From: a virus
Taxonomy: Duplodnaviria; Heunggongvirae; Uroviricota; Caudoviricetes
Strand: one strand, 5' to 3'
Length of the DNA stretch: 64,000 nt
Virus record (IMG/VR): IMGVR_UViG_3300025602_000002
Span: 38,718-102,717 of that record
Part shown: positions 1 to 64,000 of the stretch, one piece after another
Layout of the letters: each line of letters begins with the position of its first letter
Numbering within the stretch: the stretch's first letter is position 1
The notes under the pieces: generated by a model
What the model was told of the DNA's origin: nothing
Database searches by the model: none
What the model saw: the letters and a program-made list of their open reading frames with translations, nothing else
Position numbers and translations under genes: made by a program

Positions 1-1069
1 GCATTCTCTCATAATAAGCTGTGCCTGATTGAAATACAAAACTTAATTTACTAGTCGAGTTATCTTCTGCTAGGTTTTCTCCTTTGGCCCAATGGTAGAA
101 GGCTATAGGGCTGTTTGCAGTTCCTATCTCTTTACATTGAAATTCACAAACATTGTTGTATTTTGAGCTTTGAAGTTTTTTACAGGTGATTGGTAAATAG
201 CCCTTTTGTTTATCAGCTCTTACTTTATCCCGCATTTTCTTCAAGTGATACTCGGTAGTTTTTGCATCATAATGATGAAGTTTAGACAGAAATTCTTTTA
301 CAAAATATTCTTCTGCATCCTCTCCCGCATTGATAAATAGATATCCAAAAACTTCTCTTAAGTAATTTGGACAGGTTTTTTGAGTTAAACAATTATCCCA
401 TGAATTTTTTAAAGCCCTACATCTATTTACTATTTGTAAAAAAGAAGTGTCTGGAGTACTAAACTGTTCCAGTTTAGCGTATTTCATGGTATCTAAGTTT
501 AATTCGTCTATAAATTTACTGAATTTTTTAGATTTATGGTGGAAGCCATTAGGTCCTTTTACTAAATTTCCCATATCTTCCATAGTTGGGAGGTCGGATT
601 GTTTAGGAAAAATTTCCCATTCAATACTTTCATGAACCTTATCTAGGCTACTAAAGATATTTTCTAAGCCTTCTTTAACAGCTCCTGCGTCAACTGGATG
701 CTCGAAAAACATCCATACGTGGTAGCCTTTATGCCCCGAATGTTCAATATAAGATGGTATTTCAAATTTAGATAATAGGGCTTGTGCGGCCTGGGCTTGT
801 TCCCAAAGCACTTCTTCCCATTCATCTAATTTAAAATCTGGAGAATTCCAAACATCTTTAATTACATCTATATCTAATACTGCCCATTTTATTGTGTTCT
901 CAATTGGTATCAATTGGTATAGGCCTACTGTCTGCTCCCCTTTTAAATGCGCATTTATTATCTCGTCGTCTATTTCTTCTTTAACCGGAAAATACATACC
1001 CTTAGGGGATTGTACGGAATATATGTCAGCCCGATGAACAAATAATTGTTTAAATACTTTTAAATCCAT
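1..1069 (-). CDS. Archaeo-eukaryotic (AEP/TOTE-type) primase, 3'-truncated by the window edge
   Basis: Not in ORF track. ATG at 1069, frame open towards base 1. MDLKVFKQLFVHRADIY..., WAVLDID, SGHKGYHVW, GNLVKGP match AEP motifs; Cys-rich C-terminal part. Trp codons read are TGG. Confidence 0.75.
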   Translation of the reverse strand, partial: MDLKVFKQLFVHRADIYSVQSPKGMYFPVKEEIDDEIINAHLKGEQTVGLYQLIPIENTIKWAVLDIDVIKDVWNSPDFKLDEWEEVLWEQAQAAQALLSKFEIPSYIEHSGHKGYHVWMFFEHPVDAGAVKEGLENIFSSLDKVHESIEWEIFPKQSDLPTMEDMGNLVKGPNGFHHKSKKFSKFIDELNLDTMKYAKLEQFSTPDTSFLQIVNRCRALKNSWDNCLTQKTCPNYLREVFGYLFINAGEDAEEYFVKEFLSKLHHYDAKTTEYHLKKMRDKVRADKQKGYLPITCKKLQSSKYNNVCEFQCKEIGTANSPIAFYHWAKGENLAEDNSTSKLSFVFQSGTAYYERM

Positions 1070-1081
1070 ATAATGGTATGA

Positions 1082-2566
1082 TTAAAATTTTTGTTCGTTT
1101 CTTAGTGAATTACATTTAAAATTGCAAAATAATCCACATTTTAATTTACCATCAGTAAATAGATCCGCAGACTTAGTTTGTAGAGTTGCCCACGTTTTAA
1201 ATAAATGTTCTTTATCTAAGGGACAGTCAATTTTGTTTATTTTGTAAAAAGCTTTTTTTAGATTAGGTTTCTTATTATAAAGTTTCCCGTATAATACCTT
1301 GTATTCTAAATATCTCTTTACCTCTTTTAAAGCTTTTTCAGGGAATTCAGTATAATTAGATAGTAAAGATTTTAGATCTTCATCGCTAATTTTCAACATA
1401 AATTTCTCTGGGGCTACTACAGCTAAATGGGCATTTATTCTACTACGTAACTGCTCGACTCTCGTCATTTTAATATCTTTCCTACCGGTGCCCCATCTGT
1501 CCGCTATCCGTAAATCTAATAAATCGTGTATGTTATCTTCTCCAACTCTACCAATAAATTTCTTTAAGGAAGCGCTCGATTTGCAAGCTACGATATTAAA
1601 TAAATGATTTTTAACAAGTAAGACTACTTTTTGTGAAAGCTTCTTTGGAAATCCCCATCTGTATAAAATACGTTCAGCTAAAATTGCTCCAACATTTTCA
1701 TGTGAATAAAAATGTAAGCCAGTATCAGTTATAATTTGGGTTTGAGGTTTACCTATATCATGCAATAACGCCGCCAATCTTAATATTAAAGTATTTGGGC
1801 GACCTATTTTTACAGAATCAAGGGCATACATAATATGCCTATCTAAGGTTAAGCCTTCTTTTTTGTTGCTTTGGGGTATGCCGTATGTATGGGTGTACTC
1901 TGGAAGTATTTGATCAGAAATCCCTAACTGTCTTATTGTATTAAAAAAGTTACTTGGAACCTCACTGCGGGTGAACAGTTTTTCTAATTCAGATCGAAGT
2001 TGTTGAGAGTGTACCGTACTTATTTTCAATCGATGCTCTTTTATACTCTTAACTGTTTCCTCCTCTATCTTCCATTCAGATCCTAACAAACTATGAAGTA
2101 CAGCACATCTTAAAATCCTTATTTTAGATTCCAATATTCTAGTTGCACCATCGCCAACAAACTTAATAATTTTATCATGTATGTCACTTATTCCGTTGTG
2201 AAAATCTATCCACTCTTCTGTTATAGGCTCATAGTATAAACTATTAATAGTAAAGTCTCTTGAATTAGAATCTTCTAATAAACTACTTGTAAATTCGTAG
2301 TTATAATATGTATTAGATAATGTTACCTTTTTTAGTGGATATAGTATAAATTTAGTATCATTATATTGTATTGTAATCGAGGTGTCATAGGTGCTAATGG
2401 ATGTTATCCTGGAAGCTAATTTCGTTTTTATTTGTGCTAAAGTGCCTTGTACTGCGATATCCCACTCTGTTGGTATCTTCTGCATGTATAAATCTCTAGC
2501 AGCTCCCCCACAAACCCAAGCTTTGAATCCCATTTTATTTAAAAATCTTATTATATGTTTTTCCAT
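1082..2566 (-). CDS. cca: CCA-adding / tRNA nucleotidyltransferase with HD domain (class II)
   Basis: VCGGAARD, EWDIA, RDFTINS, RILR, LLHDIGKP...FYSHENVGA, LRIADRWG. Confidence 0.85.
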   Translation of the reverse strand: MEKHIIRFLNKMGFKAWVCGGAARDLYMQKIPTEWDIAVQGTLAQIKTKLASRITSISTYDTSITIQYNDTKFILYPLKKVTLSNTYYNYEFTSSLLEDSNSRDFTINSLYYEPITEEWIDFHNGISDIHDKIIKFVGDGATRILESKIRILRCAVLHSLLGSEWKIEEETVKSIKEHRLKISTVHSQQLRSELEKLFTRSEVPSNFFNTIRQLGISDQILPEYTHTYGIPQSNKKEGLTLDRHIMYALDSVKIGRPNTLILRLAALLHDIGKPQTQIITDTGLHFYSHENVGAILAERILYRWGFPKKLSQKVVLLVKNHLFNIVACKSSASLKKFIGRVGEDNIHDLLDLRIADRWGTGRKDIKMTRVEQLRSRINAHLAVVAPEKFMLKISDEDLKSLLSNYTEFPEKALKEVKRYLEYKVLYGKLYNKKPNLKKAFYKINKIDCPLDKEHLFKTWATLQTKSADLFTDGKLKCGLFCNFKCNSLRNEQKF

Positions 2567-2931
2567 TAATAAGCTTCCTCTTCATATAAATGACCATCTT
2601 TATCTGATAGCATCTCGGTCCAGCGAGATGTTGGTCCAAATATAAATGACTTATGTTTAAATCTATGGTAATCGCAAGAACACCAAGCAGAGGTTTTCTG
2701 AAGAGGGGGTTTAAATTTCGTATCGGCATCTACAGCCTTAGAATATTTTCTTTTTAACTGAATATCCGGCACGGTACACCAACCATTTCTAAACATTGTA
2801 CTTCTATAAAAGAAGAATCTACAAGTAAAACAGCAAGCCGTAATTCGAAAATTCGGCCTTTTTAAATCGTTTTCTAATAGTTCTTCTGTGTCTGTTGTAA
2901 AATTATAGGTTGGTTCATAATCTTGTGTCAT
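2566..2931 (-). CDS. Hypothetical Cys-rich protein
   Basis: 121-aa ORF coupled to cca; CCFTC, WC, CSCDYH motifs. Confidence 0.6.
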   Translation of the reverse strand: MTQDYEPTYNFTTDTEELLENDLKRPNFRITACCFTCRFFFYRSTMFRNGWCTVPDIQLKRKYSKAVDADTKFKPPLQKTSAWCSCDYHRFKHKSFIFGPTSRWTEMLSDKDGHLYEEEAY

Positions 2932-2951
2932 ATATTATTTTGGTTTAACTA

Positions 2952-2960
2952 TTAAATATA
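2952..2960 (-). promoter_or_regulatory. Candidate phage promoter element TATATTTAA
   Basis: About 21 nt upstream of ATG 2931; same 9-mer precedes four other operon starts. Confidence 0.4.
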
Positions 2961-2983
2961 TAGCTAAATTTTGTTAACTCCAA

Positions 2984-3217
2984 TTAAAATTTTGGAGAAA
3001 AATTAGTTGCCCCGTCGACAAAAAGAGTTCCATCCTCTCTAGCTGTTGCCCACTCCTCTGGAGTAGTAGGGCGTACTGTAAGAATTCCAGAACAGGAAAC
3101 TATATATTCTTGAGGCTGTATATAACATTTTGCTAATACTTCTCTACGTTCTCTTAATTGTTCTGGGGTCATATTTGCCTCAAGTTCGCTTGCTGTTAAA
3201 TTACGAGATTTGTCCAT
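2984..3217 (-). CDS. Hypothetical protein
   Basis: 77-aa ORF in a contiguous minus-strand operon. Confidence 0.55.
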   Translation of the reverse strand: MDKSRNLTASELEANMTPEQLRERREVLAKCYIQPQEYIVSCSGILTVRPTTPEEWATAREDGTLFVDGATNFSPKF

Positions 3218-3392
3218 AAGAATCCATCTCCAAGTTAAATGTTTTTAATATTTGGCTTTCTATGCTCATTTTATAATCGTCTACTAAATCGCTAGATAAA
3301 AATTTCCCCTCATTGGCTAAATCGTCAGCTAAATTACTTAAAGCCTTATGCTGATTTAGTATTTCTATTAAAGTATCTCTAGTTTTTTCCAT
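3201..3392 (-). CDS. Hypothetical protein
   Basis: 63-aa ORF overlapping both neighbours. Confidence 0.55.
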   Translation of the reverse strand: MEKTRDTLIEILNQHKALSNLADDLANEGKFLSSDLVDDYKMSIESQILKTFNLEMDSYGQIS

Positions 3393-3915
3393 GTTTTAAT
3401 TTACCTATTTTATCTATAGTAATGCCGTTCAAGTGATCTACTTCATGTTGTAAAGCAAATACTACCGGCATAAATTCTCCATATAATTTACTTTCTATTT
3501 CTTCAAACTCTAAATTTACATATGAAATCCAAATATTAGCTCGTCTTTTTACTTTATAAATCTGCCCAGGGCCACTAAGGCACGCTTCTAGCATATCTAC
3601 TTTTTTACCCATAGGTTTTACTATTGGATTTACAGCTACCAACCACCCATCTAAATTTTTTATGGTAATGATTGCGGGGCATTCTGGCCCGTCGGTTTCT
3701 TTATAAATTTGAGTCGCTGCCAATCCTGCGCAATTCGCTTTCATAGATTCGGCAGTCTCAGTTAAATCTCTTACAAAGTTTACAATGTGTTCTGGCCACT
3801 GACGTACGCCTTCTACTGCAGAAGTTAATCCACCAGTCGAGCCTTTTGGTATCTCTACTGGAACCGCCTTTACATTTAGTAAGGGACTTCCAAATTTATT
3901 TATTTCTCTAATCAT
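3379..3915 (-). CDS. def: Peptide deformylase
   Basis: All three PDF motifs: CAGLAATQI, EACLS, QHEVDHLNG. Confidence 0.92.
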   Translation of the reverse strand: MIREINKFGSPLLNVKAVPVEIPKGSTGGLTSAVEGVRQWPEHIVNFVRDLTETAESMKANCAGLAATQIYKETDGPECPAIITIKNLDGWLVAVNPIVKPMGKKVDMLEACLSGPGQIYKVKRRANIWISYVNLEFEEIESKLYGEFMPVVFALQHEVDHLNGITIDKIGKLKHGKN

Positions 3916-5287
3916 CTAAGTCTCCTAATGTTTTATATATTTTACGTCTTGCGTAGTATTGGTACTTAAGAAGATCAACCTTTTTATCTACAAAGTCAAC
4001 TATTATTGCTCCCTTTTTACCATCACTTTTTCTCATAAGTCTTCCAGCTGATTGCCTAATTTTAACTTCTGATCTTATAGGGGCTGCTAAAATAAGAGTG
4101 TCTAAATGTGGTATATCTAGTCCCGTGCTAAAAAGGCCATAAGTAGAAATTACAATTCTAGTTTCTTTTTCTCTTAATTTTTTCATGACAGCTTTACGAT
4201 CTTTTTTCTTCATTTTAGAAGTTAGTTTAACAGACCCTTTAAGCTTTGTTTGTAAGTAATCTACCTGCGATAATCTTAGACATAATATACAAATATAACC
4301 TTTTTCATAATCTTCTTCAATAGTATCTAAAATCAATTGGTTACGATCCGTATCCTCTGAAAGATCATTAATCATCATACCATATTCTTGAGTAGAAAAT
4401 AAAGGAAACGTATATTTAGTAGGTATAATTCGTACATCGGGTGTAACCAATACATCTGCTAATGCGCTATTAGGTACTGTATGTAACTTAGGACCTGTTG
4501 CCCAAAATATAACCTTTGTTAACCCATCTGCTCTTCTAGGGGTTGCTGAAAATCCCCATTTATACTTAGCCTTTAACTGTACCATAGTTTCCATGTAAGT
4601 TTCAGCAGCAACTATATGAACTTCGTCTGCTATAATTTGTCCAAATGTATCATTTATACTATCCCAGCGCTCGTCTTTTAATTTAGCCATAGTTTGGTGT
4701 AAGCCTACACTAATAGGTTTCACATCAAATTTACCATCGCCAATAAATCCTATATCTTTTTTTCTTAAATTTGTGAACTTGGCGATCGCTTCAATAGTTT
4801 GATTAGCTAATTCCATTGTATTAACTAGTACAAGGGTATTCTGTTTATTGTCTACTATCATTTTTACAAATACTACAGTCTTACCACTTCCGGTCATAGC
4901 CTCAATAACTCCACAAGTTTTCCCTATACAGGCATTTACTATATCTTCTTGATAGTTTCTTAGCTTGCCTTTAAATTTTAAGGTAGAGAAAATTGAATCA
5001 GTTTTGTGTGAAAATCTTAAATCTACTATGTTCTTTTTAGAAATCTGTTGTCGGTTGTTTTTAAATATGGTTAAGATTTCATTAAGCGCGCCTACTGGCA
5101 CATACATAGCATCTTCAAGATCTTCAAAGTATTTTAATTGCGACGGCGTTCCCCAGCAAGCAAGTCCCATATCTAATTTTTTATTAAATACAGGGTTACT
5201 GATGGTTAGGTAGTCTCTTACTAATTTTTTGTTGGCTGTTGTCAAGTTTATCAGTTTAGCTTTATTATTCACTTCAATTTTTATCAT
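3908..5287 (-). CDS. Superfamily 2 DExH helicase (UvsW/XPB-like)
   Basis: LRNYQ, AMTGSGKT, IIADEVH, FSATPRRADG, TGLDIP, QSAGRLMR. Confidence 0.9.
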   Translation of the reverse strand: MIKIEVNNKAKLINLTTANKKLVRDYLTISNPVFNKKLDMGLACWGTPSQLKYFEDLEDAMYVPVGALNEILTIFKNNRQQISKKNIVDLRFSHKTDSIFSTLKFKGKLRNYQEDIVNACIGKTCGVIEAMTGSGKTVVFVKMIVDNKQNTLVLVNTMELANQTIEAIAKFTNLRKKDIGFIGDGKFDVKPISVGLHQTMAKLKDERWDSINDTFGQIIADEVHIVAAETYMETMVQLKAKYKWGFSATPRRADGLTKVIFWATGPKLHTVPNSALADVLVTPDVRIIPTKYTFPLFSTQEYGMMINDLSEDTDRNQLILDTIEEDYEKGYICILCLRLSQVDYLQTKLKGSVKLTSKMKKKDRKAVMKKLREKETRIVISTYGLFSTGLDIPHLDTLILAAPIRSEVKIRQSAGRLMRKSDGKKGAIIVDFVDKKVDLLKYQYYARRKIYKTLGDLDD

Positions 5288-5321
5288 AAAAATTAATGGT
5301 TAATCGCTTCGCTTCATTATT

Positions 5322-5330
5322 CTTATACCA
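5322..5330 (-). promoter_or_regulatory. Extended -10-like promoter TGGTATAAG for the minus-strand operon
   Basis: TGnTATAAG upstream of the helicase start; identical copy at 48243-48251. Confidence 0.5.
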
Positions 5331-5373
5331 AAAAATATAGGCAATTATCCTTGGAAAGTTCCACAATGTTGTT

Positions 5374-5382
5374 TATATTTAA
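5374..5382 (+). promoter_or_regulatory. Candidate phage late promoter TATATTTAA
   Basis: TTGTTTATATTTAA 34 nt upstream of the tail operon start. Confidence 0.5.
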
Positions 5383-5415
5383 AATGAAATTAAATTAAAT
5401 TAACCGACGTAAAAT

Positions 5416-5850
5416 ATGAATAATTATTTAGAACAGCTGTTTGATAACGGCTATGTAGAAAAAGAAGTGGATATTATTCCAAAAAAACTTATAGCTATAT
5501 TAAGGACTATTAATGGAGAGGATCAACTAGAAGTTGAACGGAGCATGAGTGTGGTAGAGGGGTCTAGAGCCTATGTATTACATGAGTATAGTATTCGACT
5601 TTTAAGTAGAACTCTAATTGAATATAAAGCTATTAAATTTAAAGATTTTGTAGATGCTGAAACTTATATAAGAAAGCTTCCGTCATTACTTATCGAAAAA
5701 CTAATTTTAGAGCAAAATATTCTTGATAAAGAATTAGCTAACGAACTAAATTTGGAGAGGGTAGAAAAATCTTTTTTCGGACAAAAGCCAGCAGAGCAAG
5801 AGTCAGAGCAATCGTTAGAGGGCTCGACCCCGGGAAAAGAGGATCTTTAA
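5416..5850 (+). CDS. Tail assembly chaperone (short form)
   Basis: 144-aa ORF directly upstream of the tape measure gene, containing a slippery site. Confidence 0.7.
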   Translation: MNNYLEQLFDNGYVEKEVDIIPKKLIAILRTINGEDQLEVERSMSVVEGSRAYVLHEYSIRLLSRTLIEYKAIKFKDFVDAETYIRKLPSLLIEKLILEQNILDKELANELNLERVEKSFFGQKPAEQESEQSLEGSTPGKEDL

Positions 5851-6182
5851 GAGAGTATATAATTCTTAGAGGCTTAGCCGAAGAGGATACATTAAAATTT
5901 TTAGAGACCACCTTGCTGGCTAAATCTCAAATCTTAAATCTTGAGTCGACTTCAGATGTAGAACAGTATAATAATTTACTTAAAAAATATCATCAAGCAG
6001 TAATTTTAGGACAATCAGAACTGAACGGAGACGATAAAACTCTTATCGATTCACAAATGGATAGTTTCAAAACTCATTTTAAAGATAAAAATATAAAAAT
6101 AGAAACTAAAATTCCAATAGATAAAGAACTTGAATTTGAAAATATTGACATTAATAATTTAAAGGCACATTTACAAACATAA
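5772..6182 (+). other. -1 programmed frameshift (T TTT TTC at 5772-5778) giving a ~255-aa long chaperone
   Basis: Heptamer correctly phased; the -1 frame is open 5742-6182 with no start before TTG 5913 and includes track ORF 5913..6182. Confidence 0.75.
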
Positions 6183-6197
6183 TAACGAGACCTCACA

Positions 6198-8624
6198 ATG
6201 GCTGAACAAGAAGTAACCTATAAAGTAAAATTAGATGAGACCGATTTAGCGTCGCAATTATCTAATGTACGAAACCAAATAGATGCGACTATTGGGCAGG
6301 CATTCGCTAGCCCCACAATTCCAAATATTGGTAACATGGATAGCGAAGGTCCTGGATTTTTTAATAGAGCTTGAGAAACTTTTGCAAATCAAGCTTCTAA
6401 CATGTCGCTCGGATTTGACCAGTTTAAGCAAGATGTCAGTAGTATACGAAATGTAATCTCCCCACCTAACCAAGCCCCTTCTTTTCAAATGCCTGACGTC
6501 CCTTGGGGGGCCACAATACCTAATACTGCATGAGGTGAACTGAAAGGTTCTTTAGGATTTGGATATGACCCCACACAACCCATAACTCATGGTGATTTCA
6601 AACAAAGATCATTAGAGGGTCTAGCAGAACGTGTTGGGGACTATAGTGGGAATTTCACATATACTACTTTAGGATCCTCTTTAGGATTTGGAGGTATTAT
6701 TCCAGCAATAGCTGGGATGTCAACTGGACTTATGTTGGACATGACCGCTAATGTGTTTGGCAGTGACATAACTACCCGAGATAATATGGCTAAAGGCTTT
6801 CAAGAATTGGGAAAATATTCTGGAATAAATCTATCTAGAAATGCTGCTAGAGACATAGCTGGAGATTTAGTAGATAGGGTTTCCGGATCAGAATTTAGAG
6901 GAAAAGGGTACTCTCTTGAAGAACTACAATCAAATGTTTTAGACTTTGGAGAAGCTGGAGGCTTTTCTAACGTACATGATGCTCAGGGATTTCAAGAAAC
7001 TGTAAAAGGTTTATTAGACAACGTAAGAACAGTAGCTCACGCTTTAGGTACTTTCCAAGAAGAAGCTGTCCAAATTATGGCTGAATTAGAACAAAGGGGG
7101 ATTGTCGGTACTGCCGATATGGGAACTTATTCTGCAAGAATGGCTGGCGGAGCTAGATTAGCTGGAATGAGCGGTGGAGCCTTTGCTCAAACTATGTTAA
7201 CTGGGGCTGACATGGCCATAGGGACTGGACTTTCTCAACAAATGGGAGCTTCTCTTGCTGGAGATTTAACTGGATACGCCAACCAACTTCTTAAAACTAA
7301 TTTAGGAAGCGAATTAATAACAGATTACGGGGGTGTAGGAGCAGTAGCTAATAAAATGCAACAGCAGCTTATGGGATATACTGGTGGACCCCATGCTTTT
7401 TTACAAACTTTAGGAAATACGTCAGGGCAACCCTTAATTTTAAATACTAATGAATTATATGGGGCTATTGGATCTAATATGAATGACCCCTTTAACTTTT
7501 TTAGAGCTTCTGCCAATCAATCTGCTAATATGAATGACAGAAAATCTTTTGAATTATCGTTAGGAGCCCTTGCTCCCGGTATAACTTTAGCTGACGCTAT
7601 GGGATCTCCAGACCTTGAATCAACAATAGGTATAATTAGCAGACAACAGGGTATCCCGGTACAGGATGTTGAACGTATGCTACTTCAACTTCCTTTTGCA
7701 AAAGAATCTAATATACTTAGTGGGGGTGACGCCTTAACTGAAGTAATTAAATCAAACTCAGATACTGAAACAGCTTTATATAAATTTGTAACCCAAACTC
7801 CAGGAGTGCTAGCAGTACCCTTTAAAGCTGTTGGTAATTTTCTTGCTGAAGGCGCTTCAAAGTTTTCTGATGCTATGGAAGATACAATAACTTCTTTAAA
7901 AGGATATGAAGTATTCAGGCCAAGTTCAGAGGCCAGATCTATGACGGAAGAAGATCTTGAAGAACGTTTAGACAATGCTACAACGATTATGGAGGGGGTA
8001 TCTGTTAGACGTCTAGCCTTACAAGAAAAAAAAGATAGAGCTTCAGGGAGTATAGCTAGAAGTAATCTGTTATTTCAAACTCCTCAACAAGAAAGGAATG
8101 CAAGAGCTGTCTTTAGTGAAAAAGTTATTCTTACAGAGGAAGAGAAATTAGCTGAAAAAGATATAGAACTATATAAAGTTATGATTTCACTTAAAGCTTC
8201 TGATACAGCTGCTATGGCTGAGATATTTCCAGATGATTTTGAAAAAGCTGCTTTTGGAGTAATGCTACGTACGAAAGAAAGATATGATTCTATTAAAGGC
8301 GGAGGATCTATAGATAATATAGAAATAAATTTAGAAGACAAACTTTCAAGACAAGAAGTTGCCAGTACCGTCAATGAGTTATATAGTACAGATAAATTAA
8401 TACAGCAATATTATGACCAACTACCTACTACACTTGTAACACAATTGGAAAAACGTAGAGAGTCTATGAACAATGATGAAAAATTTGCAAATGACTTATC
8501 TGTAATGGGGAACACTATGGAAGAAATGACAAAAAAGAGTACTACAGCCTTACTGAATATCGACCTTAATATTTCAGCATTAGTTTCTAATAAAGACCTA
8601 AACTCTAATGGGAAATCTGGATAA
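6198..8624 (+). CDS. Tape measure protein-like, 808 aa (TGA=Trp)
   Basis: ATG 6198 in frame with track ORF 6717..8624 through TGA at 6372 and 6531; Gly/Ala-rich, helical; follows the frameshifted chaperone. Confidence 0.7.
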
Positions 8625-8626
8625 TA

Positions 8627-10930
8627 ATGCAAGAAACTGTTAGAAATTTATCTAGTTTTGAACTATATCTAGAAGGAATTAAAGTTCCATTTTCTTCGAT
8701 ATCCATTAATGAAGTGGAAGGAGGTCTGCCGTCGGCTAACATGTCCTTCCCACTAGACTCTGGGGCTTTAAAGGTCTTGCCAGGAACTATTGTACAAGTG
8801 TTTGGTCCAAGTTCTAATGGTACTACAGAGAAATTAGTATTGTTATTTGAAGGGGATATTCAAAGCAAAAGTTATAGGAAAACCCCAGTGGGTAGAGATG
8901 TAACAATCAAATGCCAAAGCCTTTTAGCTGGTTTGTTTAAAACCTCCGTCTACTCCCCTACTTCGCTAGTAAGTGATCGTTATATAAATAAAACAGCATC
9001 AGCAAAAGCTTATATCATAAAGCCCGAGAATTTAAATACAGAATCTTCTAATTATAAATTAAATGTTTTAAAAAAAACCGAAGAAGTTTTAGATATTACT
9101 GTTGACGACGTAAATAGTATTAAATTAGATATATTTAAAATTTGAGGACTTTTATGGCAAGCCATCAATAATGATGACAATGTAAAAACTGGTAATTTTA
9201 TAAAATTAACTCATACGCTTAGTACTTATTTTGAAGTATTCGACGTATTATATGGGCTTAATGCACAATCTTTTAGAATAAGTGAATCTATATTTGCTTT
9301 TCCAAACCCTGAAAAAATTAATGCAAATAAATTAGATTTAATGAAAAAAATGATGGGTACCCCTAATATGAGTATTATTGAGTCGCCGCCTATTGGATTA
9401 TCGTCCATTATTTCTCAATTTTATAATCTTTTATTTTATAGAATGTTATACCCTGCAGCCTTTACAAATTCATATTCATTTTATACTACAAACGCTAGTC
9501 AAGTTCCTACAAGAATGTATTTATTACCGGATTTAGATAATTCCCCTCCTGCACTTTGTAACGTATTTTTTCCTAATCAATTAGATTCTCTTAATTTAGA
9601 CATTAATTACCAATCAATACCTACCAGGCTTACAGGCACTAGCACTACTCCTTTAGGAAAATATGAGGGCGTAGCTGGTCCTCTAACTACTTATTTACCT
9701 CACACCGTAGTGCCCTCAAATACTCCAATTTTTAAAGATGAGCTACATGGAGTAGACTCTGGATTTACAGAGGAAGAGCTATATAGGGGGGTTCGTAGTG
9801 AATTGTTTCAAATAAATGGGGATTTAATTTTTACTCTAATTGGCCAAGAAGCTTCTCCCGCATTTACAGAAGACTCTCCTTTTTTAACAGCTTTACATGA
9901 TTTTTCAGTACATGAATTTTCAAGAAAAAAATCTATGGGTAAATCTTGCAGTTTACAAAGTGAGTGGAACCCCCACAGAATGATAGGAGTTCCTGCCTTA
10001 ATTTTTGATATAGGAGCTCCATCTGTGACGGGAGTTATACACTCAATAATAACCTCCATCACTCCTAAATCTATATTTAGCAAAATTAATTTGAGAAACG
10101 CTAGAGTACTATATGATGAAGAATTAGATGGGCCCTTTTCTTCCACATCAACTTCCATTAATACTTTTAATAAATTTATTATTAATAATTTTACCAGCGA
10201 CCCCTATTTACCCATTAATAATCGTTTATATAATGAAGACCTCTATAACTTTGATAAAATAGGAATGGATACTTATAGTTATTTATTATTTGGTAAAGGC
10301 TCAAAAAGGGGTAAATTTTTAGATTTATCTAAAGCCGGAGCTCCTGCTAGTCCTCCATTTGTCAATAATCCTCCGTTTGTTAATTATAACGCTAACTTAG
10401 AAAGCATGAAGACTACTTCTAGAGTTGACCACTCCATTCTTCATTTTTTACGAGACTATTCTACTCCCGATAATTTATTAAAATCAAATGAATTAATAAA
10501 GGAAGATGATTCTTTGTCTGTAACCTATACTAAATATATGTATTTAGCCATTCAAAAAATAAAGAGTTTATATATACAAGCTAGACACTCTAAAACTAAT
10601 CTTCAAAAATTTACTGATAAAATTACTTGAAGAGATTTAATAGATAAGAATTCTTATTTAACATACTTAAACGTTAGCAACACTGGTAATAAAAAAGATT
10701 ATAAAGACCCTGCAACTTTACTTGATAAGGCCAATAATTTAAGGGGGCTTTTAATGGTAAAGTCTGAAGAGGAGGTTAGTACCAAATTTTCTCAATCAAA
10801 GTCTACAAAAGAATGAGTAGAAGCAGAGTTAAGGAAAACTACTTCAGATATGTTTTTACCTTACAATATTACTAGATACGCTCAAGTAATAGAGGCTTTT
10901 AAAACTACATTAAAGTCTGAGGTTGTCTAA
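8627..10930 (+). CDS. Baseplate hub / tail protein, 767 aa (TGA=Trp)
   Basis: Track ORFs 8627 and 9341 join in one frame through 3 TGA and end at TAA 10928; position after the TMP. Confidence 0.55.
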
Positions 10931-10941
10931 GGAGCACAGTA

Positions 10942-12060
10942 ATGACAGATCACGTATCACGAGCTATAAACGCTATACAAGATGAAATTAAAGGAAGTGT
11001 AAATAACCTTATTTCTCCATTTTTAAACGTAGGAAACCAACTATTAGGAACTCTTCTTCCAGATTTGGGTGTAGAAAAAACTTCACCTAATAACTTAGCT
11101 GAAGAAATAGAAAATATGACTGACGTTGGAGCAGTGCTTATGGTATACTCTAAAGACCCTGGAGAAGTAACTCATCGTTCTAATAAATTTTTCCTTCATT
11201 CCCTTAATTTTACATATAAAGAGAAGGCGCAATTAAATGAAACTTTTGATTCACCAGCTATTTCATTTTTTGGGGATTCAATAAGAATCTATAATTTTGC
11301 AGGAACAGCTATAGATTACGCAAGTGAAAGTGGGAGGGCTTGGGAACATTTTCATCAAAGTAGTTTAATAAAAATGTATGATGATATATTGCGCGGTACT
11401 AAATTAGTTCAAAATAACAGTATAGCCATTATGAAAATAATGAATCATACTATTTGGGGGTATCCTTTAAATTTTAGAGGCGGTTATAACGCTGCACAAG
11501 ATAAGGTAGCTAGCTTTTCTATGAGCTGAATAGTCTTAAAACACACCTTGACCTTTCCTAGTATAGTTACGGATGATAACTTAAAAACACTGTACACAAC
11601 AGTAGACGCAAGCGTAGATCAAGCTTACTTAAATAATATAAATAGTGTACTGGATAAAACAAATAAATTACTTATATTAAAAGAATACGATGTTAGTTTA
11701 GAGTCACTGCCTGATTTAGATCATATACCGTCAGCTTCTCTACAAAACCACTTAGAGGATCTAACGTCCTTAAATTTTTATGCGAAGGTTTCAGAAAATA
11801 TAAAAGCTTTACAAGATGATTATAAAAATAAGCTATCTGCCGGCATTTCCAATGTGTCAGCTGTATTGAGTACGCAATTTCCGGGTGGTTGAGATCAGAT
11901 AGACTCATTTTTTCAAGATTTAGGAAAATACTCTACTGGAGCATTTAGTACTGCGACAATTGATGAGAATGAATTTTTAAATTTTCAACTTTCTCTATTA
12001 ACTATTTTAGAAATAAAAAATAGATTAACAACTTTTAAAATACAAAACCTATTATCATAA
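10942..12060 (+). CDS. Putative tail/baseplate protein, 372 aa (TGA=Trp)
   Basis: Track ORFs 10942 and 11548 are in frame through 2 TGA; TAATG overlap with the next gene. Confidence 0.6.
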
Positions 12061-12776
12061 TGACTACTTTAAAACAAAAAGAATTAGAATTATTTAATCA
12101 ATATAGATCTGGCGACAATGAAGCTAGAACTAAATTATTAACCTCCCTTAAGCCTCTAATTAGGGGTCAGGCGAACAAATTTACTAATTCGGGACTTCCG
12201 CCAATGGCTATTGAGTTAGAGGCTCATAGGCTAGCTAGCGACTCTTTAAACACATATGATCCTAGCAAAGCTCAGTTAAATACTCATGTAACTAATTGAT
12301 TAAAGAAATTAAGTAGATTTGTTACTAATTATCAAAATGTTGGACATATACCAGAACCTAGAGCCTTAATTATAGGAAAGTATAATGCTATTTTTGATAA
12401 TTTAGAAGCTGATAAAGGTAGAGAGCCTACTATTACAGAGTTGGCGGATGCTATGAATTTGCCTCCAGTTGAAATCGAAAGACTACAAACAGAGCTTAGG
12501 AAGGATTTATCTATTTCTTTACCAGAGGATAAAGAGGATATAGGTGGCTTTTATTTTCATGCTAAACCTGGCAGTTTTAATAAATCAAAAGAAGCGTTGG
12601 AATTTACATACTTTGATGCTGATCCTATAGATAAAAAAATATTAGAATATACTTTTGGTATAGGTGGTCAGGGCATCTTAAGAAATAAAGATATTCAAAA
12701 AGAATTAAAACTAAGCGCTGCTAACTTAAAAAAACGAAAGGAAGAATTAGCTACTACTTTAGATAGTATCATATAA
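12060..12776 (+). CDS. Sigma-70-family RNA polymerase sigma factor, 238 aa (TGA=Trp)
   Basis: Region 2 LLTSLKPLI...YDPSKAQLNTHVTN(TGA)LKK resembles FDPxRGxKFSTYAxWWI; region 3 GREPTITELADAM; region 4 HTH-like C-terminus. Confidence 0.85.
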
Positions 12777-14839
12777 TGAGTATAATTACTAAATTAGGAT
12801 TAAATGATTCATTAAGTGCTCTTGGCATTTCGGGAGATACTTGTAACTCATCAGCAATCGCAGATAAGCTACAAGAAGCTACTGAGCAATTAGGGCAAGA
12901 TACTCAAGAAGCTATTAATTTAATTGCATCTAAGTTAGGTGGTAATTTCGTAATAACTATAGGAGCCCTCTTAGAGGATTTTGGAGGGGCTAGTTGAGGA
13001 GCTTTAAAAAATTCATTGTTTTCTAATTTACTACATGGGGATTTCTTAAGTTCTTGGGCGGGAGCAACATCTTTGCTTTTAACATTTGTACCAAGTACTG
13101 AGATTGTTTTATTATACTGGGCGGCACAGACTTTAGAAACCCAGCTACGAATACGTGATGAGTTTGCAAAAGCCTTATTAACTGAGTTAGATATTATTTT
13201 AGAATTTGTAAAAGCGTTACAAGGATTAAATGCGGGAGCTACTACTCCGGACTTTTTTGCTAACATTGCTAAAAGTCTACGACATATACAAATTGCTGAA
13301 AGAATAGTGGGAATAGAAAGGGGCAAACAATTAAATAAAAATGCTGAACAAGTTAATATTAATATTGATAATATTAAGGTTGCCAGATTAGAACTTCAAA
13401 ACGCTATCGACGATCTTACAAGTGAGCAATATAGTGCCATTTTACGAGAAGTTGAAGATCTTCATAATGAGTATGGATTAGAAAAACCCTTACTAACCAA
13501 TCCAGACGCTGCTATAGCTACTGGAGAGTGGTTAAACAATTGAATATCTTATTTTAATAGTCTTAGTTCTAGCGTAAAGGATAAATTTTTTGATGAAAAT
13601 GGGAAACCCTCTGATGATTTTAAAGAATTTTCTGCCAAACTTTTAAGACTATTTCCAGAGGTATTAAGAACATTATCATTATATACAGTTGTTTCAAATT
13701 CAACAAACATATTAGTTGAAAAGTTTCCTATAGTGCTCAGTCTTAGTAGTTGATCTAGGAAGCGTCTTAGGAAGTTATTACACCCACTTCGTTCTAGTGA
13801 GTGAAAGGATTTTATAGCATCTGATATTACGAGGACAGCTTCAAGTGTTTTTTCTGACCCAGCTACAAATAAAACTACCTGAAAACAACTGATGGTATTA
13901 GGGCAGGGAGCTGAAGCTGCTATTTTGGCTTTTCCTAGTTATTGAGATTTTATACAAGATAGCTCTAATCTTGGAAAAACACTACTTGACCCAGCTCTTA
14001 GACAACTAAGGGATGTTGAATCTGACATGATTGCTACAAAAAAGGCTGCTAGTCTTCACTCTAGCACTCATGGGCAAGTAAAGTTTAAATGAGTGTCTCA
14101 AATTTCTTCTGTTGATGCCGGACTAGCTGTGCTTACGGGTGAGAATTCTTTTTTTGAACGTAAATGAGGTATTAATCCTTTTACAATTCAATATGATTTT
14201 GAACAAGCAGGTATTGCATTAGAGTCGTTAAAAACTTATATTAATAATAAGCACGAGAATACTGAACCTGGAGATGTTGCTTTTGAGATTGCTCAAAAAT
14301 ACTTAGGACCTCTATCTTTTGATGTTTTAGGGCTTATTCATAACTCTACCCAAACTATTGCAGGAGTTCAGGCCGCTAGGGTAGCTTTGAGCGAACAGCA
14401 AGTATTAGATAGACAGGAAGCCGAATTATGTAATATATTTACAAGGACTGTAGAAAGTATAGAAGGGTTTAGTGCTATACAGCAGTATTTAGAAACTGTA
14501 ATTCAGAGTTTAGAAAGTGATTTATTAAATAATGGAGTTATAGCAAAGCTAAGAGACGGAAATCTTTCAGATTTAGCTGAAATTCTAGACACTGGAGCTC
14601 TCATCACTGAAGGAGTTAAATTAGCAAATTGTCTAATAAATAAAGATGGCGTAGTATCTACTAAGTTTTTAGAAAACTGAGCTGGATTTTTAGGTATTAG
14701 TATGTCTGACGAAGAGATAGCTAAATTTAAGGGAATAGAAAAATACAAAAATATGGTTTTTAAACAATTAATAGACACAAAAGATATGTTATACGCTGCC
14801 CTAAAAATACATACTGAAGAAGTTAACGAGGTTAGTTAA
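12776..14839 (+). CDS. Hypothetical (probably structural) protein, 687 aa, 9 in-frame TGA
   Basis: Track ORFs 12776, 13016 and 14387 share a frame; no TAA/TAG until 14837. Confidence 0.7.
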
Positions 14840-14840
14840 G

Positions 14841-15281
14841 GTGAGTTTAAGAGATATAAAATTAGTAAATTTTTCAGAAACTAGCAGCTCTGTCTCATTT
14901 ACCATTAGTTCTGTATTAAATCCAGTAATCGGTAGAGACAACTTAATACAAAGAATTGTTAAGAAAATTTTAACAGCTAAAGGCTCTAATGTTTATGATT
15001 CAACTATCGGAAGTTCTTTTGCTAATTTATTCCAAGTTACGTCTACTACTAGAATAAAAGAAATTGAAAATATTTTTCCTATATATTTGGAAACAATGGT
15101 AGAACAATTAAGAGACGAACAAGAATCTGAAATTTTAGAAGGAATCACAATACCTGACGGAGAATACTTAGAAAACATCATAATGGAGTCGGTCGCATAT
15201 GACGACACTTTTGGCGGATGGTTAGTCTCCCTACGAGTATTTACATTAAATAATTCTTCATTTTCATTAAGCATACCTTAG
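14841..15281 (+). CDS. Baseplate wedge protein (gp25/GpW-like)
   Basis: IGRDNLIQRIVKKILTAKGSNVYDSTIGS pattern; sits before the baseplate J-like gene. Confidence 0.7.
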   Translation: MSLRDIKLVNFSETSSSVSFTISSVLNPVIGRDNLIQRIVKKILTAKGSNVYDSTIGSSFANLFQVTSTTRIKEIENIFPIYLETMVEQLRDEQESEILEGITIPDGEYLENIIMESVAYDDTFGGWLVSLRVFTLNNSSFSLSIP

Positions 15282-15294
15282 GATAAAAAAAATT

Positions 15295-18200
15295 ATGGCT
15301 ATTGACATTAAAAATTATATTATAGAAAAAGTAAGAATCTTAGATCCTACTATAGACACGCGACCTGGAAGTGTATTTAGAGATTTCTTTATAAATCCGC
15401 TAGTTCCTATTATAGAGCAATATGAGGCGGAACATAATGCGGTTCTTAATACTTATAATGTAACTGATTTAAGTATTTTAGAAGAATCCCAATTAGACGC
15501 TACAGCCGCTAATTTTTTATTAGAAAGAATTACTGGGAGTAAAGCTACTGGTTATGTAAAAATGTATTTTTCTGCACCTAGGTCTATAAATTTAGGCCAG
15601 GGGACCGTTTTGACTAGCGCTTCTGGTAGACAGTTTGAAGTTGTATCTGATTTTAGTGTTACTAAACTTCAAATGGAATTAAATACTGGAGACTACCCAA
15701 ACTATGACAGTGGGCTTATTCCGGTTATTGCTAAAATAGCTGGTTCAGAATATCAAGAAGAGCCTAATACAACTTTTACTTTAGCATCTTCAGCTATCAC
15801 TCCAATTAAAATTGTAAATACAGCAGTCTTTATTGGCGGTACTGATAAAGAAACAAATACAGCTTTTTATGCACGTATTAAAAATGAAATAGCTAATTTA
15901 TCTTTAGCTTCTTCGGCTGCTATTGAAACTCAAATTAAAAATTTAGTAACTACTGCAATAGCTGTAGAGGTTGTAGGCGCTGGGCATTTTAGAATGATTC
16001 GGGATTTAACTACTAGTATTGCTAATGTTACGAGTTTTTCTTCAGAAGACTATTTTTTAGTTCACTCAGGAATGCACTCAGGTTATGATAAACCTCATGT
16101 GGCTTACACTGGGGCATTTCAAGATATAAACGAAACCGAAGCTATTGACTTTCCTACTCCAGCATCCTGATCAAGAGAATTTTCTAATGATTTTTATACA
16201 GGAATTTATAAACTTACTGACGCTCTTTATGCTGAAGGCTCTACTTATGTACTAGTCAACGAATTATTTGGTGATGCAGATCCTATAAATCAACAACCCT
16301 CTCTAAATATGTTAGCCGCTTCGGGTTTATGAGAATTTCATGATGGCATTAGTCCTAGCCAAGATCCTTATTACTTAGACGAATTTGGAATTGATATAGC
16401 CAACCAACGCCTACGCTTGGGTAAAACTTTAGATAATACGGATTTAACCAATAATAGCGACGTAGCCTTAGCTTTATCCGAATTACAATCTATTTATACA
16501 CAATTCTCTAATGCTCTAACTTTAACTGATTTTAACATCGCGGCAGAAAACTATACAACATTAGTAGACGCAATTAATTTTAATAGCGTATCCCCTATCT
16601 TTAGTAAAGAAATTGACCAGCATACCGGTATAGAAATAAGCTGTACCATGGAAACTACTGATGCAACTGAAAATGGGGAAATGGCTTATATTACTGTATT
16701 AAGAAATTCTAAAATATTTAAACCACAAGATGGTTATGGGTTAGCTTGGAGAAAACAACCTGAGTTTTTAATTAGATTACATACTAATTTAATTAATGCT
16801 TCCTATACTTACCCAGGAGGAACTACCCAATATACTACAGATGCTGCTCGTTTCGAAGAAGAATTCCAAACTAGCTTATTATCCACTTGAGCTGTTTCAG
16901 CTGGCGGTACTGGAATCCCTAATACTTATTGAAAATATAATGTATTCTTAGTTGATAATGATATATTACAGGAAGAAGTGTGGATTGGTAGTGACCAACT
17001 TTGAGACCAAACTAATGGTATGAACCAATTCTTACAAGCTGCAAAAGTGTGGATAGAACCTAACATTAGGTATGGTTTTAAACTTAAAGTTTACGCTAAA
17101 CTGGGATTTGAAGGTTGGGTCTGAGATGACGAGTCTGATGTATATAATGTAGACACCCATAAAGTTATTGATAGAGGTACTACTTACCCACCTTATATAC
17201 CTACCTCAGGAGAATTACAAACTACAGAAACTGGGATAGGTACGATAGTTAGTACTAGGGGACATTTTGGAATTTCTGTAGCCCAAACTATGAATTATGA
17301 ATGGTATGTAGACACTTTAATAGTAAAATCTTTTGAAGAAACTTTTCCAATGCATCTATTTAAATTTAAATTACCTTCTGCTGATTTTAATTCAGCTAAT
17401 CAGTGTGAAATAAATTATTATGGTGCAGGTTATGACGCTGTACAATACGGTATAGATAGTAATACTGGACATTCTAAAGTTGAGGCAAGAGTTTATAATG
17501 TGGTAGACGCAGTTTGAGAAACTTTAGGTACCCATACCTATACCCCTGCCCAAGTAGAAGTTAGTAAAACTTTAGGCAAACTTACTAAAACTTTAAATCC
17601 TTTATCTAACTATTTAGATAGTGATGGATATACTAATATAGCAGCTGCTGCAGTAAATACTGGAACTAGTTTTCCAAACGACACCGAACACACCCTAAGA
17701 AGTTATTATGTTGAGGCTAATAATATAGTAGCTGAGGCTTTTCATCGAGGAAATGCTATGGATATCTATGTTCACGATCCTTCAAATATTGTAGAAGGTT
17801 CTGTTGTAGCCACTATGTCGGAAAACTCCTTACATTTACAATCCTTAACTGGCACCCATAATTATATTCAAGAAATTATAGAAGTAAGAGAATTTATTTC
17901 ACAAGTTGCCTTTGACACAAGCAGCTACTCTATAGTAAATAATAATACTGGTACAACTTACTCTAAGAATAGTAGTTACACTATTAATTTTAGTTTAGAA
18001 GGAATGGCAGGAACTATTCTTGAAGTAGTTTATAGATATTGGGCAAAAGGGGATACGGTAGATGCTTATTTTACAAGCGCTGATAGAGTTTACCCCGTAG
18101 CAGATCAATCTATTAAAGTAATGCCGCCAACCATAATTGATATTACTAAATTAGAGTATTCAGGTGGATTAGCTGAAACAGAAATGAAATTAAAAATAAG

Positions 18201-18435
18201 AGATTATTTTAATGAACTTACTTCTACCACTTTTGATAAGTCAGACCTAGTAAATGTATTATATACTAATGGGGCAACATTTGTTAATTTAAATATGACA
18301 ATAGATGCTCAGGAGTATGATCCTTTAATGGCTAAAGTTACTACGAGAGTTGAACAAACCTTTACAATTTCTTCTTTAAATGTCGGTAGATTTTATACGA
18401 ATTTAACCTATCTATCTGGAGTTTCTCAAATATAA
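15295..18435 (+). CDS. Baseplate J/gp6-like protein, 1046 aa, 7 in-frame TGA
   Basis: DTRPGSVFRDFFINPL, GSKATGYV, GGTDKETNTAFYARI; four track ORFs join in one frame. Confidence 0.8.
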
Positions 18436-20099
18436 TGTTCAATCCAGAATCTAATATAGAAGCTTCTCAAATATGAAATAACTTAGGAACTTTTTATAAT
18501 TTGGTAGACGCATCTTCCAAAACTATAATAGAAAATTATTGGGAAGCACTTGTTAATGGGATGGAAGGTGTATTTTATAATTTATATCAAACTGAGTTAA
18601 CAAAATATTTAGAGTATACTTTAGGATACCTGGAGGAGTCTTATCAAACTTACCAAATAACTTTAGACGGTTTGGGCGCAAATACAGAGTATGGTTACTT
18701 ATCCGCTCCTACAGGAATTTCTGCTTCCCCTCAAGCTCCCGTAATAAGTGGGAATACTTATGCTTATGTAGTGAGCTCTTTAAATGGTGTAGGAGAAACT
18801 TTAGGGGCATCTCCGGCTTTAGCTATTAGTGGTGGGAGCAATTTGGTAACTAATCCAAATACTGTTAGTTGAAGCGCTGTTACTGGAGCTGATTTCTATA
18901 ATGTTTATGGTAGGGTTATTGGAAGCACTTTTGGATTACTTGCTACTGTGTCAGGACTAAGCTACTCTGATGTTGGAACTACTCCTGGATCTAAAATAAG
19001 TAGGAGTTCAAATACTGCAAAAAATACATATTGGTATGCATTACCGGAGAACAAAATTTTCTTAACTATTCCCACTATTAGTGGTATAGGTTCTGGCCAA
19101 ACTCTTGTAGAGGGGAGCGATTATGAAATTGATAAATTACATAAAATTAAGTTTTTAAAACCGTTCCATACACAAACATTTAATATTGAGCAACAAACAA
19201 ATCTATCTTGACTTCTTAATTCTGGTAAAAATAAACCCTTGACTTTAGTTAGAGGGTTACGCTATGCTTTTGTAGTTGACGATACTACTTCAACTTTTAC
19301 CATTTCCGGAGCTTCTGGAGAATTAGTGACTGGTACAACTGATGGTACAATTGAATTTACACCAGTAACTGCTACTCCTGATACTATTTATTATACTGGA
19401 GGAAATTCTATTTCGATAGTGAATTCTCTAACTAATGAATTAGTTATGGATGATAATAAAACGCCAACTGTTTGAGGAGATGAATTCTTTTCTGTCAGCG
19501 GCTTACTTTTATTACCATCTTTAACTTCAATTTATTTTCCAGCTTTTGGCCTATCTACTGATCCAGAATCTCTAATTGTTTCTGGATACTACCAACCTTT
19601 TACAAGCGGATACTACAGTGGCGGCTTAACTTACTTTGAACAACGAAGAGACTATGCAGTTCATTTAAAAAATTGGGCATTTGCTTACGCTGCATACTTA
19701 AAAAAACAACCTACAGTAACTAACTTAACACAGGCTTTTGAACTTCTATCAGGCCTACCATTTACCTATGAAGCTTGTATAGTAACTAATGTTACGAATA
19801 GTGGGGGTTATAACTATGTTGTTACTGATGAAAGGACTTACGAAATTACTGAAAACTTAGTATTAAAGGTAGGCATTGGAGATTCATTATCTAAATTTGA
19901 TATTTTATGTTCGGGTATCGCTTTACATGATTATATACAAAGCCCTACCGTTGTTTCTGGAATTTTAACAAAAGAAGGTCAAATAACTGAATTTGATGTT
20001 AGAACAACAAGTACAAATGGAATTGGATCTATCTTTAATTTTAAAAATGTTTATTCTACAGGAGTTCTTCCTGAAAATGTAACTGGAGTAGTTGGGTAA
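18435..20099 (+). CDS. Baseplate/tail protein with FN3-like segment, 554 aa, 4 in-frame TGA
   Basis: TAATG overlaps at both ends; VS(TGA)SAVTGADFYNVY matches the FN3 W...Y pattern. Confidence 0.65.
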
Positions 20100-20986
20100 T
20101 GAGTAGAATATTATTAGTTCGTGGAGTAGAATATGTATTTAATCTATCAGATAGAGAGCACGATTTTATATTAAGTACAGACTCTACAGGTGGAACTTTA
20201 ACTGGAATAATTACTAACGGAGTTACGATAGAATGAGAATTTTATGACGGTTCTGTATGAAGTGGCGACGTACATTATTATTTAGATAAACCTTATGCGG
20301 GAGCTACTCACGCTATTGATCCAGATTCAGAGAGGGTATATAAATCTAAAATTAGTTATACTCCTAATGCTGCCACTCCAGATACCATATATTGTCAATG
20401 TAGTGAGCATGTAAATGAGGGAGTTACTATTTACGTATCTACAGTTGAGGGTACTACTTTAAATGAATATGAATGATACTATCTATTAGGAATAAATCAA
20501 TCTAATAGGCTGAGCTATGTTAATAGCGATCCTACCTTAATAGACTCATTTTTATCAGAAAGATTGCCAGCAGGAGTAAGAGTGAAAAGATATAATAAAG
20601 CGGCTGCGGTAACTGCTTTAGGCGACACTACCTCATGGCATCATCCTATTTCTGCTGAAATTGTTTCACTTTCAGGCTTGATTTCTGACATAGAAAATGA
20701 TATATTAACATATACGTGGGCACAAACTGCTCCTTTAGCAACTATCCTAACGTTATCTGGGCTAAGTAGTCCAATAACAAGTGGAAACTCTATAAATATG
20801 ACAGCGGCTTTATCAATTCCGCCAGTTAGTACTTTATACGATTTTAGAATAACAGTTGATGATACTTATAACGCAAGTAGAAACACTATACAAGTAAAGG
20901 TTTCAGGCTTACAACATTTTGATAACTGAACATACACATCTTTTGCAATGGGCGATTGCCGATTACCCTTTAGCGAACTACCTTAA
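20099..20986 (+). CDS. Structural protein with Ig/PKD-like segment, 295 aa, 4 in-frame TGA
   Basis: Open to TAA 20984; LTYTWAQT...YDFRITVDD Ig-like pattern. Confidence 0.55.
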
Positions 20987-20998
20987 TGGAGAAATAAC

Positions 20999-22561
20999 AT
21001 GGCTATAACACTTTCAGGCTTAAATACAAGCATGACCCCAAACACGGTTCTTTCGCTGTTAAGTACCAATTTCGGCACTGTAGAAACTGCAGTAAACGCT
21101 AATACCCTTAAATTAACTGGAGTTGTTGGCACAGCAATAGGAGCTGCTAACGAGCAGGAATTAACTAATAAAACTATAACCTCTGACAATCGAGACGGTT
21201 CCAAAGGTAATATTTTTGATATTAGTAGAAAGGATATTGGAGATAATTTATTTAAATTAACTGCCTATACCCGAGCGGGTGTAGCTGATGGTATCATTAA
21301 TAATGTTGATGTTAATGAAACAGAAATGTATAATTTAATGATAAGTGGTGGCAACGGAGTTAAAGCTCAGGTAGCCTCAAACGTTCTTAAATTAACCATG
21401 CATCCGACAGCAGTGCTTACTGATACAGTATCTATGGTAGTTGGTAATGCCACATTAACTTCAGGATTTGAATATGATTATGCAGGTACTGGGTTATTTA
21501 GAGATAAACTAGGGATAGGCTATCATACTTCGGCTTTATCAGCAAATTTACATATTAAACCTACAGCGGCTGAAAATAATATTACAACAAAAATGGAGGT
21601 ATCTACTAGTTATTCTATAACAGAAACTAAATTGGTAGGAGCTTCTAGTTCTATATTAACCTGAAACGGTACAACCCTAACTCGTTCTGTAGCAGGTACT
21701 TCTATAATGTCTTTAACGGCAGCTGCTATGGATATAGCTGGGAACATAACTTGTTCTGGTAACTTAGGCGGTACTTTTATAGGTACTTTATCTGCTTCTG
21801 CTACGCTAGCTTCTAACCTTATTGATACTGCTCAAATTCAAGATTTAAAAGTAACGGAAGCAAAACTTGCTGCCGGCTCAGTTACTAATTCTAAGCTAGG
21901 GACTTATTCTGTAACAGGAGCTAAGCTAAACCCTAGTATTGTTGGAAATTCCATGCAATACTCTTCAAGCGTAATAAATGTTAAAGTTGCCAATTCTACA
22001 TTAATAACTACAACTAGCGGGCTACAAGTAAATACGCTTACGACTGCTGAGTTGCCAATTACGGCTACGTCAGGCATTGCCACTGCGGATTATATCTGAA
22101 CAGGGGATCAAATATCGGCGGCTGCTCAAACAGGTTGACATGGGGATACTACCAGAATAATTTTAGCGCCTGGAGACTTCATCAATAGTAGAGATCCAAA
22201 TGATGATACTTATATTATCACAACCTCAAATAATGATTATTGGCTTATGGGTGATACTTACATTAAAGCAGTAATACCTATACCGGTAGGTTATAGAGCC
22301 ACCGGGGCCTGTGCTTGAGGAAGTAGCGCTGATCTCACTTGAGCAGTATTTCAATCTAGCGTTAAGACTTATGCTGCTACTACTTTATTAGCCTATACAC
22401 CCGCCATACTAACTGGAGCGGCTGAAAACATTATTGACTTAACAAACCCTTCCGATGAAAAATTAGGGGCAGGGTTTGATTATGTAACTATGATAGTTAG
22501 AAATGCTATGGGTGGAAGTAAAAATTTTTATGGCGCAACAGTTAAAATAGAAAAGGTATAA
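20999..22561 (+). CDS. Tail fibre/baseplate-associated protein, 520 aa, 5 in-frame TGA
   Basis: Track ORFs 20999 and 21707 in frame; VTEAKLA/VTNSKLG/VTGAKLN fibre repeats. Confidence 0.6.
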
Positions 22562-22572
22562 AGGAGTAAATA

Positions 22573-25422
22573 ATGATTAAAATGAAAGTTCCATCGGGGA
22601 CTAGACAATCGCTAGAAACTGTATTTGATAATGTACAATCTTACATGTTTGATAACTTATCAAATAGAGTAAATTTACTATTTGGAGATAGTTATGGGCA
22701 AGCTTTAGATTTAGATCAAGGATCTTTATCTACTAATAGTACTGGATTTGCTGTATCTGTAAACGCCTCTACTAATTTTAGAACAAAAATACAAATTTTA
22801 CCAGGAACTATTTATTTTAGTAATGGAGAATATTATAAAACTACAGATATTTTATCTGCAAGTTTAAGTAGCTCTGTAGGTTCTTTAACAGCGGATACTT
22901 ATTATTTAGTTGAACTTGTTTATAATGAGTTAGGTAGCGAGCCTATAGCTGCGCAATCCTCTTTTGTATATGACACCACTTCTAGCGCTCCATACTCTCA
23001 AAAAAATACTAAATTTTCGGATAACGTTACAATTACGTTTACTGAACTTACTTACGGCTCTACGTCTATTACAGCTTCCGCGGGTAGACTACCTTTAGCA
23101 ATAGTTAAGATTATTTTGGGAAATGACGGAAATCTATGATTACAGAGCGGTGCAAGCTGATCATATACTGACGGAACAACGACTTATACACCAACGGCTA
23201 CTGGAGAAGTGGACCTAAGAGCCTCTTATTTATTACGCCTTAATTCTAATTTATACGATGAAACAAAATTAGTGCTAAAGGATAGAGATAATACTGGTGC
23301 TAGAAAAATGACAGGTTCCCTAGAAGTAGCCGGTAATGTTTTAACTTCTGGATTATCAGTTTTTGGTACTGGTTATTTCTCTGGAAACGTAACCATTAGT
23401 GGTTTAGCTTCCTCTCGATCATTTAGACTTGGAGCTATACATACTACTGCGTCATTAAGTTCTATATTTGATTTTGTAGTAACCGACCATAGCAGTTCTA
23501 TTGGAAAATTAAGTATTTCCCCCGCAACCTATAATAGAGATATTTCTTTTAAAGACAAAGATGGTAACCCTGTTTTAGTAATACATAATGCCACTAAAAA
23601 TATTTCAATAGGTTCTGATACAGATACTCATACCTTACATATTACCGGCGATATGTTACTTACTGGAGCCTTTACTCCTGGGTCAATTGCTTCGGCCGGT
23701 AACATTGCGTCCTCTGGAATAATTTCAGCAGCTTCAATGCAGGTAGGAGGAGTAGACGTAAAAACAGATGCGGGAACTCCTAATAATATCAATAACTTTA
23801 GAATATATGATGTTACCCTTACTAATGATCCTAATGAAAAAATGGCTTACTTATGGTTAAAATGAAATTGGGACGCTATTTTGCCTGAAGCAATTGCATA
23901 TGATACTGGGCTTGTTACCTTGCCAACTGCTTTAGAAAATACAAATGGAGAAGGCTTTGATACTCAAGGTGACTTCAGAACTAGTACCTTAGTAAATAAA
24001 AAATATTTACAATTTTGGAATGGCGATAAATTCTTAATCACTAATTATGATTCAACAAATAAACAATTTACTATAAATACTACGGGATTAAAAGGTAATG
24101 CTTATGGAACTTATACTAGTGCCAATCCAGTAACTTTAGATTCTACAGCTCACTCTTTTAATGCTACACACTTATGCGACATTGTAGATGGTCCTACGAC
24201 TACTGGATATCGTATAAAAATTAATGAAACTGGAAGTGCGGAAAAAGCTTCTAGATCTATAATTTATGATTTAGATCGCTATCAAGTTAGATACCCAAGT
24301 TATAGTGCTAAATTAGAATTAGAAAACACTTATGCTATTTTAGCTCAAGCAGTTAATATAAATAATGATGGTATATTACAGACAATGTATGGAAGCTCTT
24401 ATGACCCAGATCACGTATCCGGTGGACAAACTCCCATTACTTATAATATACCTTATAGACATACCCTGCCTAATATTAGTACAGAGGGTGCAGTAAGCTT
24501 AACTTCAACTAATTTTGGTTTTAATATCAACCTTACGGGTTGGCAAGTTGCTGGAGACGCGTCTAATACCGCACAAGAATTTGAAGTAGCTTATACTAAT
24601 TTAGCTACTGTAGATTTTAATGATACTTTAGAAACTACTCATATAATTACAAAAGATAGGTTTATACCTGTAACAGCTAACTCTCCTAATACCTGATCAG
24701 TAGCGGCTAGACCTTTACAAAATAAACAAGTAGTTGGAGCAATAGCTGTAAATTCAGTTGTTGCCGGTGGCGGAGGTGTTCCTCCTACAGACCTTTTATT
24801 AGCAACTATTCCATTTAATGTAATGACAGCTTCTGGAATATTAACAAGTACTCCTGATGTAAACTCATTTGCAACCTTTACAGAAACTGGTGGAGAATTT
24901 TTTGGAAGTGACGCTTTAAATGGTATGGCTATTGACGTAACTATTTCAGGAGGGAGTACTCTTTCTGGTAGAATTATTGATAATACTTTATATAATGATA
25001 GTGGTATGGCTCAGAAATTAGCTTTATCTGATACTACTGGAGTATTAAGTGGGGATGCTTGGAATACAGGTACTTCGTTAACTGGAAGGCTTATAGAGGA
25101 AATTGATAATTTACCTATTGATTATATTATAACTAACATAGCTATAAGCGTTAAATCAATTACTGGAATATCTGCCGGATCCCCAGGAGTTATTAGAGCT
25201 TACCAATACGGTAACTCTTCTAATTATGTAGCCTTAGAGATTAATGGCGTAGGGGCAGTAGTAGATACTTCTGCTAATTTAGAAATTACTTCATCAGTGA
25301 CTAGTCCGCGAAAAATTGTAATAGATGCCTGAGACCCTACAGCGGTAAATAATGCTTGTAGCATGTCGGGAACAATTCTTATTTGGGCTAGACCTATAGT
25401 AGCAGCATCTGGAGCTTCCTAA
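22573..25422 (+). CDS. Tail fibre-type protein, 949 aa, 5 in-frame TGA
   Basis: Four track ORFs in one frame ending TAA 25420; Ser/Thr/Gly-rich beta content. Confidence 0.6.
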
Positions 25423-25428
25423 TAACTA

Positions 25429-26226
25429 GTGGCAACTTATAGTGAAATATTAAAACGTGATAATGTAATTATGGACGGAGTGTTAGTAGCACTCTATAAT
25501 TCTGATGGTAGTATTAGAATTGACGTAGATACCACAGACGAGTTTGGTAGATTTTCATTTACCAGCCTTGCAACCGGATATTACCAACTACAATTTTTTG
25601 GTAAAAATTATGATAGTGATGATATTAAATATATATCTATTATAGAGGATTTACCTACAGGTGAAAACTTCGATCCTAAAATTCGTCAAGAACGTTTAGT
25701 TGCTATGTTTAATAGTATCTCTTGAACTAGTAGAGCTATTATTGAGGCTTGTGTAAATGAAAATTTAGCTAAATCTGGAAATACTATGAGTCTAAGAGAC
25801 GACATTATACAACCTCCAGCCTCGCCAAGCCCTTTAACTGCTTACGTTTATCAAACTAATTCAATAGATTTAGAGTTACCGGATAAATCAGATAAAGCTA
25901 CTTTAATTGCTGATTATACTTTACAAGGAAGTTCTAATTTAAAAATAGAAACTACTTTGTCAGGGATTGTTGACGCACACTGATTTACATGATTAGACAC
26001 TACTAATACAACTCCTATAGGTTCTGGGGAATATTGGCCAGCCGGTTTTTATGATCTTCGAGACGTAGAGGTTACTACTAGTGGAATTACTACTAGTGGC
26101 ATAACTATTTCAGGCATAACTTTAGGAAACAGCGGTGCTGTTAAAATAACATTAACTACAGACTCATCATCAGTTGGTGGGTATTTAACCAGTTTAGGAT
26201 TTTTTACGAATTCTGTAACTGTATAA
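25429..26226 (+). CDS. Protein with carboxypeptidase-regulatory-like (SpaA/CnaB) domain, 265 aa, 3 in-frame TGA
   Basis: GVLVALYN...TTDEFGRFSFTSLATGYYQL pattern; open to TAA 26224. Confidence 0.6.
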
Positions 26227-26235
26227 TTAAAAAAA

Positions 26236-29200
26236 ATGCCAGTCCCAAAATTAAATAGTAACGGTTATTGAGCCAAGACAATTTTACCTACTGAAGGTAA
26301 CGCTGGAGTCCAAGGAATCCAAGGCCCTCAGGGGGCTCAAGGACCTCAAGGCCCTATCGGTCCTGTAGGTGTTCAAGGTTCTCAGGGGATTCAAGGATTT
26401 ACAGGGCCTTCAGGTATTTCTGGCCAAGAAGGTAACCAAGGAAACCAAGGAGACCCCGGATTAAGTGGTCTTTCTGGAGCATCGGGGCCAGATGGAAATA
26501 CTGGGTCTCAAGGAGATCCAGGAATAAGTGGGGTTCCAGGGCTTACTGGTCCAGACGGTAATGAGGGCGCTCAAGGAGAGGCCGGAGTAGGGGGTATTAC
26601 AGGGCTTACCGGTCCAGACGGAAATACTGGGTCTCAAGGGGATCCGGGAGTAAGCGGTATTACAGGGCCTGACGGGCCTGACGGCAATGAAGGTGCTCAA
26701 GGTACCGTAGGAGTTTCAGGTTTTACCGGACTTTCAGGACTAGATGGTAATGTAGGCGCTCAAGGTACTGTAGGTGCTTCAGGTTTTACCGGACTTTCTG
26801 GGCCAGACGGGGTTGTAGGCTCGCAAGGGGCCGTAGGTCCTTCAGGATTTACAGGAGCTGTTGGTCCAGATGGGGACCAAGGTGCTCAGGGAACTTTAGG
26901 AGATACGGGAATTACTGGAGTTTCTGGTCCAGATGGATATACCGGGCCACAAGGCCCGGACGGAGAAGGGGGGCCCCCCGGATTATCAGGAGCCCTAGGA
27001 CCTTACAGTTTTTCTTACTCGTTAGCACAAGACGACTTTTATTGAGTTATGTATGGGGTCAATTACAATGGTACAGGTGCAGAATATATAGCAGAGAATC
27101 CTACACTTATTTCCGGATTAGGTGATAATAATGCTATGTTTATGCTATTTAATCCCTCCACTTCTTCACATTATTTGATGTGGCAATTACAGACAGGCAT
27201 TAACATAGATGTACAATTTGATGTAGACCCTCCAACTACTTATTCTGGAACAGGGTCTGTTATATTTGCTTCAGGATTTAGTCAATGGGGAAGCGCTGTA
27301 TACGTAACAGCTAGCGGTGTGGTTGACCCAGATGAGTGGCGACACTACGCTTGAACTCTAGCCGCTTATGCAGATTTAGATACTACTAAAACCTTAACTA
27401 TTAGAGCTGGTGGCCCAAAAGGTGACCCAGGGGACCAAGGCCCTCAAGGCCCTCAAGGTGAGGAAGGAACCCCAGGAGTGCAGGGGCCTACAGGTTTCTC
27501 TGGGATTCCAGGAGTCCAAGGATTATCAGGTGTTTCTGGCGTTCAAGGACCTACCGGAATTTCAGGAGTTAGCGGTGTTCAAGGATTATCAGGTGTTTCT
27601 GGTGTTCAAGGACCTACCGGAATTTCAGGAGTTAGCGGTGCTCAAGGAATTTCAGGACCTTCTGGGGCTCAAGGGCCTTCAGGAATTTCAGGTCCAAAAG
27701 GTCTTCAAGGGATAGATGGAATTTCAGGACTTCAAGGTCCTTCTGGACTCTCAGGAGCTAAAGGTCTTCAAGGTGTAGACGGTGATCAAGGAATTCAGGG
27801 CCCTACTGGTTTTTCTGGAGTGCAGGGGTACCAGGGGTTACAAGGATTTCCTGGACAACAAGGATTTTCTGGACTTACAGGAGCTAAAGGGGTTCAAGGG
27901 GTAGACGGAGACCAAGGTGTCCAAGGACCTACTGGTTTTTCTGGACCAGACGGCCTTCAAGGTATAGATGGAGTTTCGGGACCTCAAGGGCCTTCAGGAA
28001 TTTCAGGACCAGATGGAGCTCAAGGATTCTCAGGGCCTTCTGGATCTCAAGGGCCTTCAGGAATTTCAGGTCAAAGCGGTTCTCAAGGATTACAAGGGCC
28101 TTTTGGATCAACAGGACTTCCCGGACCGACAGGGGCTTCAGGTATAAGTGGGGCTCAAGGGCTTTCTGGTCCCTCAGGAATTTCAGGACTTCCTGGGCCA
28201 ACAGGGCCTTCAGGTATAAGCGGGGCTCAAGGGCTTTCTGGGCCTGTAGGATTTTCAGGCCCTCAAGGTGCAAGCGGTGTTGTAGGATTTAGTGGTCCAG
28301 ACGGAGTTTTAGGATTACCAGGAAGTGATAATTTAGTAACTAATTATGATTTTGAACATGCAGGTACTAATTTACCTGATGATGGTGGTATAATTTATGG
28401 CTGGATACAAAGTGCTACCTATTCTGTAGGAACTATAATGTCCTCTTTAGTTGACTTAGAGACTGGGCAGAGGAATACTACTGAGTCGAAGTCAGGGGAA
28501 ATTTGTTTAACATTAAGTGATGGTCTTGGCCCAATTGATGGTTCCAACGTAATGACCCATCCAAATCATTTAATGCCTATATCTGATGATGAAAATTATT
28601 TTATATCTTTTTATCATAAAAAAACTAATTCTGAAAGTGCGGTGTCTGCTACACTTACTATAACTGAATGGGATATTGATAAAAAATATATTGGTGAATT
28701 AGTAACTACAGAAACTTATAGTAGTTCTACTTCCTGAGCTAAAGGTTTAGCTATTATTGGTACCCATGTTGACACTTTAGGTACCATTAATACTTCAACA
28801 AGATTTATAGGTATTACTCTAGCTAACGCTACAAGTTCAGAATCACCTGTATATGTAGAAGATATAAGGGTTAGTAGAGAACTTTGAGCTGATTCAATTG
28901 CAATAGGAAAAATTAGTTCTTTAGATGGATCTACTTATTTTGATCTGGATAATAACGAAATAGGATTAGTGAGTGGATTAAATACCGTAAAACTAAATGC
29001 CACGGATGGGCTGGTAGCAGAACATAATGGTATTAGACAATTTGACGCTGGGGTTAAAACTGGAAGAGGATACTTTAAAGGTGGCCATTTAACAGGTAGA
29101 ATTGCCAGTATCCCTGAACATAACTATTCTTTTAATTTAGGAAACAACACATTTGCTGGAATAGAGGACATAACTATTACAATCCCAGCTAATTATACCT

Positions 29201-30141
29201 TTGATGCTATATCTATGGTTTTTCTTAAAACAGACTTATTTATCTGTGGAGGATATACAGATGTACTGGGATTATCGTCTGTTCCTCGTATGTATAAAAT
29301 AAATGTACATACTAAAACAGTTACTTCTCAAGATATTACAGTTCCTGGAGCTTCCACTACAGATTATCCAGCACTATACTCAATTACTACAGACGGCTCT
29401 CTGCTTTATACGGCTATTATCGATGACGAAACCGAAGAAAGCTATTTGTTTAGCGTAGACCCGGACGACATGTCAACACATACACACATTCATACGCTAG
29501 CAGTTGCCGCTTCTATGTTAATATGTGATGGTAGTAATATTTGATCGTGTAATGATGGTGCAGCTACTTGAGACACTAATGCTCTTGAGAAATATAGCAT
29601 AGCAGGAGATTCCTCTGCTACTATTGCTGGATTTGATGGGGTAATGTGAACAGATCGTATATTATATGATGGTACTTATATTTGAACAGCGGAACAAGGT
29701 ACTTGAAATGGACTTCGTAAAATGGCAAAATATAATATTGACGGAGCGTCCTGAGATACCTCTCTTCCTGCGTGAGGAATAAAACCGATTTTTTATGATG
29801 GTATAGATGTCTGATGTTTTTATGGAGCATCACAATCAGCTAACCCTACATTAGCGCGTTTTAAGCAATCTGGAGATGTTCCATTTCAATGGCAATCATT
29901 GCTTGTATCTACGCAGGTAACTGGCGGGATATTTGCCGGAAGAAAAGCCTATTTAACATTAGCGTCTAGTGCTAGTTTAACCATATTTAATACAGAAACA
30001 GCGGTAGAGGAGGGCAGTATTCCCGTAGGAAGTGCTTACGCTGGAATCAGAAACGCTGTGTGAGATGGTGCAAATATCTGATTCCCTTCAACTAGTGGTG
30101 GTTCTGGAGAAAATTTAATTATTAGAAAAATACCAACTTAA
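26236..30141 (+). CDS. Collagen-like tail fibre with C-terminal beta-propeller-like repeats, 1301 aa, 15 in-frame TGA
   Basis: Two Gly-X-Y tracts; CBM-like NLVTNYDFE segment; C-terminal repeats CDGSNIW, YDGTYIW, YDGIDVW, WDGANIW with W encoded by TGA. Confidence 0.8.
26293..28320 (+). repeat. Gly-X-Y collagen repeats (about 26293-27003 and 27410-28320), including a 63-nt tandem duplication at 27517-27642
   Basis: GGN every third codon; unit QGLSGVSGVQGPTGISGVSGV/A occurs twice with 2 nt differences. Confidence 0.9.
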
Positions 30142-30143
30142 TC

Positions 30144-31022
30144 ATGATAGCATATTTAGATTTAACAAAACTTAACACATTCCAAGCCGTTAGTGCTAAT
30201 GCTACTATTAGTGGAACTATTAGCGGTATTAACTATCTATCTGGACTTCCGTTCAGAGATCAATTATTAAATACTACTGTAACTCTTGATAATTTTATAA
30301 GTGATATACAAACTAAAGTAGATACTATTAGAGACGCATTAGAGCTTATAGATCCTTATGTAGTTACTACGGTTAGTGGAATCGGTCTTGTAAACACCTT
30401 AACTTCCAGTGGATACTATGATATAGACCCGCAAGTTAGAGCTGTTATACTAGTTAATAATATAGCAGAATCGGGTATATATGTAGCCGCTGATTATTAT
30501 AGAGATCAAAGCCAATTAGTAGCTAGACATCAAGTACATAACGATTTAATTAGTGATTTACATTCTTCTTTTGATCTTACTGGCGGAACTATTACTCCTA
30601 AAAAAAGTATGAGCTCTGCAGCTATATCTTATAAAGGATTATTAGATCATTATTCAACCCACGCATACTGGCCGTCAGATGCCGCAGCATATTACATACC
30701 ACTTGCTGGAACTTTAAATGAACAAGCTGCGGTTGATTATTCTACTAAAATGATAGCTCCGTGAGATGGCAAACTACTTGTGGCCCAAGTATATCCTGAC
30801 GCCACTGGCGGTACTACGGATATTGACATATATATAAACGGAGCTATTCCTGGAGGAGGGGGCTGAACTAACAAGCAAACTCTCACAGCAAAGACTCTTA
30901 CCAACTTTAATTTTTCTGCAGAATTTTCAAAAGGTGATATTATTTCTATTAAAGTAGATCCAGCTACCGCGCCGGCGGCTGTAACTATAACTTTGAAGTG
31001 ATTATATGATACTACTTCATAA
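30144..31022 (+). CDS. Hypothetical tail-associated protein, 292 aa, 3 in-frame TGA
   Basis: Open from ATG 30144 to TAA 31020 when TGA=Trp. Confidence 0.6.
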
Positions 31023-31051
31023 TATTAGTTGATATTTACCTTAATAATTGT

Positions 31052-31060
31052 TATATTTAA
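31052..31060 (+). promoter_or_regulatory. Candidate phage late promoter TATATTTAA
   Basis: TTGTTATATTTAA in the intergenic gap before the lysis/portal block. Confidence 0.5.
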
Positions 31061-31097
31061 TAAAGAAAGATTATACAAACCAATAAAATAAAGTATT

Positions 31098-31289
31098 ATG
31101 GATTTAAAAGATAAAAGAGAGAAGTTAATTGAGGAAAATTTAAAACGAGAACATCTTGTTGATAATTTAAATGAGCAAATAACTAATATACAAACTCAAA
31201 TTGTTTTAGAAAAAGAGGCTCACGACTATACTAGAGGTCAAATAGAGTTATTGGATAAATTACTTAAGGAAAGTACGGAGGATAAATAA
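31098..31289 (+). CDS. Small coiled-coil protein
   Basis: 63 aa, heptad-like, coupled to the holin. Confidence 0.6.
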   Translation: MDLKDKREKLIEENLKREHLVDNLNEQITNIQTQIVLEKEAHDYTRGQIELLDKLLKESTEDK

Positions 31290-31696
31290 TGTCTGTTTTA
31301 AGCAAAGCTTTAGGATCTGTTTTAGGCAAGTCAGGGGTTGGCGAAATTTTAGGCAAGGGTGCTGATATTGTAGGAGAATACATATTAAGTGCTGATGAAA
31401 AAGCTGATATGCAAAAGTGGTTGGATGCTGGTCAAATGAAAATTAATTTGGCTGAAGCTTCTCATAAATCTATATTTGTAGCAGGTTGGCGCCCATTCAT
31501 AGGCTGGGTGTGTGTCTTTGGCTTAGGGTATCAATATGTATTTGCTCCTATTTTGGGAGCTATACTTGCACTGTTCGGCTCTGTAGCTATTTTACCTGTA
31601 TTAGATATGGCAGTATTATTTCCTTTAGTAACTAGTTTACTAGGTATTGGTGGAATGAGAAGCTGGGAAAAATGGAAAGGAGTTAACACTAAATAA
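31289..31696 (+). CDS. Holin (3TM, GTA-type)
   Basis: FVAGWRPFIGWVC...LLGIGGMRSWEKWKG signature; hydrophobic helices; near the amidase. Confidence 0.85.
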   Translation: MSVLSKALGSVLGKSGVGEILGKGADIVGEYILSADEKADMQKWLDAGQMKINLAEASHKSIFVAGWRPFIGWVCVFGLGYQYVFAPILGAILALFGSVAILPVLDMAVLFPLVTSLLGIGGMRSWEKWKGVNTK

Positions 31697-31926
31697 TGAG
31701 TACTCTTCTCGAAGGGCATATAGACCCAATTGCGGGATCAAATAATTTTTCAATACAAATAAATGATCATATTGCGAAAACTACTTATATTTTAGATGAG
31801 ACTGTAGAAAGTAGAAAAGAGGGGGAGCTTGTAATTAAAAGAGAACTCTCAAAGTTAGCGAAGAAACATGAAGATAAACTATTTCCCAGTTATATACCTA
31901 TGAGTATGAGTTGTAAAAGCTTATAA
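31696..31926 (+). CDS. Hypothetical protein
   Basis: 76-aa ORF with TAATG coupling. Confidence 0.55.
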   Translation: MSTLLEGHIDPIAGSNNFSIQINDHIAKTTYILDETVESRKEGELVIKRELSKLAKKHEDKLFPSYIPMSMSCKSL

Positions 31927-31932
31927 AAGTAT

Positions 31933-32029
31933 GGGTGCGTATTCCCATTTGGTTTATGGGAACGGTCTTCAAAACCGTATGCCGGGGTCCAAGCCGGTTA
32001 TGAGGGTTCGACTCCTTCCGTGCCTGCCA
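31933..32029 (+). tRNA. tRNA with UCA anticodon (opal suppressor / Sec-like), 97 nt
   Basis: Acceptor GGGTGCG/CGTGCCT, long D stem TTCCCAT/ATGGGAA, anticodon arm ACGGT-CTTCAAA-ACCGT (TCA at 31969-31971), 23-nt variable arm, T arm GAGGG-TTCGACT-CCTTC, G73, encoded CCA. Confidence 0.9.
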
Positions 32030-32063
32030 ATTTTAAATTAAATTAAACCAAAATAAAAAAAAC

Positions 32064-32636
32064 ATGTGGAATATTTGCAATATATTTACTAAATTCAAAA
32101 AAGAGGAAGAAATTCCATTAGAAATAAAAGATATGACTAGTGTCCTGCCCTGGCATGAAACTAGGGTATGGGCTAATAGAGCTTTTAATAGGATTAATAA
32201 AATAATTATACATCAAGCGTTAGTGTCTGGTGCTACAGCAGAGTCTGTTAATAACTATCATATTACTCCAGGAGAAAATAATCATATTTCACCTAATGGG
32301 GCCCCTCACATTTGTTATCATTATGTTATAGAGAAAGACGGCTCAGTGTTGCTTTGTAATAACTTAAGTAGTATTGTTTGGCACTGTAAAGGCCAAAATA
32401 CTTCTTCTATAGGTATTCTAGTTATGGGAGATTTTAACGGTGTAGATCATTCAGGAATGGACTCTCACCCTACTAAAGAGCAATTGCATAGTTTAAAACA
32501 ACTATTAAATACTCTTTTAAAAAATGAAAAACTAGACTTAGATGAAACAGAAATTTATGGACATGATTCTTTTGGCAAGCCAGCTTGCCCTGGATATATC
32601 CTAATCAACTTTATAAAAAACTTTATTTTTTCTTAG
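32064..32636 (+). CDS. Endolysin, N-acetylmuramoyl-L-alanine amidase (Amidase_2)
   Basis: IIIHQA, ICYHYVIEKDG, WHCKGQNTSSIGI, YGH...KPACPG. Confidence 0.9.
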   Translation: MWNICNIFTKFKKEEEIPLEIKDMTSVLPWHETRVWANRAFNRINKIIIHQALVSGATAESVNNYHITPGENNHISPNGAPHICYHYVIEKDGSVLLCNNLSSIVWHCKGQNTSSIGILVMGDFNGVDHSGMDSHPTKEQLHSLKQLLNTLLKNEKLDLDETEIYGHDSFGKPACPGYILINFIKNFIFS

Positions 32637-32648
32637 GAGACACTAAAA

Positions 32649-33719
32649 ATGAAAAAATTAATGAGCAGAAGCTTAGACGTAACAGATTTTATTCTTAACG
32701 AAGACTTACAAAAATTAGCTGAAGTAGTAGAGGAATTATCTGACTCTGTTAAGACAGCTCATGTACAATCACTTGAAGAACTTGGAGCGTTATCCGAATC
32801 CAATGTAGCTTTAATTTTGTGGCATCCCAGTCATGGGAAATTGCAAAAATTTGCTACTACTACCCCAGAACTTGTAGAAATTAATATGGCTTTCTTAGAT
32901 GAGGAGAAAAACTCGTTACCAGAAGAAGTCGTAAAAATTGCAGCTACTAACTTGACATGTGCCGCTTTTAATTATGGTATACAAGTTCCTGAGGGTTTAA
33001 AAAATTATCATTCTGATAAATTTGTTCCAAACACTTTAGATATTCGTACTATTAATGAAAAAGCTTTTGTAGAAAAAACTAGCGAAGTAGTTGAATCAAT
33101 TGAAAAGTATGCGTGGGCTGAAGAAAAAAAATATCCCTTACATACCGAGTTAGCTGTAAAAAAAGCAGCATCTTATTTTGATACACATCATCAAAAAATG
33201 GACACAGTTAAGAAAATAGAATTTATAAATAATACTATGGAAGCTGCCCAAGATATAGATATTGAACTTAGTGGTACTGCTATTCAAAAATATTCAGAAT
33301 TACGAGATGAATTTAATGAGGACTTTTTTAATTTAATACAAGTTAGGAAAGGATTTATTGGCGAATCTGACACAGCTAGCCACTCATTATATGATGATTT
33401 AATAAAACAAGCTGATGACCTTGGAGCCATTAAGACTGCCGAAGCTTTATATAAGATTGATGAGAAGGTAGGATTACTAGGAAGGTATGGGCATGGAGTA
33501 GAAGACCCGATGGTTACTACTATGGCCTTTACTAAGGAAGCCTCCAGAGTAATAGACGGAGTGACAGTTACGAGAGAAAAATTAGCTAATGTCCCAGATA
33601 TGGATTTAGCTGCTGTTGTTGGTAATGGGGTTGTTTCCGAATTACGAGGTGAAGAAGCTTTAGATATTTTAGAATCATTACCTACCCCTATTAAAAAAGA
33701 CGTAATCAATTTATTATAA
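32649..33719 (+). CDS. Hypothetical acidic protein (possibly head-associated)
   Basis: 356-aa ORF with AGGAG RBS; many K-x-A motifs. Confidence 0.7.
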   Translation: MKKLMSRSLDVTDFILNEDLQKLAEVVEELSDSVKTAHVQSLEELGALSESNVALILWHPSHGKLQKFATTTPELVEINMAFLDEEKNSLPEEVVKIAATNLTCAAFNYGIQVPEGLKNYHSDKFVPNTLDIRTINEKAFVEKTSEVVESIEKYAWAEEKKYPLHTELAVKKAASYFDTHHQKMDTVKKIEFINNTMEAAQDIDIELSGTAIQKYSELRDEFNEDFFNLIQVRKGFIGESDTASHSLYDDLIKQADDLGAIKTAEALYKIDEKVGLLGRYGHGVEDPMVTTMAFTKEASRVIDGVTVTREKLANVPDMDLAAVVGNGVVSELRGEEALDILESLPTPIKKDVINLL

Positions 33720-34027
33720 TGGAAATAATTATTTTAGCCGGAGCCGTATTCATACATGCGGCCGTTTCTCTATATCAAGCTTTTGTTATTAAAAATAAAA
33801 AAATTAATATTAAGAATGATAAATATATACAATATGGTTTAACAGACGAAGGGCCTATACGGGGAAAGCTTAAATCAAAACCAGCAGAGTATATACCTGC
33901 TGAACAATTTGAAGTACCTATAGAAGAGGTTGATGGTAAAATTATGTTTGATTATGAAGTAGGGGCTTCAAACTTAGCAAAAAGTATAGATGATGAAATA
34001 ATTAATAATGCAGGGAGCTTAAACTAA
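33719..34027 (+). CDS. Small protein with N-terminal TM helix
   Basis: MEIIILAGAVFIHAAVSLYQAFV; coupled upstream of the actin-like gene. Confidence 0.65.
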   Translation: MEIIILAGAVFIHAAVSLYQAFVIKNKKINIKNDKYIQYGLTDEGPIRGKLKSKPAEYIPAEQFEVPIEEVDGKIMFDYEVGASNLAKSIDDEIINNAGSLN

Positions 34028-35007
34028 TGAAAGGATTGGATTGTGGAACTGGTAATTTTGTAGCTGTAGATGAAAACGGTATGCGTTTACAACGTAATGC
34101 TTTTTTAACTATTGATAAAACTACTACTACTACTAGACAGCTAAATTTATTAAAAGTACCATACGTTGAAATTAATAATAGATTGCATATTATAGGTAAG
34201 AAAGCGTACGAATATGCCCAAGTTTTTGGTAATAAAGAATTAAGTAGGCCTATGTCTCAAGGGTTATTAAACCCTACAGAACAGGATGCTTTTCCAGTAT
34301 TAAGGGAAATTATATTAGGGTTAGTAGGGAAAGCAGAAAAAGAAAAAGAACGCATAGTATATTGTGTTCCTGGAAAACCTATAGATAAAGTCCAAGAAGT
34401 TAACTATCATGAAGATGTTTTAAAACAAATAATTGATTCTTTAGGATATGAAGCTAGAGCTATAAATGAAGCAATAGCTTTAGGATTAGCTGGATTACAA
34501 ACTGCGGGGTTAACTGGTATTTCTATTTCGATGGGGGCTGGTATGTGTAATTTAGCTATTATGTATGCGGGGATGTCTACCTTAGAGTTTAGCGTAGCTA
34601 AATCGGGAGATTGGATCGATGAAAATGTAGCAAGAGATTGTGGCATTTCCTCAGCTAAAGCTCAGTATATTAAAGAAGCTGGAGACTACACTATAGCCCC
34701 TACTTCCGACGTAGAGCGCACTAGAGAGCAACAAGCTGTAAAAACTTATTATGAAGCTATGGTACGGTACTTACTATCTAATATAGCAAATCAATTTGCA
34801 TCTACAAGTATGCCTAATTTCCCAGACGCAGTTCCCATAATTATTGGTGGAGGGTCTTCAATGGTTAATGGGTTTATCGATGTATTTAAGGACCAATTTC
34901 AACAAAAACAATTTCCACTAGAGATTAGTGAGATAAAATTAGTAGACGAACCACTTACTGCTGTAGCACGAGGATGCTACGTAGAAGCTCAGTTAGAGGA
35001 GAATTAA
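34027..35007 (+). CDS. Actin-like ATPase, Salactin/volactin-like
   Basis: GLDCGTGN (phosphate 1), INEA (connect 1), ISMGAGMCN (phosphate 2), SGDWIDE...KE, IIIGGGSS (adenosine). Confidence 0.85.
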   Translation: MKGLDCGTGNFVAVDENGMRLQRNAFLTIDKTTTTTRQLNLLKVPYVEINNRLHIIGKKAYEYAQVFGNKELSRPMSQGLLNPTEQDAFPVLREIILGLVGKAEKEKERIVYCVPGKPIDKVQEVNYHEDVLKQIIDSLGYEARAINEAIALGLAGLQTAGLTGISISMGAGMCNLAIMYAGMSTLEFSVAKSGDWIDENVARDCGISSAKAQYIKEAGDYTIAPTSDVERTREQQAVKTYYEAMVRYLLSNIANQFASTSMPNFPDAVPIIIGGGSSMVNGFIDVFKDQFQQKQFPLEISEIKLVDEPLTAVARGCYVEAQLEEN

Positions 35008-35008
35008 A

Positions 35009-35287
35009 ATGGATAAAGCAGAATATGTATTTGAAAAATACGCAGTAATGAAGGTTCCCAATTGGGCAAAACCTTTTGCTAAAAATAAAAATAAAATATT
35101 ACATATTACCAAGCAACCTAAAGATTATAATTTAAAGATTAAGCTTCGAATGTTACAAGGTGGCAGATTAGATTCTTATTTATATAAAAATAAAGCTGCA
35201 TTAAATAACCCAAAGGGTGGTTTATTTAAAGATATAGTAAAACCTAAATGGCGTGAAAGCATCTGGAGAAAACCACTCAAAAAATAA
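35009..35287 (+). CDS. Hypothetical basic protein
   Basis: 92-aa ORF in the operon. Confidence 0.55.
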   Translation: MDKAEYVFEKYAVMKVPNWAKPFAKNKNKILHITKQPKDYNLKIKLRMLQGGRLDSYLYKNKAALNNPKGGLFKDIVKPKWRESIWRKPLKK

Positions 35288-35288
35288 A

Positions 35289-35765
35289 ATGTTAATAGAA
35301 GACTTACTAAAAATACCAGGCGTAATAGAGCCGGAAACTTTACATAAGCTTTTTCCTAAATTAAATAATTTAGAAAGACAGCAAGTGTTAGTAATAAAGC
35401 TTTTAAGGGAAACTAGACAGGCTTACGAAGACATGGATGTCTTTGAGAACGTATGTTTAGTACTTAATGGTATTAACCCGGATGTAGGTAAAACAGAAGG
35501 ATGCCTTCCTGAATTTATTTGGAAGGCTTTGGATATCATACAAAATATGCATCCTAATTTAGAACTTAGTTTTGAAGTGACTCAATATATTAAATTTATG
35601 TTTATAGATAATGGATATACCTTTTTCCACCCATTCGCTAATATAGACGATTCTATGCTTGACGTAGTAAAAGATAAAGCAGGCAGCGGGCCTTTTCCTC
35701 TTGAAGAGGATAGGTTGGGTATACAGGCTGCAAAATATTTAAAAATCATGGAGTACATTAAATAA
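35289..35765 (+). CDS. Hypothetical protein
   Basis: ATG 35289 preferred over track start 35253; coupled to the portal. Confidence 0.65.
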   Translation: MLIEDLLKIPGVIEPETLHKLFPKLNNLERQQVLVIKLLRETRQAYEDMDVFENVCLVLNGINPDVGKTEGCLPEFIWKALDIIQNMHPNLELSFEVTQYIKFMFIDNGYTFFHPFANIDDSMLDVVKDKAGSGPFPLEEDRLGIQAAKYLKIMEYIK

Positions 35766-37630
35766 TGCCAGTACGTTACTTAACAGAAAACGACATAGAT
35801 GAATATAAAGGTAAGAAGTACCCTAATCCATTTTTTGATTTATCACAGAATTTTTTACCAAGAAATATAAAAACGTTATTTAAGTTCTGTAAAACTTTTT
35901 ATTATACTAATGAAATTTTACGAAATGTTATTAGTAAGATGACTGAGTATCCTATAACGGATATTATATATGACACCTCTATTGAACCAGATATAAAAGA
36001 GCTATATGCTAAAGCGTTTAAAAAAGAAATACGCTTAAAGAATTTATTAATTGAAATTGGTTTAGATTACTATACTTATGGTAACTGTTTTGTATCTGCC
36101 TTTCTAAAGCAAAAGAGATTTTTAGCTTGTAATGTTTGTGGTACAGAGGCAGAAATAGCTTCTATGCGTGGGGTAAAATTAAAGAAATTTGTATTCCAGG
36201 CTATCTGTGAAAAGTGTGGGCACGAAACTCCAATGAATATTAAGGATGAACCTTTAACTACAATTAGTAGTTTAAAATTCGTTAGATGGTCTCCTGAAAA
36301 TATTGATATAGACTATAACCCTATATCAGGTAATGCTCGTTATTATTATGCAATGCCTAATAAGATTAAGCAAGGAATTTTAGTAGGGAACATGGCCATA
36401 CTAGAAGATATACCTGCAGTCTTCTTAGAAGCTTTAAAGAAAAAGAAAAAAATTATGTTAGATAACAATAATTTATATCATTTTAAAGCTCCTACTTTAG
36501 CAGAGGAAGATATGGGATGGGGCAAACCTCGTATATTAGCCGCTCTTAGACTAATTTATTACCAACAAACTTTAAAACGTGGTAATGAAGCGATAGCTAA
36601 TGACCATATTGTACCTAAAAAATTAATATCGCCAGCTAATACAGGCGCTATGGATCCTTATTCTATGATGAACTTAGGGAAATGGCGCGCTAATATTGAA
36701 GAGCAAGTTAAAAAATGGAGAAGCGACCCTAACCATGTAGGTATTTTTCCTATTCCAGTTCAATATCAAGAGCTTGGTGGAAATGCTAGATCTCTATTAT
36801 TAACTCCTGAAATGAAATTTTTAGAAGAAAACGTTATTAACAGTATTGGAGTTCCTGTAGAATTTATTAAAGGTGGAACTTCGTGGACTGGTTCTTCTAT
36901 TTCATTACGTATTGTAGAAAATGGATTCCTAACTTATAGAGAAGATATGTTAGATTTCATTAATTATTTTGTTATCGATAAGATAGTTACCTTATTAAAA
37001 TACCCTTCAATCGAAATTCAATTGAAGAAATTTAAGATGAGTGATGACTCTCAATCTAAACAATTATCATTACAATTAAATGAATTAGGAGCTTTATCTG
37101 CGTCTACACTTCTTCAAGACTTTGGTTATTCCGCTGTCGAAGAAGAGATATCTAATACTAAAGAAAATAGCGCAATGATTGATCAAGGAATTAAAAAAGC
37201 TATTAGAGAAGCCGAGGCTCAAGGCCAAGCTACTGTGATAATGACTAGGTATCAAGCTAGAGCGCAAAAAGCTGCTGAAGACGAGCTATTAAGATTAAGA
37301 GCTGAAGTTTTTGAAAAAGAACTTATGGAAGAAAATGCAGGCTCCCCAATTGACCCATATGAAGTTATAGAAAAATATGCTAAAACCCTAATGTTCTTTG
37401 GGCCAGAGGAACAAACTCAGGCTATACAGGAAATTAGTAAAACTGCACCAGTAACTGCAAACTTAGTTATGGAGCGTTTAAATTATTATATGCAAGCAGC
37501 AGAGGTTTCTGAAATTGGCGCCCAGGGAACTCAAACAGAGCCCAATCAAAAAACGCCTGGACAGCGTAATAGTAATAAGGTAAAAACTGGCCCGGAAAAA
37601 ACTAAAGGACAAACCAGAGGAACGCCTTAA
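35765..37630 (+). CDS. Portal protein with Zn-ribbon insertion
   Basis: YPNPFFDL N-terminus, VISKMTEYP, GxP.EF...G, CxxC...CxxC insertion; 621 aa. Confidence 0.7.
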   Translation: MPVRYLTENDIDEYKGKKYPNPFFDLSQNFLPRNIKTLFKFCKTFYYTNEILRNVISKMTEYPITDIIYDTSIEPDIKELYAKAFKKEIRLKNLLIEIGLDYYTYGNCFVSAFLKQKRFLACNVCGTEAEIASMRGVKLKKFVFQAICEKCGHETPMNIKDEPLTTISSLKFVRWSPENIDIDYNPISGNARYYYAMPNKIKQGILVGNMAILEDIPAVFLEALKKKKKIMLDNNNLYHFKAPTLAEEDMGWGKPRILAALRLIYYQQTLKRGNEAIANDHIVPKKLISPANTGAMDPYSMMNLGKWRANIEEQVKKWRSDPNHVGIFPIPVQYQELGGNARSLLLTPEMKFLEENVINSIGVPVEFIKGGTSWTGSSISLRIVENGFLTYREDMLDFINYFVIDKIVTLLKYPSIEIQLKKFKMSDDSQSKQLSLQLNELGALSASTLLQDFGYSAVEEEISNTKENSAMIDQGIKKAIREAEAQGQATVIMTRYQARAQKAAEDELLRLRAEVFEKELMEENAGSPIDPYEVIEKYAKTLMFFGPEEQTQAIQEISKTAPVTANLVMERLNYYMQAAEVSEIGAQGTQTEPNQKTPGQRNSNKVKTGPEKTKGQTRGTP

Positions 37631-37637
37631 GGAGAAT

Positions 37638-37829
37638 ATGATGGAAAAATATGGAACATACGAAGTTTTTAGAAACATAAAAACTAATGAAATAAAAAGA
37701 ATCCCTTATGAGGAAACTACTGATTTAGAAAAATTAGCAGAAGATGGTTGGGAACATTTAGACCATGACCCCCAAGATATGGGGATAGAAGATTTAGCAG
37801 CCAATGATCGTAAAAGATGGGGTGGCTAA
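37638..37829 (+). CDS. Hypothetical protein
   Basis: 63-aa ORF with AGGAG RBS. Confidence 0.55.
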   Translation: MMEKYGTYEVFRNIKTNEIKRIPYEETTDLEKLAEDGWEHLDHDPQDMGIEDLAANDRKRWGG

Positions 37830-38029
37830 TGGTTAGTTTTTTTGGAAAGAAAAAAGTAGGCACTTTTCGCCTTAACTATGAGTCTGAAAAGGCTGAATAC
37901 GAGGATATTATAAATAACCCTCGTTACTTAGTGGAAGATAGATTCACTGAGTTTACTTACGATAAATTTGGTAAGCCTATTATCACAATTTGATATTTTG
38001 ATTCAGTAATAGATGAGGCCCTCGAATAG
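37829..38029 (+). CDS. Hypothetical protein, 66 aa, 1 in-frame TGA
   Basis: TAATG-coupled start; ...KPIITI(TGA 37991)YFDSVIDEALE-TAG. Confidence 0.5.
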
Positions 38030-38043
38030 AGGGTCTTTTTTTT
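38017..38043 (+). terminator. Rho-independent terminator
   Basis: GGCCCTC-gaata-GAGGGTC followed by T8, between convergent operons. Confidence 0.75.
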
Positions 38044-38752
38044 ATCCTAGAAATTTATAAGAGTGCCCATCTAAATTAGGCGATAGGAAGGGATTTAAGC
38101 TCATTATATTAATATATGCACCATAGGCACCCCTTATACGTTTAACAGTGTCTAGCCCTATGTTTTCGTTGTTCTTCATCCATTTTACATAAGAGTCTTT
38201 GCTACCATAACGTTTATAGTCTTTATAATTCAATTTTCCATCTATACTGCCCAAATCATGGCCCACTAAAATAATATTATGAGCTCCCAAGTGAGCGGCT
38301 AAATGCATTGCTGTATGAGTACTACATTTAGTTATAGTTAGATATTCCTTATTAGTCCAATCTAGCTTTTTATTATTTACTCCTACATTATGTTGGTGTT
38401 TATAATAAAATAGCCTGTTGTACCTTTTTTCCTTAAATTCGGGAAATAGCTGCTCTTCTAATTTAACAAAAGATTTTGCAGTCTTCATCCCGCCCGCATG
38501 CTCAGGAATTATTAATTTTGGCCAGTCGTATAAACCAGACCCGGCTTCCTCAATTAGTTCTGAATTATAATCTTGCATAACTATATAATCGCATATGTCT
38601 ATAGTTCCGTAAGCCTTGTATGAAGCGTTTACACTTATGACAATTTTATCATTAAGGAATTGAGATTGTAGGTAATCAGCGGAAGGCCCTGAACATAATA
38701 TGTATATGTCTGAAGCTGCCTGCATACCTGATAATTTTTTAATATTTTTCAC
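38042..38752 (-). CDS. DUF115 / MptE-like (Maf-type) glycosyltransferase-like protein
   Basis: ILCSGPSA...ISVN, HLAAHLGAHNIILVGHD. Confidence 0.75.
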   Translation of the reverse strand: MKNIKKLSGMQAASDIYILCSGPSADYLQSQFLNDKIVISVNASYKAYGTIDICDYIVMQDYNSELIEEAGSGLYDWPKLIIPEHAGGMKTAKSFVKLEEQLFPEFKEKRYNRLFYYKHQHNVGVNNKKLDWTNKEYLTITKCSTHTAMHLAAHLGAHNIILVGHDLGSIDGKLNYKDYKRYGSKDSYVKWMKNNENIGLDTVKRIRGAYGAYINIMSLNPFLSPNLDGHSYKFLG

Positions 38753-40610
38753 TAGTCTTAAAAGTATGTCCTTCTAGGTTAAAGTTTATGAATGGATTCA
38801 AAGATGTAATATTTACACCATAATGTTTTATTAATTTTTCTTTTAAATTAAGAGTATGAGCTTCTATTGTTTTTAACCAATTAAGATACTTTTCATTAGT
38901 TCTTACTGACTCACCCCTTTTGGAAGTATTATATTCTTTTATTTCTGTAACTTCGTCTAAGGTACCACAATCATGGCCCACTAAAATAATATTTTTAGCA
39001 CCCATATAAGCCGCCAAGTGTATAGCTGTAGTGATAGTAGACTGGCTAACTATTAGTTTATCTAAGTTAAAGTCAAACTCTTCTGGGATTTCTATATTAT
39101 TTTCATTATGGAAATACCTAATTGAGTTTTCTAAATCTATTTGATTAAGTGGATGTCTAGAATGGCCTTCTCTAAAATTAGAGAATAATAAAGTTGCGTT
39201 AGTTTTTTCTGCATAATCTATGACTTCCGGATTAGGATCCTTTATTACTATATATTCTGGATTATCTATAGCATAAGCTGATTGGTTAACACAGATAGTA
39301 GTTTTATTATTAAAAAATTCTTTATCTATATATTCTACAGAAGCTCCGGAACCTAAAACCCAAACATCTTGATTCTTTTTTATATTCTTTAATTTGCATA
39401 ATTCTACAGGCGATTTCTCTAATGCTTTATCGCTAAAATAATTATGATAATTAGTTATATAAGGTTTATAGGTATAAAAATCTTTATGCCCACTTTCCAA
39501 AAATCGATCAAAATACCACCCATTCTGTAGGTATTTATGAGAAATACATTTTTCAAAATAAGCAATAAATTTCGGGTATACAGATTCTAAACTAAAATGT
39601 TTAATAGCCCAATCTCTACAATCTTGTGGGTCTATATCTTTAATATTTCTTATAGCATAAGTAAAATCTTCCCAGGTTCTTCCTCTAAAGCCTACAACTC
39701 CATGAGGAACTGTTTCTGTATAAACTCCCCAATCCGTGGTTACTACAGGCGTCCCAGACATTAGGCTTTCTATGTGCACGTTGCCAAACGGCTCTACATA
39801 TTTACTTAAACAAAAAGTAAGGGTTGCGTTAGCTAATAATTCTTTTTTTCTATCTCCAGCAGCAACGCCTACATATTTAATTAAACCTTCCTTATCTTTT
39901 AGTTTAGAAGAATCCCCATTGCCGGCCACATATAGTGTAGTTTTAAAATGTTTAGCCAATTGCACCGCTACATTCATCCCTTTAGCGTCTCCTAACCTTC
40001 CTAAGAAAAGAAAATAATCTTCTTTCTTCTTTTTAAATTCAAAATTTTTAGGATCAGTATACCCAGGAATAACTGAATGAAACCATTTGTTGGTGTCTAT
40101 ATACCCATTAACTCCATAGTAAGTATTCATCCAGGCGTTACTTTCAAAACATAAGTAGTCGGCAAAAGTAGATAAATAGCCTATACCATATTCTATGGTA
40201 GCTCCTATAGCTTTTAATTCTCCTAATTTTGGAGACCAATTTCCATATCCCACTAAAATAACGTCAGTTAAAATATCTTTAAAATTTTCTTTAACTTCTT
40301 CAATTAGTGTAGCTTCCGCATGTTTATATAACTTTGATTCGGGTTTATATAAATGGTCTTCAAAGGAAGTATTTGGATCTCTATTTTCACAATGTGTTTT
40401 CCACATCTCTTTTGAAATGTATTCTATATTTTTAGTACAAATCATTTCATTCCCCTCTACTCCATAATATATTACCTCGTGACCCTCTTCAGTAAACTTT
40501 TTACATAGAAGATACATTTTAGTAACGTAAGGATCTGTAGTTATATGTGGATCATTTATAATAACATTTTGATGCGGAGCACCAATCATATGTATTCTTA
40601 TTTTATTCAT
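38739..40610 (-). CDS. GT4-family glycosyltransferase fused to a DUF115-like domain
   Basis: FLFLGRL...KG, EPFGNVHIESLMSGTPVVTTD; C-terminal VLGSGAS...HLAAYMGAKNIILVGHD. Confidence 0.85.
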   Translation of the reverse strand: MNKIRIHMIGAPHQNVIINDPHITTDPYVTKMYLLCKKFTEEGHEVIYYGVEGNEMICTKNIEYISKEMWKTHCENRDPNTSFEDHLYKPESKLYKHAEATLIEEVKENFKDILTDVILVGYGNWSPKLGELKAIGATIEYGIGYLSTFADYLCFESNAWMNTYYGVNGYIDTNKWFHSVIPGYTDPKNFEFKKKKEDYFLFLGRLGDAKGMNVAVQLAKHFKTTLYVAGNGDSSKLKDKEGLIKYVGVAAGDRKKELLANATLTFCLSKYVEPFGNVHIESLMSGTPVVTTDWGVYTETVPHGVVGFRGRTWEDFTYAIRNIKDIDPQDCRDWAIKHFSLESVYPKFIAYFEKCISHKYLQNGWYFDRFLESGHKDFYTYKPYITNYHNYFSDKALEKSPVELCKLKNIKKNQDVWVLGSGASVEYIDKEFFNNKTTICVNQSAYAIDNPEYIVIKDPNPEVIDYAEKTNATLLFSNFREGHSRHPLNQIDLENSIRYFHNENNIEIPEEFDFNLDKLIVSQSTITTAIHLAAYMGAKNIILVGHDCGTLDEVTEIKEYNTSKRGESVRTNEKYLNWLKTIEAHTLNLKEKLIKHYGVNITSLNPFINFNLEGHTFKTSEKY

Positions 40611-40611
40611 T

Positions 40612-41454
40612 TTAATATTGTGAGTAAATTGTGGTATAAATATCGATCCAGTAATTAACTATGCCCTGAGGACCCCAATACTGCTCTGCCCAAGTTCTAT
40701 TTTTTGCACCTTCTATTAAAACTTCTTGTAATTGGTTAGTTACTACAAGATTTTCTAAAAAGTTTTCTAAGTCCTTTATATAGACATTTCGTATAGGATT
40801 AGTTGACGCCCCGGAGATCTTTAATAAATTATTAGAAATCTGGGACGACATAGAACATATTACTAATTTTCCTAAACCTAATCCCTCAAAACTAGACATG
40901 TGAAAGCTATCAGTGACACATTCGTCAATAATAATATTGCAATTAGCTTTTCTAGACATACATTCCTCAAAGGATACGTTATATATAATATCAAAATCAA
41001 AGTCTTCGGGAAATTTTTCTTTAAGTTTTTTAAGTACAGCCGTTGTAACTTTAACTCCTTTATCGTAAGTATCTACTCCTTCTAAAGTGCTAGGTGAATA
41101 CCCTACTTTTATTCTAGAATCTATTATTTTTTGACTATAAAGCTGTTTATCTTCTAAATCCATAAACATCCATTTACTAGGCATACAATCTTGATATTCT
41201 GGTAAAGTGGCATGGTATTGGGGGTTAACTACTTTAAAGCCTTTATAATTTAAAAGCACTCTCCAAGGTTCACTGTGATAGTGCATTAACGACGGAGTTC
41301 TAGTAAATACAAAATTATTATTAAAGTGTACAAAGTCCCCTATACTTGTATTTTGGCTAACTACTGCTCGATGCTCTGAATACTTATTTATACCAGAAGC
41401 TAAATGATCTGGACATTGTGCCAAATTTGTTGTCTTATAGAGACAAATATTCAT
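40612..41454 (-). CDS. Glycosyltransferase-like protein (GT-B)
   Basis: IIIDECV...FHMSSFEGLGLGKLVI resembles the GT-B C-terminal motif; operon context. Confidence 0.6.
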   Translation of the reverse strand: MNICLYKTTNLAQCPDHLASGINKYSEHRAVVSQNTSIGDFVHFNNNFVFTRTPSLMHYHSEPWRVLLNYKGFKVVNPQYHATLPEYQDCMPSKWMFMDLEDKQLYSQKIIDSRIKVGYSPSTLEGVDTYDKGVKVTTAVLKKLKEKFPEDFDFDIIYNVSFEECMSRKANCNIIIDECVTDSFHMSSFEGLGLGKLVICSMSSQISNNLLKISGASTNPIRNVYIKDLENFLENLVVTNQLQEVLIEGAKNRTWAEQYWGPQGIVNYWIDIYTTIYSQY

Positions 41455-43794
41455 CTAAACTTCTTTTAAAATTTTGAGTAAAGCTTCTCTTTTATCTTCC
41501 CATCTGAATTTAGTTTCAACATTCTTAATACACTCTAGATTAATATCCTTTTCTTTGTCGGATTCTTTCCATTTTTTGTATTCAATATCTAAAGCTTTCA
41601 TCATTTCAAAAGGGTCTACCACTGGGCGTAAATGCCCATTATCCATAGACATATTAAATATTGCTAAATTAGGTACTATATGCCCCGTGTCTCCTAACAT
41701 TTCAGGAATAGCGCTATTTTTTGGGGCTATACTTGGAGTACCTGTTGCTGCCGCTTCAATTAATGATAAACCACAATTATGGACAGTTACTTGAGCGCAG
41801 GTATATGATTCTCCATTAGGTACTTCTAAATCATAGCCTAAAAATTTAGGACTATTTGAAAATTCATCTGAAGAACTTATACTCTCAATAGGTAAATACA
41901 CAAACTCTTTATCCATCTCTATATTAGAATGAGAAGTTTGGTCAAACACTAACGTTATGATGTATTTGTAATTCTCTTCCCTAATAAAGCTTAATAGCCC
42001 TGTACTCAAATATAAGTCTCTTAACAAGTATGCAAACTCTTCAGACTTAACTTCATATGATAAAGTATTTTGTCCGTGAATTACATCAGACATTATACCA
42101 TTTAGTAACTCTCCCCTTAATTCTTTATCTAATGCTAAAAAATATGTAGGAATAGTTCTTTCTGATGCTTTTTCTCCAAATAGATGTCTAAATAATTTTA
42201 ATAAAGGTTTTGCTGCTATTCTAACATAGCCAGCTTGATCAGAATATGTACCATCATATGAACCTTCTACATTAAAATATTTATTAAATATATAATCAAC
42301 ATACTCAAATAATTCTGCTTTTCTATGTTTAAAATTAAACATTATACCTCTATCTGTTACATGCCCACATCCTAAGAAAATTCCAAAAAACTTTAAAATC
42401 TCCGCATTTATTGGTATGAACCTTTGCAAACTACTTCTTCGTTGTTTACTATTTATTTGGGTATCTGTTATTTCATAGTTAGGGTGTGGAAGTCCCATAT
42501 CTGCTAAGTCTATTTGTGTTGGAATTTTATTTTTCCATTTAGGACGTCGTAAAGCTACTATGTCTCCGACGTTCAATAGTTCCGCACGCTTATAACTTTT
42601 ATCTTTTAATAAAAAAGGATGATCGTGAGAACAAAGAATTGGTTTTGAAAACACATCCATAGTTATGGAATATATTTTTCCATCAAAAGGAGTTCCTAAT
42701 GTTTTCTTTACTTTCGACCAATTACCCTCGTCATTTATTACTTCATCTTCAGGGGTAACATGCTCTATTCGTTTATACCCATCTCTACATAAAATTAAGG
42801 TGCCTTCGTTTAGTTTTCCTTCCCCTATTGTAGAAGATATATTAATATTTGAGGCATTATAAATTTTGTTAATTTCTGAAGAAGGTACTTCACCGCTGTA
42901 TATATTCCTAGCATTTACTCCTAGTATAGTATCGTCCCCATCAGTGTCGCTATCTACAAATCCAGCATTTAATAAGTGATTCTGTAATAAGTTTGCGGCT
43001 CCTGGCCCCATAGTCATTTCTGCTGACATCATATGTAAATACAAATAAACGTCCCGTCTATTCCTTTTAACTACTTCTACAATATCACTTTCAGGACACA
43101 TATTTAAATCGCATTTTTTACGATTAATAGGCATATGATTTCCACATTTACAAACTTTGTACCCTTTTGCAAACATACTGAAGGCTCGTGCAGTTCCGGG
43201 TATAAACTTCCGTGGTTGAAATCTATTAACATTACAAACAGCAAACTTATTTGCCCATTTATAGTCTTTTCTTATTTCTTGGATTTTATCGTAAGGTAGT
43301 GGATAAAAAGTAGTTTCGTTTACACCATGGTATAATTTGTGTATAGGTATTTTGATCTCGTAAGTATCTTTTAAAATTTCAATTGCCCAATCTGTGTAAG
43401 CTACTACTGCTGAGGAATGCTCAAATATTTTCTGCCATCCCACGCTAGGAGGTGTACCGTCTATAGGGAAATAAGATACTATCTTAGTATTTGGTAATAC
43501 TTTTTTTAATTCGGGAATGATTTCTGAAATATGGAAGATATCTTGAAATAAGAATATTACGTCAGGCTTTTCTGCTTGTGCAAGGGCACACAGTTTCTGG
43601 CCGCCCAGGGGATCTTCTTTAGTTACAGGGTATACGAAATATTTAGAAGTATCGTATTTAGTATTTCCAAAGTAGTTTATACCTAGTATAGATACTTCAT
43701 AATAATTGTGTAAATCTTTAAATAAGTTTTCAGCTACTATTCCGAACCCCGTCGGTACTAAAAAATCACTCCAGATAAATAATTTAGGTTTCAT
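41455..43794 (-). CDS. GT4-family glycosyltransferase containing an intein
   Basis: TGFGIVA, NVNRFQPRK; extein STIGEG|CGLSLIEAAATGTP restores the EGxGLxxxEA motif. Confidence 0.85.
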   Translation of the reverse strand: MKPKLFIWSDFLVPTGFGIVAENLFKDLHNYYEVSILGINYFGNTKYDTSKYFVYPVTKEDPLGGQKLCALAQAEKPDVIFLFQDIFHISEIIPELKKVLPNTKIVSYFPIDGTPPSVGWQKIFEHSSAVVAYTDWAIEILKDTYEIKIPIHKLYHGVNETTFYPLPYDKIQEIRKDYKWANKFAVCNVNRFQPRKFIPGTARAFSMFAKGYKVCKCGNHMPINRKKCDLNMCPESDIVEVVKRNRRDVYLYLHMMSAEMTMGPGAANLLQNHLLNAGFVDSDTDGDDTILGVNARNIYSGEVPSSEINKIYNASNINISSTIGEGKLNEGTLILCRDGYKRIEHVTPEDEVINDEGNWSKVKKTLGTPFDGKIYSITMDVFSKPILCSHDHPFLLKDKSYKRAELLNVGDIVALRRPKWKNKIPTQIDLADMGLPHPNYEITDTQINSKQRRSSLQRFIPINAEILKFFGIFLGCGHVTDRGIMFNFKHRKAELFEYVDYIFNKYFNVEGSYDGTYSDQAGYVRIAAKPLLKLFRHLFGEKASERTIPTYFLALDKELRGELLNGIMSDVIHGQNTLSYEVKSEEFAYLLRDLYLSTGLLSFIREENYKYIITLVFDQTSHSNIEMDKEFVYLPIESISSSDEFSNSPKFLGYDLEVPNGESYTCAQVTVHNCGLSLIEAAATGTPSIAPKNSAIPEMLGDTGHIVPNLAIFNMSMDNGHLRPVVDPFEMMKALDIEYKKWKESDKEKDINLECIKNVETKFRWEDKREALLKILKEV
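41776..42816 (-). mobile_element. Intein (347 aa) with degenerate LAGLIDADG endonuclease and Lys as first residue
   Basis: Starts KLNEGTLILCRDGYKRI, block B CSHDHPF, ends YDLEV...TVHN/C. Confidence 0.85.
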
Positions 43795-43819
43795 TTATAA
43801 TTATTGGTTATGTCCTTTA

Positions 43820-43828
43820 TTAAATATA
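43820..43828 (-). promoter_or_regulatory. Candidate phage late promoter TATATTTAA
   Basis: TTGTTTATATTTAA 26 nt upstream of the GT operon ATG. Confidence 0.5.
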
Positions 43829-43843
43829 AACAATTTTTAAGAT

Positions 43844-43879
43844 AAAAAAAAGGACCGATCCGAAAATCGGACCCTTTTT
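43844..43879 (-). terminator. Terminator-like hairpin (possibly bidirectional)
   Basis: CCGAT/ATCGG stem with T8 on the minus strand and T5 on the plus strand. Confidence 0.6.
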
Positions 43880-43899
43880 CTTAACTTGAGCTTGCACAC

Positions 43900-45340
43900 T
43901 CGGAGTATTCCGATATTTTTAATAACCTTTTCCCAGATTATACTAGAATTTTGGCCGGAGCGGCGGGCAAATCTAGTATACTAGTATACCATTTTGGGGA
44001 CGGGATTTCCTGAAGCGCTCTGAAGGCTGTGCGGCCTAAACGGCATCAGCTCGATCTGAGGTAGGCTTCGAAATCGTGGACGTCTCGGCACGCGAGCTCA
44101 TCCGGGCCCCGGGGGCCTTGTTGGCCAGTGGGCCGGCTGGATGAATTCACCACCATGTGGTTCTTCTGTCGACGGAGCGATCGCCGATGACGGTCGCGGT
44201 CGCCAGCTGTTGACCGGTCGGTATGATCACGTAGATCTGGATGATGACGACGCGGCGAGTAGCAGGCCTACCAGTTGTCAGCATCTTCCTTAGTTAACGG
44301 CCATCATTTTCTACGGCGTCTTCTTTACCAGGTACCCTGGCGGACTGGGCCGGGCGGCAGGTGGGAGGAACCTTTTCGAACACGTGTCCAATTTGAGATC
44401 CGGATCCGGTGTCGGCGTACGCGTCAGCTGCTGCTGCAGTACTCTTCCGGAGGCGCCGCCGTCGGGCTTGATTCGAATTAGTCTGGAAAGGATAGTAAAC
44501 CGAAAAATGGAAATCCCAGAAAAAAGAAAATGTACTTGAAACACGGGGGACCTGTGGTAAAACGCTGGTAGGGAGCGGACCTTTCTCAGGGCCGTTCGCT
44601 ACCCGGTTTTACCCGTGGTCGCTCCGTTGTTTCATGTATCACTTTTCTTTTTGGGCGTTTTCATTTTGTTTACTTTCTTTCCATTTAAGTTCGAATCGGG
44701 TTATTTTTCTGCAAGGACGTAACATCCTTGTACAACGCTGCAAGCAAGTGCGTTTTTTTTGCGATTTCTCACACGTACCGATGATTTTACTGTTATAAAA
44801 TCTTCGGGACGACGTTCCTGAGATCCGAGAGAATGATTTTCGTGGCCAAAACGGTTCTCCGTAGTCATTCCATCATTTTTGGGGGTTAAAAACTTCCAAG
44901 TTGTTAACGCACAAAATGTGGAATACGGTGGAGACTGTTCTGGCGTATCGAAAAGCATTCTCGAGGTCCCGAAGGTCCGTTGTGTTTGGTTTTTGTTAAC
45001 CTACTACGTAGCCGAAACAGCCACGCCGTCTATTTTGTATAGACTTTCAACTAAGAAAGCAGATAAGGAAAAAATCCCTACCTAACACACTTTTGAAATT
45101 TTGTATATAGAGTCCCCACAACTCTTACTAGTTCCCATTCTGATTCCTTCGTTAGTCTAATAAGGGAACTTGAAGTAAATCTCCGTGGTCATAAGTGTTT
45201 AACCCTCTGGATTAAACAGTTTTAGCTCGGGGATTTGTTAGTTTGGGGTATTATTAGTTTTTTCCGTGTCCGAAGCAGACACGACATTTATACTACGAGG
45301 ATCGTTGATATAAATACAGCTAAGAGTTGTGAGGAAGAAT
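43900..45340. other. 1.4-kb non-coding island, GC-rich core, rich in palindromes and hairpins
   Basis: No credible ORF; core lines are 53-68% GC by hand count against an AT-rich background; 29 palindromic hexamers in 44067-44478. Confidence 0.8.
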
Positions 45341-45343
45341 TAG

Positions 45344-45541
45344 CTATTTGGCCTCTTCTAACGAAAGGACTCTATATTTCTTAATTATTCTTTTTAATTT
45401 TAATAAACTACTTCGAGCCATTTTGGCATATCTAACTTGCCATGTTTTGGCATATAATTGGTGAGCATTGCGAAAATTTGAAAATTCAATCGCTACGCTT
45501 TCATACGCTTCATTTAAATCACTAATTATTTCTTTATCCAT
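45344..45541 (-). CDS. Small basic protein (Hc1/histone H1-like family resemblance)
   Basis: AKMARSSLLKLKRIIKKYRVLS pattern. Confidence 0.45.
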   Translation of the reverse strand: MDKEIISDLNEAYESVAIEFSNFRNAHQLYAKTWQVRYAKMARSSLLKLKRIIKKYRVLSLEEAK

Positions 45542-46238
45542 TGCGTATATTGGTTATTGACGATCTCCAGCATTTTGAACAATAAGAGCAACTTTCTTTA
45601 TGCGCTAAAACCCCACTATCACATGGGCATTGTTCTTTAATTAATCTGGATTTCGCTCTTTCTTTTTGTTTTTTGGATATATTGAAAAAGACATTGAACG
45701 GTTCGGTTACTTCGTTAAATTCATCCGCCATTCCTGTATAGCAAAAGCCTATTCTATCTTTTCCAAATAATTTTCCTAATTTTATGTAGTTTTGAAGATT
45801 TGCATTATCAAAACTTAATAGAATTTTTGTAACGTTTTGTGTTTTTAAGAGCTGACTTATATAAGTATAATATTCAGGTTTTGTTAAATTTTTGGATATG
45901 ATAAAAAATTTAAAATCTAAATTTTGAATGAATTCCAAATGTTTTGGTTTAAAATCTCCTGATCCGTATAATCTTACGGGCATTTTTCCTAATCTTTTAT
46001 AAGATTTAGCTTTGCTTTTTGTCAGTTTTGTGTATTCAGTGTTCAGTTGCTGGGCGAACCCTTGTGGGTTTTCAGTTGCCCATTGTGCGTTTCTCGTGAT
46101 TTTATTGAGATAAGCAGAATAAATTCTTTCCATATTTTCGACATAACAGTATTCACATTTCTGTTCACATGTGAAATCTCTGTTAAAATCAACTGAAAGG
46201 ATTGTTTTGCTATTCTCTGTAAACGCACGCAACTGCAT
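45534..46238 (-). CDS. Radical-SAM-like / phage Gp88-like Fe-S protein
   Basis: CEQKCEYC (CxxxCxxC), VRLYGSGDF, C-terminal CPC...CSYCSKC. Confidence 0.65.
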   Translation of the reverse strand: MQLRAFTENSKTILSVDFNRDFTCEQKCEYCYVENMERIYSAYLNKITRNAQWATENPQGFAQQLNTEYTKLTKSKAKSYKRLGKMPVRLYGSGDFKPKHLEFIQNLDFKFFIISKNLTKPEYYTYISQLLKTQNVTKILLSFDNANLQNYIKLGKLFGKDRIGFCYTGMADEFNEVTEPFNVFFNISKKQKERAKSRLIKEQCPCDSGVLAHKESCSYCSKCWRSSITNIRNG

Positions 46239-46251
46239 AGGCTACTGTGGT

Positions 46252-46488
46252 TTAGAATACAGCGTGGCTCTCGTTGGTGTACTTCATATCTATACCCTTC
46301 ATATAATGTTCATGGGTGATTCCTACGATTGACCTCAATCTTGAATCTCTAATTTTCCTTGATATATCCAGGGCGTATATTATGCCGTCAACTGCCGGGT
46401 CTGCCGGTACTTTGACATATAATATCCTGTTGGTACTTTTTTTCTTTCCGGTCTCTAAAACTATCTTGTAATGTTTATATTTTCTCAT
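46252..46488 (-). CDS. Hypothetical protein
   Basis: 78-aa ORF in the operon. Confidence 0.55.
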   Translation of the reverse strand: MRKYKHYKIVLETGKKKSTNRILYVKVPADPAVDGIIYALDISRKIRDSRLRSIVGITHEHYMKGIDMKYTNESHAVF

Positions 46489-46638
46489 TATTAACTGTCA
46501 CTTGAGTTGTCGCTAGGTTCTTCGGTTGTCAAATCAATAACTTTGGTTTCTGCTAATAGGATTGCAATTTTTGCAAAAGCTATTATTAGCATCAGTCCAA
46601 TTGTTTTGCCTAGCTTGACGTCCATTTCTTTTAGTGCC

Positions 46639-47529
46639 TCATACTACATTCATTTTAGCTATTTCATCTATAAATTTTTGCCCTTGTTCAGGATTTAAAA
46701 ATCTAATCCATTCGGCATAACCTCTTAATTGCTGGTATTCCCTTTCTGTTATGTCGACGTTTCGTTTTTGATGTAAAATAGCTCTAAATATTTTTCGTTT
46801 ATATTTTGGAATACCGTATTTGTCGTTTATTACGATTCCAGTTACTGACATCCGTCTATGCGGCCTCATAATTCTAGTCTTTTTGTAATTTAGTTTAAAA
46901 TGATATTTTTGTACCATTTTGGTAATTTCTATTATATGATCCAAAAGCGGATAGCGTTTGGAGAGATGACTAAAACTAATATCGTCAGCGTATCTAGTAA
47001 CTATTAGTTTATTTTGTTTTGCAAAGTCTTGTAAATCTATATCCATTTTGTAACATACTAAATTAGCCATAGCCGGACTCGTAGGAGATCCTTGCGGTAA
47101 TGCCCCATTTAGCGTAATTAAAGACGTAAGTAGTCTTGCGTCTGCTTCATCCCATTCAAGGGTGTGTTGGTTATTATAACTATGAAGCCTCTTAATCATT
47201 TCAGGTAAAACCATGCTAGCTGTTACAGAATCGAAAAAACCTCTTAAATCTATATTTAATAAAGTCTTATTTCCAAAATGTCGTTTAGCACCTTCTTTTA
47301 CGCTGATATTACGTCTAAACCCTACCGCTATCGGGTGGGTCTTAAATTTATATAAGAAATTATTTAAAAACTTTGTTTGAACTTGTTTTAAAGCCTCAGA
47401 CGGCTCATTAAGCCACCTTAATTTTCCAGACTTTTTTGTAATCGGGAACCTTCTATACTGCTTTATTTTAGTAGTTACTAATTGTTCTATTTCAGTTTTT
47501 GGTGTTTCTATTAATTCGTAAATTGTCAT
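46639..47529 (-). CDS. Retron-type reverse transcriptase
   Basis: KKSGKLRW...P, GFRRN...GAKRH (region X-like), IDLRGFFDSV, LPQGSPTSP, TRYADDISFS, VTG (region Y). Ends at TGA. Confidence 0.85.
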   Translation of the reverse strand: MTIYELIETPKTEIEQLVTTKIKQYRRFPITKKSGKLRWLNEPSEALKQVQTKFLNNFLYKFKTHPIAVGFRRNISVKEGAKRHFGNKTLLNIDLRGFFDSVTASMVLPEMIKRLHSYNNQHTLEWDEADARLLTSLITLNGALPQGSPTSPAMANLVCYKMDIDLQDFAKQNKLIVTRYADDISFSHLSKRYPLLDHIIEITKMVQKYHFKLNYKKTRIMRPHRRMSVTGIVINDKYGIPKYKRKIFRAILHQKRNVDITEREYQQLRGYAEWIRFLNPEQGQKFIDEIAKMNVV

Positions 47530-47858
47530 TTGTTAAAAAGATTATATTGCCTTAATAAAGCGTCTGCGTCCTCTTCAAGAGATACACAATACTTACTAAG
47601 AACTTCTAGTAAATCATTTTCTGTTATCATACTGGAGGGGGTAAGTCCTAAATGTATAATTTTTAATTCTGGAACATTGCTATGAAATGTATAAAATATA
47701 GTATAAACCATATTAAATGCATTCTTTTTCACTGCAATATCTATTTTTGTTATAAATTTAGTATTTAAATGTACACAGGCCCCGTCCTTAGTTAGATTCG
47801 GTAGATGAGGACTTATCTTCTCCATCATTTGAATCTTTAATTGTTTCGTTGTCTTCAT
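47526..47858 (-). CDS. Hypothetical protein upstream of the RT
   Basis: 110 aa; TGA stop overlaps the RT ATG (ATGA). Confidence 0.6.
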   Translation of the reverse strand: MKTTKQLKIQMMEKISPHLPNLTKDGACVHLNTKFITKIDIAVKKNAFNMVYTIFYTFHSNVPELKIIHLGLTPSSMITENDLLEVLSKYCVSLEEDADALLRQYNLFNK

Positions 47859-47946
47859 CGTTGTATACTAGTTCTATTGTTAATTCAGTTATATCTTGTA
47901 CCGTTTTCGTAATCAGTTTTTTAATACGTTCTTTCTTCTCATTCAT
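47788..47946 (-). CDS. Small acidic hypothetical protein (52 aa)
   Basis: MNEKKERIKKLITK...; not in the track. Confidence 0.4.
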   Translation of the reverse strand: MNEKKERIKKLITKTVQDITELTIELVYNDEDNETIKDSNDGEDKSSSTESN

Positions 47947-47977
47947 TTTATTTCTTTTGATTACAATAACTTAATGT

Positions 47978-48012
47978 AAAAAAGAAATCAAGCGATGTTG
48001 ACTTCTTTTTTT
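47978..48012. terminator. Bidirectional terminator-like hairpin
   Basis: A6-GAAATCAA-gcgatg-TTGACTTC-T7. Confidence 0.6.
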
Positions 48013-48193
48013 ATAGCGTGTATTTTTTTTATTTTATTTAGTCTTTTGGTGGAGTAAATATTTCGTCATTTGCGTTCTCATTCTCTCCATCTGTAATTCT
48101 TTTTCTTGCATTAAAAAATATCAAGCTCTTGAATATATAAATTGGGATGAACATTTTGCTCAAACCTCCCTTGACTCTTAACCTACTTTGCTT

Positions 48194-48202
48194 TATATTT
48201 AA
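48194..48202 (+). promoter_or_regulatory. Candidate phage promoter TATATTTAA upstream of the RNAP gene
   Basis: TTGCTTTATATTTAA 68 nt before ATG 48270. Confidence 0.45.
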
Positions 48203-48242
48203 AGACAAAGTTTAAAATGCAGATAGGTTCTTCATCTAACTT

Positions 48243-48251
48243 CTTATACCA
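48243..48251 (-). promoter_or_regulatory. Extended -10-like promoter TGGTATAAG for the RT operon
   Basis: Identical to 5322-5330, same TTTT(T/A)TGGTATAAGAA context. Confidence 0.5.
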
Positions 48252-48269
48252 TAAAAATTTAAAAACAAT

Positions 48270-51200
48270 ATGGCAGATTTATTAAATTACAACAAACAGA
48301 ACTCAAATATCCAACAGGCTATCCTAAAGTCTATAAATAACGTTTTTCCAGTCACCGCCGGTGATAGAACTCTAGAAATAGCTAATTTAAAAATAGTTGA
48401 CAATCTTAGTTCTGACGATTTCCCTAAACAGAAAGAGTTAAAAATCAATAGGCGTAGCTGACAAATACCTTTATACGCTGATATACTTTTAAAAGATAGC
48501 ACTGGAAAAGTTATTAACCAAAAAAAGAATGCTAAGATAGGAAATATCCCTAAATTAACAAATAGGTTTACTACTATTATTGAAGGAAATGAATACCAAA
48601 CCGTTAATCAACTTCGAAGAAAGCCGGGTATATATGCTCGTATTAAGAAGAATGGTGAGTTAGAAAATGAATTCAATTTAGAAAAAGGTCTTAATTTTAA
48701 AATGCAATTAGATCCTATTTCTGAAAAATTTGTAGTTATTTTCGATAATAGAAAATATAGACTCTGAACTTTATTAAATTTATTAGGTGTAGGCGATGAG
48801 GCTATGCGTAAGGTTTGGGGTACCAAACTATTAGAAGTTAATAAGAAGAATGCTCTCAACACAGAAATTTCTGAAATGACTTCTATTTTCACTAAAATTT
48901 ATCATAGAGATCCTAAAGACTACTCAGAAGTTCTTACCAAATTAAAAGACTATTTTGAAAACTTCACTAAAGTAGACCCCAACACTACCCTCTTAACTTT
49001 GGGTCGAAAACACTCTAATGTTAATGGACAAGCTTTACTAGACTCTTCTAAGAAATTATTAGATATTAATAAAGGTACAGCAGAACCAGATGACAGAGAT
49101 AGTTTAGTTTTTAAACAAATTTTATCAGTAGATGACTTACTTATTAATCATTTTGATAAACAAAAAGACTCTCTTACTAAAAAATTACGATCATCTATGA
49201 TGTTCAAAGATCAAGTACGAGAAATAGTAAGTGCTGGTACTTTTTCAAAACCTATTAAACTATTTTTTACTACTGGCGATTTAAGCTCAACTCCTCCACA
49301 AACAAATCCTGTAGCTATTGTATCCGAATGAAGAAAAACCTCTCCTATGGGTACTGGTGGAATAAAAAGTAAGCACTCAATTACTGAAGAAACTAGGGAT
49401 GTACAGCCTACACACTTAGGGTTTATAGACTCTACAGCTTCTCCAGAAGGTTCAAAAATTGGAGTAACTTTAGGAATGACCTCTGAGGTTGTTAAAGAAG
49501 GTAATGAGCTGAAATCTCCAGTATATAATACTTCTGGTAAACTAGTATATATTAGTCCTTTAGAATTCTTTGAAAGTTATGTAGTGTACCCAGATCAATA
49601 TGAAATATCTGGCTCTACTATTACTCCTAAATTTAAGTCAATACACGCAATGTATAAGGGTGAACTTATACGTATTGCCCCAAGTAAGGCTAATTATTAT
49701 ATAAGGTCTCCAAGATCAATGTTTTCTTTTGCCGCTAATGCTATTCCATTTTTAGACGCAGTTCAGGGTAATAGAAGTGCTACTGGTGCTCGTATGATGA
49801 CTCAAGCTATGGCTTTAGATAATAAAGAAGCTCCTTTAGTACAAACCTATAGAGATAAAGATTCTACTTATGAAAAGATTCTTGGTAATTTTCTTAATCC
49901 AGTATACGGACCTAATTTAAAAGGGAAACCTCGTACTGGAACAGTTAGTAAAATTACTAAAGATTATATTTATATCATTGGAAAAGATGGATCTAAAACT
50001 AAAAAAGGTTTATATAACAATTTCCCATTAAATCAAGATGGTTATTTAGATTCTACTCCTTTAGTAAACGTGGGAGATGAGGTTAATAGTAAAACTATAT
50101 TAGCTGAAAATAATTATTCCAGTGGAGATACCCTGTCTATAGGAAAAAATTTAACTACAGCCTATATGACTTATAAGGGTTATAATTATGAAGATGGCGC
50201 TGTAATTACAGAATCAGCTGCTAATAAACTTTCTCATTCTATGCTCCATAAAGTAAATGTATTTTTTACTCCTAAATTATCTGCATTTAGTTTAGAAAAA
50301 TTTAGTGCCTGGTACCCAGACGCTATAACCCCAGATAATAGAAAAAAATTAGATAGCTCTGGTATTATTAAGGTAGGAGAAACAGTTAATCCAGAAGATG
50401 TATTAATTGCATTTTTAGTTAAGCGTGAAATGGACGACCATGAGGTAGCTTTACATAAATTAAGTAAATATACTTTTGGACAATTTAATAAAAATTTAAC
50501 TGAATGGTCTGAAGATGAGCCGGGAGTGGTAACTGATGTAGTTAAGACTGGTAGAAACATAGATATTTATGTTAAATCTACCCATCCTTTTAAAGAAGGT
50601 GATAAACTTTCTGGGCGTTATGGTAATAAATCTATTGTTACTAAAATTATTCCAGACGCAGATGCCCCTCATAGAGAGGATGGTACCCCTATTGACATAA
50701 TGTTAAATGCTCATGGAGTTCCTTCTCGTATGAACATTGGTCAAATTTTAGAGACGGCAGCTGGTAAAATTGCTAAAAAAACTGGTAAACCTTATATTGT
50801 TAAGAATTTTAATAATCCAGAAGGTGACAGATCTGCAGAAGTTTTAGCAGAAATGAAAGAACTTGGTATAGAACCTGATGAAACTTTAACAGATGGTAAA
50901 ACTGGCAAAGCTTTTGATAATCAAATTTTTGTAGGACAACAGTATTTTTTCAAACTTCGACATATAGTCAACAAAAAATTAGGGGCTCATGGTATCGGCC
51001 AATATGATATAGACGAACAGCCTGTAGGAAAGGGTTCACAGCATGTAGGGATTTTAGATAATTATGCATATCTGGCCCACGGAGCAAAAGCCAATTTACG
51101 AGATATTGGAGAGATTAAAGGAAGGTCTAACGATGAATACTGAAGAGACCTACAATTGGGACTGCCGCCTAGTAAGCCTTCTAGAAACTTTGTATTTGAA

Positions 51201-54200
51201 AAGCTAACAACCTATATTCAAGGTCTAGGTGTTAATGTTACTAAAAAAGGTAATAAACTACAAATTTTACCATTAACTGACAAAGATGTTACTAAGCTGT
51301 CTAATGGCGCATTAGAAAAGCCAGGAACTATGTTAGTTGGTAAAAATTTAATGACTAGAGCCGGTGGATTATTCGATGAAAAGATTACTGGTGGAATTAG
51401 CGGCACGTTATGGTCTCATATTAATTTAGCAACTAATTTACCTAATCCTATGTTTGCTCCTGCAATTACTAAAATATTAGGTATTACTGACAAGAAATAT
51501 AGCGACATTATAGATGGGAAATTAAAGCTAAAAGGTAAGTCTGGAATTCCGGCTATTATCTCTGCTTTAGAAGCCTATGATGTTGACGCTGAGCTTGTTA
51601 AGGCTACAGCAGCTTTAAAAACTGCCCCTGTATCCTCGGTGAATAGTTTAAATACTAAGGTTAGGTATCTACAAAATTTAAGTAGAATGAAATTAAACCC
51701 AAAAGAAGCCTATACTATTACTAAAATACCAATATTACCTCCTAAATTTAGACCTATCTATTCTTTACCTACTGGTGATTTAATGACTAGCGATATCAAT
51801 AAACATTATAGAGATATTGGGGTTATAAACACAGCTTTAAAAAGTACTAAAGATATTATAGGCGCAGATGAGGTTTTAAGAGCTAATAGATCATTGTATG
51901 ATTCTGTAAGAGCTATGCAAGGTTTTATAGAACCTATAACCTATGGCGGTGAAAAGTATAAAGGGATTTTAGAAGAAATAGGAGAAAGTAAAAAAGGCTT
52001 AATACAAGGAAAATCCTGGGGCAAGCGTCAAGACTTAAGTGCTCGAAGTACTATCATTGTTGACCCCGATTTAGGTCTAAATGAGGTAGGTACTCCATTT
52101 AAAATAGCTTATTCTATTTATAAACCTTTTATTATAAAGAATTTAAAGGAATTTGGATTAAAAGCTACAGCCGCAGTAAGGGAATACAAAGATGAAACTG
52201 ATTTAGCAAAATCAGCTCTCGTTGATGAAATGAAACGTAGACCCGTAATTATGAACAGAGCTCCTACACTTCATAAGCATGGAGTTCAAGCTTTTAAACC
52301 TCAATTAGTAGATGGTAAATCTATTAGAATGAATCCTCTTGTTATGAGAGGTTTCAACGCTGATTTTGACGGCGATACTATGTCTGTAATGGTACCTGTT
52401 TCTGCTGAATCTGTAGAGGAAGCTAAAAACATGATGCCTAGCAAGATCTTATTTAAGCATGGAGATAACTCTATTGTTCCAGAGATTAGTAAAGAATATG
52501 TTTTTGGAATACACCAGCTAAGTCTTATTAAAGAAAAATCTAAAGAATCTTTTAAATCTATTTCTGACGCTAAAAAAGCCAAAATTCCATGGACTACTCA
52601 GTTTGATCTTAACGGTACAAAAGTGACTATAGGGCAGTTTTATATTAATTCTGAATTACCTGAAAAATTAAGGGATTACGAACGAGTATTAACTGCTAAA
52701 GTGTCTGAAAAACTTTTAACCACTATCGCAACTACTTACCCTAATTATTTTACAGATGTAATTAATTCTTGGAAATCTTTAGGAGCTATGCAGGCCACTT
52801 TACATGGCAATACCTTATCATTAAATGACTTTGTAATAGATAGAGCCTATAGAGATGATCTTTTAAAAGAAAAACTTCCTGCAATTAATAAATTAAAAGG
52901 GCAGACTAGAATTGACTCTTTAAACAAATTAACTATAGAAGTTCAAAAAGCTCAGGATAAAAGTGTACGGGGTAGAAATAACATCTACGACATGTTGGAT
53001 TCAGGCTCATTTGGTAAAACTGATTCTGTACGACAAATTTTATCTATGCCTGGGGTTCTAATGGACACCAAAGGCCGTCCTATCCCCTATCCTGTGTTAA
53101 AATCGTATGGAGAGGGTTTAGATACCCCTTCTTATTTTGCGTCCTTATATGGAGTTCGTAAAGGTAATATTGACAGGTCCGTAAATACAGAGCAATCTGG
53201 TGCTTTAAACAAAGCGTTATTAAACATTAATAGACGTTTGTTAATAACTGTAGAAGATTGTAATACTCGTAAAGGTTTAGAAATTGGCGTAAATGACAAG
53301 AATGTTATAGATCGCATGTTACTTAACTCTGTATCGGGTGTGGGGAAAAGAAATGACATTGTAGATTCAAATGTTTTATTAAGAGCTAAAAAGGATAAAT
53401 TAAAAACTCTATGGGTTAGATCGCCATTAACTTGCGAAGCAGTTGAAGGGATTTGTCAAGCCTGTTATGGGTTAATGCCTAATGGAAAATTATCTGTATT
53501 AGGAGAAGCGGTAGGAGTATTAGACGGACAGGCCATTACCGAAAGATCTACACAATTAGTTATGCAAACTTTCCATACAGGGGGAACTGCCTTAGGTGGC
53601 GGTGGTGGTGGTGCTGTAACTGGTTTCCCACGTTTAAAACAATTATTTTTTGTACCTCAAAAATTAAGTGGAAAAGCTACGTTATCTACTGTAAAGGGGA
53701 CTATAAAATCTATTAAGAAAAATCTTACTGGAGGGTACTCCGTTAGGATAGAGGGTTATGGGGAAAAGAATGATAAAACCTTTACTATACCTTCCGGTAG
53801 ACTGCCTATTGTAACAGAAGGAGTTAAAATAGGAATTGGAGACGCCATATCTGATGGAATTATAAAACCTCAGGAACTTGGAGAATTAAAGGATCACTTA
53901 TCAGCTCAGAAGTATTTAGTAGAAGAAGCTTCAAAAGTTTATGGGGGAAAATTCTTTAATAAAACATTTGAAACCGTAATTCGTGGAATTAGTGATAATG
54001 CCCAAATTACAGTAGCTCCTGAGGGTAGCGGATTCCTAAGAGGAGATAGAACTACTATAAGTTATTTAAACGCTCTAAACAAAGATAGAAAAAAAGAAAA
54101 ACTTCCATTAATCGAATATGACGCATATTTTAAATCAATAGACTCATTAAATGCTGATAGCGACGATTGGTTAACTAGAGTTAGTGCGAACAGAGTAAAA

Positions 54201-54329
54201 CGGGGCTTAACTGTAGGAGCTGCAAAAGGCTTATGAGCTAACATTCGAGGTAAAGACCCTGTACCAGCGTTCATTTATGGAGATAACTTTGGTAAAAACA
54301 CTAATTATCAAAAGGGGGAATTCTTTTAA
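48270..54329 (+). CDS. rpoBC: Fused beta/beta-prime multisubunit-type RNA polymerase, 2019 aa, 5 in-frame TGA
   Basis: Four track ORFs share one frame. Beta motifs GDKLSGRYGNK, GVPSRMNIGQILE; beta-prime motifs GKRQDLSARS, NRAPTLHK, FNADFDGDTM, TQLVMQTFHTGG; TAA at 54327. Confidence 0.92.
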
Positions 54330-54332
54330 TAA

Positions 54333-54824
54333 ATGCCCTTTTTTAAAAAGGCAGATAACCCTATAGTCGTTTGACGACAATATGAATTTAATGCTGAGGC
54401 CTTAGATGGCCGTATTATATTAATTTCAAATGAGGAGCCTTGCGCCCTTATATCCCACCACCCTAATAAACAATGGGGGTACAATATTGGTACTATAAAA
54501 TTAGTTAGTGCTGGAGAAGGTTGGCCTGAGGTAGAACGATTAGGTCATGCTAAAGAGCTACCTAATGTGTTTTACGAACTTGTACCTAAAAATGAATACC
54601 AAACCTATCTAAAAATACATCCAGAATATAAAGATAATTTAGAAACTGCCTCTGAACCAAAGGTAGTTCCTCCGATCAAACAGCCGAAACCTACAATTAT
54701 AGATATACCAAAAATAAAAAAAGAGGTTCCGGGACTTACCAAAAAACGATTAACTAAAACACGCTTAGCGAAAGATTCGGAAGCTCCAATATATACATAT
54801 AAGACTCCCGGACAACGTTTCTAA
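54333..54824 (+). CDS. Hypothetical protein, 163 aa, 1 in-frame TGA
   Basis: ATG 54333 in frame with track ORF 54567. Confidence 0.55.
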
Positions 54825-54833
54825 GGAGGCTCA

Positions 54834-55556
54834 ATGCAACACAACTCTCAAGACTGTAGTAATAAACACCAAGCATTACGACAATTGCACCATTTATTTT
54901 TTTCTTCAAAATCTTCTCCTGTAAAATTAGGGGATTTGAAATTTTTAACTAAAGCTCAGGAAAAATTTTATAAAGCTATGGAGAAGAAAACAATAATTTT
55001 CTCAAAAGGTCCTGCAGGTACAGGTAAGACTCATTTATCAGTGCACTTCGCTTTAAAACAATTAGCAGATAAAGAATCTCCTGTCGATGGAATAGTAATT
55101 TGTAAACCTTTAATTTGCGTAGATAATGAAAAATTCGGATGATTAAAGGGGGGTATGAAAGAGAAAACTGATCCTTTTATGAACCCATATTGGCAAAAGT
55201 TTGAAAAAATAATTGGGAAACAAATAACAGATATTTTGGAAACCACTGGTATTATTAATATTGTGGTACCAGCTTTTTTAAGAGGTATGGAATTTGAAAA
55301 CAAAGTAGTTTTATATGACGAATCCCAGAATTCCTCTTGTACAGCTATGAAGACCTTTTTAACTAGATTAGGAAGAGATTCTAAAATGATTATAACTGGA
55401 GATCCAAAGCAAAGTGATAAGGATGATATCAGCGGTTTAGAAGACGCCATGGCACGTCTATCCAAAATAAAAGATATTACTACTGCAAACTTTACCAGGG
55501 AGGATATTGTTAGGCACGGCTTGATACGAGAGATATTAGACTGTTACGAAGACTAA
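54834..55556 (+). CDS. phoH: PhoH-family ATPase, 240 aa, 1 in-frame TGA
   Basis: GPAGTGKT; EKFG(TGA)LKG at the LGFLPG motif; FLRG, DESQN, FLTRLG, GDPKQSD. Confidence 0.92.
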
Positions 55557-55578
55557 GAAATTAATGTAAAAAGGAAAG

Positions 55579-55608
55579 TAGGCGGGGATGTAACCCGCCT
55601 ATTTTTTT
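55579..55608 (+). terminator. Rho-independent terminator
   Basis: TAGGCGGG-gatgtaa-CCCGCCTA followed by T7. Confidence 0.85.
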
Positions 55609-55613
55609 AGTTT

Positions 55614-55982
55614 TTAGTCGAGCGTTACATGCGCGAATATTGACTCCGGAGGTGTACTAAAATACTTTAATAGCGCTGGGCATAACCAGAAAGTCATTCC
55701 AGTAGTTGCTTCCTCATACCAAGTTCCCATTGGAAATTCATCCTCTTCCATTCTTGTAGCCTCCACAACACTGTCAGGGTATTTGATTCCGCTAAAGAAT
55801 AAGTTGAAACCAGTACGAACATCTTCTGGATGCCCTCCAGCCATAGTTATTAGGGCATCAATCATTTCTGGAGCCCCGGATACGAATGGTTCTCGTAATA
55901 GGCCTACGGCCTCATCATCGAAGACCCAGGTGCCCATATCCCAGTAAGGTCTTATAACCATTATTGAATTTTCTGTTGTCAT
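55614..55982 (-). CDS. DUF6717-like protein
   Basis: NSIMVIRPY...WVFDD...LLREPFVSGA pattern (from memory). Confidence 0.55.
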   Translation of the reverse strand: MTTENSIMVIRPYWDMGTWVFDDEAVGLLREPFVSGAPEMIDALITMAGGHPEDVRTGFNLFFSGIKYPDSVVEATRMEEDEFPMGTWYEEATTGMTFWLCPALLKYFSTPPESIFAHVTLD

Positions 55983-55996
55983 ATTATTCCTTTTTT

Positions 55997-56788
55997 TTAT
56001 TTAGTTAATGGTACTAATAATTCTGCTAAGTCTTCAGCATTTATGGCTGGAGGCTCTGTCGCAGGCGCTTTAGGAGAACCCCAAGCACTGAAAAATCCGT
56101 CTGGGTGATGGAACCAGTCTGGCAAATATTCTTTTAAATGATTACCCACATGTATTTCTGGAGAACCATTGCAGCGTTTCACACTTAGATTGTTTCCATC
56201 TTCATAAATTACAAAAAGAGCCCCACGTCTAAATAGATGGGTGCCTGTATACTTACTTTTTGAATTTTTTAAAATAGCAATTTTGTCATAAACTGTATTA
56301 GCTAATTTAGCTTCTGTCTTAGCTAACATTCTAGTTTTATAGTCTAATAACATACCACCGATTACAGGATACCAAAGTTGAACGAACTCGGCGTCGTCGG
56401 GACATTCTAGTCGTAAGAATTTCCATACATCCCAAATTCCTAAATAATCAGCTTTTTCTATATAATGATATATGTGTCCGTAGCGCTCTAATCCTTTTAG
56501 TAATAAATTTAATTTACTATAGGCGCTATTATATTCTCGGTTATTGAGAGTATTCAAAAGTTCTGTAAACGCAGCTCCTGTAAGTTCCCCAGATTTACCA
56601 TCCCCCTTCATACCTTTTCCGTTAGCCCATATATCTATAGCTATATCTTCTTCTTTTAAACCTTCTCCATCCCAATTTGCTGGTACAAAAATTATGTCAC
56701 TGTAATCCAACTCAGGATAGTGTAATAACAGCAACGCTAAACAACAAGAGTTATCTAAATCTACGTGCTGATGAGTATAAATCTTCAT
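55997..56788 (-). CDS. DHH-like phosphoesterase-related protein
   Basis: N-terminal IYTHQHVDLD; C-terminal WFHHPDGF. Confidence 0.45.
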   Translation of the reverse strand: MKIYTHQHVDLDNSCCLALLLLHYPELDYSDIIFVPANWDGEGLKEEDIAIDIWANGKGMKGDGKSGELTGAAFTELLNTLNNREYNSAYSKLNLLLKGLERYGHIYHYIEKADYLGIWDVWKFLRLECPDDAEFVQLWYPVIGGMLLDYKTRMLAKTEAKLANTVYDKIAILKNSKSKYTGTHLFRRGALFVIYEDGNNLSVKRCNGSPEIHVGNHLKEYLPDWFHHPDGFFSAWGSPKAPATEPPAINAEDLAELLVPLTK

Positions 56789-56798
56789 TCTAACCTTT

Positions 56799-57050
56799 CT
56801 AAAATTTATTTAATAGATATCTCTGAACCCAGAGACTAAAATCTTTTACGATGTACTTTCTACGATCCTCTTTTGTATCAAAATCTAAGCAATCAGCTGC
56901 AGCAAGCATACTATATAAAGCTTGTTTTATTGTTTCCAATAGGTCGTGTTTTTTAACATCTAAAGGACCTTTTTGGGTTCCTTCAAGAATGTTAGTTACA
57001 TCGTCAATTATTTCTTTGACTTCTTTTGGTATCTTGGACGTTGAAAACAT
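56799..57050 (-). CDS. Hypothetical protein
   Basis: 83 aa with GGAG RBS. Confidence 0.55.
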   Translation of the reverse strand: MFSTSKIPKEVKEIIDDVTNILEGTQKGPLDVKKHDLLETIKQALYSMLAAADCLDFDTKEDRRKYIVKDFSLWVQRYLLNKF

Positions 57051-57487
57051 AATTGTTCTCCTTTAGTCGATGAAGGTATGTGATCTTTTGGATTATGCGT
57101 AAACGCCATATGCCAGCCCTCTTTACCTAATTTCTTTAATTGAGCTACTGTAAAATCTTTGATAGGAAGTTGCATCCATTCCCAAGTACATTTTCTTAGC
57201 TCAAGATTCATTATTTCTTGTACAGTTTTCTCTGTACCCTCAGTGCTATTCAAAATTCGAACTTCCTTTATAACAGGAATTTCCTTTTCAACTATTCTTT
57301 CTTCAAATATTAATTTGATCCCTGTATCCGCATATTCTTTAGTAGCTTTTTTAGCTGAAGTGCTTAAGGGTTTTTTTTCAGCCTCTTTATTTGAGGCTTT
57401 AAAGGTATCCATCGTTAGGCCGGCCCGCTTGTCCTCTACGGTCATACCGGCTGCCATTTCCGCCTTACTTCTTCTAATTCTAGTCAT
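57008..57487 (-). CDS. Hypothetical protein with DUF4177-like C-terminus
   Basis: Likely start MTRIRRS at 57487; WEW...LGKEGW...CFQRP. Confidence 0.55.
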   Translation of the reverse strand: MTRIRRSKAEMAAGMTVEDKRAGLTMDTFKASNKEAEKKPLSTSAKKATKEYADTGIKLIFEERIVEKEIPVIKEVRILNSTEGTEKTVQEIMNLELRKCTWEWMQLPIKDFTVAQLKKLGKEGWHMAFTHNPKDHIPSSTKGEQLCFQRPRYQKKSKK

Positions 57488-57764
57488 CTTTTTCTTTGGT
57501 TTGTTCCTCGTTATCCTCAACAGTTTCCTCTACTTCTGAAGGTATCTCTTTTGGATTTTCTTGAACTTCTTCTTGAGGCTCAACTATATCTGCTTCAGGT
57601 ATTAGCTCAAAAATAATAACATTATTTTCATCTATTACTAACACTTTTCCAGTTTCTGAAGTTAAAGCAAAAAGTTCTAAACGCTCTTCCAAAGTAGCTG
57701 GCAATCTTACCGCAGCTCCTTGAAACAATATTTTAAATTTTTGATCATTAATTTCTGCAAACAT
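57480..57764 (-). CDS. Hypothetical acidic protein
   Basis: 94-aa ORF. Confidence 0.55.
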   Translation of the reverse strand: MFAEINDQKFKILFQGAAVRLPATLEERLELFALTSETGKVLVIDENNVIIFELIPEADIVEPQEEVQENPKEIPSEVEETVEDNEEQTKEKDD

Positions 57765-57782
57765 ACTTACGAATCCTTTTCT

Positions 57783-58145
57783 TTATTTAGATTTCTTTGT
57801 AGATTTCTTTGAAAGTACTTTTGCTTTTGTAACAACTTCTAGGCTCTTCATATGCCCTTCCAGCAATTCTTCTGTACTATAAAAACTTCCGCAATTAGCG
57901 CATATATTTCCTACAGGCATTGGATTAAGGGCTGGTGCTCCATGAGGGTTCTTGGGGTGCACCGCTGGTATAAATGCAAAAGAAATCCCTTGAAAAAATA
58001 CTGTAGAACCTTTACATTCTTTAGTTAAACACTGCAATAGTGCAAACGTTTCTTCTGTAGATTTTTCTTTTGTATCTGGATCTTTGGATTTATCTTTTTT
58101 AGGTTTAGAAACTACATTACCGTTCATATCTAGTATTTCTGCCAT
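57783..58145 (-). CDS. Putative Zn-binding protein
   Basis: CxxxxC ... CxxC. Confidence 0.55.
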   Translation of the reverse strand: MAEILDMNGNVVSKPKKDKSKDPDTKEKSTEETFALLQCLTKECKGSTVFFQGISFAFIPAVHPKNPHGAPALNPMPVGNICANCGSFYSTEELLEGHMKSLEVVTKAKVLSKKSTKKSK

Positions 58146-58180
58146 AATTTGTTTTTTTCCTTATTTGGTTAATTCGGGTG

Positions 58181-58551
58181 TGGAGGTGGGGAGAATCGAA
58201 CTCCCGTCTTAACATGGTCCATATCAGGTCATTCACATGCTTAGTCTAGTTTGCTAGTTAAGGTCATCATTCTTGACAAATTGTACCTCGCTCCTTTAAT
58301 GTTTGTCGTAACCCCCGTAAGTCGTTTGGGACGGTGCGTCTGGATTATTCGTCCCACAACACTTGGACTATCCGATAAATGATGCCTATTTAACTATCGG
58401 AGTCAATAAATAGACATTAACGAAATCGTAGAGGTTAGTCTACGCCGCTAATTTAACTGCTGGTCTGCCAGTTATTTTGTTTTGATTGCTTAGCCAATCA
58501 CTCTGCGTGCACCTGTATACTTGTCCATACTAATCGAAACCGGGCACCCCC
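58181..58551 (-). ncRNA. ssrA: tmRNA, tag (A)GRPAVKLAA
   Basis: 5' GGGGGTG...TTCGA; AAAATAACT then GGC AGA CCA GCA GTT AAA TTA GCG GCG TAG; 3' GGGAGTTCGATTCTCCCCACCTCCA; G3-U70 pair; CCA not encoded. Confidence 0.92.
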
Positions 58552-58566
58552 ACTGAAATTTTGTTG

Positions 58567-58896
58567 TTATTCGCCTAATAGTTTATTTTCTATAATCTCA
58601 TACAATTCTTCTTGAGTCATAGTTCCGACATGAATCGTAACAAACTTATTAGGATTAACAAAGTAAAATGCTGGAACTCCTCTAATTGCAAATTCTTGAG
58701 AAGTTTTAGATTCTTTATCTACATCAACTTTATAGAAATCTATTCTATCGCCATAGACTTTTGCTGCTTCGGCAAATATTGGACCCATTACTTTACAAGG
58801 TGGACACCATTCTGCCCAAAAATCAACGATAGCAGGCTTTGTTCCTTCGTATTCTATGCGGCCCTGATCGTCTATTTTAAAATTTTTTAAATTCAT
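58567..58896 (-). CDS. trxA: Thioredoxin
   Basis: VDFWAEWCPPCK, IRGVP. Confidence 0.92.
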   Translation of the reverse strand: MNLKNFKIDDQGRIEYEGTKPAIVDFWAEWCPPCKVMGPIFAEAAKVYGDRIDFYKVDVDKESKTSQEFAIRGVPAFYFVNPNKFVTIHVGTMTQEELYEIIENKLLGE

Positions 58897-58955
58897 TTTT
58901 TGTTATTTGATTATTTTAGAGACTGCCCGAAGACAGCCTCTTAAATTTTTTGGAT

Positions 58956-59252
58956 TTAGTCTTCGTCACCAATTTTTCCGTCACCATTGATGTCAACTCC
59001 AGTTAACTTTTCAATGTTTTCAATTAAGGTGGAAGCTTCTTTTATCTTATCATTAAATAACCCAATTCGAGAGGTATTTGCAGTTATTTTTTTCTGATAA
59101 GCTAAATTAGTTTTATCTAAGCTTTCCATAGCTTTTCCAAGCTTCTGTGCTCCAGATCTTAATTTACTGATCAGACTATCAAAGTTACTGAAAACTCTTG
59201 CAATTTGTCGTTTTCCTAAATAGCTTTGTAGCCATCCTGGTAAAAAGTTCAT
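58956..59252 (-). CDS. Coiled-coil protein with C-terminal DxNxDG motif
   Basis: Ends GVDINGDGKIGDED. Confidence 0.55.
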   Translation of the reverse strand: MNFLPGWLQSYLGKRQIARVFSNFDSLISKLRSGAQKLGKAMESLDKTNLAYQKKITANTSRIGLFNDKIKEASTLIENIEKLTGVDINGDGKIGDED

Positions 59253-59280
59253 ACTTTTTCCTTTAATTTTCTGTTGATAA

Positions 59281-59844
59281 TTATAAGCTTTTCCATAAAT
59301 TCAACACTAATTTTAGATCTTTTATTAATAAATCTTCTATCGCTGAATCTTCTAGTGCTTTATATGGGTCAATAATTCCTATAAATTTAATTCCTCCTGA
59401 TATATCAAGAATCTTACCATGCTCCCTGTATAATACATAAGAGTGTGGTTTGCTTAAATAATTACAAATTATATTTCCAATACCAACTATTATTTTCGGG
59501 TGCACCACATACTTAACTTGCGTTACTAGATGTGGTAAACAGTTATCTATTTCCCAAGGAAACGGATCTCTTGCGTTAAATGGATTACACTTAACTATGT
59601 TTGTGAAATAGCATACATCCTCAGATATAGGCGTATCTTTTATTAATCTTCTTAATAATTTTCCACTTTTTCCTACATAAGGAATTTGCTTCTTTTCTTC
59701 ACTTTCTCCAGGGCACTCTCCCACAAATAAAATATCTGCAGGGGTTTCCCCTGAACCGATCACAACTTGCTCTCTATGCTGATGTAAATCACACTTTTCG
59801 CAAGTTAAAAGATTTGTTTCAAAATCAACTTTTAAGACTGGCAT
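59281..59844 (-). CDS. udg: Uracil-DNA glycosylase, family 4
   Basis: CEKCDL, FVGECPG...E, YVGKSGKLL, TNIVKCNP, EIDNC. Confidence 0.85.
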   Translation of the reverse strand: MPVLKVDFETNLLTCEKCDLHQHREQVVIGSGETPADILFVGECPGESEEKKQIPYVGKSGKLLRRLIKDTPISEDVCYFTNIVKCNPFNARDPFPWEIDNCLPHLVTQVKYVVHPKIIVGIGNIICNYLSKPHSYVLYREHGKILDISGGIKFIGIIDPYKALEDSAIEDLLIKDLKLVLNLWKSL

Positions 59845-60134
59845 TTTGTAGAAAACTTTTGTTCAATCCAACTAAATAGCGGACTAGGTTTTCCAAATCC
59901 CCCAATAAAATCTCCTACAGTAGCCAGGCCGATGCCAGCTAAAGCTCCTAGTAAAAAGATATGATATATGCTAATTACTAGGAGTTCGAAGAATAAAGCA
60001 AAAAAGAAAGCTATTACCCAAAAAATTATTCTACTGTCTATAGTTTTTCTTGGATTTTTTTGCATCTTTTTTTCCAGTCTTTGGAGCTTGTCGTTTAGTT
60101 GGGGCGGGAGCTTTATATTTAACTTGTTTGTCAT
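59832..60134 (-). CDS. Membrane protein (2 TM)
   Basis: Two hydrophobic segments. Confidence 0.55.
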   Translation of the reverse strand: MTNKLNIKLPPQLNDKLQRLEKKMQKNPRKTIDSRIIFWVIAFFFALFFELLVISIYHIFLLGALAGIGLATVGDFIGGFGKPSPLFSWIEQKFSTKCQS

Positions 60135-60252
60135 TTACCCAAATCCACCCACGTTTTCGTGACTTTGATACTTGTCGAGCGCTAATTGTTGCTCGAAATT
60201 TTTTGCTTACTTCTATTGCTAGTTCAGCATTTGTTTGTCTTAGTTTTGCCAT
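60031..60252 (-). CDS. Small basic protein
   Basis: 73 aa, Lys/Arg-rich. Confidence 0.5.
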   Translation of the reverse strand: MAKLRQTNAELAIEVSKKFRATISARQVSKSRKRGWIWVNDKQVKYKAPAPTKRQAPKTGKKDAKKSKKNYRQ

Positions 60253-60572
60253 TAAGTAGCATTACCTCCTTGAGGTGTAACTGTGACATCAGTATATTTT
60301 TTTCTTGCTTTTCTACAATGTGTAAAAAATGAAGTCCAAATCTCTTGTCGCATTACTTTGGTTATCTCGTCGTGTTCTTTTAAGGCATTTTTAATCGCAT
60401 ATCTGCGGCCTTCTATTCTATTGTCTAAATCAGTGATATTCTGGACAGCCTCTCCCCATAATTCTGGAAAGCGGGCATCTTCATCAGTGATTTCTACAGA
60501 TGTCTTCCTCACAATAGGTACAGCTTTGCTGTGAGTTTCTTCCCGTTGTGAATGAAATCTTAACTTTATCAT
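60252..60572 (-). CDS. Hypothetical phage protein
   Basis: 106 aa; DLDNRIEGRRYA. Confidence 0.55.
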   Translation of the reverse strand: MIKLRFHSQREETHSKAVPIVRKTSVEITDEDARFPELWGEAVQNITDLDNRIEGRRYAIKNALKEHDEITKVMRQEIWTSFFTHCRKARKKYTDVTVTPQGGNAT

Positions 60573-60659
60573 TGTGCGTTCCTTGTAACCCCTTTCGTGA
60601 TTACATGTTTTTTTTGTTAATTAAAATAATTGCTTATAATATATCCATTGCTAGAGTTC

Positions 60660-61028
60660 TTATACCAAATGTATGAAGGTTTTAACACCTAGAGATCTAG
60701 CTAATCCCCCTAGTTTGATAGGATTCATAACTTTGTTATGTACAAAATATAATAAACAATCTGAGTGTTCTAACATTAGAACATCTCTTTTGTATCCTGC
60801 GCTTGTATCAAAATAATTATGAGAAGTACTCCTCCATCGTGGATATAACCGAAGGTAATTAATTCCACGTCGTGCTGCGTATTCCGCGATATCTTTTGAA
60901 CTCTTTAAATTTCCCATTATTAAAAGCTGGGATAATTTAAACTTAGAGCTCTTAAACGCTTTTTCAATAGTTTCCATAGGGATCCTTTCAGTTAAAAACC
61001 GTTGAGATCCCGCTACTGTTATTATCAC
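60660..61028 (-). CDS. SLOG/YspA-like (DUF2493) protein
   Basis: IITVAGSQ...AGYKRDVLMLEHSD. Confidence 0.5.
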   Translation of the reverse strand: MIITVAGSQRFLTERIPMETIEKAFKSSKFKLSQLLIMGNLKSSKDIAEYAARRGINYLRLYPRWRSTSHNYFDTSAGYKRDVLMLEHSDCLLYFVHNKVMNPIKLGGLARSLGVKTFIHLV

Positions 61029-61058
61029 TTAGTTTTACCGGTTATAGGTTTAAGTTTG

Positions 61059-61131
61059 TACCCCAGGAGGGAGTTGAACCCCCGACCTCTTCGTTCGTAG
61101 CGAAGTGCTCTTCCATCTGAGCTACTGAGGC
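61059..61131 (-). tRNA. tRNA-Arg(ACG), CCA not encoded
   Basis: Anticodon arm CTTCG-CTACGAA-CGAAG; T loop TTCAACT. Confidence 0.9.
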
Positions 61132-61140
61132 AAAGTTATT

Positions 61141-61280
61141 GGTACTGGCCTGATCTACACTTAGGGTCCACGCCTATGCCATGCTTCGACCACGTTGATA
61201 ATACGTCCAGTTTCCTGGGGGCGTCACCACACGTTTTACGCTGCTCCAGCTGTTTTCAGTCCCCTAATTCGGGGAATACC
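61141..61280 (-). ncRNA. Unidentified ~140-nt structured RNA between two tRNAs
   Basis: Ends pair (GGTATT/AGTACC); hairpins TCCCC/GGGGA, CTG-AAAA-CAG, CCAG-GAAA-CTGG. Confidence 0.5.
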
Positions 61281-61294
61281 AATAATGTTTTGTG

Positions 61295-61380
61295 AGGAGG
61301 GAATGAGACTTGAACTCATGCTGGGTTTCCCCGGGCCTCGATTTAGCAAACCGGCACATTACCGACTCTGTCACCCCTCC
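61295..61380 (-). tRNA. tRNA-Ser(GCT), CCA not encoded
   Basis: Anticodon loop TTGCTAA, long variable arm, T arm ATGAG-TTCAAGT-CTCAT. Confidence 0.85.
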
Positions 61381-61387
61381 TTACTTC

Positions 61388-61672
61388 TTAAATTCTTTTC
61401 CATTCTCCATTATCATTATATAGTTCTGCAGAATATGTAAACCCTCTACCTTTTAAATAGGAGTTAGTTCTGGCCCAAACATTTTTCCCTGAAACTATAA
61501 TTTTAAATAAAGGTTCGTCGACTGTTTTAAGGTCACTTAGTGATATATAAAATAGTCCCCCATCTCTGACATCGTCTATACCCTCTTGTCTTCCTAGGGG
61601 GCTGTCTAATACAGGATCGTCAAACACCTGTCCAACTCCCCAAAATGGTGGATTTATACTAAATAGTAACAT
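61388..61672 (-). CDS. Hypothetical protein
   Basis: 94-aa ORF. Confidence 0.55.
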   Translation of the reverse strand: MLLFSINPPFWGVGQVFDDPVLDSPLGRQEGIDDVRDGGLFYISLSDLKTVDEPLFKIIVSGKNVWARTNSYLKGRGFTYSAELYNDNGEWKRI

Positions 61673-61677
61673 AATAT

Positions 61678-62130
61678 TTATTTCTTAATGGTTAGGGTGT
61701 TTATCTCTTCTACTACTTCTTTAAATATAGGTATGTCTAAGTATATTTCTCGATATTTACGATGAAACGCCCCATAACCCTCAAGAGTTTGTATACTGTC
61801 CATTGGGAATGAACTTTTAAGCATAACTGGTCGCGTTTTATCTGACATATCCTGCAAAATGTATAAGACTTTATTACCAAACAGGTCAACCTTAACTTTA
61901 TTTTCAAATCCATCGGCTATAGCTTTATTAAATAAATCTATAATATCTTTAGTACGGCCATACCAGTCATTAATTTGTATCCGTTTTTCCATGACCCATA
62001 ACCAAATTATATACTCCTTATGCGTCCCAAATTCTTTTCTATAAGTTTTATGGTTGCTTGCATATAGCTTTTGAAAAGTATAACCCTTTCCTTTTAATTC
62101 ACGTTCTGGTATTGTATAATGAAATATCAT
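61678..62130 (-). CDS. Hypothetical protein
   Basis: 150 aa with AGGAAG RBS. Confidence 0.6.
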   Translation of the reverse strand: MIFHYTIPERELKGKGYTFQKLYASNHKTYRKEFGTHKEYIIWLWVMEKRIQINDWYGRTKDIIDLFNKAIADGFENKVKVDLFGNKVLYILQDMSDKTRPVMLKSSFPMDSIQTLEGYGAFHRKYREIYLDIPIFKEVVEEINTLTIKK

Positions 62131-62151
62131 ATACTTCCTTTTTTTATTGTG

Positions 62152-62224
62152 TACCCCCGACAGGACTCGAACCTACATAACCCGGGGTAGAATCCCGGTG
62201 CTATTCCATTTCAGCTACGGAGGC
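62152..62224 (-). tRNA. tRNA-Arg(TCT), CCA not encoded
   Basis: Anticodon arm CCGGG-ATTCTAC-CCCGG; T loop TTCGAGT. Confidence 0.85.
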
Positions 62225-62232
62225 ATAAACCT

Positions 62233-62472
62233 TTACAGTTTTCTGTTTTTTAATCCCTCTATTACTTGCGCTTCCGTTATAAAAAAGAAGGGCATTTTCT
62301 TTTGTCCCATAACTACTCCATAATCTGGATTAGCTCCAGGATAAGCTCTTTTTAGTTTAGCTTCAAATTGTTTATACATAAGAGCGCCAAATGGATTTAA
62401 GAGTTTATCTATATCAACTTCTTCTTTCCAGCTTGTACGTCCATTAGTCCCTTCATTCACAACCATATACAT
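62233..62472 (-). CDS. Hypothetical protein
   Basis: 79-aa ORF. Confidence 0.5.
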   Translation of the reverse strand: MYMVVNEGTNGRTSWKEEVDIDKLLNPFGALMYKQFEAKLKRAYPGANPDYGVVMGQKKMPFFFITEAQVIEGLKNRKL

Positions 62473-62735
62473 TATAAAGGTAGTATGGTTATGATTTTAA
62501 GAGTTGATGGGGTTACTTTTCCGAAGTATGCTTTTACTGTTAAACTTCCATCTTTCAAGTGATAGTATGATTCTGGAATATATCTAAAAGTGTGAGTTAA
62601 ATCGAACACTATGTCTTTTCCCACTTTACAGTATAAAAATGAATCTCTCCTATCACCAGGAGTTTCAATTTTAAATACTGTTCCTGAAGCTAAGCTTTCG
62701 ACAAGCTCAAACCCTTTTAATTCTGGTTGTGTCAT
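62472..62735 (-). CDS. Hypothetical protein
   Basis: 87-aa ORF. Confidence 0.5.
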   Translation of the reverse strand: MTQPELKGFELVESLASGTVFKIETPGDRRDSFLYCKVGKDIVFDLTHTFRYIPESYYHLKDGSLTVKAYFGKVTPSTLKIITILPL

Positions 62736-62797
62736 TTAGTTTCCTCTTTCATTTCGTTGTATCCATCCCATAAATTTGGCGATTAGTTTATTAGTTT

Positions 62798-63019
62798 CTA
62801 CATACATGGGAATAACTGATTATACATAGCCCTATAAGCTTCTTCTGGAATTGTTTCCTCTACGCTACTCTTATCTTCTTCCATAAATATGGAAGCGCTA
62901 ATTATTTTTCTAGTTATTGCTTCATTAAAACATTCGTCGCAAATATACCCATGTATAGCGTTAAGCCTGTTACATAGTATATTATCGCAACCCCTTCTAT
63001 CACATTCATTTACACCCAT
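62798..63019 (-). CDS. Small Cys-rich protein
   Basis: CDRRGC...C...CDEC. Confidence 0.55.
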   Translation of the reverse strand: MGVNECDRRGCDNILCNRLNAIHGYICDECFNEAITRKIISASIFMEEDKSSVEETIPEEAYRAMYNQLFPCM

Positions 63020-63309
63020 TACTCTTCTTCCGCATCCGTTATAAAAGTATTCCAGTCATCCTGAAAGTGGTCATCATCTTTTTCATAAATTCTTTCAAAA
63101 CGGTCCACCATTTCTCCACGTATAGAGCTCTCATCCATATGATCATAAGCCTTTAAAGCCAAGCGCTCTCTATTTTCTTCTGTGTTTTCGATTTTAGACG
63201 GAATGTTAGCCTCGTCTATACTTTTTTCAGATAGGTGATGAAATATGTCTCCAAAACTATCTTGCGTTTTTAAAAAGTTTCTAATTTGATTTATATTATA
63301 TGTTTTCAT
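63019..63309 (-). CDS. Hypothetical acidic protein
   Basis: 96-aa ORF. Confidence 0.5.
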   Translation of the reverse strand: MKTYNINQIRNFLKTQDSFGDIFHHLSEKSIDEANIPSKIENTEENRERLALKAYDHMDESSIRGEMVDRFERIYEKDDDHFQDDWNTFITDAEEE

Positions 63310-63315
63310 AGTTGT

Positions 63316-63867
63316 CTATATCTCCCTTATTGATCCTGGTATGACTCTCCATACATCCTCTATAAATATGTCATTATGGTCGTCACCGTCGTTGTGATCA
63401 TTATCGTTGTGGTCGTCACCATCATTATGATCATCCCAGTCGTCATGATCGTTTCCTCCATGGTCGTTTTTATCGCGATTGTCATGTCTTCGTTTTTTAG
63501 ACCCATGGTCATCCTGTTCTTCACAGGAAAGATTCTCTAACAGCACTTCTACAGATCTATAATAGTCTCCTACGTATACAGTACTTATAGCTTTTTTGTT
63601 ACATTCATCTATGTCTATAAATTCTACGCTAGTAAGAATACCGTCCGTACCCTCTAATCCATAGTCAGCAATAACTTGCTCAACCATTCTAATTTTAGAT
63701 AGGGCTTTCCAGTACGCTACTTGAGCTGCCGCGCTTCTACTTGCTATTGTGGTTTCCAGTGTGACTGTACTATATAAAAAGATTACTATTAGTCCCACTA
63801 TAAATGAAACTGCAAGTACAGTTATAGCGAATACAAATCCTTTTTCATCTTTATCTTTTGGTATCAT
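63316..63867 (-). CDS. PilX/GspK-like minor-pilin-type protein with His/Asp-rich repeat tail
   Basis: Start moved to ATG 63867 because the track start lies inside a tRNA; KG|FVFAITVLAVSFIVGLIVIFL...AQVAYWKA; tail with DDHND repeats. Confidence 0.55.
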   Translation of the reverse strand: MIPKDKDEKGFVFAITVLAVSFIVGLIVIFLYSTVTLETTIASRSAAAQVAYWKALSKIRMVEQVIADYGLEGTDGILTSVEFIDIDECNKKAISTVYVGDYYRSVEVLLENLSCEEQDDHGSKKRRHDNRDKNDHGGNDHDDWDDHNDGDDHNDNDHNDGDDHNDIFIEDVWRVIPGSIREI

Positions 63868-63887
63868 TGTTTTCCTTTTATTATTTG

Positions 63888-63961
63888 CAACCCCGGTCAG
63901 ATTCGAACTGACGAATACCGCCGTCAAAGGGCGGTGTGTTAGACCACTTCACCACGAGGCA
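63888..63961 (-). tRNA. tRNA-Gln(TTG), CCA not encoded
   Basis: Anticodon arm CCGCC-CTTTGAC-GGCGG; T arm GTCAG-TTCGAAT-CTGAC. Confidence 0.88.
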
Positions 63962-64000
63962 TTAGTTGAAAAGACCTATGAAGGCTTTTTTACGCTATGA

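What the first reader, a model, noticed from the sequence alone, without database searches (positions are those of the whole stretch)
6198..55556. Two genetic codes in one genome: UGA=Trp confined to tail, RNAP, sigma and PhoH genes
Seen: about 70 in-frame TGA (hand count 71) in 17 + strand genes. Reading through them gives long ORFs ending in TAA/TAG, often with TAATG coupling. TGA falls where Trp or another aromatic is expected: sigma region 2.4, the FN3 W..Y motif, DGxxIW repeats, and PhoH G[F]L. In contrast, 35 minus-strand ORFs checked read through intact in the standard code; 33 end in TAA/TAG and two end in TGA, one as an ATGA overlap typical of UGA=stop. Established: stop-codon recoding biased to late genes is known in phages of standard-code hosts. 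Inference: UGA acts as a translational gate on virion and transcription genes.
Basis: partly seen in the sequence, partly recalled or inferred. Interest (0 to 1): 0.9.

Follow-up and report, generated by a model that had tools for sequence, protein, structure and literature searches.

The report
Partial UGA-to-tryptophan recoding in jumbo phage

Summary
I count 70 in-frame TGA in 16 + strand ORFs: 63 in the tail/baseplate block 6198-31022, 5 in a fused RNA polymerase, and 1 each in a small ORF and PhoH. TGA means Trp. Across 32 TGA columns aligned to 79 related phage loci, the cells are W 446, Y 77, F 69, and no Gly or Cys. TerL, sigma W434 and GDP-mannose dehydratase columns are invariant W.

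The split is not by strand. Outside the window, a minus-strand glycan-synthesis block is also TGA-rich. Holin, amidase, volactin, portal and major capsid genes are TGA-free. Early-type genes use only TGG, and about 15-19 of them stop at TGA, so the host almost certainly uses the standard code.

The decoder lies in the window at 31933-32029. It is a 97-nt Trp-like tRNA(UCA) whose long extra arm copies the Trp anticodon loop (UCCAA).

A 210-kb relative has the same layout, including the tRNA at the same place. Three standard-code relatives and one distant high-GC phage have no such tRNA.

This is a new member of a known kind (Borges et al.). The 'translational gate' reading is plausible but not shown. 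The scan had already noted this recoding on another window of this genome, and the two-arm tRNA on other genomes.

The parts
6198..31022 (+). Tail/baseplate/fibre block of 14 ORFs; 13 carry 63 in-frame TGA. It includes baseplate protein 14841-15281 (TGA-free), baseplate J 15295-18435 (7 TGA) and a tail-fibre-like ORF 20999-22561 (5 TGA).
   Evidence: ORFs, TGA counts; Pfam, PHROGs; collinear with G001, where TGA and TGG interchange
12060..12776 (+). Phage sigma factor inside the tail block, with 1 TGA at codon 80
   Evidence: Pfam Sigma70_r3. The TGA aligns with the second W of ATWWIRQ (sigma70 W434) in PDB sigma factors. It is the homologue of Arash gp10.
26236..30141 (+). Collagen-repeat tail fibre of 1301 aa with 15 TGA. 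Ten lie in C-terminal DGxxIW-type repeats, where every W is TGA.
31029..31057 (+). Promoter-like site TTGATA-17-TATATT in front of the TGA-free cassette. It overlaps the only + strand copy of the box TTTACCTTAA (31035-31044); the other 10 copies are on the minus strand, 6 of them directly upstream of the GGTATAAGA motif.
   Evidence: Consensus matches only; the 12-mer is not enriched.
31098..37829 (+). TGA-free cassette (16 TGG, 0 TGA): holin 31289-31696, amidase 32064-32636, volactin-like actin 34027-35007, portal 35765-37630
   Evidence: The same cassette in G001 has 18 TGG and 1 TGA.
31933..32029 (+). tRNA(UCA), 97 nt, G73, encoded CCA, Trp-like acceptor stem, anticodon stem and T arm. The long variable arm GCCGG-GGUCCAAG-CCGGU displays the Trp anticodon-loop sequence. 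This is the UGA decoder.
38042..47858 (-). Minus-strand genes with no internal TGA (32 TGG). The RT 46639-47529 and ORF 47526-47858 stop at TGA.
48270..54329 (+). Single 2019-aa fused beta-beta' RNA polymerase with 5 TGA (codons 64, 166, 354, 958, 1989), all read through
   Evidence: Pfam Rpb2 domain 3 spans codon 354. Codon 958 is W in Arash gp206 and Vibrio phage D69, both fused beta-beta'N in the standard code, and homology continues after codon 1989. A 2019-aa alignment to G001 has 60.5% identity.
54333..54824 (+). 163-aa ORF of unknown function with 1 TGA at codon 14
54834..55556 (+). PhoH-like ATPase with 1 TGA at codon 103
   Evidence: Pfam PhoH 5.5e-55. The TGA aligns with F of GFLPG in 3b85.
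5320..5329 (-). One of three window copies of the early-type motif GGTATAAGAA (also 48241-48250 and 60657-60666). The 9-mer core GGTATAAGA has all 20 genome copies on the minus strand, none in a recoded block.
   Evidence: G001 has 21 copies of GGTATAAGA, all on the minus strand.

Best explanation
The window is part of a 205,518-bp jumbo phage genome that uses two readings of UGA. In a fixed set of gene blocks, TGA and TGG are interchangeable tryptophan codons. These blocks are tail/baseplate with a late sigma factor, the fused RNA polymerase and PhoH, and, outside the window, terminase, other virion genes and glycan-synthesis enzymes. In the remaining genes TGA is absent from reading frames and is used as a stop. 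These are mostly minus-strand replication, nucleotide and tRNA genes behind a GGTATAAGAA promoter-like motif. UGA is decoded by the phage's own tRNA(UCA) at 31933-32029. This is a Trp-type tRNA whose extra arm copies the Trp CCA anticodon loop, most likely so that the host TrpRS still charges it. The phage encodes neither TrpRS nor a release factor. The tRNA lies in a TGA-free cassette (holin, amidase, volactin, portal), so it can be made without suppression. The phage RNA polymerase, late sigma and most tail genes cannot be completed until it is present. Expression of the recoded set is therefore conditional on the tRNA. Shown: the codon meaning, the partition of the genome, the tRNA and its family, and conservation of the layout. 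Inferred: charging by host TrpRS, the order of expression, and any adaptive gating.
For: TGA = Trp. Sigma codon 80 is the sigma70 W434 column. GMD codon 242 is an invariant W in three PDB homologues. The three TerL TGA columns are W in 83, 97 and 86 of 97 homologues, and three of those genes translate by table 11. Twenty-three columns against three mainly standard-code relatives (one, L101, has its own TGA at 3 of them) give 36 W in 56 cells. Thirty-two columns against 79 IMG/VR relatives give W 446, Y 77, F 69, L 49, relatives' own TGA 59, and no G or C.

Trp budget. TGG alone is 0.42-0.87% of codons in recoded blocks. It rises to 0.74-1.43% with TGA (1.13-1.43% in five of the six blocks), against 1.2-2.0% in five of the seven non-recoded blocks; the other two are lower at 0.86% and 0.24%.

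Partition. TGA is 153 of 294 TGR codons in recoded blocks and 8 of 390 elsewhere. Fifteen to nineteen non-recoded genes stop at TGA.

Decoder. ARAGORN and Rfam both find it. It resembles the phage tRNA-Trp(CCA) and has G73. The extra-arm loop UCCAA recurs in 34 phage tRNA(UCA) genes with 33 different stems. It occurs in 32 of 49 long tRNA(tca) genes and in none of 51 long Leu/Ser/Tyr/Phe tRNAs.

No RF-1 domain and no class Ib aaRS is encoded.

Conserved layout. Relative G001 (210 kb, TerL 52% identical) is collinear and is recoded in the same gene sets at mostly different W positions: TGA/TGA 12, TGA/TGG 35, TGG/TGA 17. It has a 98-nt two-arm tRNA(UCA) at the same site after the tail block. 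Four relatives that are not recoded lack a tRNA(UCA).
Against: The long extra arm and a tRNA-Sec Rfam score of 48.5 (gathering cut-off 47) leave open some charging by SerRS. The window's extra-arm loop is 8 nt (GGUCCAAG), not the usual 7. Genes with 15-23 UGA need very efficient suppression against host RF2, and no RF2 antagonist was found. For gating specifically: TGA is not placed early in genes (KS p=0.35). There is no weak-termination context after TGA. The recoded blocks and the tRNA cassette both carry TTGnnn-17-TATATT-like sites, so they may be transcribed together. The promoter 12-mer is not enriched above chance. The host is unknown; related contigs binned with Bacteroidota MAGs are only a weak hint.
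Confidence: 0.8

Rival explanations
1. Passive codon capture. Once a suppressor tRNA-Trp(UCA) is present during part of the infection, AT-biased mutation turns TGG into TGA wherever it is tolerated, that is, in genes translated while the tRNA is abundant. The pattern would record expression timing and level and would have no regulatory purpose.
For: The genome is 36% GC. Other NNR codon pairs are 75-88% A-ending, while TGR is 52% in recoded blocks, as expected for an unfinished drift. TGA and TGG positions turn over freely between G000 and G001. TGA has no positional bias and no context bias. Recoding is patchy on the TerL tree, needing at least 3 changes. The major capsid and portal genes, likely the most highly expressed, avoid TGA.
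Against: The same gene sets are recoded, and the same tRNA-bearing cassette is TGA-free, in two phages about 50% identical in protein. This points to a maintained partition. RNA polymerase and the late sigma are recoded in both. This rival is compatible with the mechanism given above and differs only on purpose.
Confidence: 0.4
2. The host itself reads UGA as an amino acid (table 4 or 25), so the phage simply follows its host.
For: A few related contigs are binned with CPR (Dojkabacteria) MAGs. High read-through of 15-23 UGA per gene would be easy without RF2.
Against: About 150 early-type genes carry 382 TGG against 8 doubtful TGA, and 15-19 of them end at TGA. The phage carries its own tRNA(UCA) as well as tRNA-Trp(CCA). 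No TGA column shows Gly. Close relatives use the standard code. Dojkabacteria are, to my knowledge, not among the lineages known to use table 25 (Gracilibacteria and Absconditabacteria).
Confidence: 0.03
3. UGA is read as something other than Trp (Ser through the long arm, Sec, Gly or Cys), or the frames are pseudogenes or assembly errors.
For: The tRNA has a class-II-like long arm and passes the Rfam tRNA-Sec threshold by 1.5 bits.
Against: The aligned columns are 62% W and 82% aromatic, with S 3, G 0 and C 0. The acceptor/T branch is 7/5, not 8/5. The 168 TGA counted in the recoded blocks rule out SECIS-dependent Sec decoding. The frames stay open for up to 2019 codons and are conserved in G001.
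Confidence: 0.03
4. Recoding mainly insulates late genes from other translation contexts, for example against use by satellites or co-infecting phages, or against host-forced premature expression, rather than timing the phage's own programme.
For: Only indirect: the partial, block-wise recoding and the privately encoded decoder. Borges et al. raise related ideas.
Against: Nothing in the sequence tests it. The lysis genes, whose premature expression would be the most harmful, are TGA-free here.
Confidence: 0.1

Closest known systems
Alternatively coded (code 4, TGA to Trp) phages of gut microbiomes, e.g. the Agate and Jade clades (Borges et al., bioRxiv 10.1101/2021.08.26.457843; later Nat Microbiol 2022, from my knowledge)
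   Same: In-frame TGA aligns with Trp. Only part of the genes are recoded and early genes stay compatible with the standard code. A suppressor tRNA(UCA) is encoded. Code use is inconsistent within clades. The code-change machinery is written in the standard code next to the lysis cassette.
   Different: The genome is a 205-kb jumbo phage with its own fused RNAP and two sigma factors. Lysis genes are TGA-free here, whereas Borges et al. found lysis genes preferentially recoded. There is no phage RF1 or TrpRS, unlike Jade. The decoder has a second, CCA-bearing arm.
TAG to Gln (code 15) crAss-like and Lak phages (Peters et al. 2022, PMC9523058; Borges et al.)
   Same: The principle is the same: a stop codon is reassigned in late genes of a phage infecting a standard-code host, with a phage suppressor tRNA. 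Metaproteomics has validated code 15.
   Different: The codon and amino acid differ. This genome also carries a tRNA(CUA), but TAG=Q gives no gain in coding density.
Genome-wide table 4 of Mycoplasma and Spiroplasma
   Same: UGA is read as Trp by a tRNA-Trp(UCA).
   Different: There all genes use UGA and RF2 is absent. Here about half of the genome avoids UGA in frames and uses it as a stop.
Two-anticodon-arm phage tRNA-Trp(UCA), noted earlier by this scan on other genomes (e1-1601599, e1-1840197, e1-1849610, e1-5349151). I found no paper describing it. A jumbo-phage survey reports 'introns' in tRNAs of recoded phages (PMC13037316); I suspect, without having tested it, that some of these are the same feature.
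   Same: UCA anticodon loop CUUCAAA, G73, Trp-like stems, and a variable-arm hairpin presenting UCCAA.
   Different: The window's copy has an 8-nt loop (GGUCCAAG) rather than the usual 7-nt NUCCAAA. It sits alone between holin and endolysin rather than in the tRNA array.
Salmonella phage Arash and Vibrio phages D69/D181 (standard-code relatives with a bacterial-type RNAP)
   Same: Fused beta-beta'N polymerase, a sigma factor embedded among structural genes, and homologous portal, capsid and terminase genes.
   Different: They use the standard code. At 5 of 11 aligned TGA columns they have W. Their beta' C-terminal half is a separate gene.

Membership tests
Stop-codon-recoded phage, TGA to Trp (code 4 type) | Many in-frame TGA that restore long, homologous ORFs | tested here: met
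   70 TGA in 16 ORFs in the window. Coverage rises from 0.81 to 0.91 genome-wide. Pfam domains span TGA sites.
Stop-codon-recoded phage, TGA to Trp (code 4 type) | TGA columns align with Trp in standard-code homologues | tested here: met
   W 446 of about 720 residue cells in 32 columns. TerL, sigma and GMD columns are invariant W.
Stop-codon-recoded phage, TGA to Trp (code 4 type) | A phage-encoded suppressor tRNA with anticodon UCA | tested here: met
   31933-32029. It is present in the recoded relative G001 and absent from four relatives that are not recoded.
Stop-codon-recoded phage, TGA to Trp (code 4 type) | A subset of genes, presumed early, stays compatible with the standard code | tested here: met
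   382 TGG against 8 TGA in non-recoded blocks, and 15-19 TGA stops. Timing itself was not measured.
Stop-codon-recoded phage, TGA to Trp (code 4 type) | The host uses the standard code | tested here: inconclusive
   The host is not identified. The evidence is internal (TGA stops in early genes) plus a weak binning hint to Bacteroidota.
Stop-codon-recoded phage, TGA to Trp (code 4 type) | Trp found at UGA sites in the protein | not testable with these tools
   Needs proteomics.
Genome-wide table 4 or table 25 organism | TGA used as sense in essentially all genes; Gly at TGA columns for table 25 | tested here: not met
   TGA is 2% of TGR codons in half of the genome. There are no G cells at TGA columns.
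Selenocysteine decoding | tRNA-Sec with an 8/5 acceptor/T branch, and rare UGA sites aligned with Cys or Sec | tested here: not met
   The branch is 7/5. The recoded blocks hold 168 TGA sites with no Cys column. The Rfam tRNA-Sec score is only 1.5 bits above the cut-off.
Two-anticodon-arm tRNA-Trp(UCA) | CUUCAAA anticodon loop, G73, Trp-like stems | tested here: met
Two-anticodon-arm tRNA-Trp(UCA) | A variable-arm hairpin whose loop is N-U-C-C-A-A-A, with covarying stems across members | tested here: met
   34 arms with 33 stems. The window copy has UCCAA in an 8-nt loop. G001 has GUCCAAA on a 6-bp stem.
Two-anticodon-arm tRNA-Trp(UCA) | Charged with Trp by host TrpRS through the decoy arm | not testable with these tools
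   Inference only.

The most novel reading that the evidence does not exclude
The recoding is part of a conserved, self-reinforcing developmental switch. A UGA-free cassette, behind a promoter that carries an upstream box (TTTACCTTAA) otherwise seen only on the minus strand, mostly beside the early-type motif, delivers a Trp-tRNA(UCA). The tRNA's decoy CCA arm recruits host TrpRS. Only then can the phage's own fused RNA polymerase (5 UGA) and late sigma (1 UGA) be completed and drive the heavily recoded virion and glycosylation genes. A phage tmRNA, present only in the two recoded genomes of six compared, would absorb the ribosome stalling caused by read-through of host UGA stops.
Probability: 0.2. 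Interest if true: 0.75.

Novelty: new member of a known kind. Interest (0 to 1): 0.5.

Why it matters
It extends TGA-to-Trp phage recoding from gut phages to a family of large environmental (reportedly marine) phages with their own transcription apparatus. It supplies the missing decoder for a recoding already noted on this genome. It also offers a compact comparative system. Collinear relatives differ in code. A decoder tRNA sits at a fixed locus. A conserved split separates UGA-permissive from UGA-free genes. Together these let the open questions be tested: why phages recode, how the suppressor gets charged by a standard-code host, and how RF2 is outcompeted. For annotation, genomes of this family need a mixed-code gene call. 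Table 11 breaks about 50 genes, and table 4 wrongly extends about 15.

Tried and rejected
Single-protein searches with the baseplate J protein in IMG/VR and with the 687-aa tail protein in the 5.8-billion protein set found no relatives.

TAG=Gln: no gain in coding density, and no convincing in-frame TAG in 43500-48400.

Phage RF1/RF2 (PF00472) and TrpRS (PF00579): no match in the genome.

The base after sense TGA (A 52, G 64, T 25, C 12) does not differ much from the base after TGG, so there is no selection for leaky contexts.

TGA is not shifted towards gene starts relative to TGG.

The promoter 12-mer TGTTATATTTAA and the 10-mer GGTATAAGAA with one mismatch are not enriched in the window over shuffles. 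Only the strand exclusivity of the exact GGTATAAGA motif, and its conservation in G001, carry weight.

The RT at 46639-47529 as a diversity-generating retroelement: no template/variable repeat pair in the window or the genome.

Rfam at a relaxed threshold on the ORF-poor stretch 43700-45700 gave only meaningless miRNA-like hits.

The search for the exact anticodon stem GGTCTTCAAAACC missed G001's tRNA, which has a different stem. It was found only after fetching the genome.

Full report
**What the window is**

The window is bases 38718-102717 of a single 205,518-bp IMG/VR virus record. CheckV puts it at 97% complete, and it is 36% GC. It encodes 29 tRNAs and a tmRNA. Its nearest cultured relatives, at about 30% protein identity, are Salmonella phage Arash and Vibrio phages D69/D181.

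**Checking the observation**

Under table 11, the + strand of 6198-31022 and 48270-55556 is a litter of short ORFs. Under table 4 it becomes 17 contiguous ORFs ending in TAA or TAG, four of them joined by TAATG overlaps. I count 70 in-frame TGA in 16 of these ORFs:
- 63 in 13 tail-block genes;
- 5 in a 2019-aa RNA polymerase;
- 1 in ORF 54333-54824;
- 1 in PhoH.

Genome-wide, greedy ORF coverage rises from 0.81 to 0.91 under table 4, and only in certain blocks. Reading TAG as sense adds nothing.

The window's minus-strand genes are intact in the standard code. A reverse transcriptase (46639-47529) and the ORF before it (47526-47858, ATGA overlap) end in TGA. In the relative G001, homology to the RT covers 298 aligned residues, about the length of the table-11 product.

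**What the recoded genes are**
- a sigma factor (12060-12776);
- a baseplate protein and a baseplate J protein;
- tail-fibre proteins, including a collagen-repeat fibre with 15 TGA;
- a fused beta-beta' RNA polymerase;
- PhoH.

All five polymerase TGA are sense. Pfam Rpb2 domain 3 spans codon 354. Codon 958 lies inside a beta-beta' fusion that Arash and D69 encode as one standard-code ORF with W at that column. Homology continues past codon 1989.

**Which amino acid TGA encodes**

| Comparison | Result |
|---|---|
| Sigma codon 80 vs PDB sigma factors | second W of ATWWIRQ (sigma70 W434) |
| PhoH codon 103 vs 3b85 | F of GFLPG |
| GDP-mannose dehydratase codon 242 (outside window) vs three solved homologues | invariant W of DYVEAMW |
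| Phage Arash, 11 aligned TGA columns | 5 W, plus one Y and one F |
| Three TerL TGA columns vs 97 homologues | W in 83, 97 and 86 |
| Three relatives (L099-L101), 23 columns | 36 W in 56 cells |
| 79 related IMG/VR loci, 32 columns | W 446, Y 77, F 69, L 49, relatives' own TGA 59, S 3, G 0, C 0 |

Three of the TerL homologue genes translate by table 11, so their W codons are TGG.

The Trp budget agrees. Recoded blocks have 0.42-0.87% TGG. This rises to 0.74-1.43% once TGA is added (1.13-1.43% in five of the six blocks). Five of the seven non-recoded blocks have 1.2-2.0%; the other two, blocks F and M, are lower at 0.86% and 0.24%.

Gly, Cys, Ser and Sec are excluded as the main reading.

The split is not by strand. 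Outside the window, a minus-strand block (genome 20976-31631) carries 20 internal TGA. It encodes GDP-mannose dehydratase, five glycosyltransferases and an AsnB-like enzyme. Terminase, several virion genes and a 1970-aa multi-glycosyltransferase (23 TGA) are also recoded.

Conversely, the + strand cassette 31098-37829 has 16 TGG and no TGA (p about 8e-6 at the local TGA share). It encodes holin, amidase, a volactin-like actin and the portal. The major capsid gene is also TGA-free.

Over the genome, TGA is 153 of 294 TGR codons in recoded blocks and 8 of 390 elsewhere. The 8 are mostly artefacts of 5' extension or of small ORFs. Fifteen to nineteen genes of the non-recoded set end in TGA.

A table-4 or table-25 host would not leave such a pattern.

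**The decoder**

ARAGORN and Rfam find a 97-nt tRNA with anticodon UCA at 31933-32029. It lies between a small ORF after the holin and the amidase. Every other tRNA, and the tmRNA, is on the minus strand.

The tRNA has these features:
- G73 and an encoded CCA end;
- a 7/5 acceptor/T branch;
- acceptor, anticodon and T stems close to the phage's own tRNA-Trp(CCA).

Its 23-nt variable region forms a hairpin, GCCGG-GGUCCAAG-CCGGU.

An unbiased IMG/VR scan for long-armed tRNAs with this anticodon stem-loop returned 61 distinct variable regions. Thirty-four are hairpins whose loop is N-U-C-C-A-A-A, which is the anticodon loop of tRNA-Trp. They sit on 33 different stems. The pentamer UCCAA occurs in 32 of 49 long tRNA(tca) genes and in none of 51 long Leu/Ser/Tyr/Phe tRNAs from the same contigs.

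I reached this before consulting earlier notes. The scan had already described the same 'two-anticodon-arm' design on other genomes. I found no paper on it. A jumbo-phage survey mentions 'introns' in tRNAs of recoded phages; I suspect, without testing it, that some of these are the same feature.

The genome has no RF-1-domain protein and no TrpRS. Charging by the host enzyme is therefore the likely route, with the extra arm as a stand-in for the lost C34. This step is inference.

**Comparative evidence**

TerL has more than 180 relatives at 43-60% identity in metagenomes. Of 79 IMG/VR loci around TerL, about 19 carry in-frame TGA inside homologous segments. In-frame TAG never appears.

On a TerL tree the recoded loci are confined to one clade of 30 rows. 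Within it they are interleaved with standard-code loci and need at least 3 changes of state.

I fetched five large relatives whole.

G001 (210 kb, TerL 52% identical) is collinear with this genome and shares its layout:
- It is recoded (coverage 0.815 to 0.889).
- It has a 98-nt tRNA(UCA), with extra arm CCUUGU-GUCCAAA-GCAAGG, at the same site after the tail block.
- Its tRNA-bearing cassette is nearly TGA-free (18 TGG, 1 TGA).
- It has a fused, recoded RNAP and a tmRNA.

Trp codon pairs between the two genomes are TGA/TGA 12, TGA/TGG 35, TGG/TGA 17 and TGG/TGG 116. All of G001's TGA fall in + strand genes; all but one lie in our recoded blocks, the exception being one codon in the tRNA cassette. 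The codon positions therefore turn over, while the partition of genes is kept.

G002, G003 and G004 (standard code) and the distant high-GC G005 have no tRNA(UCA) and no tmRNA.

**Transcription signals (weak evidence)**

The motif GGTATAAGA occurs 20 times in this genome, always on the minus strand and never in a recoded block, and mostly just upstream of non-recoded genes. G001 has 21 copies, again all on the minus strand.

The + strand blocks (tail, tRNA cassette, RNAP, head) are each preceded by a TTGnnn-17-TATATT site. The tRNA cassette's site also holds the only + strand copy of a box, TTTACCTTAA. The other 10 copies are on the minus strand, and 6 of them lie directly upstream of GGTATAAGA.

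None of these short AT-rich patterns is enriched over shuffles when mismatches are allowed. I treat them as leads only.

**Gate or drift?**

Mechanically, the polymerase, the late sigma and most tail genes cannot be finished without the tRNA, and the tRNA's own cassette does not need it.

Whether it is an evolved timer is open:
- TGA is not placed early in genes.
- TGA is not in leaky contexts.
- Its share of TGR codons (0.52) lies below the 0.75-0.88 A-ending share of other NNR pairs.
- TGA swaps freely with TGG between relatives.

All of this fits passive capture under AT pressure in genes translated while the suppressor is abundant. In favour of maintenance, the same gene sets are recoded and the same cassette is UGA-free in two phages about 50% identical.

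Unlike the gut phages of Borges et al., where lysis genes are preferentially recoded, the lysis genes here are UGA-free.

How 15-23 UGA per gene are read efficiently against RF2 is unexplained.

**Verdict**

TGA = Trp is as firm as sequence can make it. The 'two codes in one genome' description is right, but the phenomenon is known. The same recoding was reported by this scan from another window of this genome, where no decoder was found. This window supplies the decoder.

I file it as a new member of a known kind. Three features are worth following up: the two-arm suppressor tRNA at a conserved locus, the conserved gene partition, and a possible link to a phage tmRNA.

Noticed in passing
window 58178-58551 (-): Phage-encoded tmRNA (Rfam 85 bits; ARAGORN tag GRPAVKLAA). 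Of six related large phage genomes compared, only the two UGA-recoded ones (this one and G001) carry a tmRNA. This may be a link to ribosome rescue after read-through of UGA stops, or it may be shared ancestry.
   Followed up: partly
window 46639-47858 (-): A 296-aa reverse transcriptase (RVT_1, 4e-22) preceded by a 110-aa ORF with an ATGA overlap; both end in TGA. It is conserved in G001. No template/variable repeat pair was found in the window or genome, so it is probably not a classical DGR. Its type is unknown.
   Followed up: partly
window 43795-45533: A 1.7-kb stretch without a convincing ORF and with raised GC (0.42 against 0.33). There is no Rfam match. It lies between an intein-containing gene and a GP88-like gene.
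   Followed up: partly
window 41455-43794 (-): A 779-aa gene with an intein splicing domain (Pfam 6.5e-08, below the gathering cut-off) interrupting it. The G001 homologue aligns over only 328 aa, so the intein may be absent there. Several TerL relatives also carry inteins or homing endonucleases.
   Followed up: no
window 34027-35007 (+): A volactin-family actin homologue (Pfam Volactin 3e-70) in the TGA-free cassette just upstream of the portal gene. It is 64.5% identical in G001.
   Followed up: partly
genome 105393-105469 (-), window coordinates 66676-66752 (outside the window): A tRNA with anticodon CUA (amber suppressor type), although TAG=Gln gives no gain in coding density and 34 genes end in TAG. 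G002, a standard-code relative, also has one.
   Followed up: partly
window 1082-2566 (-) and 3379-3915 (-): A CCA-adding enzyme/poly(A) polymerase-type nucleotidyltransferase with an HD domain, and a peptide deformylase. Both are translation-support genes in the non-recoded set.
   Followed up: no
genome 195436-201348 (+), outside the window (locus L097:5436-11345): A 1970-aa protein with 23 TGA that combines GT1, PIG-L deacetylase, epimerase-like and GT9 heptosyltransferase domains. Together with the recoded minus-strand GMD/GT block, it suggests a large, late-expressed glycosylation programme.
   Followed up: partly
L108 compared with L107 (IMG/VR relatives): In the mostly standard-code locus L108, four TGA align with Cys codons (TGT/TGC) of its sister L107. 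This is probably an alignment or read-through artefact, but I did not check it.
   Followed up: no

Follow-up and report, generated by a model that had tools for sequence, protein, structure and literature searches.

Our analysis of the 205 kb genome of this uncultured phage indicates that it probably represents an intermediate stage of a known process, the code-4 recoding of late genes, in which the accumulation of TGA is specific to the gene and variable between lineages. The window examined (the whole 64,000-nucleotide stretch of DNA that was analyzed, whose positions are used below except where genome positions are named) holds a tRNA with the anticodon UCA in a block of TGA-free genes, an arrangement that the original prediction had read, in combination with TGA codons in the RNAP and sigma genes, as a possible feedback switch. 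Such a switch is a weak reading, and feedback between tRNA(UCA) and RNAP is a minor possibility.

Results

Organization of the tRNA operon and its surroundings

The tRNA operon is tightly packed, with a promoter-like site at 31029 and a terminator at 38015. Profile matches uphold the names first given to its genes from the letters alone, namely holin, amidase, actin-like protein, UCA tRNA and, by a weak match (E 9e-9), portal. The features used below are as follows:

6198..31022, + strand: tail, baseplate and fiber operon, heavily recoded, with PHROG matches to baseplate wedge and collagen-like tail fiber
31029..31060, + strand: sigma-70-like promoter candidate of the tRNA block (TTGATA, 17 nt, TG-extended TATATT, then TAA), the top promoter-scan match
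31098..31926, + strand: three small TGA-free ORFs (63-aa coiled-coil-like protein, holin, 76-aa protein)
31289-31696, + strand: holin with 3 TM (PF11351, 50.8 bits), 0 TGA and 5 TGG
31696-31926, + strand: 76-aa ORF, 0 TGA
31933..32029, + strand: tRNA(UCA), a tRNA-Trp-like opal suppressor between holin and amidase
32064..32636, + strand: N-acetylmuramoyl-L-alanine amidase (endolysin; PF01510, 70.7 bits), 0 TGA and 4 TGG
32649..35765, + strand: five TGA-free ORFs (356 aa, 102 aa, actin-like, 92 aa, 170 aa)
34027-35007, + strand: actin-like protein (Volactin PF25216, 237.7 bits)
35765..37829, + strand: portal of 621 aa (PHROG 16240, weak match, E 9e-9; 0 TGA and 5 TGG) and a 63-aa ORF (0 TGA and 2 TGG)
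37817-38029, + strand: last small ORF of the tRNA unit, 70 aa, 1 TGA and 1 TGG
38015-38037: strong hairpin and T-run terminator, common to the tRNA unit and the convergent GT operon
38042..43794, - strand: glycosyltransferase (GT) operon, 0 TGA and 26 TGG
48171..48202, + strand: sigma-70-like promoter candidate before the RNAP gene (TTGACT, 17 nt, TATATT, then TAA)
48270..54329, + strand: fused beta-beta' cell-type RNAP of 2019 aa (Rpb2_6, 219.6 bits), 5 TGA and 9 TGG
54333-54824, + strand: conserved 163-aa protein, function not assigned by similarity, 1 TGA at a Trp/aromatic column
54834-55556, + strand: PhoH-like ATPase, 1 TGA at the conserved Phe of a G-F-L-P-G motif

Meaning of in-frame TGA codons

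In conserved genes of this phage, in-frame TGA codons lie over Trp of the homologues; in the tail fiber, the portal and the amidase, conserved Trp columns hold TGA in some sequences and TGG in others. The RNAP gene has TGA at codons 64, 166, 354, 958 and 1989; at the first four, all of them invariant Trp columns, five or more relatives have TGG, and codon 1989 lies opposite Tyr. Judged from these alignments, TGA is shown to stand for Trp in the rightward structural genes and the RNAP operon. With the first TGA already at codon 64 and four TGA at invariant Trp, full-length RNAP requires decoding of UGA, as had been proposed.

The same had been claimed of sigma, and this part of the original prediction does not hold. 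ORF 54333-54824, which had been taken for the sigma gene, has no sigma signal: Pfam and PHROG searches gave no match at E up to 0.1, and no similarity to the phage's true sigma was found. An all-helical sigma can be rejected for this ORF, as the AlphaFold model of residues 1-100 consists mostly of beta strands (pLDDT about 80), and the PDB matches of the model include no sigma. The true sigma-70 family gene lies outside the window at genome 7697-8512, beside PolA, with matches to Sigma70_r2 (60.8 bits) and r4 (55.2 bits) that are both above cut-offs and an r3 match (23.3 bits) slightly below its cut-off of 25.3. This gene has 0 TGA and 3 TGG. The RNAP gene is single, with no second Rpb1 match in the genome, and its product is without the N-terminal tag common to this phage's putative head cargo. 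A PhiKZ-type pair of split virion and non-virion RNAPs was considered and rejected, since there is only the one fused 2019-aa gene and a sigma is present.

TGA content of the operons

A recount under code 4 gave 0 TGA and 23 TGG across the 11 co-directional ORFs of the block 31098-37829, the same figure as reached earlier by hand. Heavy use of TGA in the adjacent same-strand tail block (6198-31022) was borne out by 63 TGA against 35 TGG, and the GT operon (38042-43794, - strand) proved to be TGG-only as described (0 TGA and 26 TGG). The RNAP operon has 7 TGA and 12 TGG, with one TGA each in ORF 54333-54824 and in PhoH (54834-55556). Expressed as TGA fractions, these counts give 0.64 for the tail, 0.37 for the RNAP operon and 0.00 for both the block and the GT operon. 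The difference between the block and the tail block is significant by Fisher test (p = 2.6e-9), and the block differs from the RNAP operon as well (p = 0.0019). The description of the block as UGA-free is correct for its ORFs but not for the transcription unit, which runs on to the ORF at 37817-38029 with its one TGA.

Other A/G-ending two-fold codon pairs have an A-ending share of 72-92% in all four blocks, indicating that the deficit of TGA is codon-specific and not an effect of composition. With the neutral expectation for TGA taken from these pairs (0.72-0.92), the 0/23 of the block against an expectation of about 0.75 is a strong and specific avoidance of TGA. This avoidance likely reflects a functional constraint tied to the tRNA operon, with most relatives (G002, L055, L045, L072) also TGA-poor there. 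The head genes are TGA-poor too (0 TGA in the major head protein, 1 TGA in the protease), and TerL has 3 TGA and 8 TGG. The recoding is partial, in that rightward structural blocks are recoded and most leftward genes are in standard code. Apart from one recoded leftward block (about genome 21-31.6 kb), internal TGA is absent from leftward early and middle genes; TGA there occurs only at the extreme ends, and a real TGA stop apparently terminates at least 11 leftward genes. Such stops in early genes are compatible with a standard-code host, though they do not prove one.

The TGA-decoding tRNA

The tRNA(UCA) at 31933-32029 combines an extended D stem with a long variable arm, and its CCA end is encoded. 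No other UCA tRNA was found in the genome. The tRNA sits in the operon with 0 TGA in 31098-37829, and the phage's tRNA-Trp(CCA) is its nearest tRNA in the genome. Nine tRNA(UCA) homologues all have the anticodon loop CUUCAAA and G73; seven of the nine keep G2-C71 and G3-C70, pair 1-72 is A-U or G-U, and compensatory changes are found at 11 of the 17 pairs. By these features tRNA(UCA) is a tRNA-Trp derivative and the decoding agent for TGA as Trp. Neither a phage TrpRS nor an RF1 was found in the genome.

A selenocysteine tRNA was considered as well. The Rfam model RF01852 gives tRNA(UCA) 48.5 bits against a cut-off of 47, but the phage's tRNA-Ser(UGA) gets 50.3, which shows that the model responds to the long variable arm. 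The 13-bp acceptor plus T helix of a selenocysteine tRNA (8/5 or 9/4) disagrees with the fold and the family alignment, both of which show 7 acceptor and 5 T-arm pairs, and the TGA codons are far too numerous, and located at Trp sites, to be read as selenocysteine.

The tRNA is syntenic in L002, L003, L044, L045, L046, L055, L058, L059, L062 and L096. Its slot between holin and amidase is the same in all recoded relatives found (at least nine), and standard-code relatives are without tRNA(UCA) at this site. No second tRNA(UCA) was found in the partial contigs of L058 and L062, though one that is expressed earlier may lie in other parts of these genomes.

Distribution of the promoter-like motif

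The motif TTGAYW-N17-TATATTTAA does precede both the tRNA block (31029-31060) and the RNAP gene (48171-48202), as the original prediction stated, but it is not exclusive to them. It is also upstream of the TGA-rich tail operon, with TATATTTAA at 5374, and heads several TGA-free leftward operons. Among these is the GT operon, whose promoter region (about 43820-43850) differs very little from the one before the tRNA block. This distribution argues that tRNA and RNAP are not tied into a private loop. Motifs of this class are enriched between genes; relatives have an equivalent motif ahead of their tRNA block, and the RNAP promoter candidate is conserved in recoded and standard-code relatives.

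Comparison with relatives

Relatives do not all keep the tRNA operon free of TGA. In L058 and L062 the tRNA-bearing block has about 70% TGA, located at conserved Trp columns, and the L058 portal has TGA at 4/5 of its Trp codons; in the portal tree this lineage (portal 4 TGA) is sister to L055 (portal 0 TGA). Recoded and standard-code lineages are interspersed on the tree, with at least four changes forced, and all portal relatives are at most 57% identical. The RNAP is recoded in 6/7 recoded relative lineages checked, with 1-11 TGA at mostly lineage-specific sites; the aligned segments of the G002 RNAP have 0 TGA. Leftward genes are TGA-free even in heavily recoded relatives. These phages are also mosaic, inteins and GT genes being on different strands in G002.

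Preferential recoding of lysis genes has been reported for crAss-like and Agate phages, and no such preference is seen in this genome (holin 0/5, amidase 0/4). The earlier observation that the lysis genes are not recoded is accurate for this phage but peculiar to it, as the amidase is recoded in 5/6 recoded lineages with an ortholog found.

Discussion

Partial recoding of stop codons is generally seen as a timer of late phage functions. In the reading that we prefer, gene-specific accumulation of TGA in a code-4 phage, the tRNA operon would first be transcribed by host RNAP, perhaps together with the phage's TGA-free sigma, or by RNAP brought in with the virion. The tRNA(UCA) would be cut from the polycistronic transcript and charged by the host TrpRS. 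Genes without TGA could then be translated at once, and genes with TGA (tail, terminase, RNAP operon) would wait until tRNA(UCA) outcompetes RF2. The TGA load of this genome is graded: the tail genes come close to the mutational expectation, the RNAP operon lies midway, and in the tRNA operon and the head genes TGA is held at or near zero. The UGA-free tRNA operon may be due to selection against TGA, for translation at the onset of the late phase or in high yield, or to limited time. In two relatives this operon is recoded to the same degree as the tail genes, so its UGA-free state here appears to be lineage-specific and not a required part of a circuit, and the repeated gain of TGA by RNAP suggests that RNAP synthesis must normally follow tRNA expression. 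Timing classes, promoter use and the polymerase acting at each promoter are all deduced from sequence.

In the positive-feedback switch that was originally proposed, phage RNAP, perhaps helped by a phage factor, would transcribe the promoter class of its own gene and of the tRNA operon while its translation needs the tRNA, such that the two would amplify each other once primed by leaky readthrough, host RNAP or packaged RNAP, with the tRNA operon kept UGA-free so that the loop can start. We consider this unlikely. The requirement of full-length RNAP for UGA decoding, the location of tRNA(UCA) in a TGA-free unit, the TTGAYW-N17-TATATTTAA motif on both the tRNA and RNAP units and the recoding of RNAP in 6/7 recoded relative lineages checked are all consistent with it, and a phage with its own beta-beta' and sigma plausibly employs them at late promoters. 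However, this motif is also found ahead of the TGA-rich tail operon and of TGA-free leftward operons, the GT operon among them, and standard-code relatives lacking the tRNA keep it ahead of RNAP. The ORF claimed as sigma is none, the real sigma is without TGA, and the roughly 70% TGA in the block of L058 and L062 indicates that a UGA-free tRNA operon is not needed. Furthermore, if newly made RNAP were needed for the tRNA, selection should keep RNAP TGA-free, yet it has TGA at largely lineage-specific sites. That the code change gates phage transcription, with RNAP dependent on tRNA(UCA) and driving the tRNA, its own and the structural promoters, is likewise improbable on the sequences at hand. 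If true, the gating would be a self-reinforcing commitment step into the late phase, and the recoding of RNAP in nearly all recoded relatives would be selected and not drift.

An adaptive ordering of assembly is a similarly doubtful possibility. Here the TGA-free portal, protease, major head, actin-like and lysis proteins would be made first, building procapsids, and terminase, tails and RNAP (for packaging or late use) would be delayed until the co-transcribed tRNA builds up. The TGA-free or TGA-poor late genes are indeed procapsid genes and the tRNA block, with terminase and tails recoded, and the ranking of tail over RNAP over block recurs in several relatives (G002, G006/L055, G007/L044; head genes checked in G002 only). 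The ordering is gone in L058 and L062, however, no benefit is evident from translating holin and endolysin early, and the amidase is recoded in most relatives.

Least probable by some way is recent import of all or part of the block from a standard-code relative, too recent for TGA to be gained: although the portal tree intermixes lineages of both codes and forces at least four changes, sister lineages differ sharply in portal TGA content, and mosaicism is seen in the inteins and GT genes on different strands in G002, the block holds a tRNA(UCA) absent at this site in standard-code relatives, no close donor was found (portal relatives all at most 57% identical), its other codon pairs match the rest of the genome, and several relatives have the same TGA-poor block.

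The closest precedents for gene-specific recoding with TGA as Trp are the Agate and Jade clades of code-4 recoded gut phages (Borges et al., 10.1101/2021.08.26.457843). As in these, early and replication genes here are in standard code and structural genes are recoded, the phage has a tRNA(UCA), the genome is low in GC, and members with and without recoding are closely related. A further parallel is the standard-code "code-change operon" that adjoins the lysis cassette of Jade phages (10.1101/2021.08.26.457843). That study found lysis genes to be the class with the most recoding, whereas the holin and amidase of this phage are without TGA. Its tRNA(UCA) is inside the lysis cassette, neither TrpRS nor RF1 was found among its genes, and it belongs to a different jumbo family, apparently an aquatic one, that has its own RNAP and sigma.

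In crAss-like phages, the late genes that carry reassigned stop codons include those for RNAP subunits (Yutin et al. 2021, PMC7886860). The phage RNAP gene as well as TerL and portal carry them there (PMC7886860); RNAP and TerL do so here, the portal having 0 TGA. Code switches over short phylogenetic distances and patchy detection of suppressor tRNAs are common to both groups. The crAss RNAP differs in being a single-chain, very divergent virion protein that transcribes early genes, compared to the cell-type beta-beta' fusion of this phage. PhiKZ/AR9-type jumbo phages have virion and non-virion multisubunit RNAPs (PMC7598289, PMC7824862), and our phage resembles them as a large phage with its own multisubunit-type RNAP; by analogy, an RNAP made late and packaged would explain the late-gene-like behavior of its gene. 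Unlike these phages it has one RNAP gene, fused and not split, and unlike the PhiKZ type, which is reported without sigma, it has a sigma-70 family factor and sigma-70-like promoters.

Long-variable-arm tRNA-Trp(UCA) is missed by standard tools or called selenocysteine tRNA, and this may help explain the many recoded phages that seemingly have no suppressor. In the present phage family the gene order is the same in members with the standard code, with light recoding and with heavy recoding, giving a natural series in which tails accept TGA first, then RNAP and terminase, and last the head genes and the tRNA's own operon. That this last operon can itself be recoded limits models that require the code-change device to be in standard code, and recoding of phage RNAP is extended from crAss-like phages to a cell-type beta-beta' enzyme.

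Distribution of TGA among the operons

The window (G000:C1:38718-102717) lies within a 205,518-bp virus record, hereafter the genome, with a CheckV completeness of 97%; the GC content is 35.9%, the coding density about 92% under code 4, in which TGA is read as Trp, and the genome carries 29 tRNA genes and a tmRNA. The latter (window 58178-58551, -; Rfam 85.3 bits) specifies the tag GRPAVKLAA, and its counterpart in the related phage G002 a different one, GKTQFALAA. Recounting tryptophan codons under code 4, we obtained the same values as the hand counts of the original prediction. Antisense false ORFs and N-terminal over-extensions produced by the simple ORF caller were excluded.

Tryptophan codons by unit (window coordinates)
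6198-31022, +, tail/baseplate/fibre block with baseplate wedge and collagen-like fibre matches: 63 TGA, 35 TGG
31098-37829, +, tRNA block, 11 tightly packed ORFs: 0 TGA, 23 TGG
38042-43794, -, glycosyltransferase operon: 0 TGA, 26 TGG
48270-54329, RNA polymerase (RNAP): 5 TGA, 9 TGG
54333-54824, 163-aa ORF: 1 TGA, 2 TGG
54834-55556, PhoH: 1 TGA, 1 TGG

The proposed difference between the tRNA block and the tail block was upheld by Fisher's exact test (p = 2.6e-9), and the tRNA block also differs from the RNAP operon (p = 0.0019). Since the other two-fold codon pairs ending in A or G are 72-92% A-ending in all blocks, neutral use would give a TGA/(TGA+TGG) ratio of about 0.75, compared to observed ratios of 0.64 in the tail block, 0.37 in the RNAP operon and 0.00 in both the tRNA block and the glycosyltransferase operon. 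The deficit is thus codon-specific. The split between operons is real here, a result of TGA being avoided in the tRNA-bearing operon. Within that operon the names holin, amidase and Volactin-type actin homologue are clearly borne out, and portal holds on a weak PHROG match (E 9e-9). The actin-like protein (window 34027-35007, +; Volactin 237.7 bits) is the most conserved product of the block, with 75% identity to that of G002. In the glycosyltransferase operon, a 779-aa glycosyltransferase (window 41455-43794, -) has orthologues of about 430 aa and contains an insert resembling an intein (Intein_splicing 33 bits, marginally below the cut-off).

One leftward block, at genome ~21-31.6 kb, is recoded. 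In the remaining leftward genes TGA is confined to the last few codons or to the extreme start of ORFs called too long. For at least 11 of them the terminal TGA is most likely a genuine stop, with an in-frame TAA or TAG as backup within a few to ~40 codons downstream.

Apparent TGA-terminated leftward genes
window 46513-47529, -, reverse transcriptase
window 47511-47858, -, ORF upstream of the reverse transcriptase
genome 8497-9219
genome 122697-123485
genome 128352-129452
genome 137886-138245
genome 159592-160203
genome 170003-170278
and others

The TGA of the reverse transcriptase gene is codon 297, and the proteins of relatives are 297-304 aa long; neither this gene nor the upstream ORF is therefore recoded.

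Meaning of TGA and the tRNA(UCA)

Codons 64, 166, 354 and 958 of RNAP are TGA where at least five aligned relatives have TGG, and in the fibre, portal and amidase (endolysin) genes conserved Trp columns hold TGA or TGG interchangeably across relatives. This alignment of TGA with TGG at conserved Trp columns indicates that TGA is read as Trp. The fifth TGA codon of RNAP, 1989, lies opposite Tyr in relatives, and in PhoH the TGA takes the place of the conserved Phe in a G-F-L-P-G motif.

The genome has a single tRNA with a UCA anticodon and no second was found in it; neither a phage TrpRS nor a phage release factor was found in the genome. The tRNA(UCA) begins 7 bases 3' of a 76-aa ORF and ends 34 bases 5' of the amidase gene, gaps too short to accommodate a separate promoter for it. 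Homologous tRNAs occupy the position between holin and amidase in recoded low-GC relatives; low-GC standard-code relatives have no tRNA there.

The tRNA(UCA) and homologues in related phage loci
window 31933-32029, tRNA(UCA) of this phage
L002:5903-5999
L003 (with L002, a copy missed by ARAGORN)
L044:5835-5930
L045:3834-3933
L046
L055:5751-5848
L058:4882-4976
L059:4027-4121
L062:5931-6027
L096:5629-5721

Among the tRNAs of the genome, the tRNA(UCA) is nearest to the phage tRNA-Trp(CCA), which matches it in acceptor stem, anticodon arm and T arm. Nine homologues from related phages all keep the anticodon loop CUUCAAA and G73, compensatory changes occur at 11 of 17 pairs, and seven of the nine have G2-C71 and G3-C70; pair 1-72 is A-U or G-U. 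In E. coli, the identity set of tRNA-Trp consists of the first three acceptor pairs and G73. The acceptor features of the tRNA(UCA) would fit charging by TrpRS. Selenocysteine or serine decoding is out: the tRNA(UCA) does score 48.5 bits with the Rfam tRNA-Sec model (cut-off 47), but the phage tRNA-Ser(UGA) passes as well with 50.3, so the call reflects the long variable arm alone, and TGA stands at invariant Trp columns and the tRNA(UCA) is closest to tRNA-Trp.

This opal suppressor resembles tRNA-Trp; its D stem is extended and its variable arm long, with the arm's loop, UCCAAA, largely kept (7/9). A literature search of limited extent returned no description of a type-II-like tRNA-Trp of such shape. 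A tRNA with a CUA anticodon is also encoded (genome 105393-105469, -) and kept in G002 (115365-115439, -); TAG is nonetheless the stop codon of about one gene in five.

TGA in related phages

With a portal profile, 79 loci were recovered from IMG/VR. In recoded relatives the tRNA block is usually TGA-poor (about 1 of 20 Trp codons in G002, 1 of 14 in L055), and the actin-like gene has no TGA in any relative examined. In L058 and L062, about 70% of the Trp codons of the block are TGA (TGA/TGG of 4/1 and 3/2 in portal, 4/0 and 3/0 in amidase, respectively), these codons lie on conserved Trp columns, and the available parts of the two contigs yielded no further tRNA(UCA). An amidase ortholog was found in six recoded lineages, and in five of them it contains TGA. 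In a quick portal tree, for which several short loci were left unscored for recoding, recoded and standard-code lineages are intermixed, and the sisters L055 and L058 have 0 and 4 portal TGA codons. TGA avoidance in the tRNA-bearing operon is thus no conserved requirement of the system. Even in L062 the leftward genes are free of TGA.

RNAP, its neighbours and the sigma factor

The RNAP of this phage is a beta-beta' fusion of the cell type (Rpb2_6 219.6 bits, Rpb1 domains). Its nearest match among cultured phages (INPHARED), at 29% identity, is no close relative, and a second RNAP gene was not found in the genome. Several relatives have RNAP frames of 2357-2456 aa (L012, L013/L015, L119/L122), suggesting inteins. 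RNAP has 3 TGA codons in G006, 4 in G007, 1 in G008, 11 in G010, 2 in G011 and at least 1 in G012; that of G002 has none in the aligned segments and one in the whole ORF. The sites are mostly lineage-specific. RNAP takes up TGA freely, in the manner of a late gene.

The 163-aa ORF 54333-54824 (+) had been named as a sigma factor. It has no Pfam or PHROG match and no similarity to the real sigma, and its AlphaFold model (five sequences), with residues 1-100 mostly in beta strands, has no significant PDB match; a sigma identity is out. It follows RNAP in every relative checked and may encode an RNAP accessory factor without known family or fold match. The protein has a beta-rich N-terminal domain and a disordered tail, with a C-terminal S-E-x-P-[IV]-Y motif in 3/5 homologues. 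The real sigma-70 family gene lies outside the window at genome 7697-8512 (-; L037:7697-8509), adjoins a family-A DNA polymerase and has no TGA; regions 2 and 4 score over the Pfam cut-offs and region 3 just under. In having this sigma-70 factor and the fused cell-type RNAP, the phage differs from PhiKZ-type jumbo phages in its transcription set.

Promoter-like motifs

A promoter motif shared by the tRNA block and RNAP is indeed present before both, but it also heads the tail, glycosyltransferase and other leftward units. TTGA[CT][AT]-N16-18-TATATT has nine genomic copies; six fall in intergenic DNA, which makes up ~8% of the genome, and among these are 31029 before the tRNA block and 48171 before RNAP. 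Of 20 occurrences of its extended form, TATATTTAA, 10 are intergenic; besides the two sites just named, this form precedes the TGA-rich tail operon (5374), the TGA-free glycosyltransferase operon (43828, -) and other TGA-free leftward units. Relatives keep the motif before the tRNA block, and it is also kept before RNAP, whether the relative is recoded or uses the standard code. It has the look of an ordinary -35/-10 promoter and is not the mark of a private tRNA-RNAP regulon. The promoter regions of two TGA-free units, the glycosyltransferase operon (43820-43850, -) and the tRNA block (31035-31065, +), are near-identical over ~27 nt (CTTAA.AATTGTT.ATATTTAATAAAG), and these two cases may represent a sub-class of promoter. 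No terminator was found between the tail operon and the tRNA block, and a strong one ends the latter at 38015-38037.

A second promoter-like motif, GGTATAAGA, is often found directly downstream of a terminator, at the head of small leftward genes. In the form (T/G)GGTATAAGAA it has ~16 intergenic copies, all but one on the minus strand, often directly after a hairpin and T-run (TTTTTTTACCTTAA).

Examples of the second motif
window 5328, -
window 48249, -
genome 147-173 kb

Its reverse complement, TTCTTATACC, is kept upstream of RNAP in nearly all relatives and points to the reverse transcriptase operon.

Discussion

The original prediction held that the tRNA(UCA) and the TGA-containing RNAP and sigma genes may form a positive-feedback switch. 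RNAP's acceptance of TGA is hard to reconcile with new RNAP being needed for the tRNA(UCA), and such a loop seems rather unlikely. Either of two schemes would accommodate this acceptance easily: host RNAP, perhaps aided by the TGA-free phage sigma, would be the first to transcribe the tRNA operon, or the phage RNAP would be made late and perhaps packaged, as it is in crAss-like phages, where RNAP genes carry recoding too (PMC7886860). Packaging gains no positive support, since RNAP lacks the N-terminal tag (MDKAQ.. type) common to putative head cargo (genome 172.9-182.7 kb), an absence that says little either way.

In the phages described by Borges et al. (10.1101/2021.08.26.457843), early genes keep the standard code, structural and lysis genes are recoded, and a code-change operon in the standard code adjoins the lysis cassette. 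This phage therefore belongs to that kind; it has an atypical suppressor tRNA, and recoding has reached its cell-type RNAP but not its lysis genes. The shape of this tRNA may account for 'missing' suppressors in recoded phages. With the tRNA(UCA) present, the TGA-terminated leftward genes would acquire short C-terminal extensions.

Follow-up and report, generated by a model that had tools for sequence, protein, structure and literature searches.

A putative Trp-inserting opal suppressor tRNA of a phage, with a second anticodon-type hairpin in place of its variable arm

The late genes of the phage considered here use TGA as a sense codon, and a single 97-nt tRNA with a UCA anticodon, encoded between two lysis genes, is by its sequence very probably an opal suppressor that inserts Trp at these codons. 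Its long "variable arm" appears to be a second anticodon-type hairpin, with a loop that shows CCA, the Trp anticodon. Tandem anticodon arms of this kind recur in other viral contigs, and the two-arm tRNA-Trp suppressors are apparently an undescribed family. A reasonably probable explanation of the whole is that the tRNA is the phage's sole UGA reader, is derived from tRNA-Trp, and is charged by the host by way of its CCA arm as a surrogate anticodon.

The phage and its tRNA locus

The 64-kb stretch of DNA analyzed (the window) comes from a single-contig virus record of 205,518 bp, with 36% G+C and rated 97% complete. This record encodes some 30 tRNAs and a tmRNA, and also a multisubunit RNA polymerase, an actin-like protein, and a nucleotidyltransferase of the CCA-adding type. 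Among GenBank phages it has two relatives, both distant. The sources of its closest homologs suggest a marine rather than a gut phage; the host presumably uses the standard code. The genes of the window most relevant here are:

6198-31022, + strand: late block of client genes (sigma-like, baseplate, tail, and tail-fibre), from comparison of code 11 and code 4 ORF lists and from PHROG and Pfam matches
26236-30141: an example client ORF within this block, with 15 in-frame TGAs
31289-31696, + strand: holin gene, without TGA, directly upstream of the UCA tRNA gene (phrog_3427, E 3.7e-23)
31933-32029, + strand: putative tRNA-Trp(UCA) opal suppressor, 97 nt (ARAGORN; Rfam; 40/49 identity to the phage tRNA-Trp(CCA))
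32064-32636, + strand: amidase-type endolysin gene, without TGA in this phage (phrog_1493/822)

The endolysin orthologs of two related contigs (L009 and L010) have TGA at sites where the endolysin of this phage has Trp. A scan for sigma-70 promoters and terminators around the UCA tRNA gene gave nothing above chance; the phage has its own RNA polymerase. An exact-match search of IMG/VR found no near-identical UCA tRNAs.

UGA recoding of the late genes

Several blocks of the genome, including positions 6198-31022 of the window, have ORFs whose length depends on reading TGA as sense; further blocks follow the standard code. The 62 late ORFs contain 231 in-frame TGA codons and 152 TGG codons, compared to 0 and 326, respectively, for the standard-code blocks. 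TGA serves as the stop codon of 4 of 93 ORFs in the standard-code blocks, and each of these is backed by TAA or TAG within 3-9 codons. Given the lack of in-frame TGA there, and the rarity and backing of TGA stops, the whole genome therefore seems built to tolerate a UGA suppressor. By their ORF structure, the early genes appear to be in the standard code and TGA-as-Trp codons to be confined to late genes (structural, glycan, and packaging). TAG recoding of this genome was also considered, and rejected: the in-frame TAGs merely fuse neighboring genes.

To identify the amino acid without favoring any residue, TGA was translated as X and the products were aligned against standard-code homologs. 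Three conserved proteins provide 10 sites:

GDP-mannose 4,6-dehydratase (Gmd) X39: H in 56, W in 34, and Y in 21 of 120 homologs
Gmd X242: W in 119 of 120 homologs; the invariant W of YVEAMWLMLQQ in solved structures
Gmd X328: W in 102 of 120 homologs
AsnB-like amidotransferase X50: F in 91 of 119 homologs
AsnB-like amidotransferase X189: W in 118 of 119 homologs
AsnB-like amidotransferase X366: W in 119 of 119 homologs
AsnB-like amidotransferase X407: W in 108 of 119 homologs
Terminase large subunit (TerL) X208: W in 95, the top residue
TerL X238: W in 56, the top residue
TerL X384: F, Y, or W

Trp is the top residue at seven of these and aromatics are found at three. The TGA sites of TerL behave as do its own TGG sites, and the AsnB-like gene has no TGG codons at all. 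When related phages are compared, TGA pairs with TGA 10 times; of 21 pairings with sense codons, 10 are with W and one is with Ser. From the homolog residues and these pairings together, TGA is therefore read as Trp, and Ser, Sec, Cys, and Gly may be regarded as excluded as its general meaning in this phage. A first, sequence-only reading of the window had taken its TGA contexts to demand Trp, and the homolog columns of Gmd, AsnB-like, and TerL agree.

Structure of the UCA tRNA

ARAGORN reports a tRNA of 97 nt with anticodon tca at 31933-32029 on the forward strand. Its parts, all on that strand, are:

31933-31939, + strand: 5' strand of the acceptor stem, GGGUGCG, paired with CGUGCCU at 32019-32025 (read from the sequence)
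31943-31961, + strand: extended D arm, with a 6-bp stem (U11-A29 to U16-A24) and a 7-nt loop, UUGGUUU (RNAfold)
31962-31978, + strand: decoding anticodon arm, ACGGU-CUUCAAA-ACCGU, with anticodon UCA at 31969-31971 (sequence and ARAGORN)
31981-31998, + strand: extra-arm hairpin, with helix GCCGG/CCGGU and loop GGUCCAAG, including U-CCA-A at 31988-31992 (family-conserved loop on a covarying helix)
32002-32018, + strand: T arm, GAGGG-UUCGACU-CCUUC, with a G51.U63 wobble (read from the sequence)
32026, + strand: discriminator G73, followed by an encoded CCA at 32027-32029 (read from the sequence)

The acceptor stem has seven pairs, three of them G.U (G1.U72, G2-C71, G3-C70, U4.G69, G5.U68, C6-G67, G7-C66). 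There is no eighth pair, U8 being opposite C, and the acceptor/T branch is 7+5 rather than 8+5. A 3-nt linker (U8 A9 U10) precedes the D stem, and an A14-type position is absent. C34 to U and one stem pair distinguish the decoding arm from its counterpart in the tRNA-Trp(CCA) of the phage. The extra arm is 23 nt long (nt 47-69), and its stem has 5 bp, from G49.U66 to G53-C62. The five-arm cloverleaf has a predicted energy of -34.3 kcal/mol, against -34.5 for the minimum free energy (MFE) fold; for the nearest tRNA relatives (L108 and L010) the five-arm cloverleaf is itself the MFE fold. In fold energy the tRNA does not stand out from shuffled sequences (z = -1.26), as is usual for tRNAs.

The tRNA-Sec model of Rfam (RF01852) matches the UCA tRNA with 48.5 bits, the gathering score being 47, in an alignment that forces it into a 9/4 fold with mismatches and a deletion. 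Because the same model gives 50.3 bits to the phage's ordinary tRNA-Ser(UGA), the match is not specific for Sec; the "Sec" call merely reflects the long arm. As far as anatomy is concerned, the sequence-only reading holds up well: the 97-nt UCA-anticodon tRNA at 31933-32029 is supported by ARAGORN and by the 48.5-bit Rfam match, its position between holin and endolysin genes by the phrog_3427 and phrog_1493/822 matches, and the D stem, lack of A14, 23-nt arm, G73, encoded CCA, and 7+5 branch are as read from the sequence.

A single UGA reader with a Trp-like body

No second UGA-reading tRNA was revealed in the 205 kb by ARAGORN, by Rfam on the remaining genome, or by searching for anticodon arms with UCA; a single tRNA overlooked by ARAGORN carries the anticodon AUU. 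The 97%-complete genome also has no TrpRS/TyrRS-type enzyme, class IIa aminoacyl-tRNA synthetase, SelA (PF03841), or release factor, and no TrpRS was found in five related records. A normal tRNA-Trp(CCA) for UGG is encoded.

Over the 49 positions of the acceptor, anticodon, and T arms (D and extra arms left out), the UCA tRNA is identical to this tRNA-Trp(CCA) at 40. The next best of the other phage tRNAs is Leu, with 32, and the two Ser tRNAs have 31 and 24. The unusual wobbles G5.U68 and G51.U63 are common to the UCA tRNA and tRNA-Trp(CCA), as is G73. By this comparison, the body of the UCA tRNA is that of a tRNA-Trp derivative.

These results alter much of the earlier interpretation. A Sec/Ser-like body had been proposed, which does not agree with the 40 identities to tRNA-Trp(CCA) and the 31 and 24 to Ser; and the apparent paradox of a Trp tRNA with a long arm dissolves if, as discussed below, the arm is a copy of the tRNA-Trp anticodon hairpin and not an arm of the SerRS type. 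Of the proposed Trp-accepting opal suppressor on a type II scaffold, the first part survives, as a UGA decoder that would insert Trp and is unusual for a tRNA-Trp, while the scaffold turns out to be Trp-like. The aminoacyl-tRNA synthetase suggested to lie elsewhere in the phage genome is not found in the 97% available. The other suggestion, a selC derivative accompanied by a separate Trp suppressor, has no second UCA tRNA to call upon, and the conventional tRNA-Trp(UCA) that had been named as a counter-indication was looked for genome-wide and is not present.

One alternative for amino acid identity is a Ser-accepting suppressor, with the long arm recruiting SerRS and UGA read as Ser. G73 would be compatible with this, but Ser hardly ever occupies a position aligned with TGA (0/360 in Gmd, 3/119 at a single AsnB-like site, 1/21 in relatives), the body is closer to tRNA-Trp than to either tRNA-Ser, and mass spectrometry found Trp inserted by 13 of 13 phage UCA tRNAs analyzed (10.1101/2025.10.30.685624). 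We consider it exceedingly unlikely.

Occurrence of the tRNA follows recoding. In all three recoded relatives (L009 and L010/L011) the endolysin gene is closely preceded by a homologous UCA tRNA, and both non-recoded relatives (L012 and L014) have none at the homologous locus; the 100%-complete genome containing L014 has no UCA tRNA anywhere. A rule that such tRNAs are always next to endolysin genes was tried and rejected: the gene downstream of the closest tRNA relative (L108) is unrelated to endolysin.

The extra arm as a second anticodon-type hairpin

The three homologs at the endolysin locus have extra-arm stems that are unrelated in sequence, but all have the loop U-CCA-A. For a broader sample, long-arm UCA tRNAs were retrieved from IMG/VR with a pattern that fixed the UCA loop and T loop only, leaving the arm unconstrained. 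This yielded 55 distinct tRNAs. CCA is found in the extra-arm loop of 0 of the 14 with an 8/5, selC-type branch, and of about 39 of the 41 with a 7/5 branch, (A/G)1-U72, and G73; the latter count takes in L023, three tRNAs whose ARAGORN starts are shifted by one base, and two of four 7/5 tRNAs with G1-C72 (L050 and L089), and leaves out three without G73 (L026, L063, and L087).

In an alignment of 34 members of the 7/5 class, the U, C, C, A, and A of the extra arm are invariant or almost so. A helix of at least 4 bp closes a loop of exactly 7 nt (N-U-CCA-A-N) in 24 of the 34, compared to none for shifted registers; eight more have one mismatched closing pair followed by 4-6 pairs, and L023 and the tRNA of the present phage fall outside the 7-nt register. 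Compensatory changes are found at all five pairs of the helix, with a covariation of 0.70, compared to 0.18 +/- 0.02 for shuffles (0 of 500 reach 0.70) and at most 0.14 for slid partners. The modal arm has 5 bp and 7 nt, the size of an anticodon arm, with linkers of 4-5 nt on the 5' side and 3-4 nt on the 3' side, the latter being the length of an ordinary variable loop. One member has an extra arm identical at 17 of 17 positions to the anticodon arm of tRNA-Trp(CCA), and the G51.U63 wobble is retained in 32 of the 34. From the conserved U-CCA-A loop and the covarying, anticodon-arm-sized helix, the "variable arm" would therefore be a second hairpin of the anticodon type, under selection and presenting the anticodon of Trp.

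It could be supposed that the arm is instead a neutral leftover of an anticodon-arm duplication, with no present function. A duplication or insertion origin does fit the near-perfect copies of the tRNA-Trp anticodon arm found in some members. Over dozens of unrelated phage contigs, however, the stems have fully diverged by compensatory changes and the loop has stayed U-CCA-A; diverged stems around a constant loop are what purifying selection on both loop sequence and helix leaves behind, and lack of function is very unlikely.

The same retrieval bears on the possibility of a selC-type tRNA-Sec, or a repurposed derivative of one, that would require SelA, SelB, and SECIS. The ARAGORN label and the marginal RF01852 match (48.5 vs. 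47) suggest this, and the UCA anticodon, G73, long extra arm, and 6-bp D stem are common to bacterial tRNA-Sec and the present tRNA. The two differ in their branches (7/5 here, 8/5 in tRNA-Sec, and 9/4 with mismatches as Rfam needs it, with tRNA-Ser scoring higher) and in their D loops (7 nt here, 4 in tRNA-Sec). The present tRNA also has a Trp-like body, some 230 in-frame TGAs at Trp positions to read, no accompanying SelA, and a U-CCA-A loop shared by 0 of the 14 Sec tRNAs from viral contigs, and true Sec tRNAs from this retrieval form a separate class. The probability of this alternative is negligible.

Outside the viruses, TCCAA is also carried by the variable arm of one alphaproteobacterial clade of true selC genes; the search of cellular genomes behind this observation demanded TCCAA, and gives no frequencies. 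Because of this clade, the TCCAA pentamer by itself is not diagnostic.

The tRNA of the present phage has the decoding loop CUUCAAA, 7/5 branch, (A/G)1-U72, and G73 of the two-arm family, but departs from it in several respects. Its extra-arm loop is 8 nt (GGUCCAAG), with only two pairs forming in the 7-nt register, and the G in the 38-like position of this loop is unique among the 34 members. Its linkers are short, unlike the family norm. Its first pair is G1.U72, as in about eight of the 34 (read from the alignment), most having A1-U72. In its D arm it belongs with a subgroup (L108, L010, L114, L116, L009, and others) that has D stems of 5-6 bp, unrelated in sequence, following a lead of 3-4 nt. 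On these characters it is best classified as a divergent, atypical member of the two-arm tRNA-Trp family.

Proposed charging by host TrpRS

Identity elements for bacterial TrpRS include G73, the first acceptor pairs, and the anticodon C34-C35-A36, with A1-U72, G2-C71, and G3-C70 forming the bacterial tRNA-Trp acceptor identity; for rice mt-tRNA-Trp, G1-U72 is a reported identity element, and an amber derivative of tRNA-Trp was charged with Gln (all in PMC9976931). Because TrpRS reads C34-C35-A36, a UCA or CUA anticodon costs Trp identity, and because the phage encodes no TrpRS, its UCA tRNA must be charged by a host enzyme.

We propose that this enzyme would be the host TrpRS, for which C34 to U has removed one identity element, and that the extra hairpin, in the place of the variable loop, would show it U-CCA-A as a surrogate anticodon. 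Canonical junctions link the UCA arm to the D stem and, by 3-4 nt, the CCA arm to the T stem; the hairpin might be presented either as a side arm or by a swap into the anticodon-arm position. Against such presentation, known class-II tRNAs direct their extra arm away from the site that the anticodon occupies on TrpRS. The surrogate CCA would keep charging efficient and Trp-specific, leaving the UCA arm to decode on the ribosome, and during infection Trp would be inserted at the ~230 in-frame TGAs of the late genes. A role for the CCA arm as a TrpRS recognition element is somewhat probable in our estimation. More tentative, and on present evidence more doubtful than probable, is the general proposition that host TrpRS reads the CCA of the extra arm and the ribosome the other arm, in a design portable to any stop anticodon, a CUA version making TAG a Trp codon.

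Cell-free data for tRNAs of this kind are available in the supplement of 10.1101/2025.10.30.685624, in which 31 phage tRNA(UCA) were assayed with a UGA reporter in plain E. coli extract; their sorting by architecture was made here, not by the authors of the preprint. With 25,000 units or more counted as active, all 13 two-arm tRNAs were active (26,699-58,947 units, or 33-84% of wild type, with background at 5,403 and wild type at 69,124), against two of 12 one-arm UCA tRNAs (Fisher p = 2e-5), a contrast in which architecture is confounded with acceptor identity and kinship, several of the two-arm tRNAs being near-identical. Five more one-arm tRNAs were weakly active, and the one-arm AP1 and HF2 tRNAs, which travel with their own phage TrpRS, were at background. 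Three assayed tRNAs are identical to loci in our collection (L071, L076, and L119), while that of the present phage is outside the assayed set. At least six of the 13 UCA tRNAs shown by mass spectrometry to insert Trp must be two-arm, even counting the weakly active one-arm tRNAs. A1-U72 and G73 are likewise found in UCA-12 and UCA-18, the active one-arm tRNAs; because these two are active without it, the extra arm is not strictly needed with E. coli TrpRS.

The tRNA could insert Trp with a CCA hairpin that serves something other than TrpRS recognition: a site for modification of the anticodon loop, a decoy against host nucleases directed at tRNA-Trp or against another defence, a processing or stability element, or an alternative decoding arm, allowing one molecule to read both UGG and UGA. 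The last of these is at odds with the normal tRNA-Trp(CCA) for UGG already in the phage. More generally, charging of UCA-12 and UCA-18 in E. coli extract with one arm and a Trp-like acceptor is in keeping with some other role, as are the symmetry of the junctions of the two arms and the conservation of the U-CCA-A-A loop, which resembles that of a protein-recognition motif with nothing to identify the protein. As would be predicted for an identity surrogate, however, the arm is almost confined to tRNAs whose decoding anticodon is not CCA, and a heterologous extract makes good use of every two-arm tRNA assayed, with no phage factor to help. A purpose unconnected to TrpRS is on the whole rather unlikely, and the surrogate anticodon is the reading carried forward here.

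A CUA version in a TAG-recoded phage

The table of 10.1101/2025.10.30.685624 includes one two-arm tRNA with a CUA anticodon. A single near-identical copy is found in IMG/VR, 8 nt after a tRNA-Trp(CCA), in a TAG-recoded phage record of 146 kb (93% complete) in which neither a TrpRS nor a further CUA tRNA is encoded. In this phage, TGG amounts to 0.52% in TAG-rich ORFs, compared to 1.25% in TAG-free ORFs (p = 0.003). TAG and TGG together come to 1.63% in the TAG-rich ORFs, and Gln codons are not depleted there. Depletion of TGG is the same signature as seen for TGA-as-Trp in the present phage. The sole TAG in a conserved domain (SleB-type) aligns with W in 78, F in 20, and Y in 14 homologs (112 of 120). 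A "Q" is found in six; the five listed are among the closest relatives (62-98% identical), and this Q probably stems from source pipelines that assume code 15. PDB, GenBank phages, and IMG/VR relatives added no further TAG sites. Codon composition and this one site point to TAG being read as Trp in the CUA-tRNA phage, with identity set by the body and arm of the tRNA and not by its decoding anticodon.

Comparison with known systems

Phages that recode TGA to Trp in late genes, with suppressor tRNAs beside lysis genes, were described by Borges et al. (10.1101/2021.08.26.457843), who proposed that such tRNAs rely on host TrpRS and explicitly left open how an anticodon-reading host synthetase charges stop-codon tRNAs. 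The present phage is similar, with TGA apparently read as Trp in late, structural, and lysis-region genes, early genes in the standard code, and the tRNA by the lysis genes. Unlike the two "Jade" phages, which have a code-change operon, it is without TrpRS and RF1. It also differs from published descriptions of phage tRNA(UCA) in its second hairpin, bearing CCA. Neither 10.1101/2021.08.26.457843 nor 10.1101/2025.10.30.685624 describes tRNA architecture, and full-text literature searches, with targeted reading of the likeliest papers, turned up no account of a CCA-bearing extra arm.

The closest structural parallels are type II tRNAs (Ser, Leu, and bacterial Tyr) and allo-tRNAs, which likewise have a long helical arm between the anticodon and T arms; allo-tRNAs are also, like the UCA tRNA, non-canonical and found in phages. 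The branches of allo-tRNAs are 8/4 or 9/3, and their identity is Ser (Mukai et al. 2017, PMC5389517). In both of these groups it is the size or orientation of the arm that matters, whereas in the two-arm family the sequence of the arm loop is conserved, and identity is Trp.

In code-4 organisms (Mycoplasma, Spiroplasma, mitochondria), a tRNA-Trp(UCA) derived from tRNA-Trp reads both UGA and UGG as Trp; this is an ordinary one-arm tRNA, charged by a co-evolved TrpRS. The phage tRNA differs in having an extra CCA arm, and in depending for its charging on an enzyme from a host that keeps UGA as a stop.

An anticodon mimic read by an aminoacyl-tRNA synthetase outside a tRNA is known from the HisRS mRNA, which has an anticodon-like element (PMC6542539). 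By analogy, a hairpin showing an anticodon may be bound by the anticodon-binding domain of the cognate synthetase; the HisRS element regulates an mRNA, while here the mimic is inside a working tRNA and would serve aminoacylation.

Implications

For annotation, phage "tRNA-SeC" calls are often Trp suppressors, and genomes containing these need TGA translated as Trp. If the proposed role of the arm is correct, a spare hairpin with the cognate anticodon would be a simple answer to how host TrpRS charges stop-codon tRNAs, and would explain the activity of two-arm tRNAs in a heterologous extract. The rare CUA version would mean TAG read as Trp, a reassignment without report for phages. A tRNA that houses its own surrogate anticodon would establish a new principle of tRNA identity and give synthetic biology a natural blueprint for efficient suppressors, charged independently of their decoding anticodon by anticodon-reading synthetases.

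Two-Arm tRNAs in Other Phages

Other phages with tRNAs of the two-arm type include a 210-kb relative (L010; also L011) and a TAG-recoded 146-kb phage (L174, with the whole contig in L175-L182).

L010:9886-9981 (+), homologous two-arm tRNA of the 210-kb relative, found in L011 too
L174:7800-7892 = G006:C1:10262-10354, two-arm Trp-bodied tRNA with a CUA anticodon

In the tRNA of the 210-kb relative, whose gene ARAGORN does not call, the T loop reads GGCGGUA and the D loop has no GG; both partners in the elbow contact are altered jointly.

In the 146-kb phage, a tRNA-Trp(CCA) sits 8 nt ahead of the CUA two-arm tRNA. Because TGG, and not the Gln codons, is depleted in its TAG-rich ORFs, and because one conserved TAG site corresponds to W, F, or Y in homologs, codon usage and alignment suggest that TAG is read as Trp. 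We know of no reported reassignment of TAG to Trp in phages.

Other Unusual tRNAs of the Window's Phage

Several other tRNAs are encoded elsewhere in the same phage genome, in the stretches L003 and L005:

L003:5393-5469 = genome 105393-105469 (-), CUA (amber-reading) tRNA with G1-C72 and A73, 2.7 kb past the window
L003:13871-13958 (-), tRNA-His(GUG), 88 nt, long extra arm (ARAGORN)
L003:13960-14044 (-), tRNA-Thr(UGU), 85 nt, long extra arm (ARAGORN)
L005:8539-8610 (-), tRNA with anticodon AUU (Rfam, 58.7 bits; absent from ARAGORN output)

No sign of TAG recoding was found in this phage, where in-frame TAGs occur only between fused neighboring genes and TAG is the terminal stop of 46 of 215 ORFs. 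The long-arm tRNA-His and tRNA-Thr are reminiscent of the irregular tRNA-His species that Mukai et al. (2017; PMC5389517) described from phages; as drawn by ARAGORN, their extra-arm loops are UUGC and GAAA, respectively, neither an anticodon copy. The AUU tRNA has the anticodon loop AUAUUAA, with an unusual A34, and a very A/U-rich acceptor stem. An ordinary tRNA-Ser(UGA) at L003:12745-12833 (-) scores 50.3 bits on the Rfam tRNA-Sec model, above its gathering score. A phage gene labeled “tRNA-Sec” can thus be an ordinary tRNA with a long arm.

Associated Genes and Habitat

Other loci of this phage include:

Window 1082-2566 (-), ORF with a PolyA_pol head and an HD domain
Window 48270-54329 (+), RNAP beta- and beta'-like ORFs
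Window 58178-58551 (-), phage-encoded tmRNA, tag GRPAVKLAA
L002:979-9600 (-), recoded glycan-synthesis cluster (Gmd, GT11, GT2, AsnB-like enzyme, TOD1-like protein), same phage genome

By its predicted domains, the first ORF has the make-up of a CCA-adding enzyme, which may be relevant given that the homologous tRNA in L009, a recoded relative, has no encoded CCA. The tmRNA lies beside the point where a large array of tRNA genes begins (window 61058-63961, -). Only in-frame TGAs, a few codons apart, separate the two RNAP-like ORFs, which may be translated by read-through as a single polypeptide and so depend on the suppressor themselves. The phage's Gmd is 73-79% identical to marine (Tara) metagenome proteins, which suggests a marine host.

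UCA tRNAs on Cellular Contigs

True 8/5 selC genes on contigs from Caulobacterales and other alphaproteobacterial MAGs (L131-L162) have GUCCAAA in the variable arm; they were retrieved solely because the search pattern demanded TCCAA. This may be chance within a single lineage; the pentamer is in any case not exclusive to the Trp two-arm family. Two-arm UCA tRNAs with A1-U72 and G73 were found on cellular-binned contigs L129, L136, L144, L146, L147, L148, and L159. The bins are those of Phoenicibacter/Coriobacteriia, Oscillospiraceae, Treponema, Bacilli, and Bacteroides, where one contig, of 1.48 Mb, comes from an isolate, B. neonati. The loci are possible prophages, and the bins provide clues to the hosts of the two-arm family.

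What the first reader, a model, noticed from the sequence alone, without database searches (positions are those of the whole stretch)
48270..54329. Single-polypeptide fused beta/beta-prime RNA polymerase lacking the beta-prime N-terminal Zn-binding domain
Seen: the beta C-terminal-like segment (FVFEKLTTYIQGLGVNV) runs directly into the beta-prime N-terminal-like segment (LQILPLTDKDVTKLSNGALEKPGTM) within one standard-code ORF, so the fusion does not depend on recoding. GGLFDEKITGG runs straight to WSHINL with no clamp Zn cysteines, while the second Zn site (EDC...RSPLTC...CQACYG) and NADFDGD are intact. At 2019 aa it is much shorter than bacterial beta plus beta-prime; no alpha gene is visible in this window. 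Established: phage multisubunit RNAPs are usually split; beta/beta-prime fusions are known in a few bacteria. Inference: a minimal fused enzyme working with the phage sigma.
Basis: partly seen in the sequence, partly recalled or inferred. Interest (0 to 1): 0.75.

Follow-up and report, generated by a model that had tools for sequence, protein, structure and literature searches.

The report
Single-chain phage RNA polymerase, likely virion-packaged
A large uncultured phage encodes both big subunits of a bacterial-type RNA polymerase as one protein, which is made only when the phage reads the stop codon TGA as tryptophan; it is probably packed into the virus particle with its own sigma factor to switch on the first genes in the next host.

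Summary
The fusion is real, but the 2019-aa frame (window 48270-54329, +) is not a standard-code ORF: it needs five TGA read as Trp, one 16 codons before the beta C-terminus. An independent assembly is identical over all 6060 nt, and over 100 relatives (33-61% identity, mostly standard code) keep the same junction and lack the clamp Zn finger. Catalytic residues and the second Zn site are intact; no alpha or omega is encoded. The enzymes form one clade (100/100) with Salmonella phage Arash and Vibrio phage D69, outside the sampled mReC group. Best reading: a virion-packaged early polymerase. The gene is TGA-recoded like structural genes and has a late-type promoter; its partner sigma (window 12060-12776) is the orthologue of Arash gp10; Arash RNAP and gp10 are abundant in particles; and GGTATAAGA occurs 20 times on the opposite, mostly TGA-free strand, never on this one (Arash GGTATAAG 30:1). 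Who reads late promoters, and whether host alpha is needed, is open. I found no paper describing this system; this scan has reported the family, motif and Arash link before on other genomes.

The parts
48270..54329 (+). Fused beta-beta' RNA polymerase gene, 2019 aa with TGA=Trp (5 TGA)
48270..51245 (+). beta-like part (about residues 1-992): lobe, fork, flap with tip helix, barrel with K779 and K787
   Evidence: HHalign to Salmonella RpoB
51141..51143 (+). TGA = Trp958, 16 codons before FVFEKL; column is Trp in 67 of 70 relatives
51225..51269 (+). beta/beta' junction, a two-strand hairpin in the model, ungapped in 70 relatives
51363..51428 (+). Site of the missing clamp Zn-binding domain (Salmonella beta' 67-98 absent)
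52356..52376 (+). Catalytic NADFDGD (D1365, D1367, D1369 invariant)
53253..53471 (+). Second Zn site, C1664, C1722, C1729, C1732
53568..53585 (+). Trigger loop TFHTGG (H1769); SI3 insert absent
48171..48199 (+). Predicted late-type promoter of the RNAP gene, TTGACT-N17-TATATT
   Evidence: same pattern 7 on +, 1 on -; inference
48242..48250 (-). GGTATAAGA, predicted early promoter, facing the late promoter
   Evidence: inference
5321..5329 (-). GGTATAAGA, 42 nt before a helicase gene
60658..60666 (-). GGTATAAGA, predicted early promoter
12060..12776 (+). Divergent sigma factor (238 aa, one TGA = Trp80), orthologue of Arash virion sigma gp10; predicted partner
31933..32029 (+). tRNA with TCA anticodon, candidate TGA decoder (97 nt, long variable arm)
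35765..37630 (+). Portal gene; near the RNAP gene in 51 of 82 related loci

Best explanation
A single-chain, bacterial-type two-barrel RNA polymerase that is made late in infection, packed into the head with its own sigma (window 12060-12776), injected, and used to transcribe the early, non-structural genes on the opposite strand from GGTATAAG promoters (one -10-like element, no -35; start predicted at a purine about 6 nt downstream). Shown: fused frame, TGA=Trp, intact catalytic residues, no alpha/omega gene, family-wide sigma, two strand-specific motif classes. Inferred: packaging in this phage, which enzyme reads which motif, and that the TTGAC-N17/18-TATATT promoters of the structural strand (including this gene's own) are read by host core enzyme with the second, conventional phage sigma (genome C1:7697-8512) or host sigma70. 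Because its gene needs TGA read-through, new enzyme cannot be made until the code switch, so any early use must rely on a copy brought in the particle.
For: TGA aligns with Trp in relatives (28 of about 46 genome-wide). Plus-strand genes use 90 TGA to 88 TGG; three minus-strand blocks (54 genes) use 0 to 179; the RNAP's 5:9 differs from those, p 1e-6. Arash particle proteome: Gp206 128 unique peptides and the most spectra, Gp216 40, sigma Gp10 24, against 2 each for primase and ligase; the other sigma Gp196 is not listed (PMC10585845). Window sigma is the reciprocal match of Gp10 (33.8%, E 7e-30) in matching gene order; the minus-strand sigma matches Gp196. GGTATAAGA: 20 on minus, 0 on plus, 1.3 expected; opposite the RNAP strand in relatives 21:0, 25:0, 7:0, 5:0, 8:1; GGTATAAG 29:0 in G008 and 30:1 in Arash, no excess in three mReC-type contigs, YerA41 or RHph_Y65. 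Clamp helices lack the bacterial sigma contacts R275, R278, E295 and the partner sigma lacks the usual region 2.2 signature, which the second sigma keeps. Predicted complex of a standard-code relative's pair: 0.70, best control 0.00; the mark was reached by 58 of 80 solved and 2 of 110 mismatched pairs; runs agree in at least 72% of contacts, partner pLDDT at least 75; RNAP-sigma is a textbook pair, so the pass may rest on likeness to solved holoenzymes. Gene lies near portal (51 of 82 loci) and terminase (41 of 82).
Against: No transcript, proteome or activity data for this phage. The Arash preparation also held many non-structural enzymes and its authors allow carry-over; Arash is only 30% identical and splits beta' further on. 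The exact motif is not enriched in D69 or in most deeper relatives. The strand rule has exceptions: a minus-strand sugar-enzyme cluster uses TGA (15:27) and a plus-strand block with the portal has none (0:11). The second sigma lies on the structural strand in Arash and G008. The flap-tip helix is kept, so the phage enzyme could also use the second sigma.
Confidence: 0.62

Rival explanations
1. Packaged as above, but the same enzyme later swaps to the second sigma and also reads the TTGAC/TATATT promoters, making the phage independent of host RNA polymerase with a single enzyme.
For: Only one RNAP is encoded; flap-tip helix kept; Arash particles carry much enzyme; rifampicin-pocket residues are replaced.
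Against: The second sigma keeps the bacterial core-binding signature while the phage clamp helices have lost its contacts; the late motif is sigma70-like with the conserved last T.
Confidence: 0.2
2. A non-virion enzyme for middle or late transcription; host RNAP reads GGTATAAG as an extended -10 promoter and the presence in Arash particles is carry-over.
For: The motif resembles TGnTATAAT; Arash preparation contained non-structural enzymes.
Against: The motif ends in G where sigma70 promoters keep T (established knowledge) and is identical between a Salmonella phage and unrelated environmental phages; the gene and its sigma are themselves TGA-recoded and behind a late-type promoter; peptide counts match true virion proteins.
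Confidence: 0.1
3. (Independent of timing) the fused chain still borrows host alpha, and perhaps omega, to assemble.
For: Motifs that touch alpha in bacterial RNAP (from memory of the structures) are conserved: P800 invariant, G805 and G879 near-invariant, and the beta' helix at Salmonella 525-541 has a counterpart. Nearest folds are bacterial beta.
Against: No alpha in this genome or 25 relatives; beta' 542-557 is deleted; phiKZ and AR9 enzymes work without alpha (PMC7598289); an injected enzyme gains from needing no partner.
Confidence: 0.35
4. Sequencing or assembly error, pseudogene, or two proteins split at TGA958.
For: Five stops under table 11; databases list the pieces as separate genes.
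Against: Independent assembly identical over 6060 nt, fragment on record in 47 blocks; 79 of 82 related loci give a long single frame in table 11; apparent split relatives are TGA-recoded or frameshifted.
Confidence: 0.02

Closest known systems
Salmonella phage Arash Gp206+Gp216 with sigma Gp10 (OQ632216; PMC10585845); Vibrio phages D69, D148, D181
   Same: Same clade (100/100); same beta/beta' junction and no clamp Zn; shared capsid, portal, terminase, SNF2 helicase and both sigmas; GGTATAAG on the non-structural strand in Arash.
   Different: They split beta' after the catalytic barrel (1525+606 aa) and use the standard code; here all is one chain and TGA-recoded. The paper calls Gp206 'beta' and describes neither fusion nor promoter.
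mReC phage RNAPs (Weinheimer and Aylward 2020, PMC7481178)
   Same: Phage-encoded, alignable to bacterial RpoB/RpoC, compact; one of the two mReC-type enzymes also lacks the clamp Zn finger.
   Different: All listed mReC have separate beta and beta' genes, often two sets; different capsid and terminase families; no orthologue of the partner sigma; separate clade.
phiKZ/AR9 virion RNAP (PMC7598289, PMC7824862, PMC13282480)
   Same: Works like it by inference: packaged, injected, early genes, no alpha or omega gene.
   Different: phiKZ enzymes are split into 4-5 chains, come as a virion and a non-virion pair and have no recognisable sigma gene; matches are weak (PHROG E 1e-10 to 1e-25 against 1e-86 to 1e-106 for bacterial-like models).
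crAss-like gp66, P23-45 and YonO single-chain two-barrel RNAPs
   Same: One polypeptide with both barrels (crAss) and virion delivery (PMC7481178, PMC10770324).
   Different: Those are barely alignable to RpoB/RpoC; this one is about 30% identical to bacterial subunits along its length and has a sigma70-family partner.
Fused RpoBC of Helicobacter and Wolbachia (from memory)
   Same: Head-to-tail beta-beta' fusion at the natural contact of the two termini.
   Different: Cellular, full length, keep the clamp Zn finger and need alpha; not tested here.

Membership tests
Two-barrel multisubunit-type RNAP | beta' DxDGD triad and beta barrel lysines | tested here: met
   D1365/1367/1369, K779, K787 invariant
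Two-barrel multisubunit-type RNAP | Bridge helix, trigger loop, second Zn site, fold | tested here: met
   model pLDDT 87.7, pTM 0.75; best folds bacterial beta
Two-barrel multisubunit-type RNAP | DNA-dependent RNA synthesis | not testable with these tools
   no assay
Bacterial RNAP | alpha2 and omega genes | tested here: not met
Bacterial RNAP | beta' clamp Zn-binding domain | tested here: not met
   beta' 67-98 absent; no Cys column in 70 relatives
Bacterial RNAP | Nested within bacterial RpoC | tested here: not met
   bacteria 96/99 to the exclusion of the fused clade
mReC | Separate beta and beta' genes | tested here: not met
   against 11, 59
mReC | RNAP falls in the mReC clade | tested here: inconclusive
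   Not nested: mReC-type a+b 99/97 without it, fused+mReC in 0 of 1000 bootstrap trees; a sister relation is not rejected (AU p 0.41). Only two paper-listed contigs sampled, beta' only.
mReC | Capsid PF07068 and terminase PF03237 | tested here: not met
   capsid no Pfam hit, terminase PF05876
phiKZ-like RNAPs | Subunits split into 4-5 chains, two RNAP sets, no sigma gene | tested here: not met
   one fused gene, two sigmas
Arash-like fused RNAP clade | Fused junction, no clamp Zn, Gp10-type sigma, monophyly | tested here: met
Virion RNAP (functional class) | Present in particles and active before phage protein synthesis | not testable with these tools
   indirect only: Arash proteome, recoding class

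The most novel reading that the evidence does not exclude
A complete promoter-specific transcription machine of two proteins, one fused beta-beta' chain and one sigma70-family factor, needing no alpha or omega, injected from the particle and reading a single 8-base promoter, with its synthesis gated to late infection by stop-codon reassignment; the hallmark of a large unnamed phage lineage.
Probability: 0.45. Interest if true: 0.85.

Novelty: new variant of a known kind. Interest (0 to 1): 0.7.

Why it matters
If it works without alpha, this is the simplest known enzyme that is still clearly bacterial in sequence and uses a true sigma factor, so it would show directly what alpha, omega and the clamp Zn finger are needed for. 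It marks a widespread phage lineage (about 150 or more clusters at 50% identity) with a transcription plan unlike T4 or phiKZ, and a cultured Salmonella phage makes it testable now. A one-gene polymerase with a short private promoter and a replaced rifampicin pocket could also be a laboratory tool. In this genome the recoding gives a rare sequence-level clock for when the enzyme is made.

Tried and rejected
Table 15 (TAG=Gln) does not join the frame. A search for shorter, naturally split relatives found only TGA-cut or frameshifted pieces among those checked. No second RNAP, RF1/RF2-type or TrpRS-type gene in the genome. FastTree put the clade as sister to bacteria with full support; IQ-TREE with a mixture model did not (6.5% of bootstraps), so I make no claim on its origin. 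The AU test under the mixture model did not finish; the one reported used LG+G4 on 31 rows. My automatic code calls were wrong for many loci (they merely extended ORF ends); I used the table-11 column only. I did not model alpha binding: a textbook pair would pass by likeness. Literature searches and two 2026 reviews gave no description of the fusion; the library lacks most subscription papers, and the main paper on phage stop-codon recoding was not held. The neighbouring reverse transcriptase is not a diversity-generating retroelement by my search.
Full report
Observation. Under table 11 the region 48270-54329 is not one ORF: the frame has TGA at codons 64, 166, 354, 958 and 1989 and yields pieces of 175, 598 and 1026 aa. 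With TGA=Trp it is one 2019-aa protein carrying Rpb2 and Rpb1 domains in order. The window lies in a 205,518-bp phage record rated 97% complete.

TGA is Trp. In 70 relatives the columns of codons 64, 354 and 958 are Trp in 65, 55 and 67 rows; 166 is aromatic. Genome-wide, residues of a standard-code relative aligned to TGA are Trp in 28 of about 46 cases, much as for TGG. A TCA-anticodon tRNA sits at 31933-32029. TGA still ends several minus-strand genes (ATGA overlaps), which suggests a standard-code host and a switch during infection (inference).

Not an error. An independent ENA assembly is identical over all 6060 nt and the 1026-aa piece is on record in 47 blocks. More than 100 homologues at 35-61% identity were listed, most as single proteins of 2005-2075 aa or longer with inteins; 79 of 82 IMG/VR loci give one long frame in table 11; of the best 150 clusters at 50% identity most place the beta' half about 960-1030 residues into a 2000-aa or longer chain. 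The junction aligns without gaps. In the model of residues 470-1460 (pLDDT 87.7, pTM 0.75) the end of beta and the start of beta' form a hairpin; best structural matches are bacterial beta subunits.

Anatomy against Salmonella RpoB/RpoC. Kept: beta D814, K1065, K1073, R1106, H1237, flap tip; beta' R352, R425, N458, D460/462/464, bridge helix, trigger loop H936, four Cys of the second Zn site. Absent: beta 232-355, 934-1047, 1128-1192 (mostly lineage inserts); beta' 67-98 (clamp Zn domain), 126-150, 542-557, 949-1154 (SI3). Rifampicin-pocket residues 513, 516, 526, 529 and 572 are replaced, so resistance is likely (inference). No alpha or omega here and no alpha in 25 related genomes. Among phage loci from a beta' search, none of 43 fused enzymes had the clamp Zn motif while 25 split ones did.

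Kinship. On beta' the fused enzymes, with Salmonella phage Arash and Vibrio phage D69, form one clade (100/100); the mReC-type sequences, including two contigs listed in PMC7481178, form another (99/97); bacteria a third; their order is unresolved (AU p 0.41 for fused+mReC). All mReC in the paper's table have separate beta and beta' genes, and capsid and terminase here do not hit the mReC Pfam families. Arash Gp206 and D69 gene 261 keep the junction but end after the catalytic barrel, with the rest of beta' in a second gene. This phage shares capsid (35%), portal, terminase and SNF2 helicase with Arash.

Two sigmas. One (window 12060-12776, plus strand, one TGA) sits among baseplate genes and is the orthologue of Arash Gp10; the other (C1:7697-8512, minus strand, no TGA, intact regions 2, 3 and 4) matches Gp196. 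The first is found in 21 of 29 family records, 7 of 8 near-complete IMG/VR ones, and not in mReC-type contigs, YerA41 or RHph_Y65. Its region 2.2 has diverged, as have the enzyme's clamp helices, while the second sigma keeps the bacterial signature. A cognate pair from a standard-code relative scored 0.70 against 0.00 for the best control, with clamp helices on region 2.2 and flap tip on the C-terminal region; the mark was reached by 58 of 80 solved and 2 of 110 mismatched pairs, runs agree in at least 72% of contacts, partner pLDDT at least 75, and a textbook pair can pass by likeness.

Two promoter classes. GGTATAAGA occurs 20 times on the minus strand and never on the plus strand (1.3 expected each), mostly just before minus-strand genes, with a T-purine step 13-14 nt from its first base that looks like a start site. 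It is strand-specific, opposite to the RNAP gene, in five close relatives, in G008 and in Arash (30:1), but not in D69 or most deeper relatives. TTGAC-N17/19-(T/C)ATATT occurs 7 times on plus and once on minus, six between genes, one of them 99 nt before this gene; the same bias holds in two relatives. Before the RNAP gene the two promoters face each other (48171-48199 plus, 48250-48242 minus), so early transcription could hold the gene off (inference).

Timing. Plus-strand genes use TGA as often as TGG (90:88); three minus-strand blocks with 54 genes use none (0:179); exceptions are a minus-strand sugar-enzyme cluster (15:27) and the portal block (0:11). The RNAP and its sigma belong to the recoded class. 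In Arash particles Gp206 is the most detected protein, with Gp216 and Gp10, and Gp196 is not listed; the authors leave carry-over open (PMC10585845).

Mechanism and verdict. The simplest reading is a packaged enzyme-plus-sigma for early genes, with host core and the second sigma for late genes (0.62); a sigma swap on the phage enzyme (0.2) and a non-virion role (0.1) remain; need for host alpha is a separate open point (0.35). It works like a phiKZ virion RNAP but is not a member of that family, and fails two of three mReC tests. I found no paper on the fusion, the sigma pairing or the promoter. This scan has reported the family, the motif and the Arash link on other genomes; I found the motif and the Arash evidence before reading those notes, and they are not independent support. 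What this genome adds is the recoding evidence for late synthesis of both proteins. New variant of a known kind; interest 0.7.

Noticed in passing
window 46513-47529 (-) and 44470-44697: Reverse transcriptase with a small upstream gene and a 228-nt imperfect hairpin downstream; no template/variable repeat pair found, so not a DGR; homologues lie beside the RNAP gene in 9 close relatives. Retron-like element?
   Followed up: partly
window 31933-32029 (+): The TCA tRNA is 97 nt with a long variable arm and scores as tRNA-Sec in Rfam, yet TGA aligns with Trp; no TrpRS or release factor gene was found. What charges it is unexplained.
   Followed up: partly
G000:C1:105393-105469 (-): tRNA with CTA anticodon (amber suppressor-like) although TAG appears to be a stop in this genome.
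   Followed up: no
L090:3257-5446 (G000:C1:151256-153445, +): 729-aa protein of no known family whose homologues lie just downstream of the RNAP gene in about 60 of 82 related loci; candidate co-packaged partner. Not folded.
   Followed up: partly
L091:4869-6269 (G000:C1:176868-178268, +): SNF2 helicase, 33% identical to Arash Gp217, which follows the beta' gene and is abundant in Arash particles.
   Followed up: partly
G000:C1:21000-31600 (-): Cluster of apparent sugar-modifying genes that uses in-frame TGA although on the otherwise TGA-free strand; possibly late, for virion or DNA decoration.
   Followed up: partly
L171, L176, L177 against L135: mReC-type phages carry two enzymes, one without and one with the clamp Zn finger (both on one contig for L176 and L135), suggesting repeated loss of this domain in virion-type enzymes.
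   Followed up: partly
window 58178-58551 (-): Phage-encoded tmRNA.
   Followed up: no
window 41455-43794 (-): Glycosyltransferase with an intein, next to a glycosyltransferase-MptE-like fusion at 38739-40610.
   Followed up: no
window 54834-55556 (+): PhoH gene, also split by one TGA, two genes after the RNAP.
   Followed up: no
window 26236-30141 (+): 1301-aa collagen-like tail fibre with 15 TGA.
   Followed up: no
L180: A 204-kb relative (56% RNAP identity) is binned in a Bacteroidales MAG; weak host hint only. The identical assembly L099 has a record name beginning HAWL17, which I read from memory as the Saanich Inlet series; not checked.
   Followed up: no
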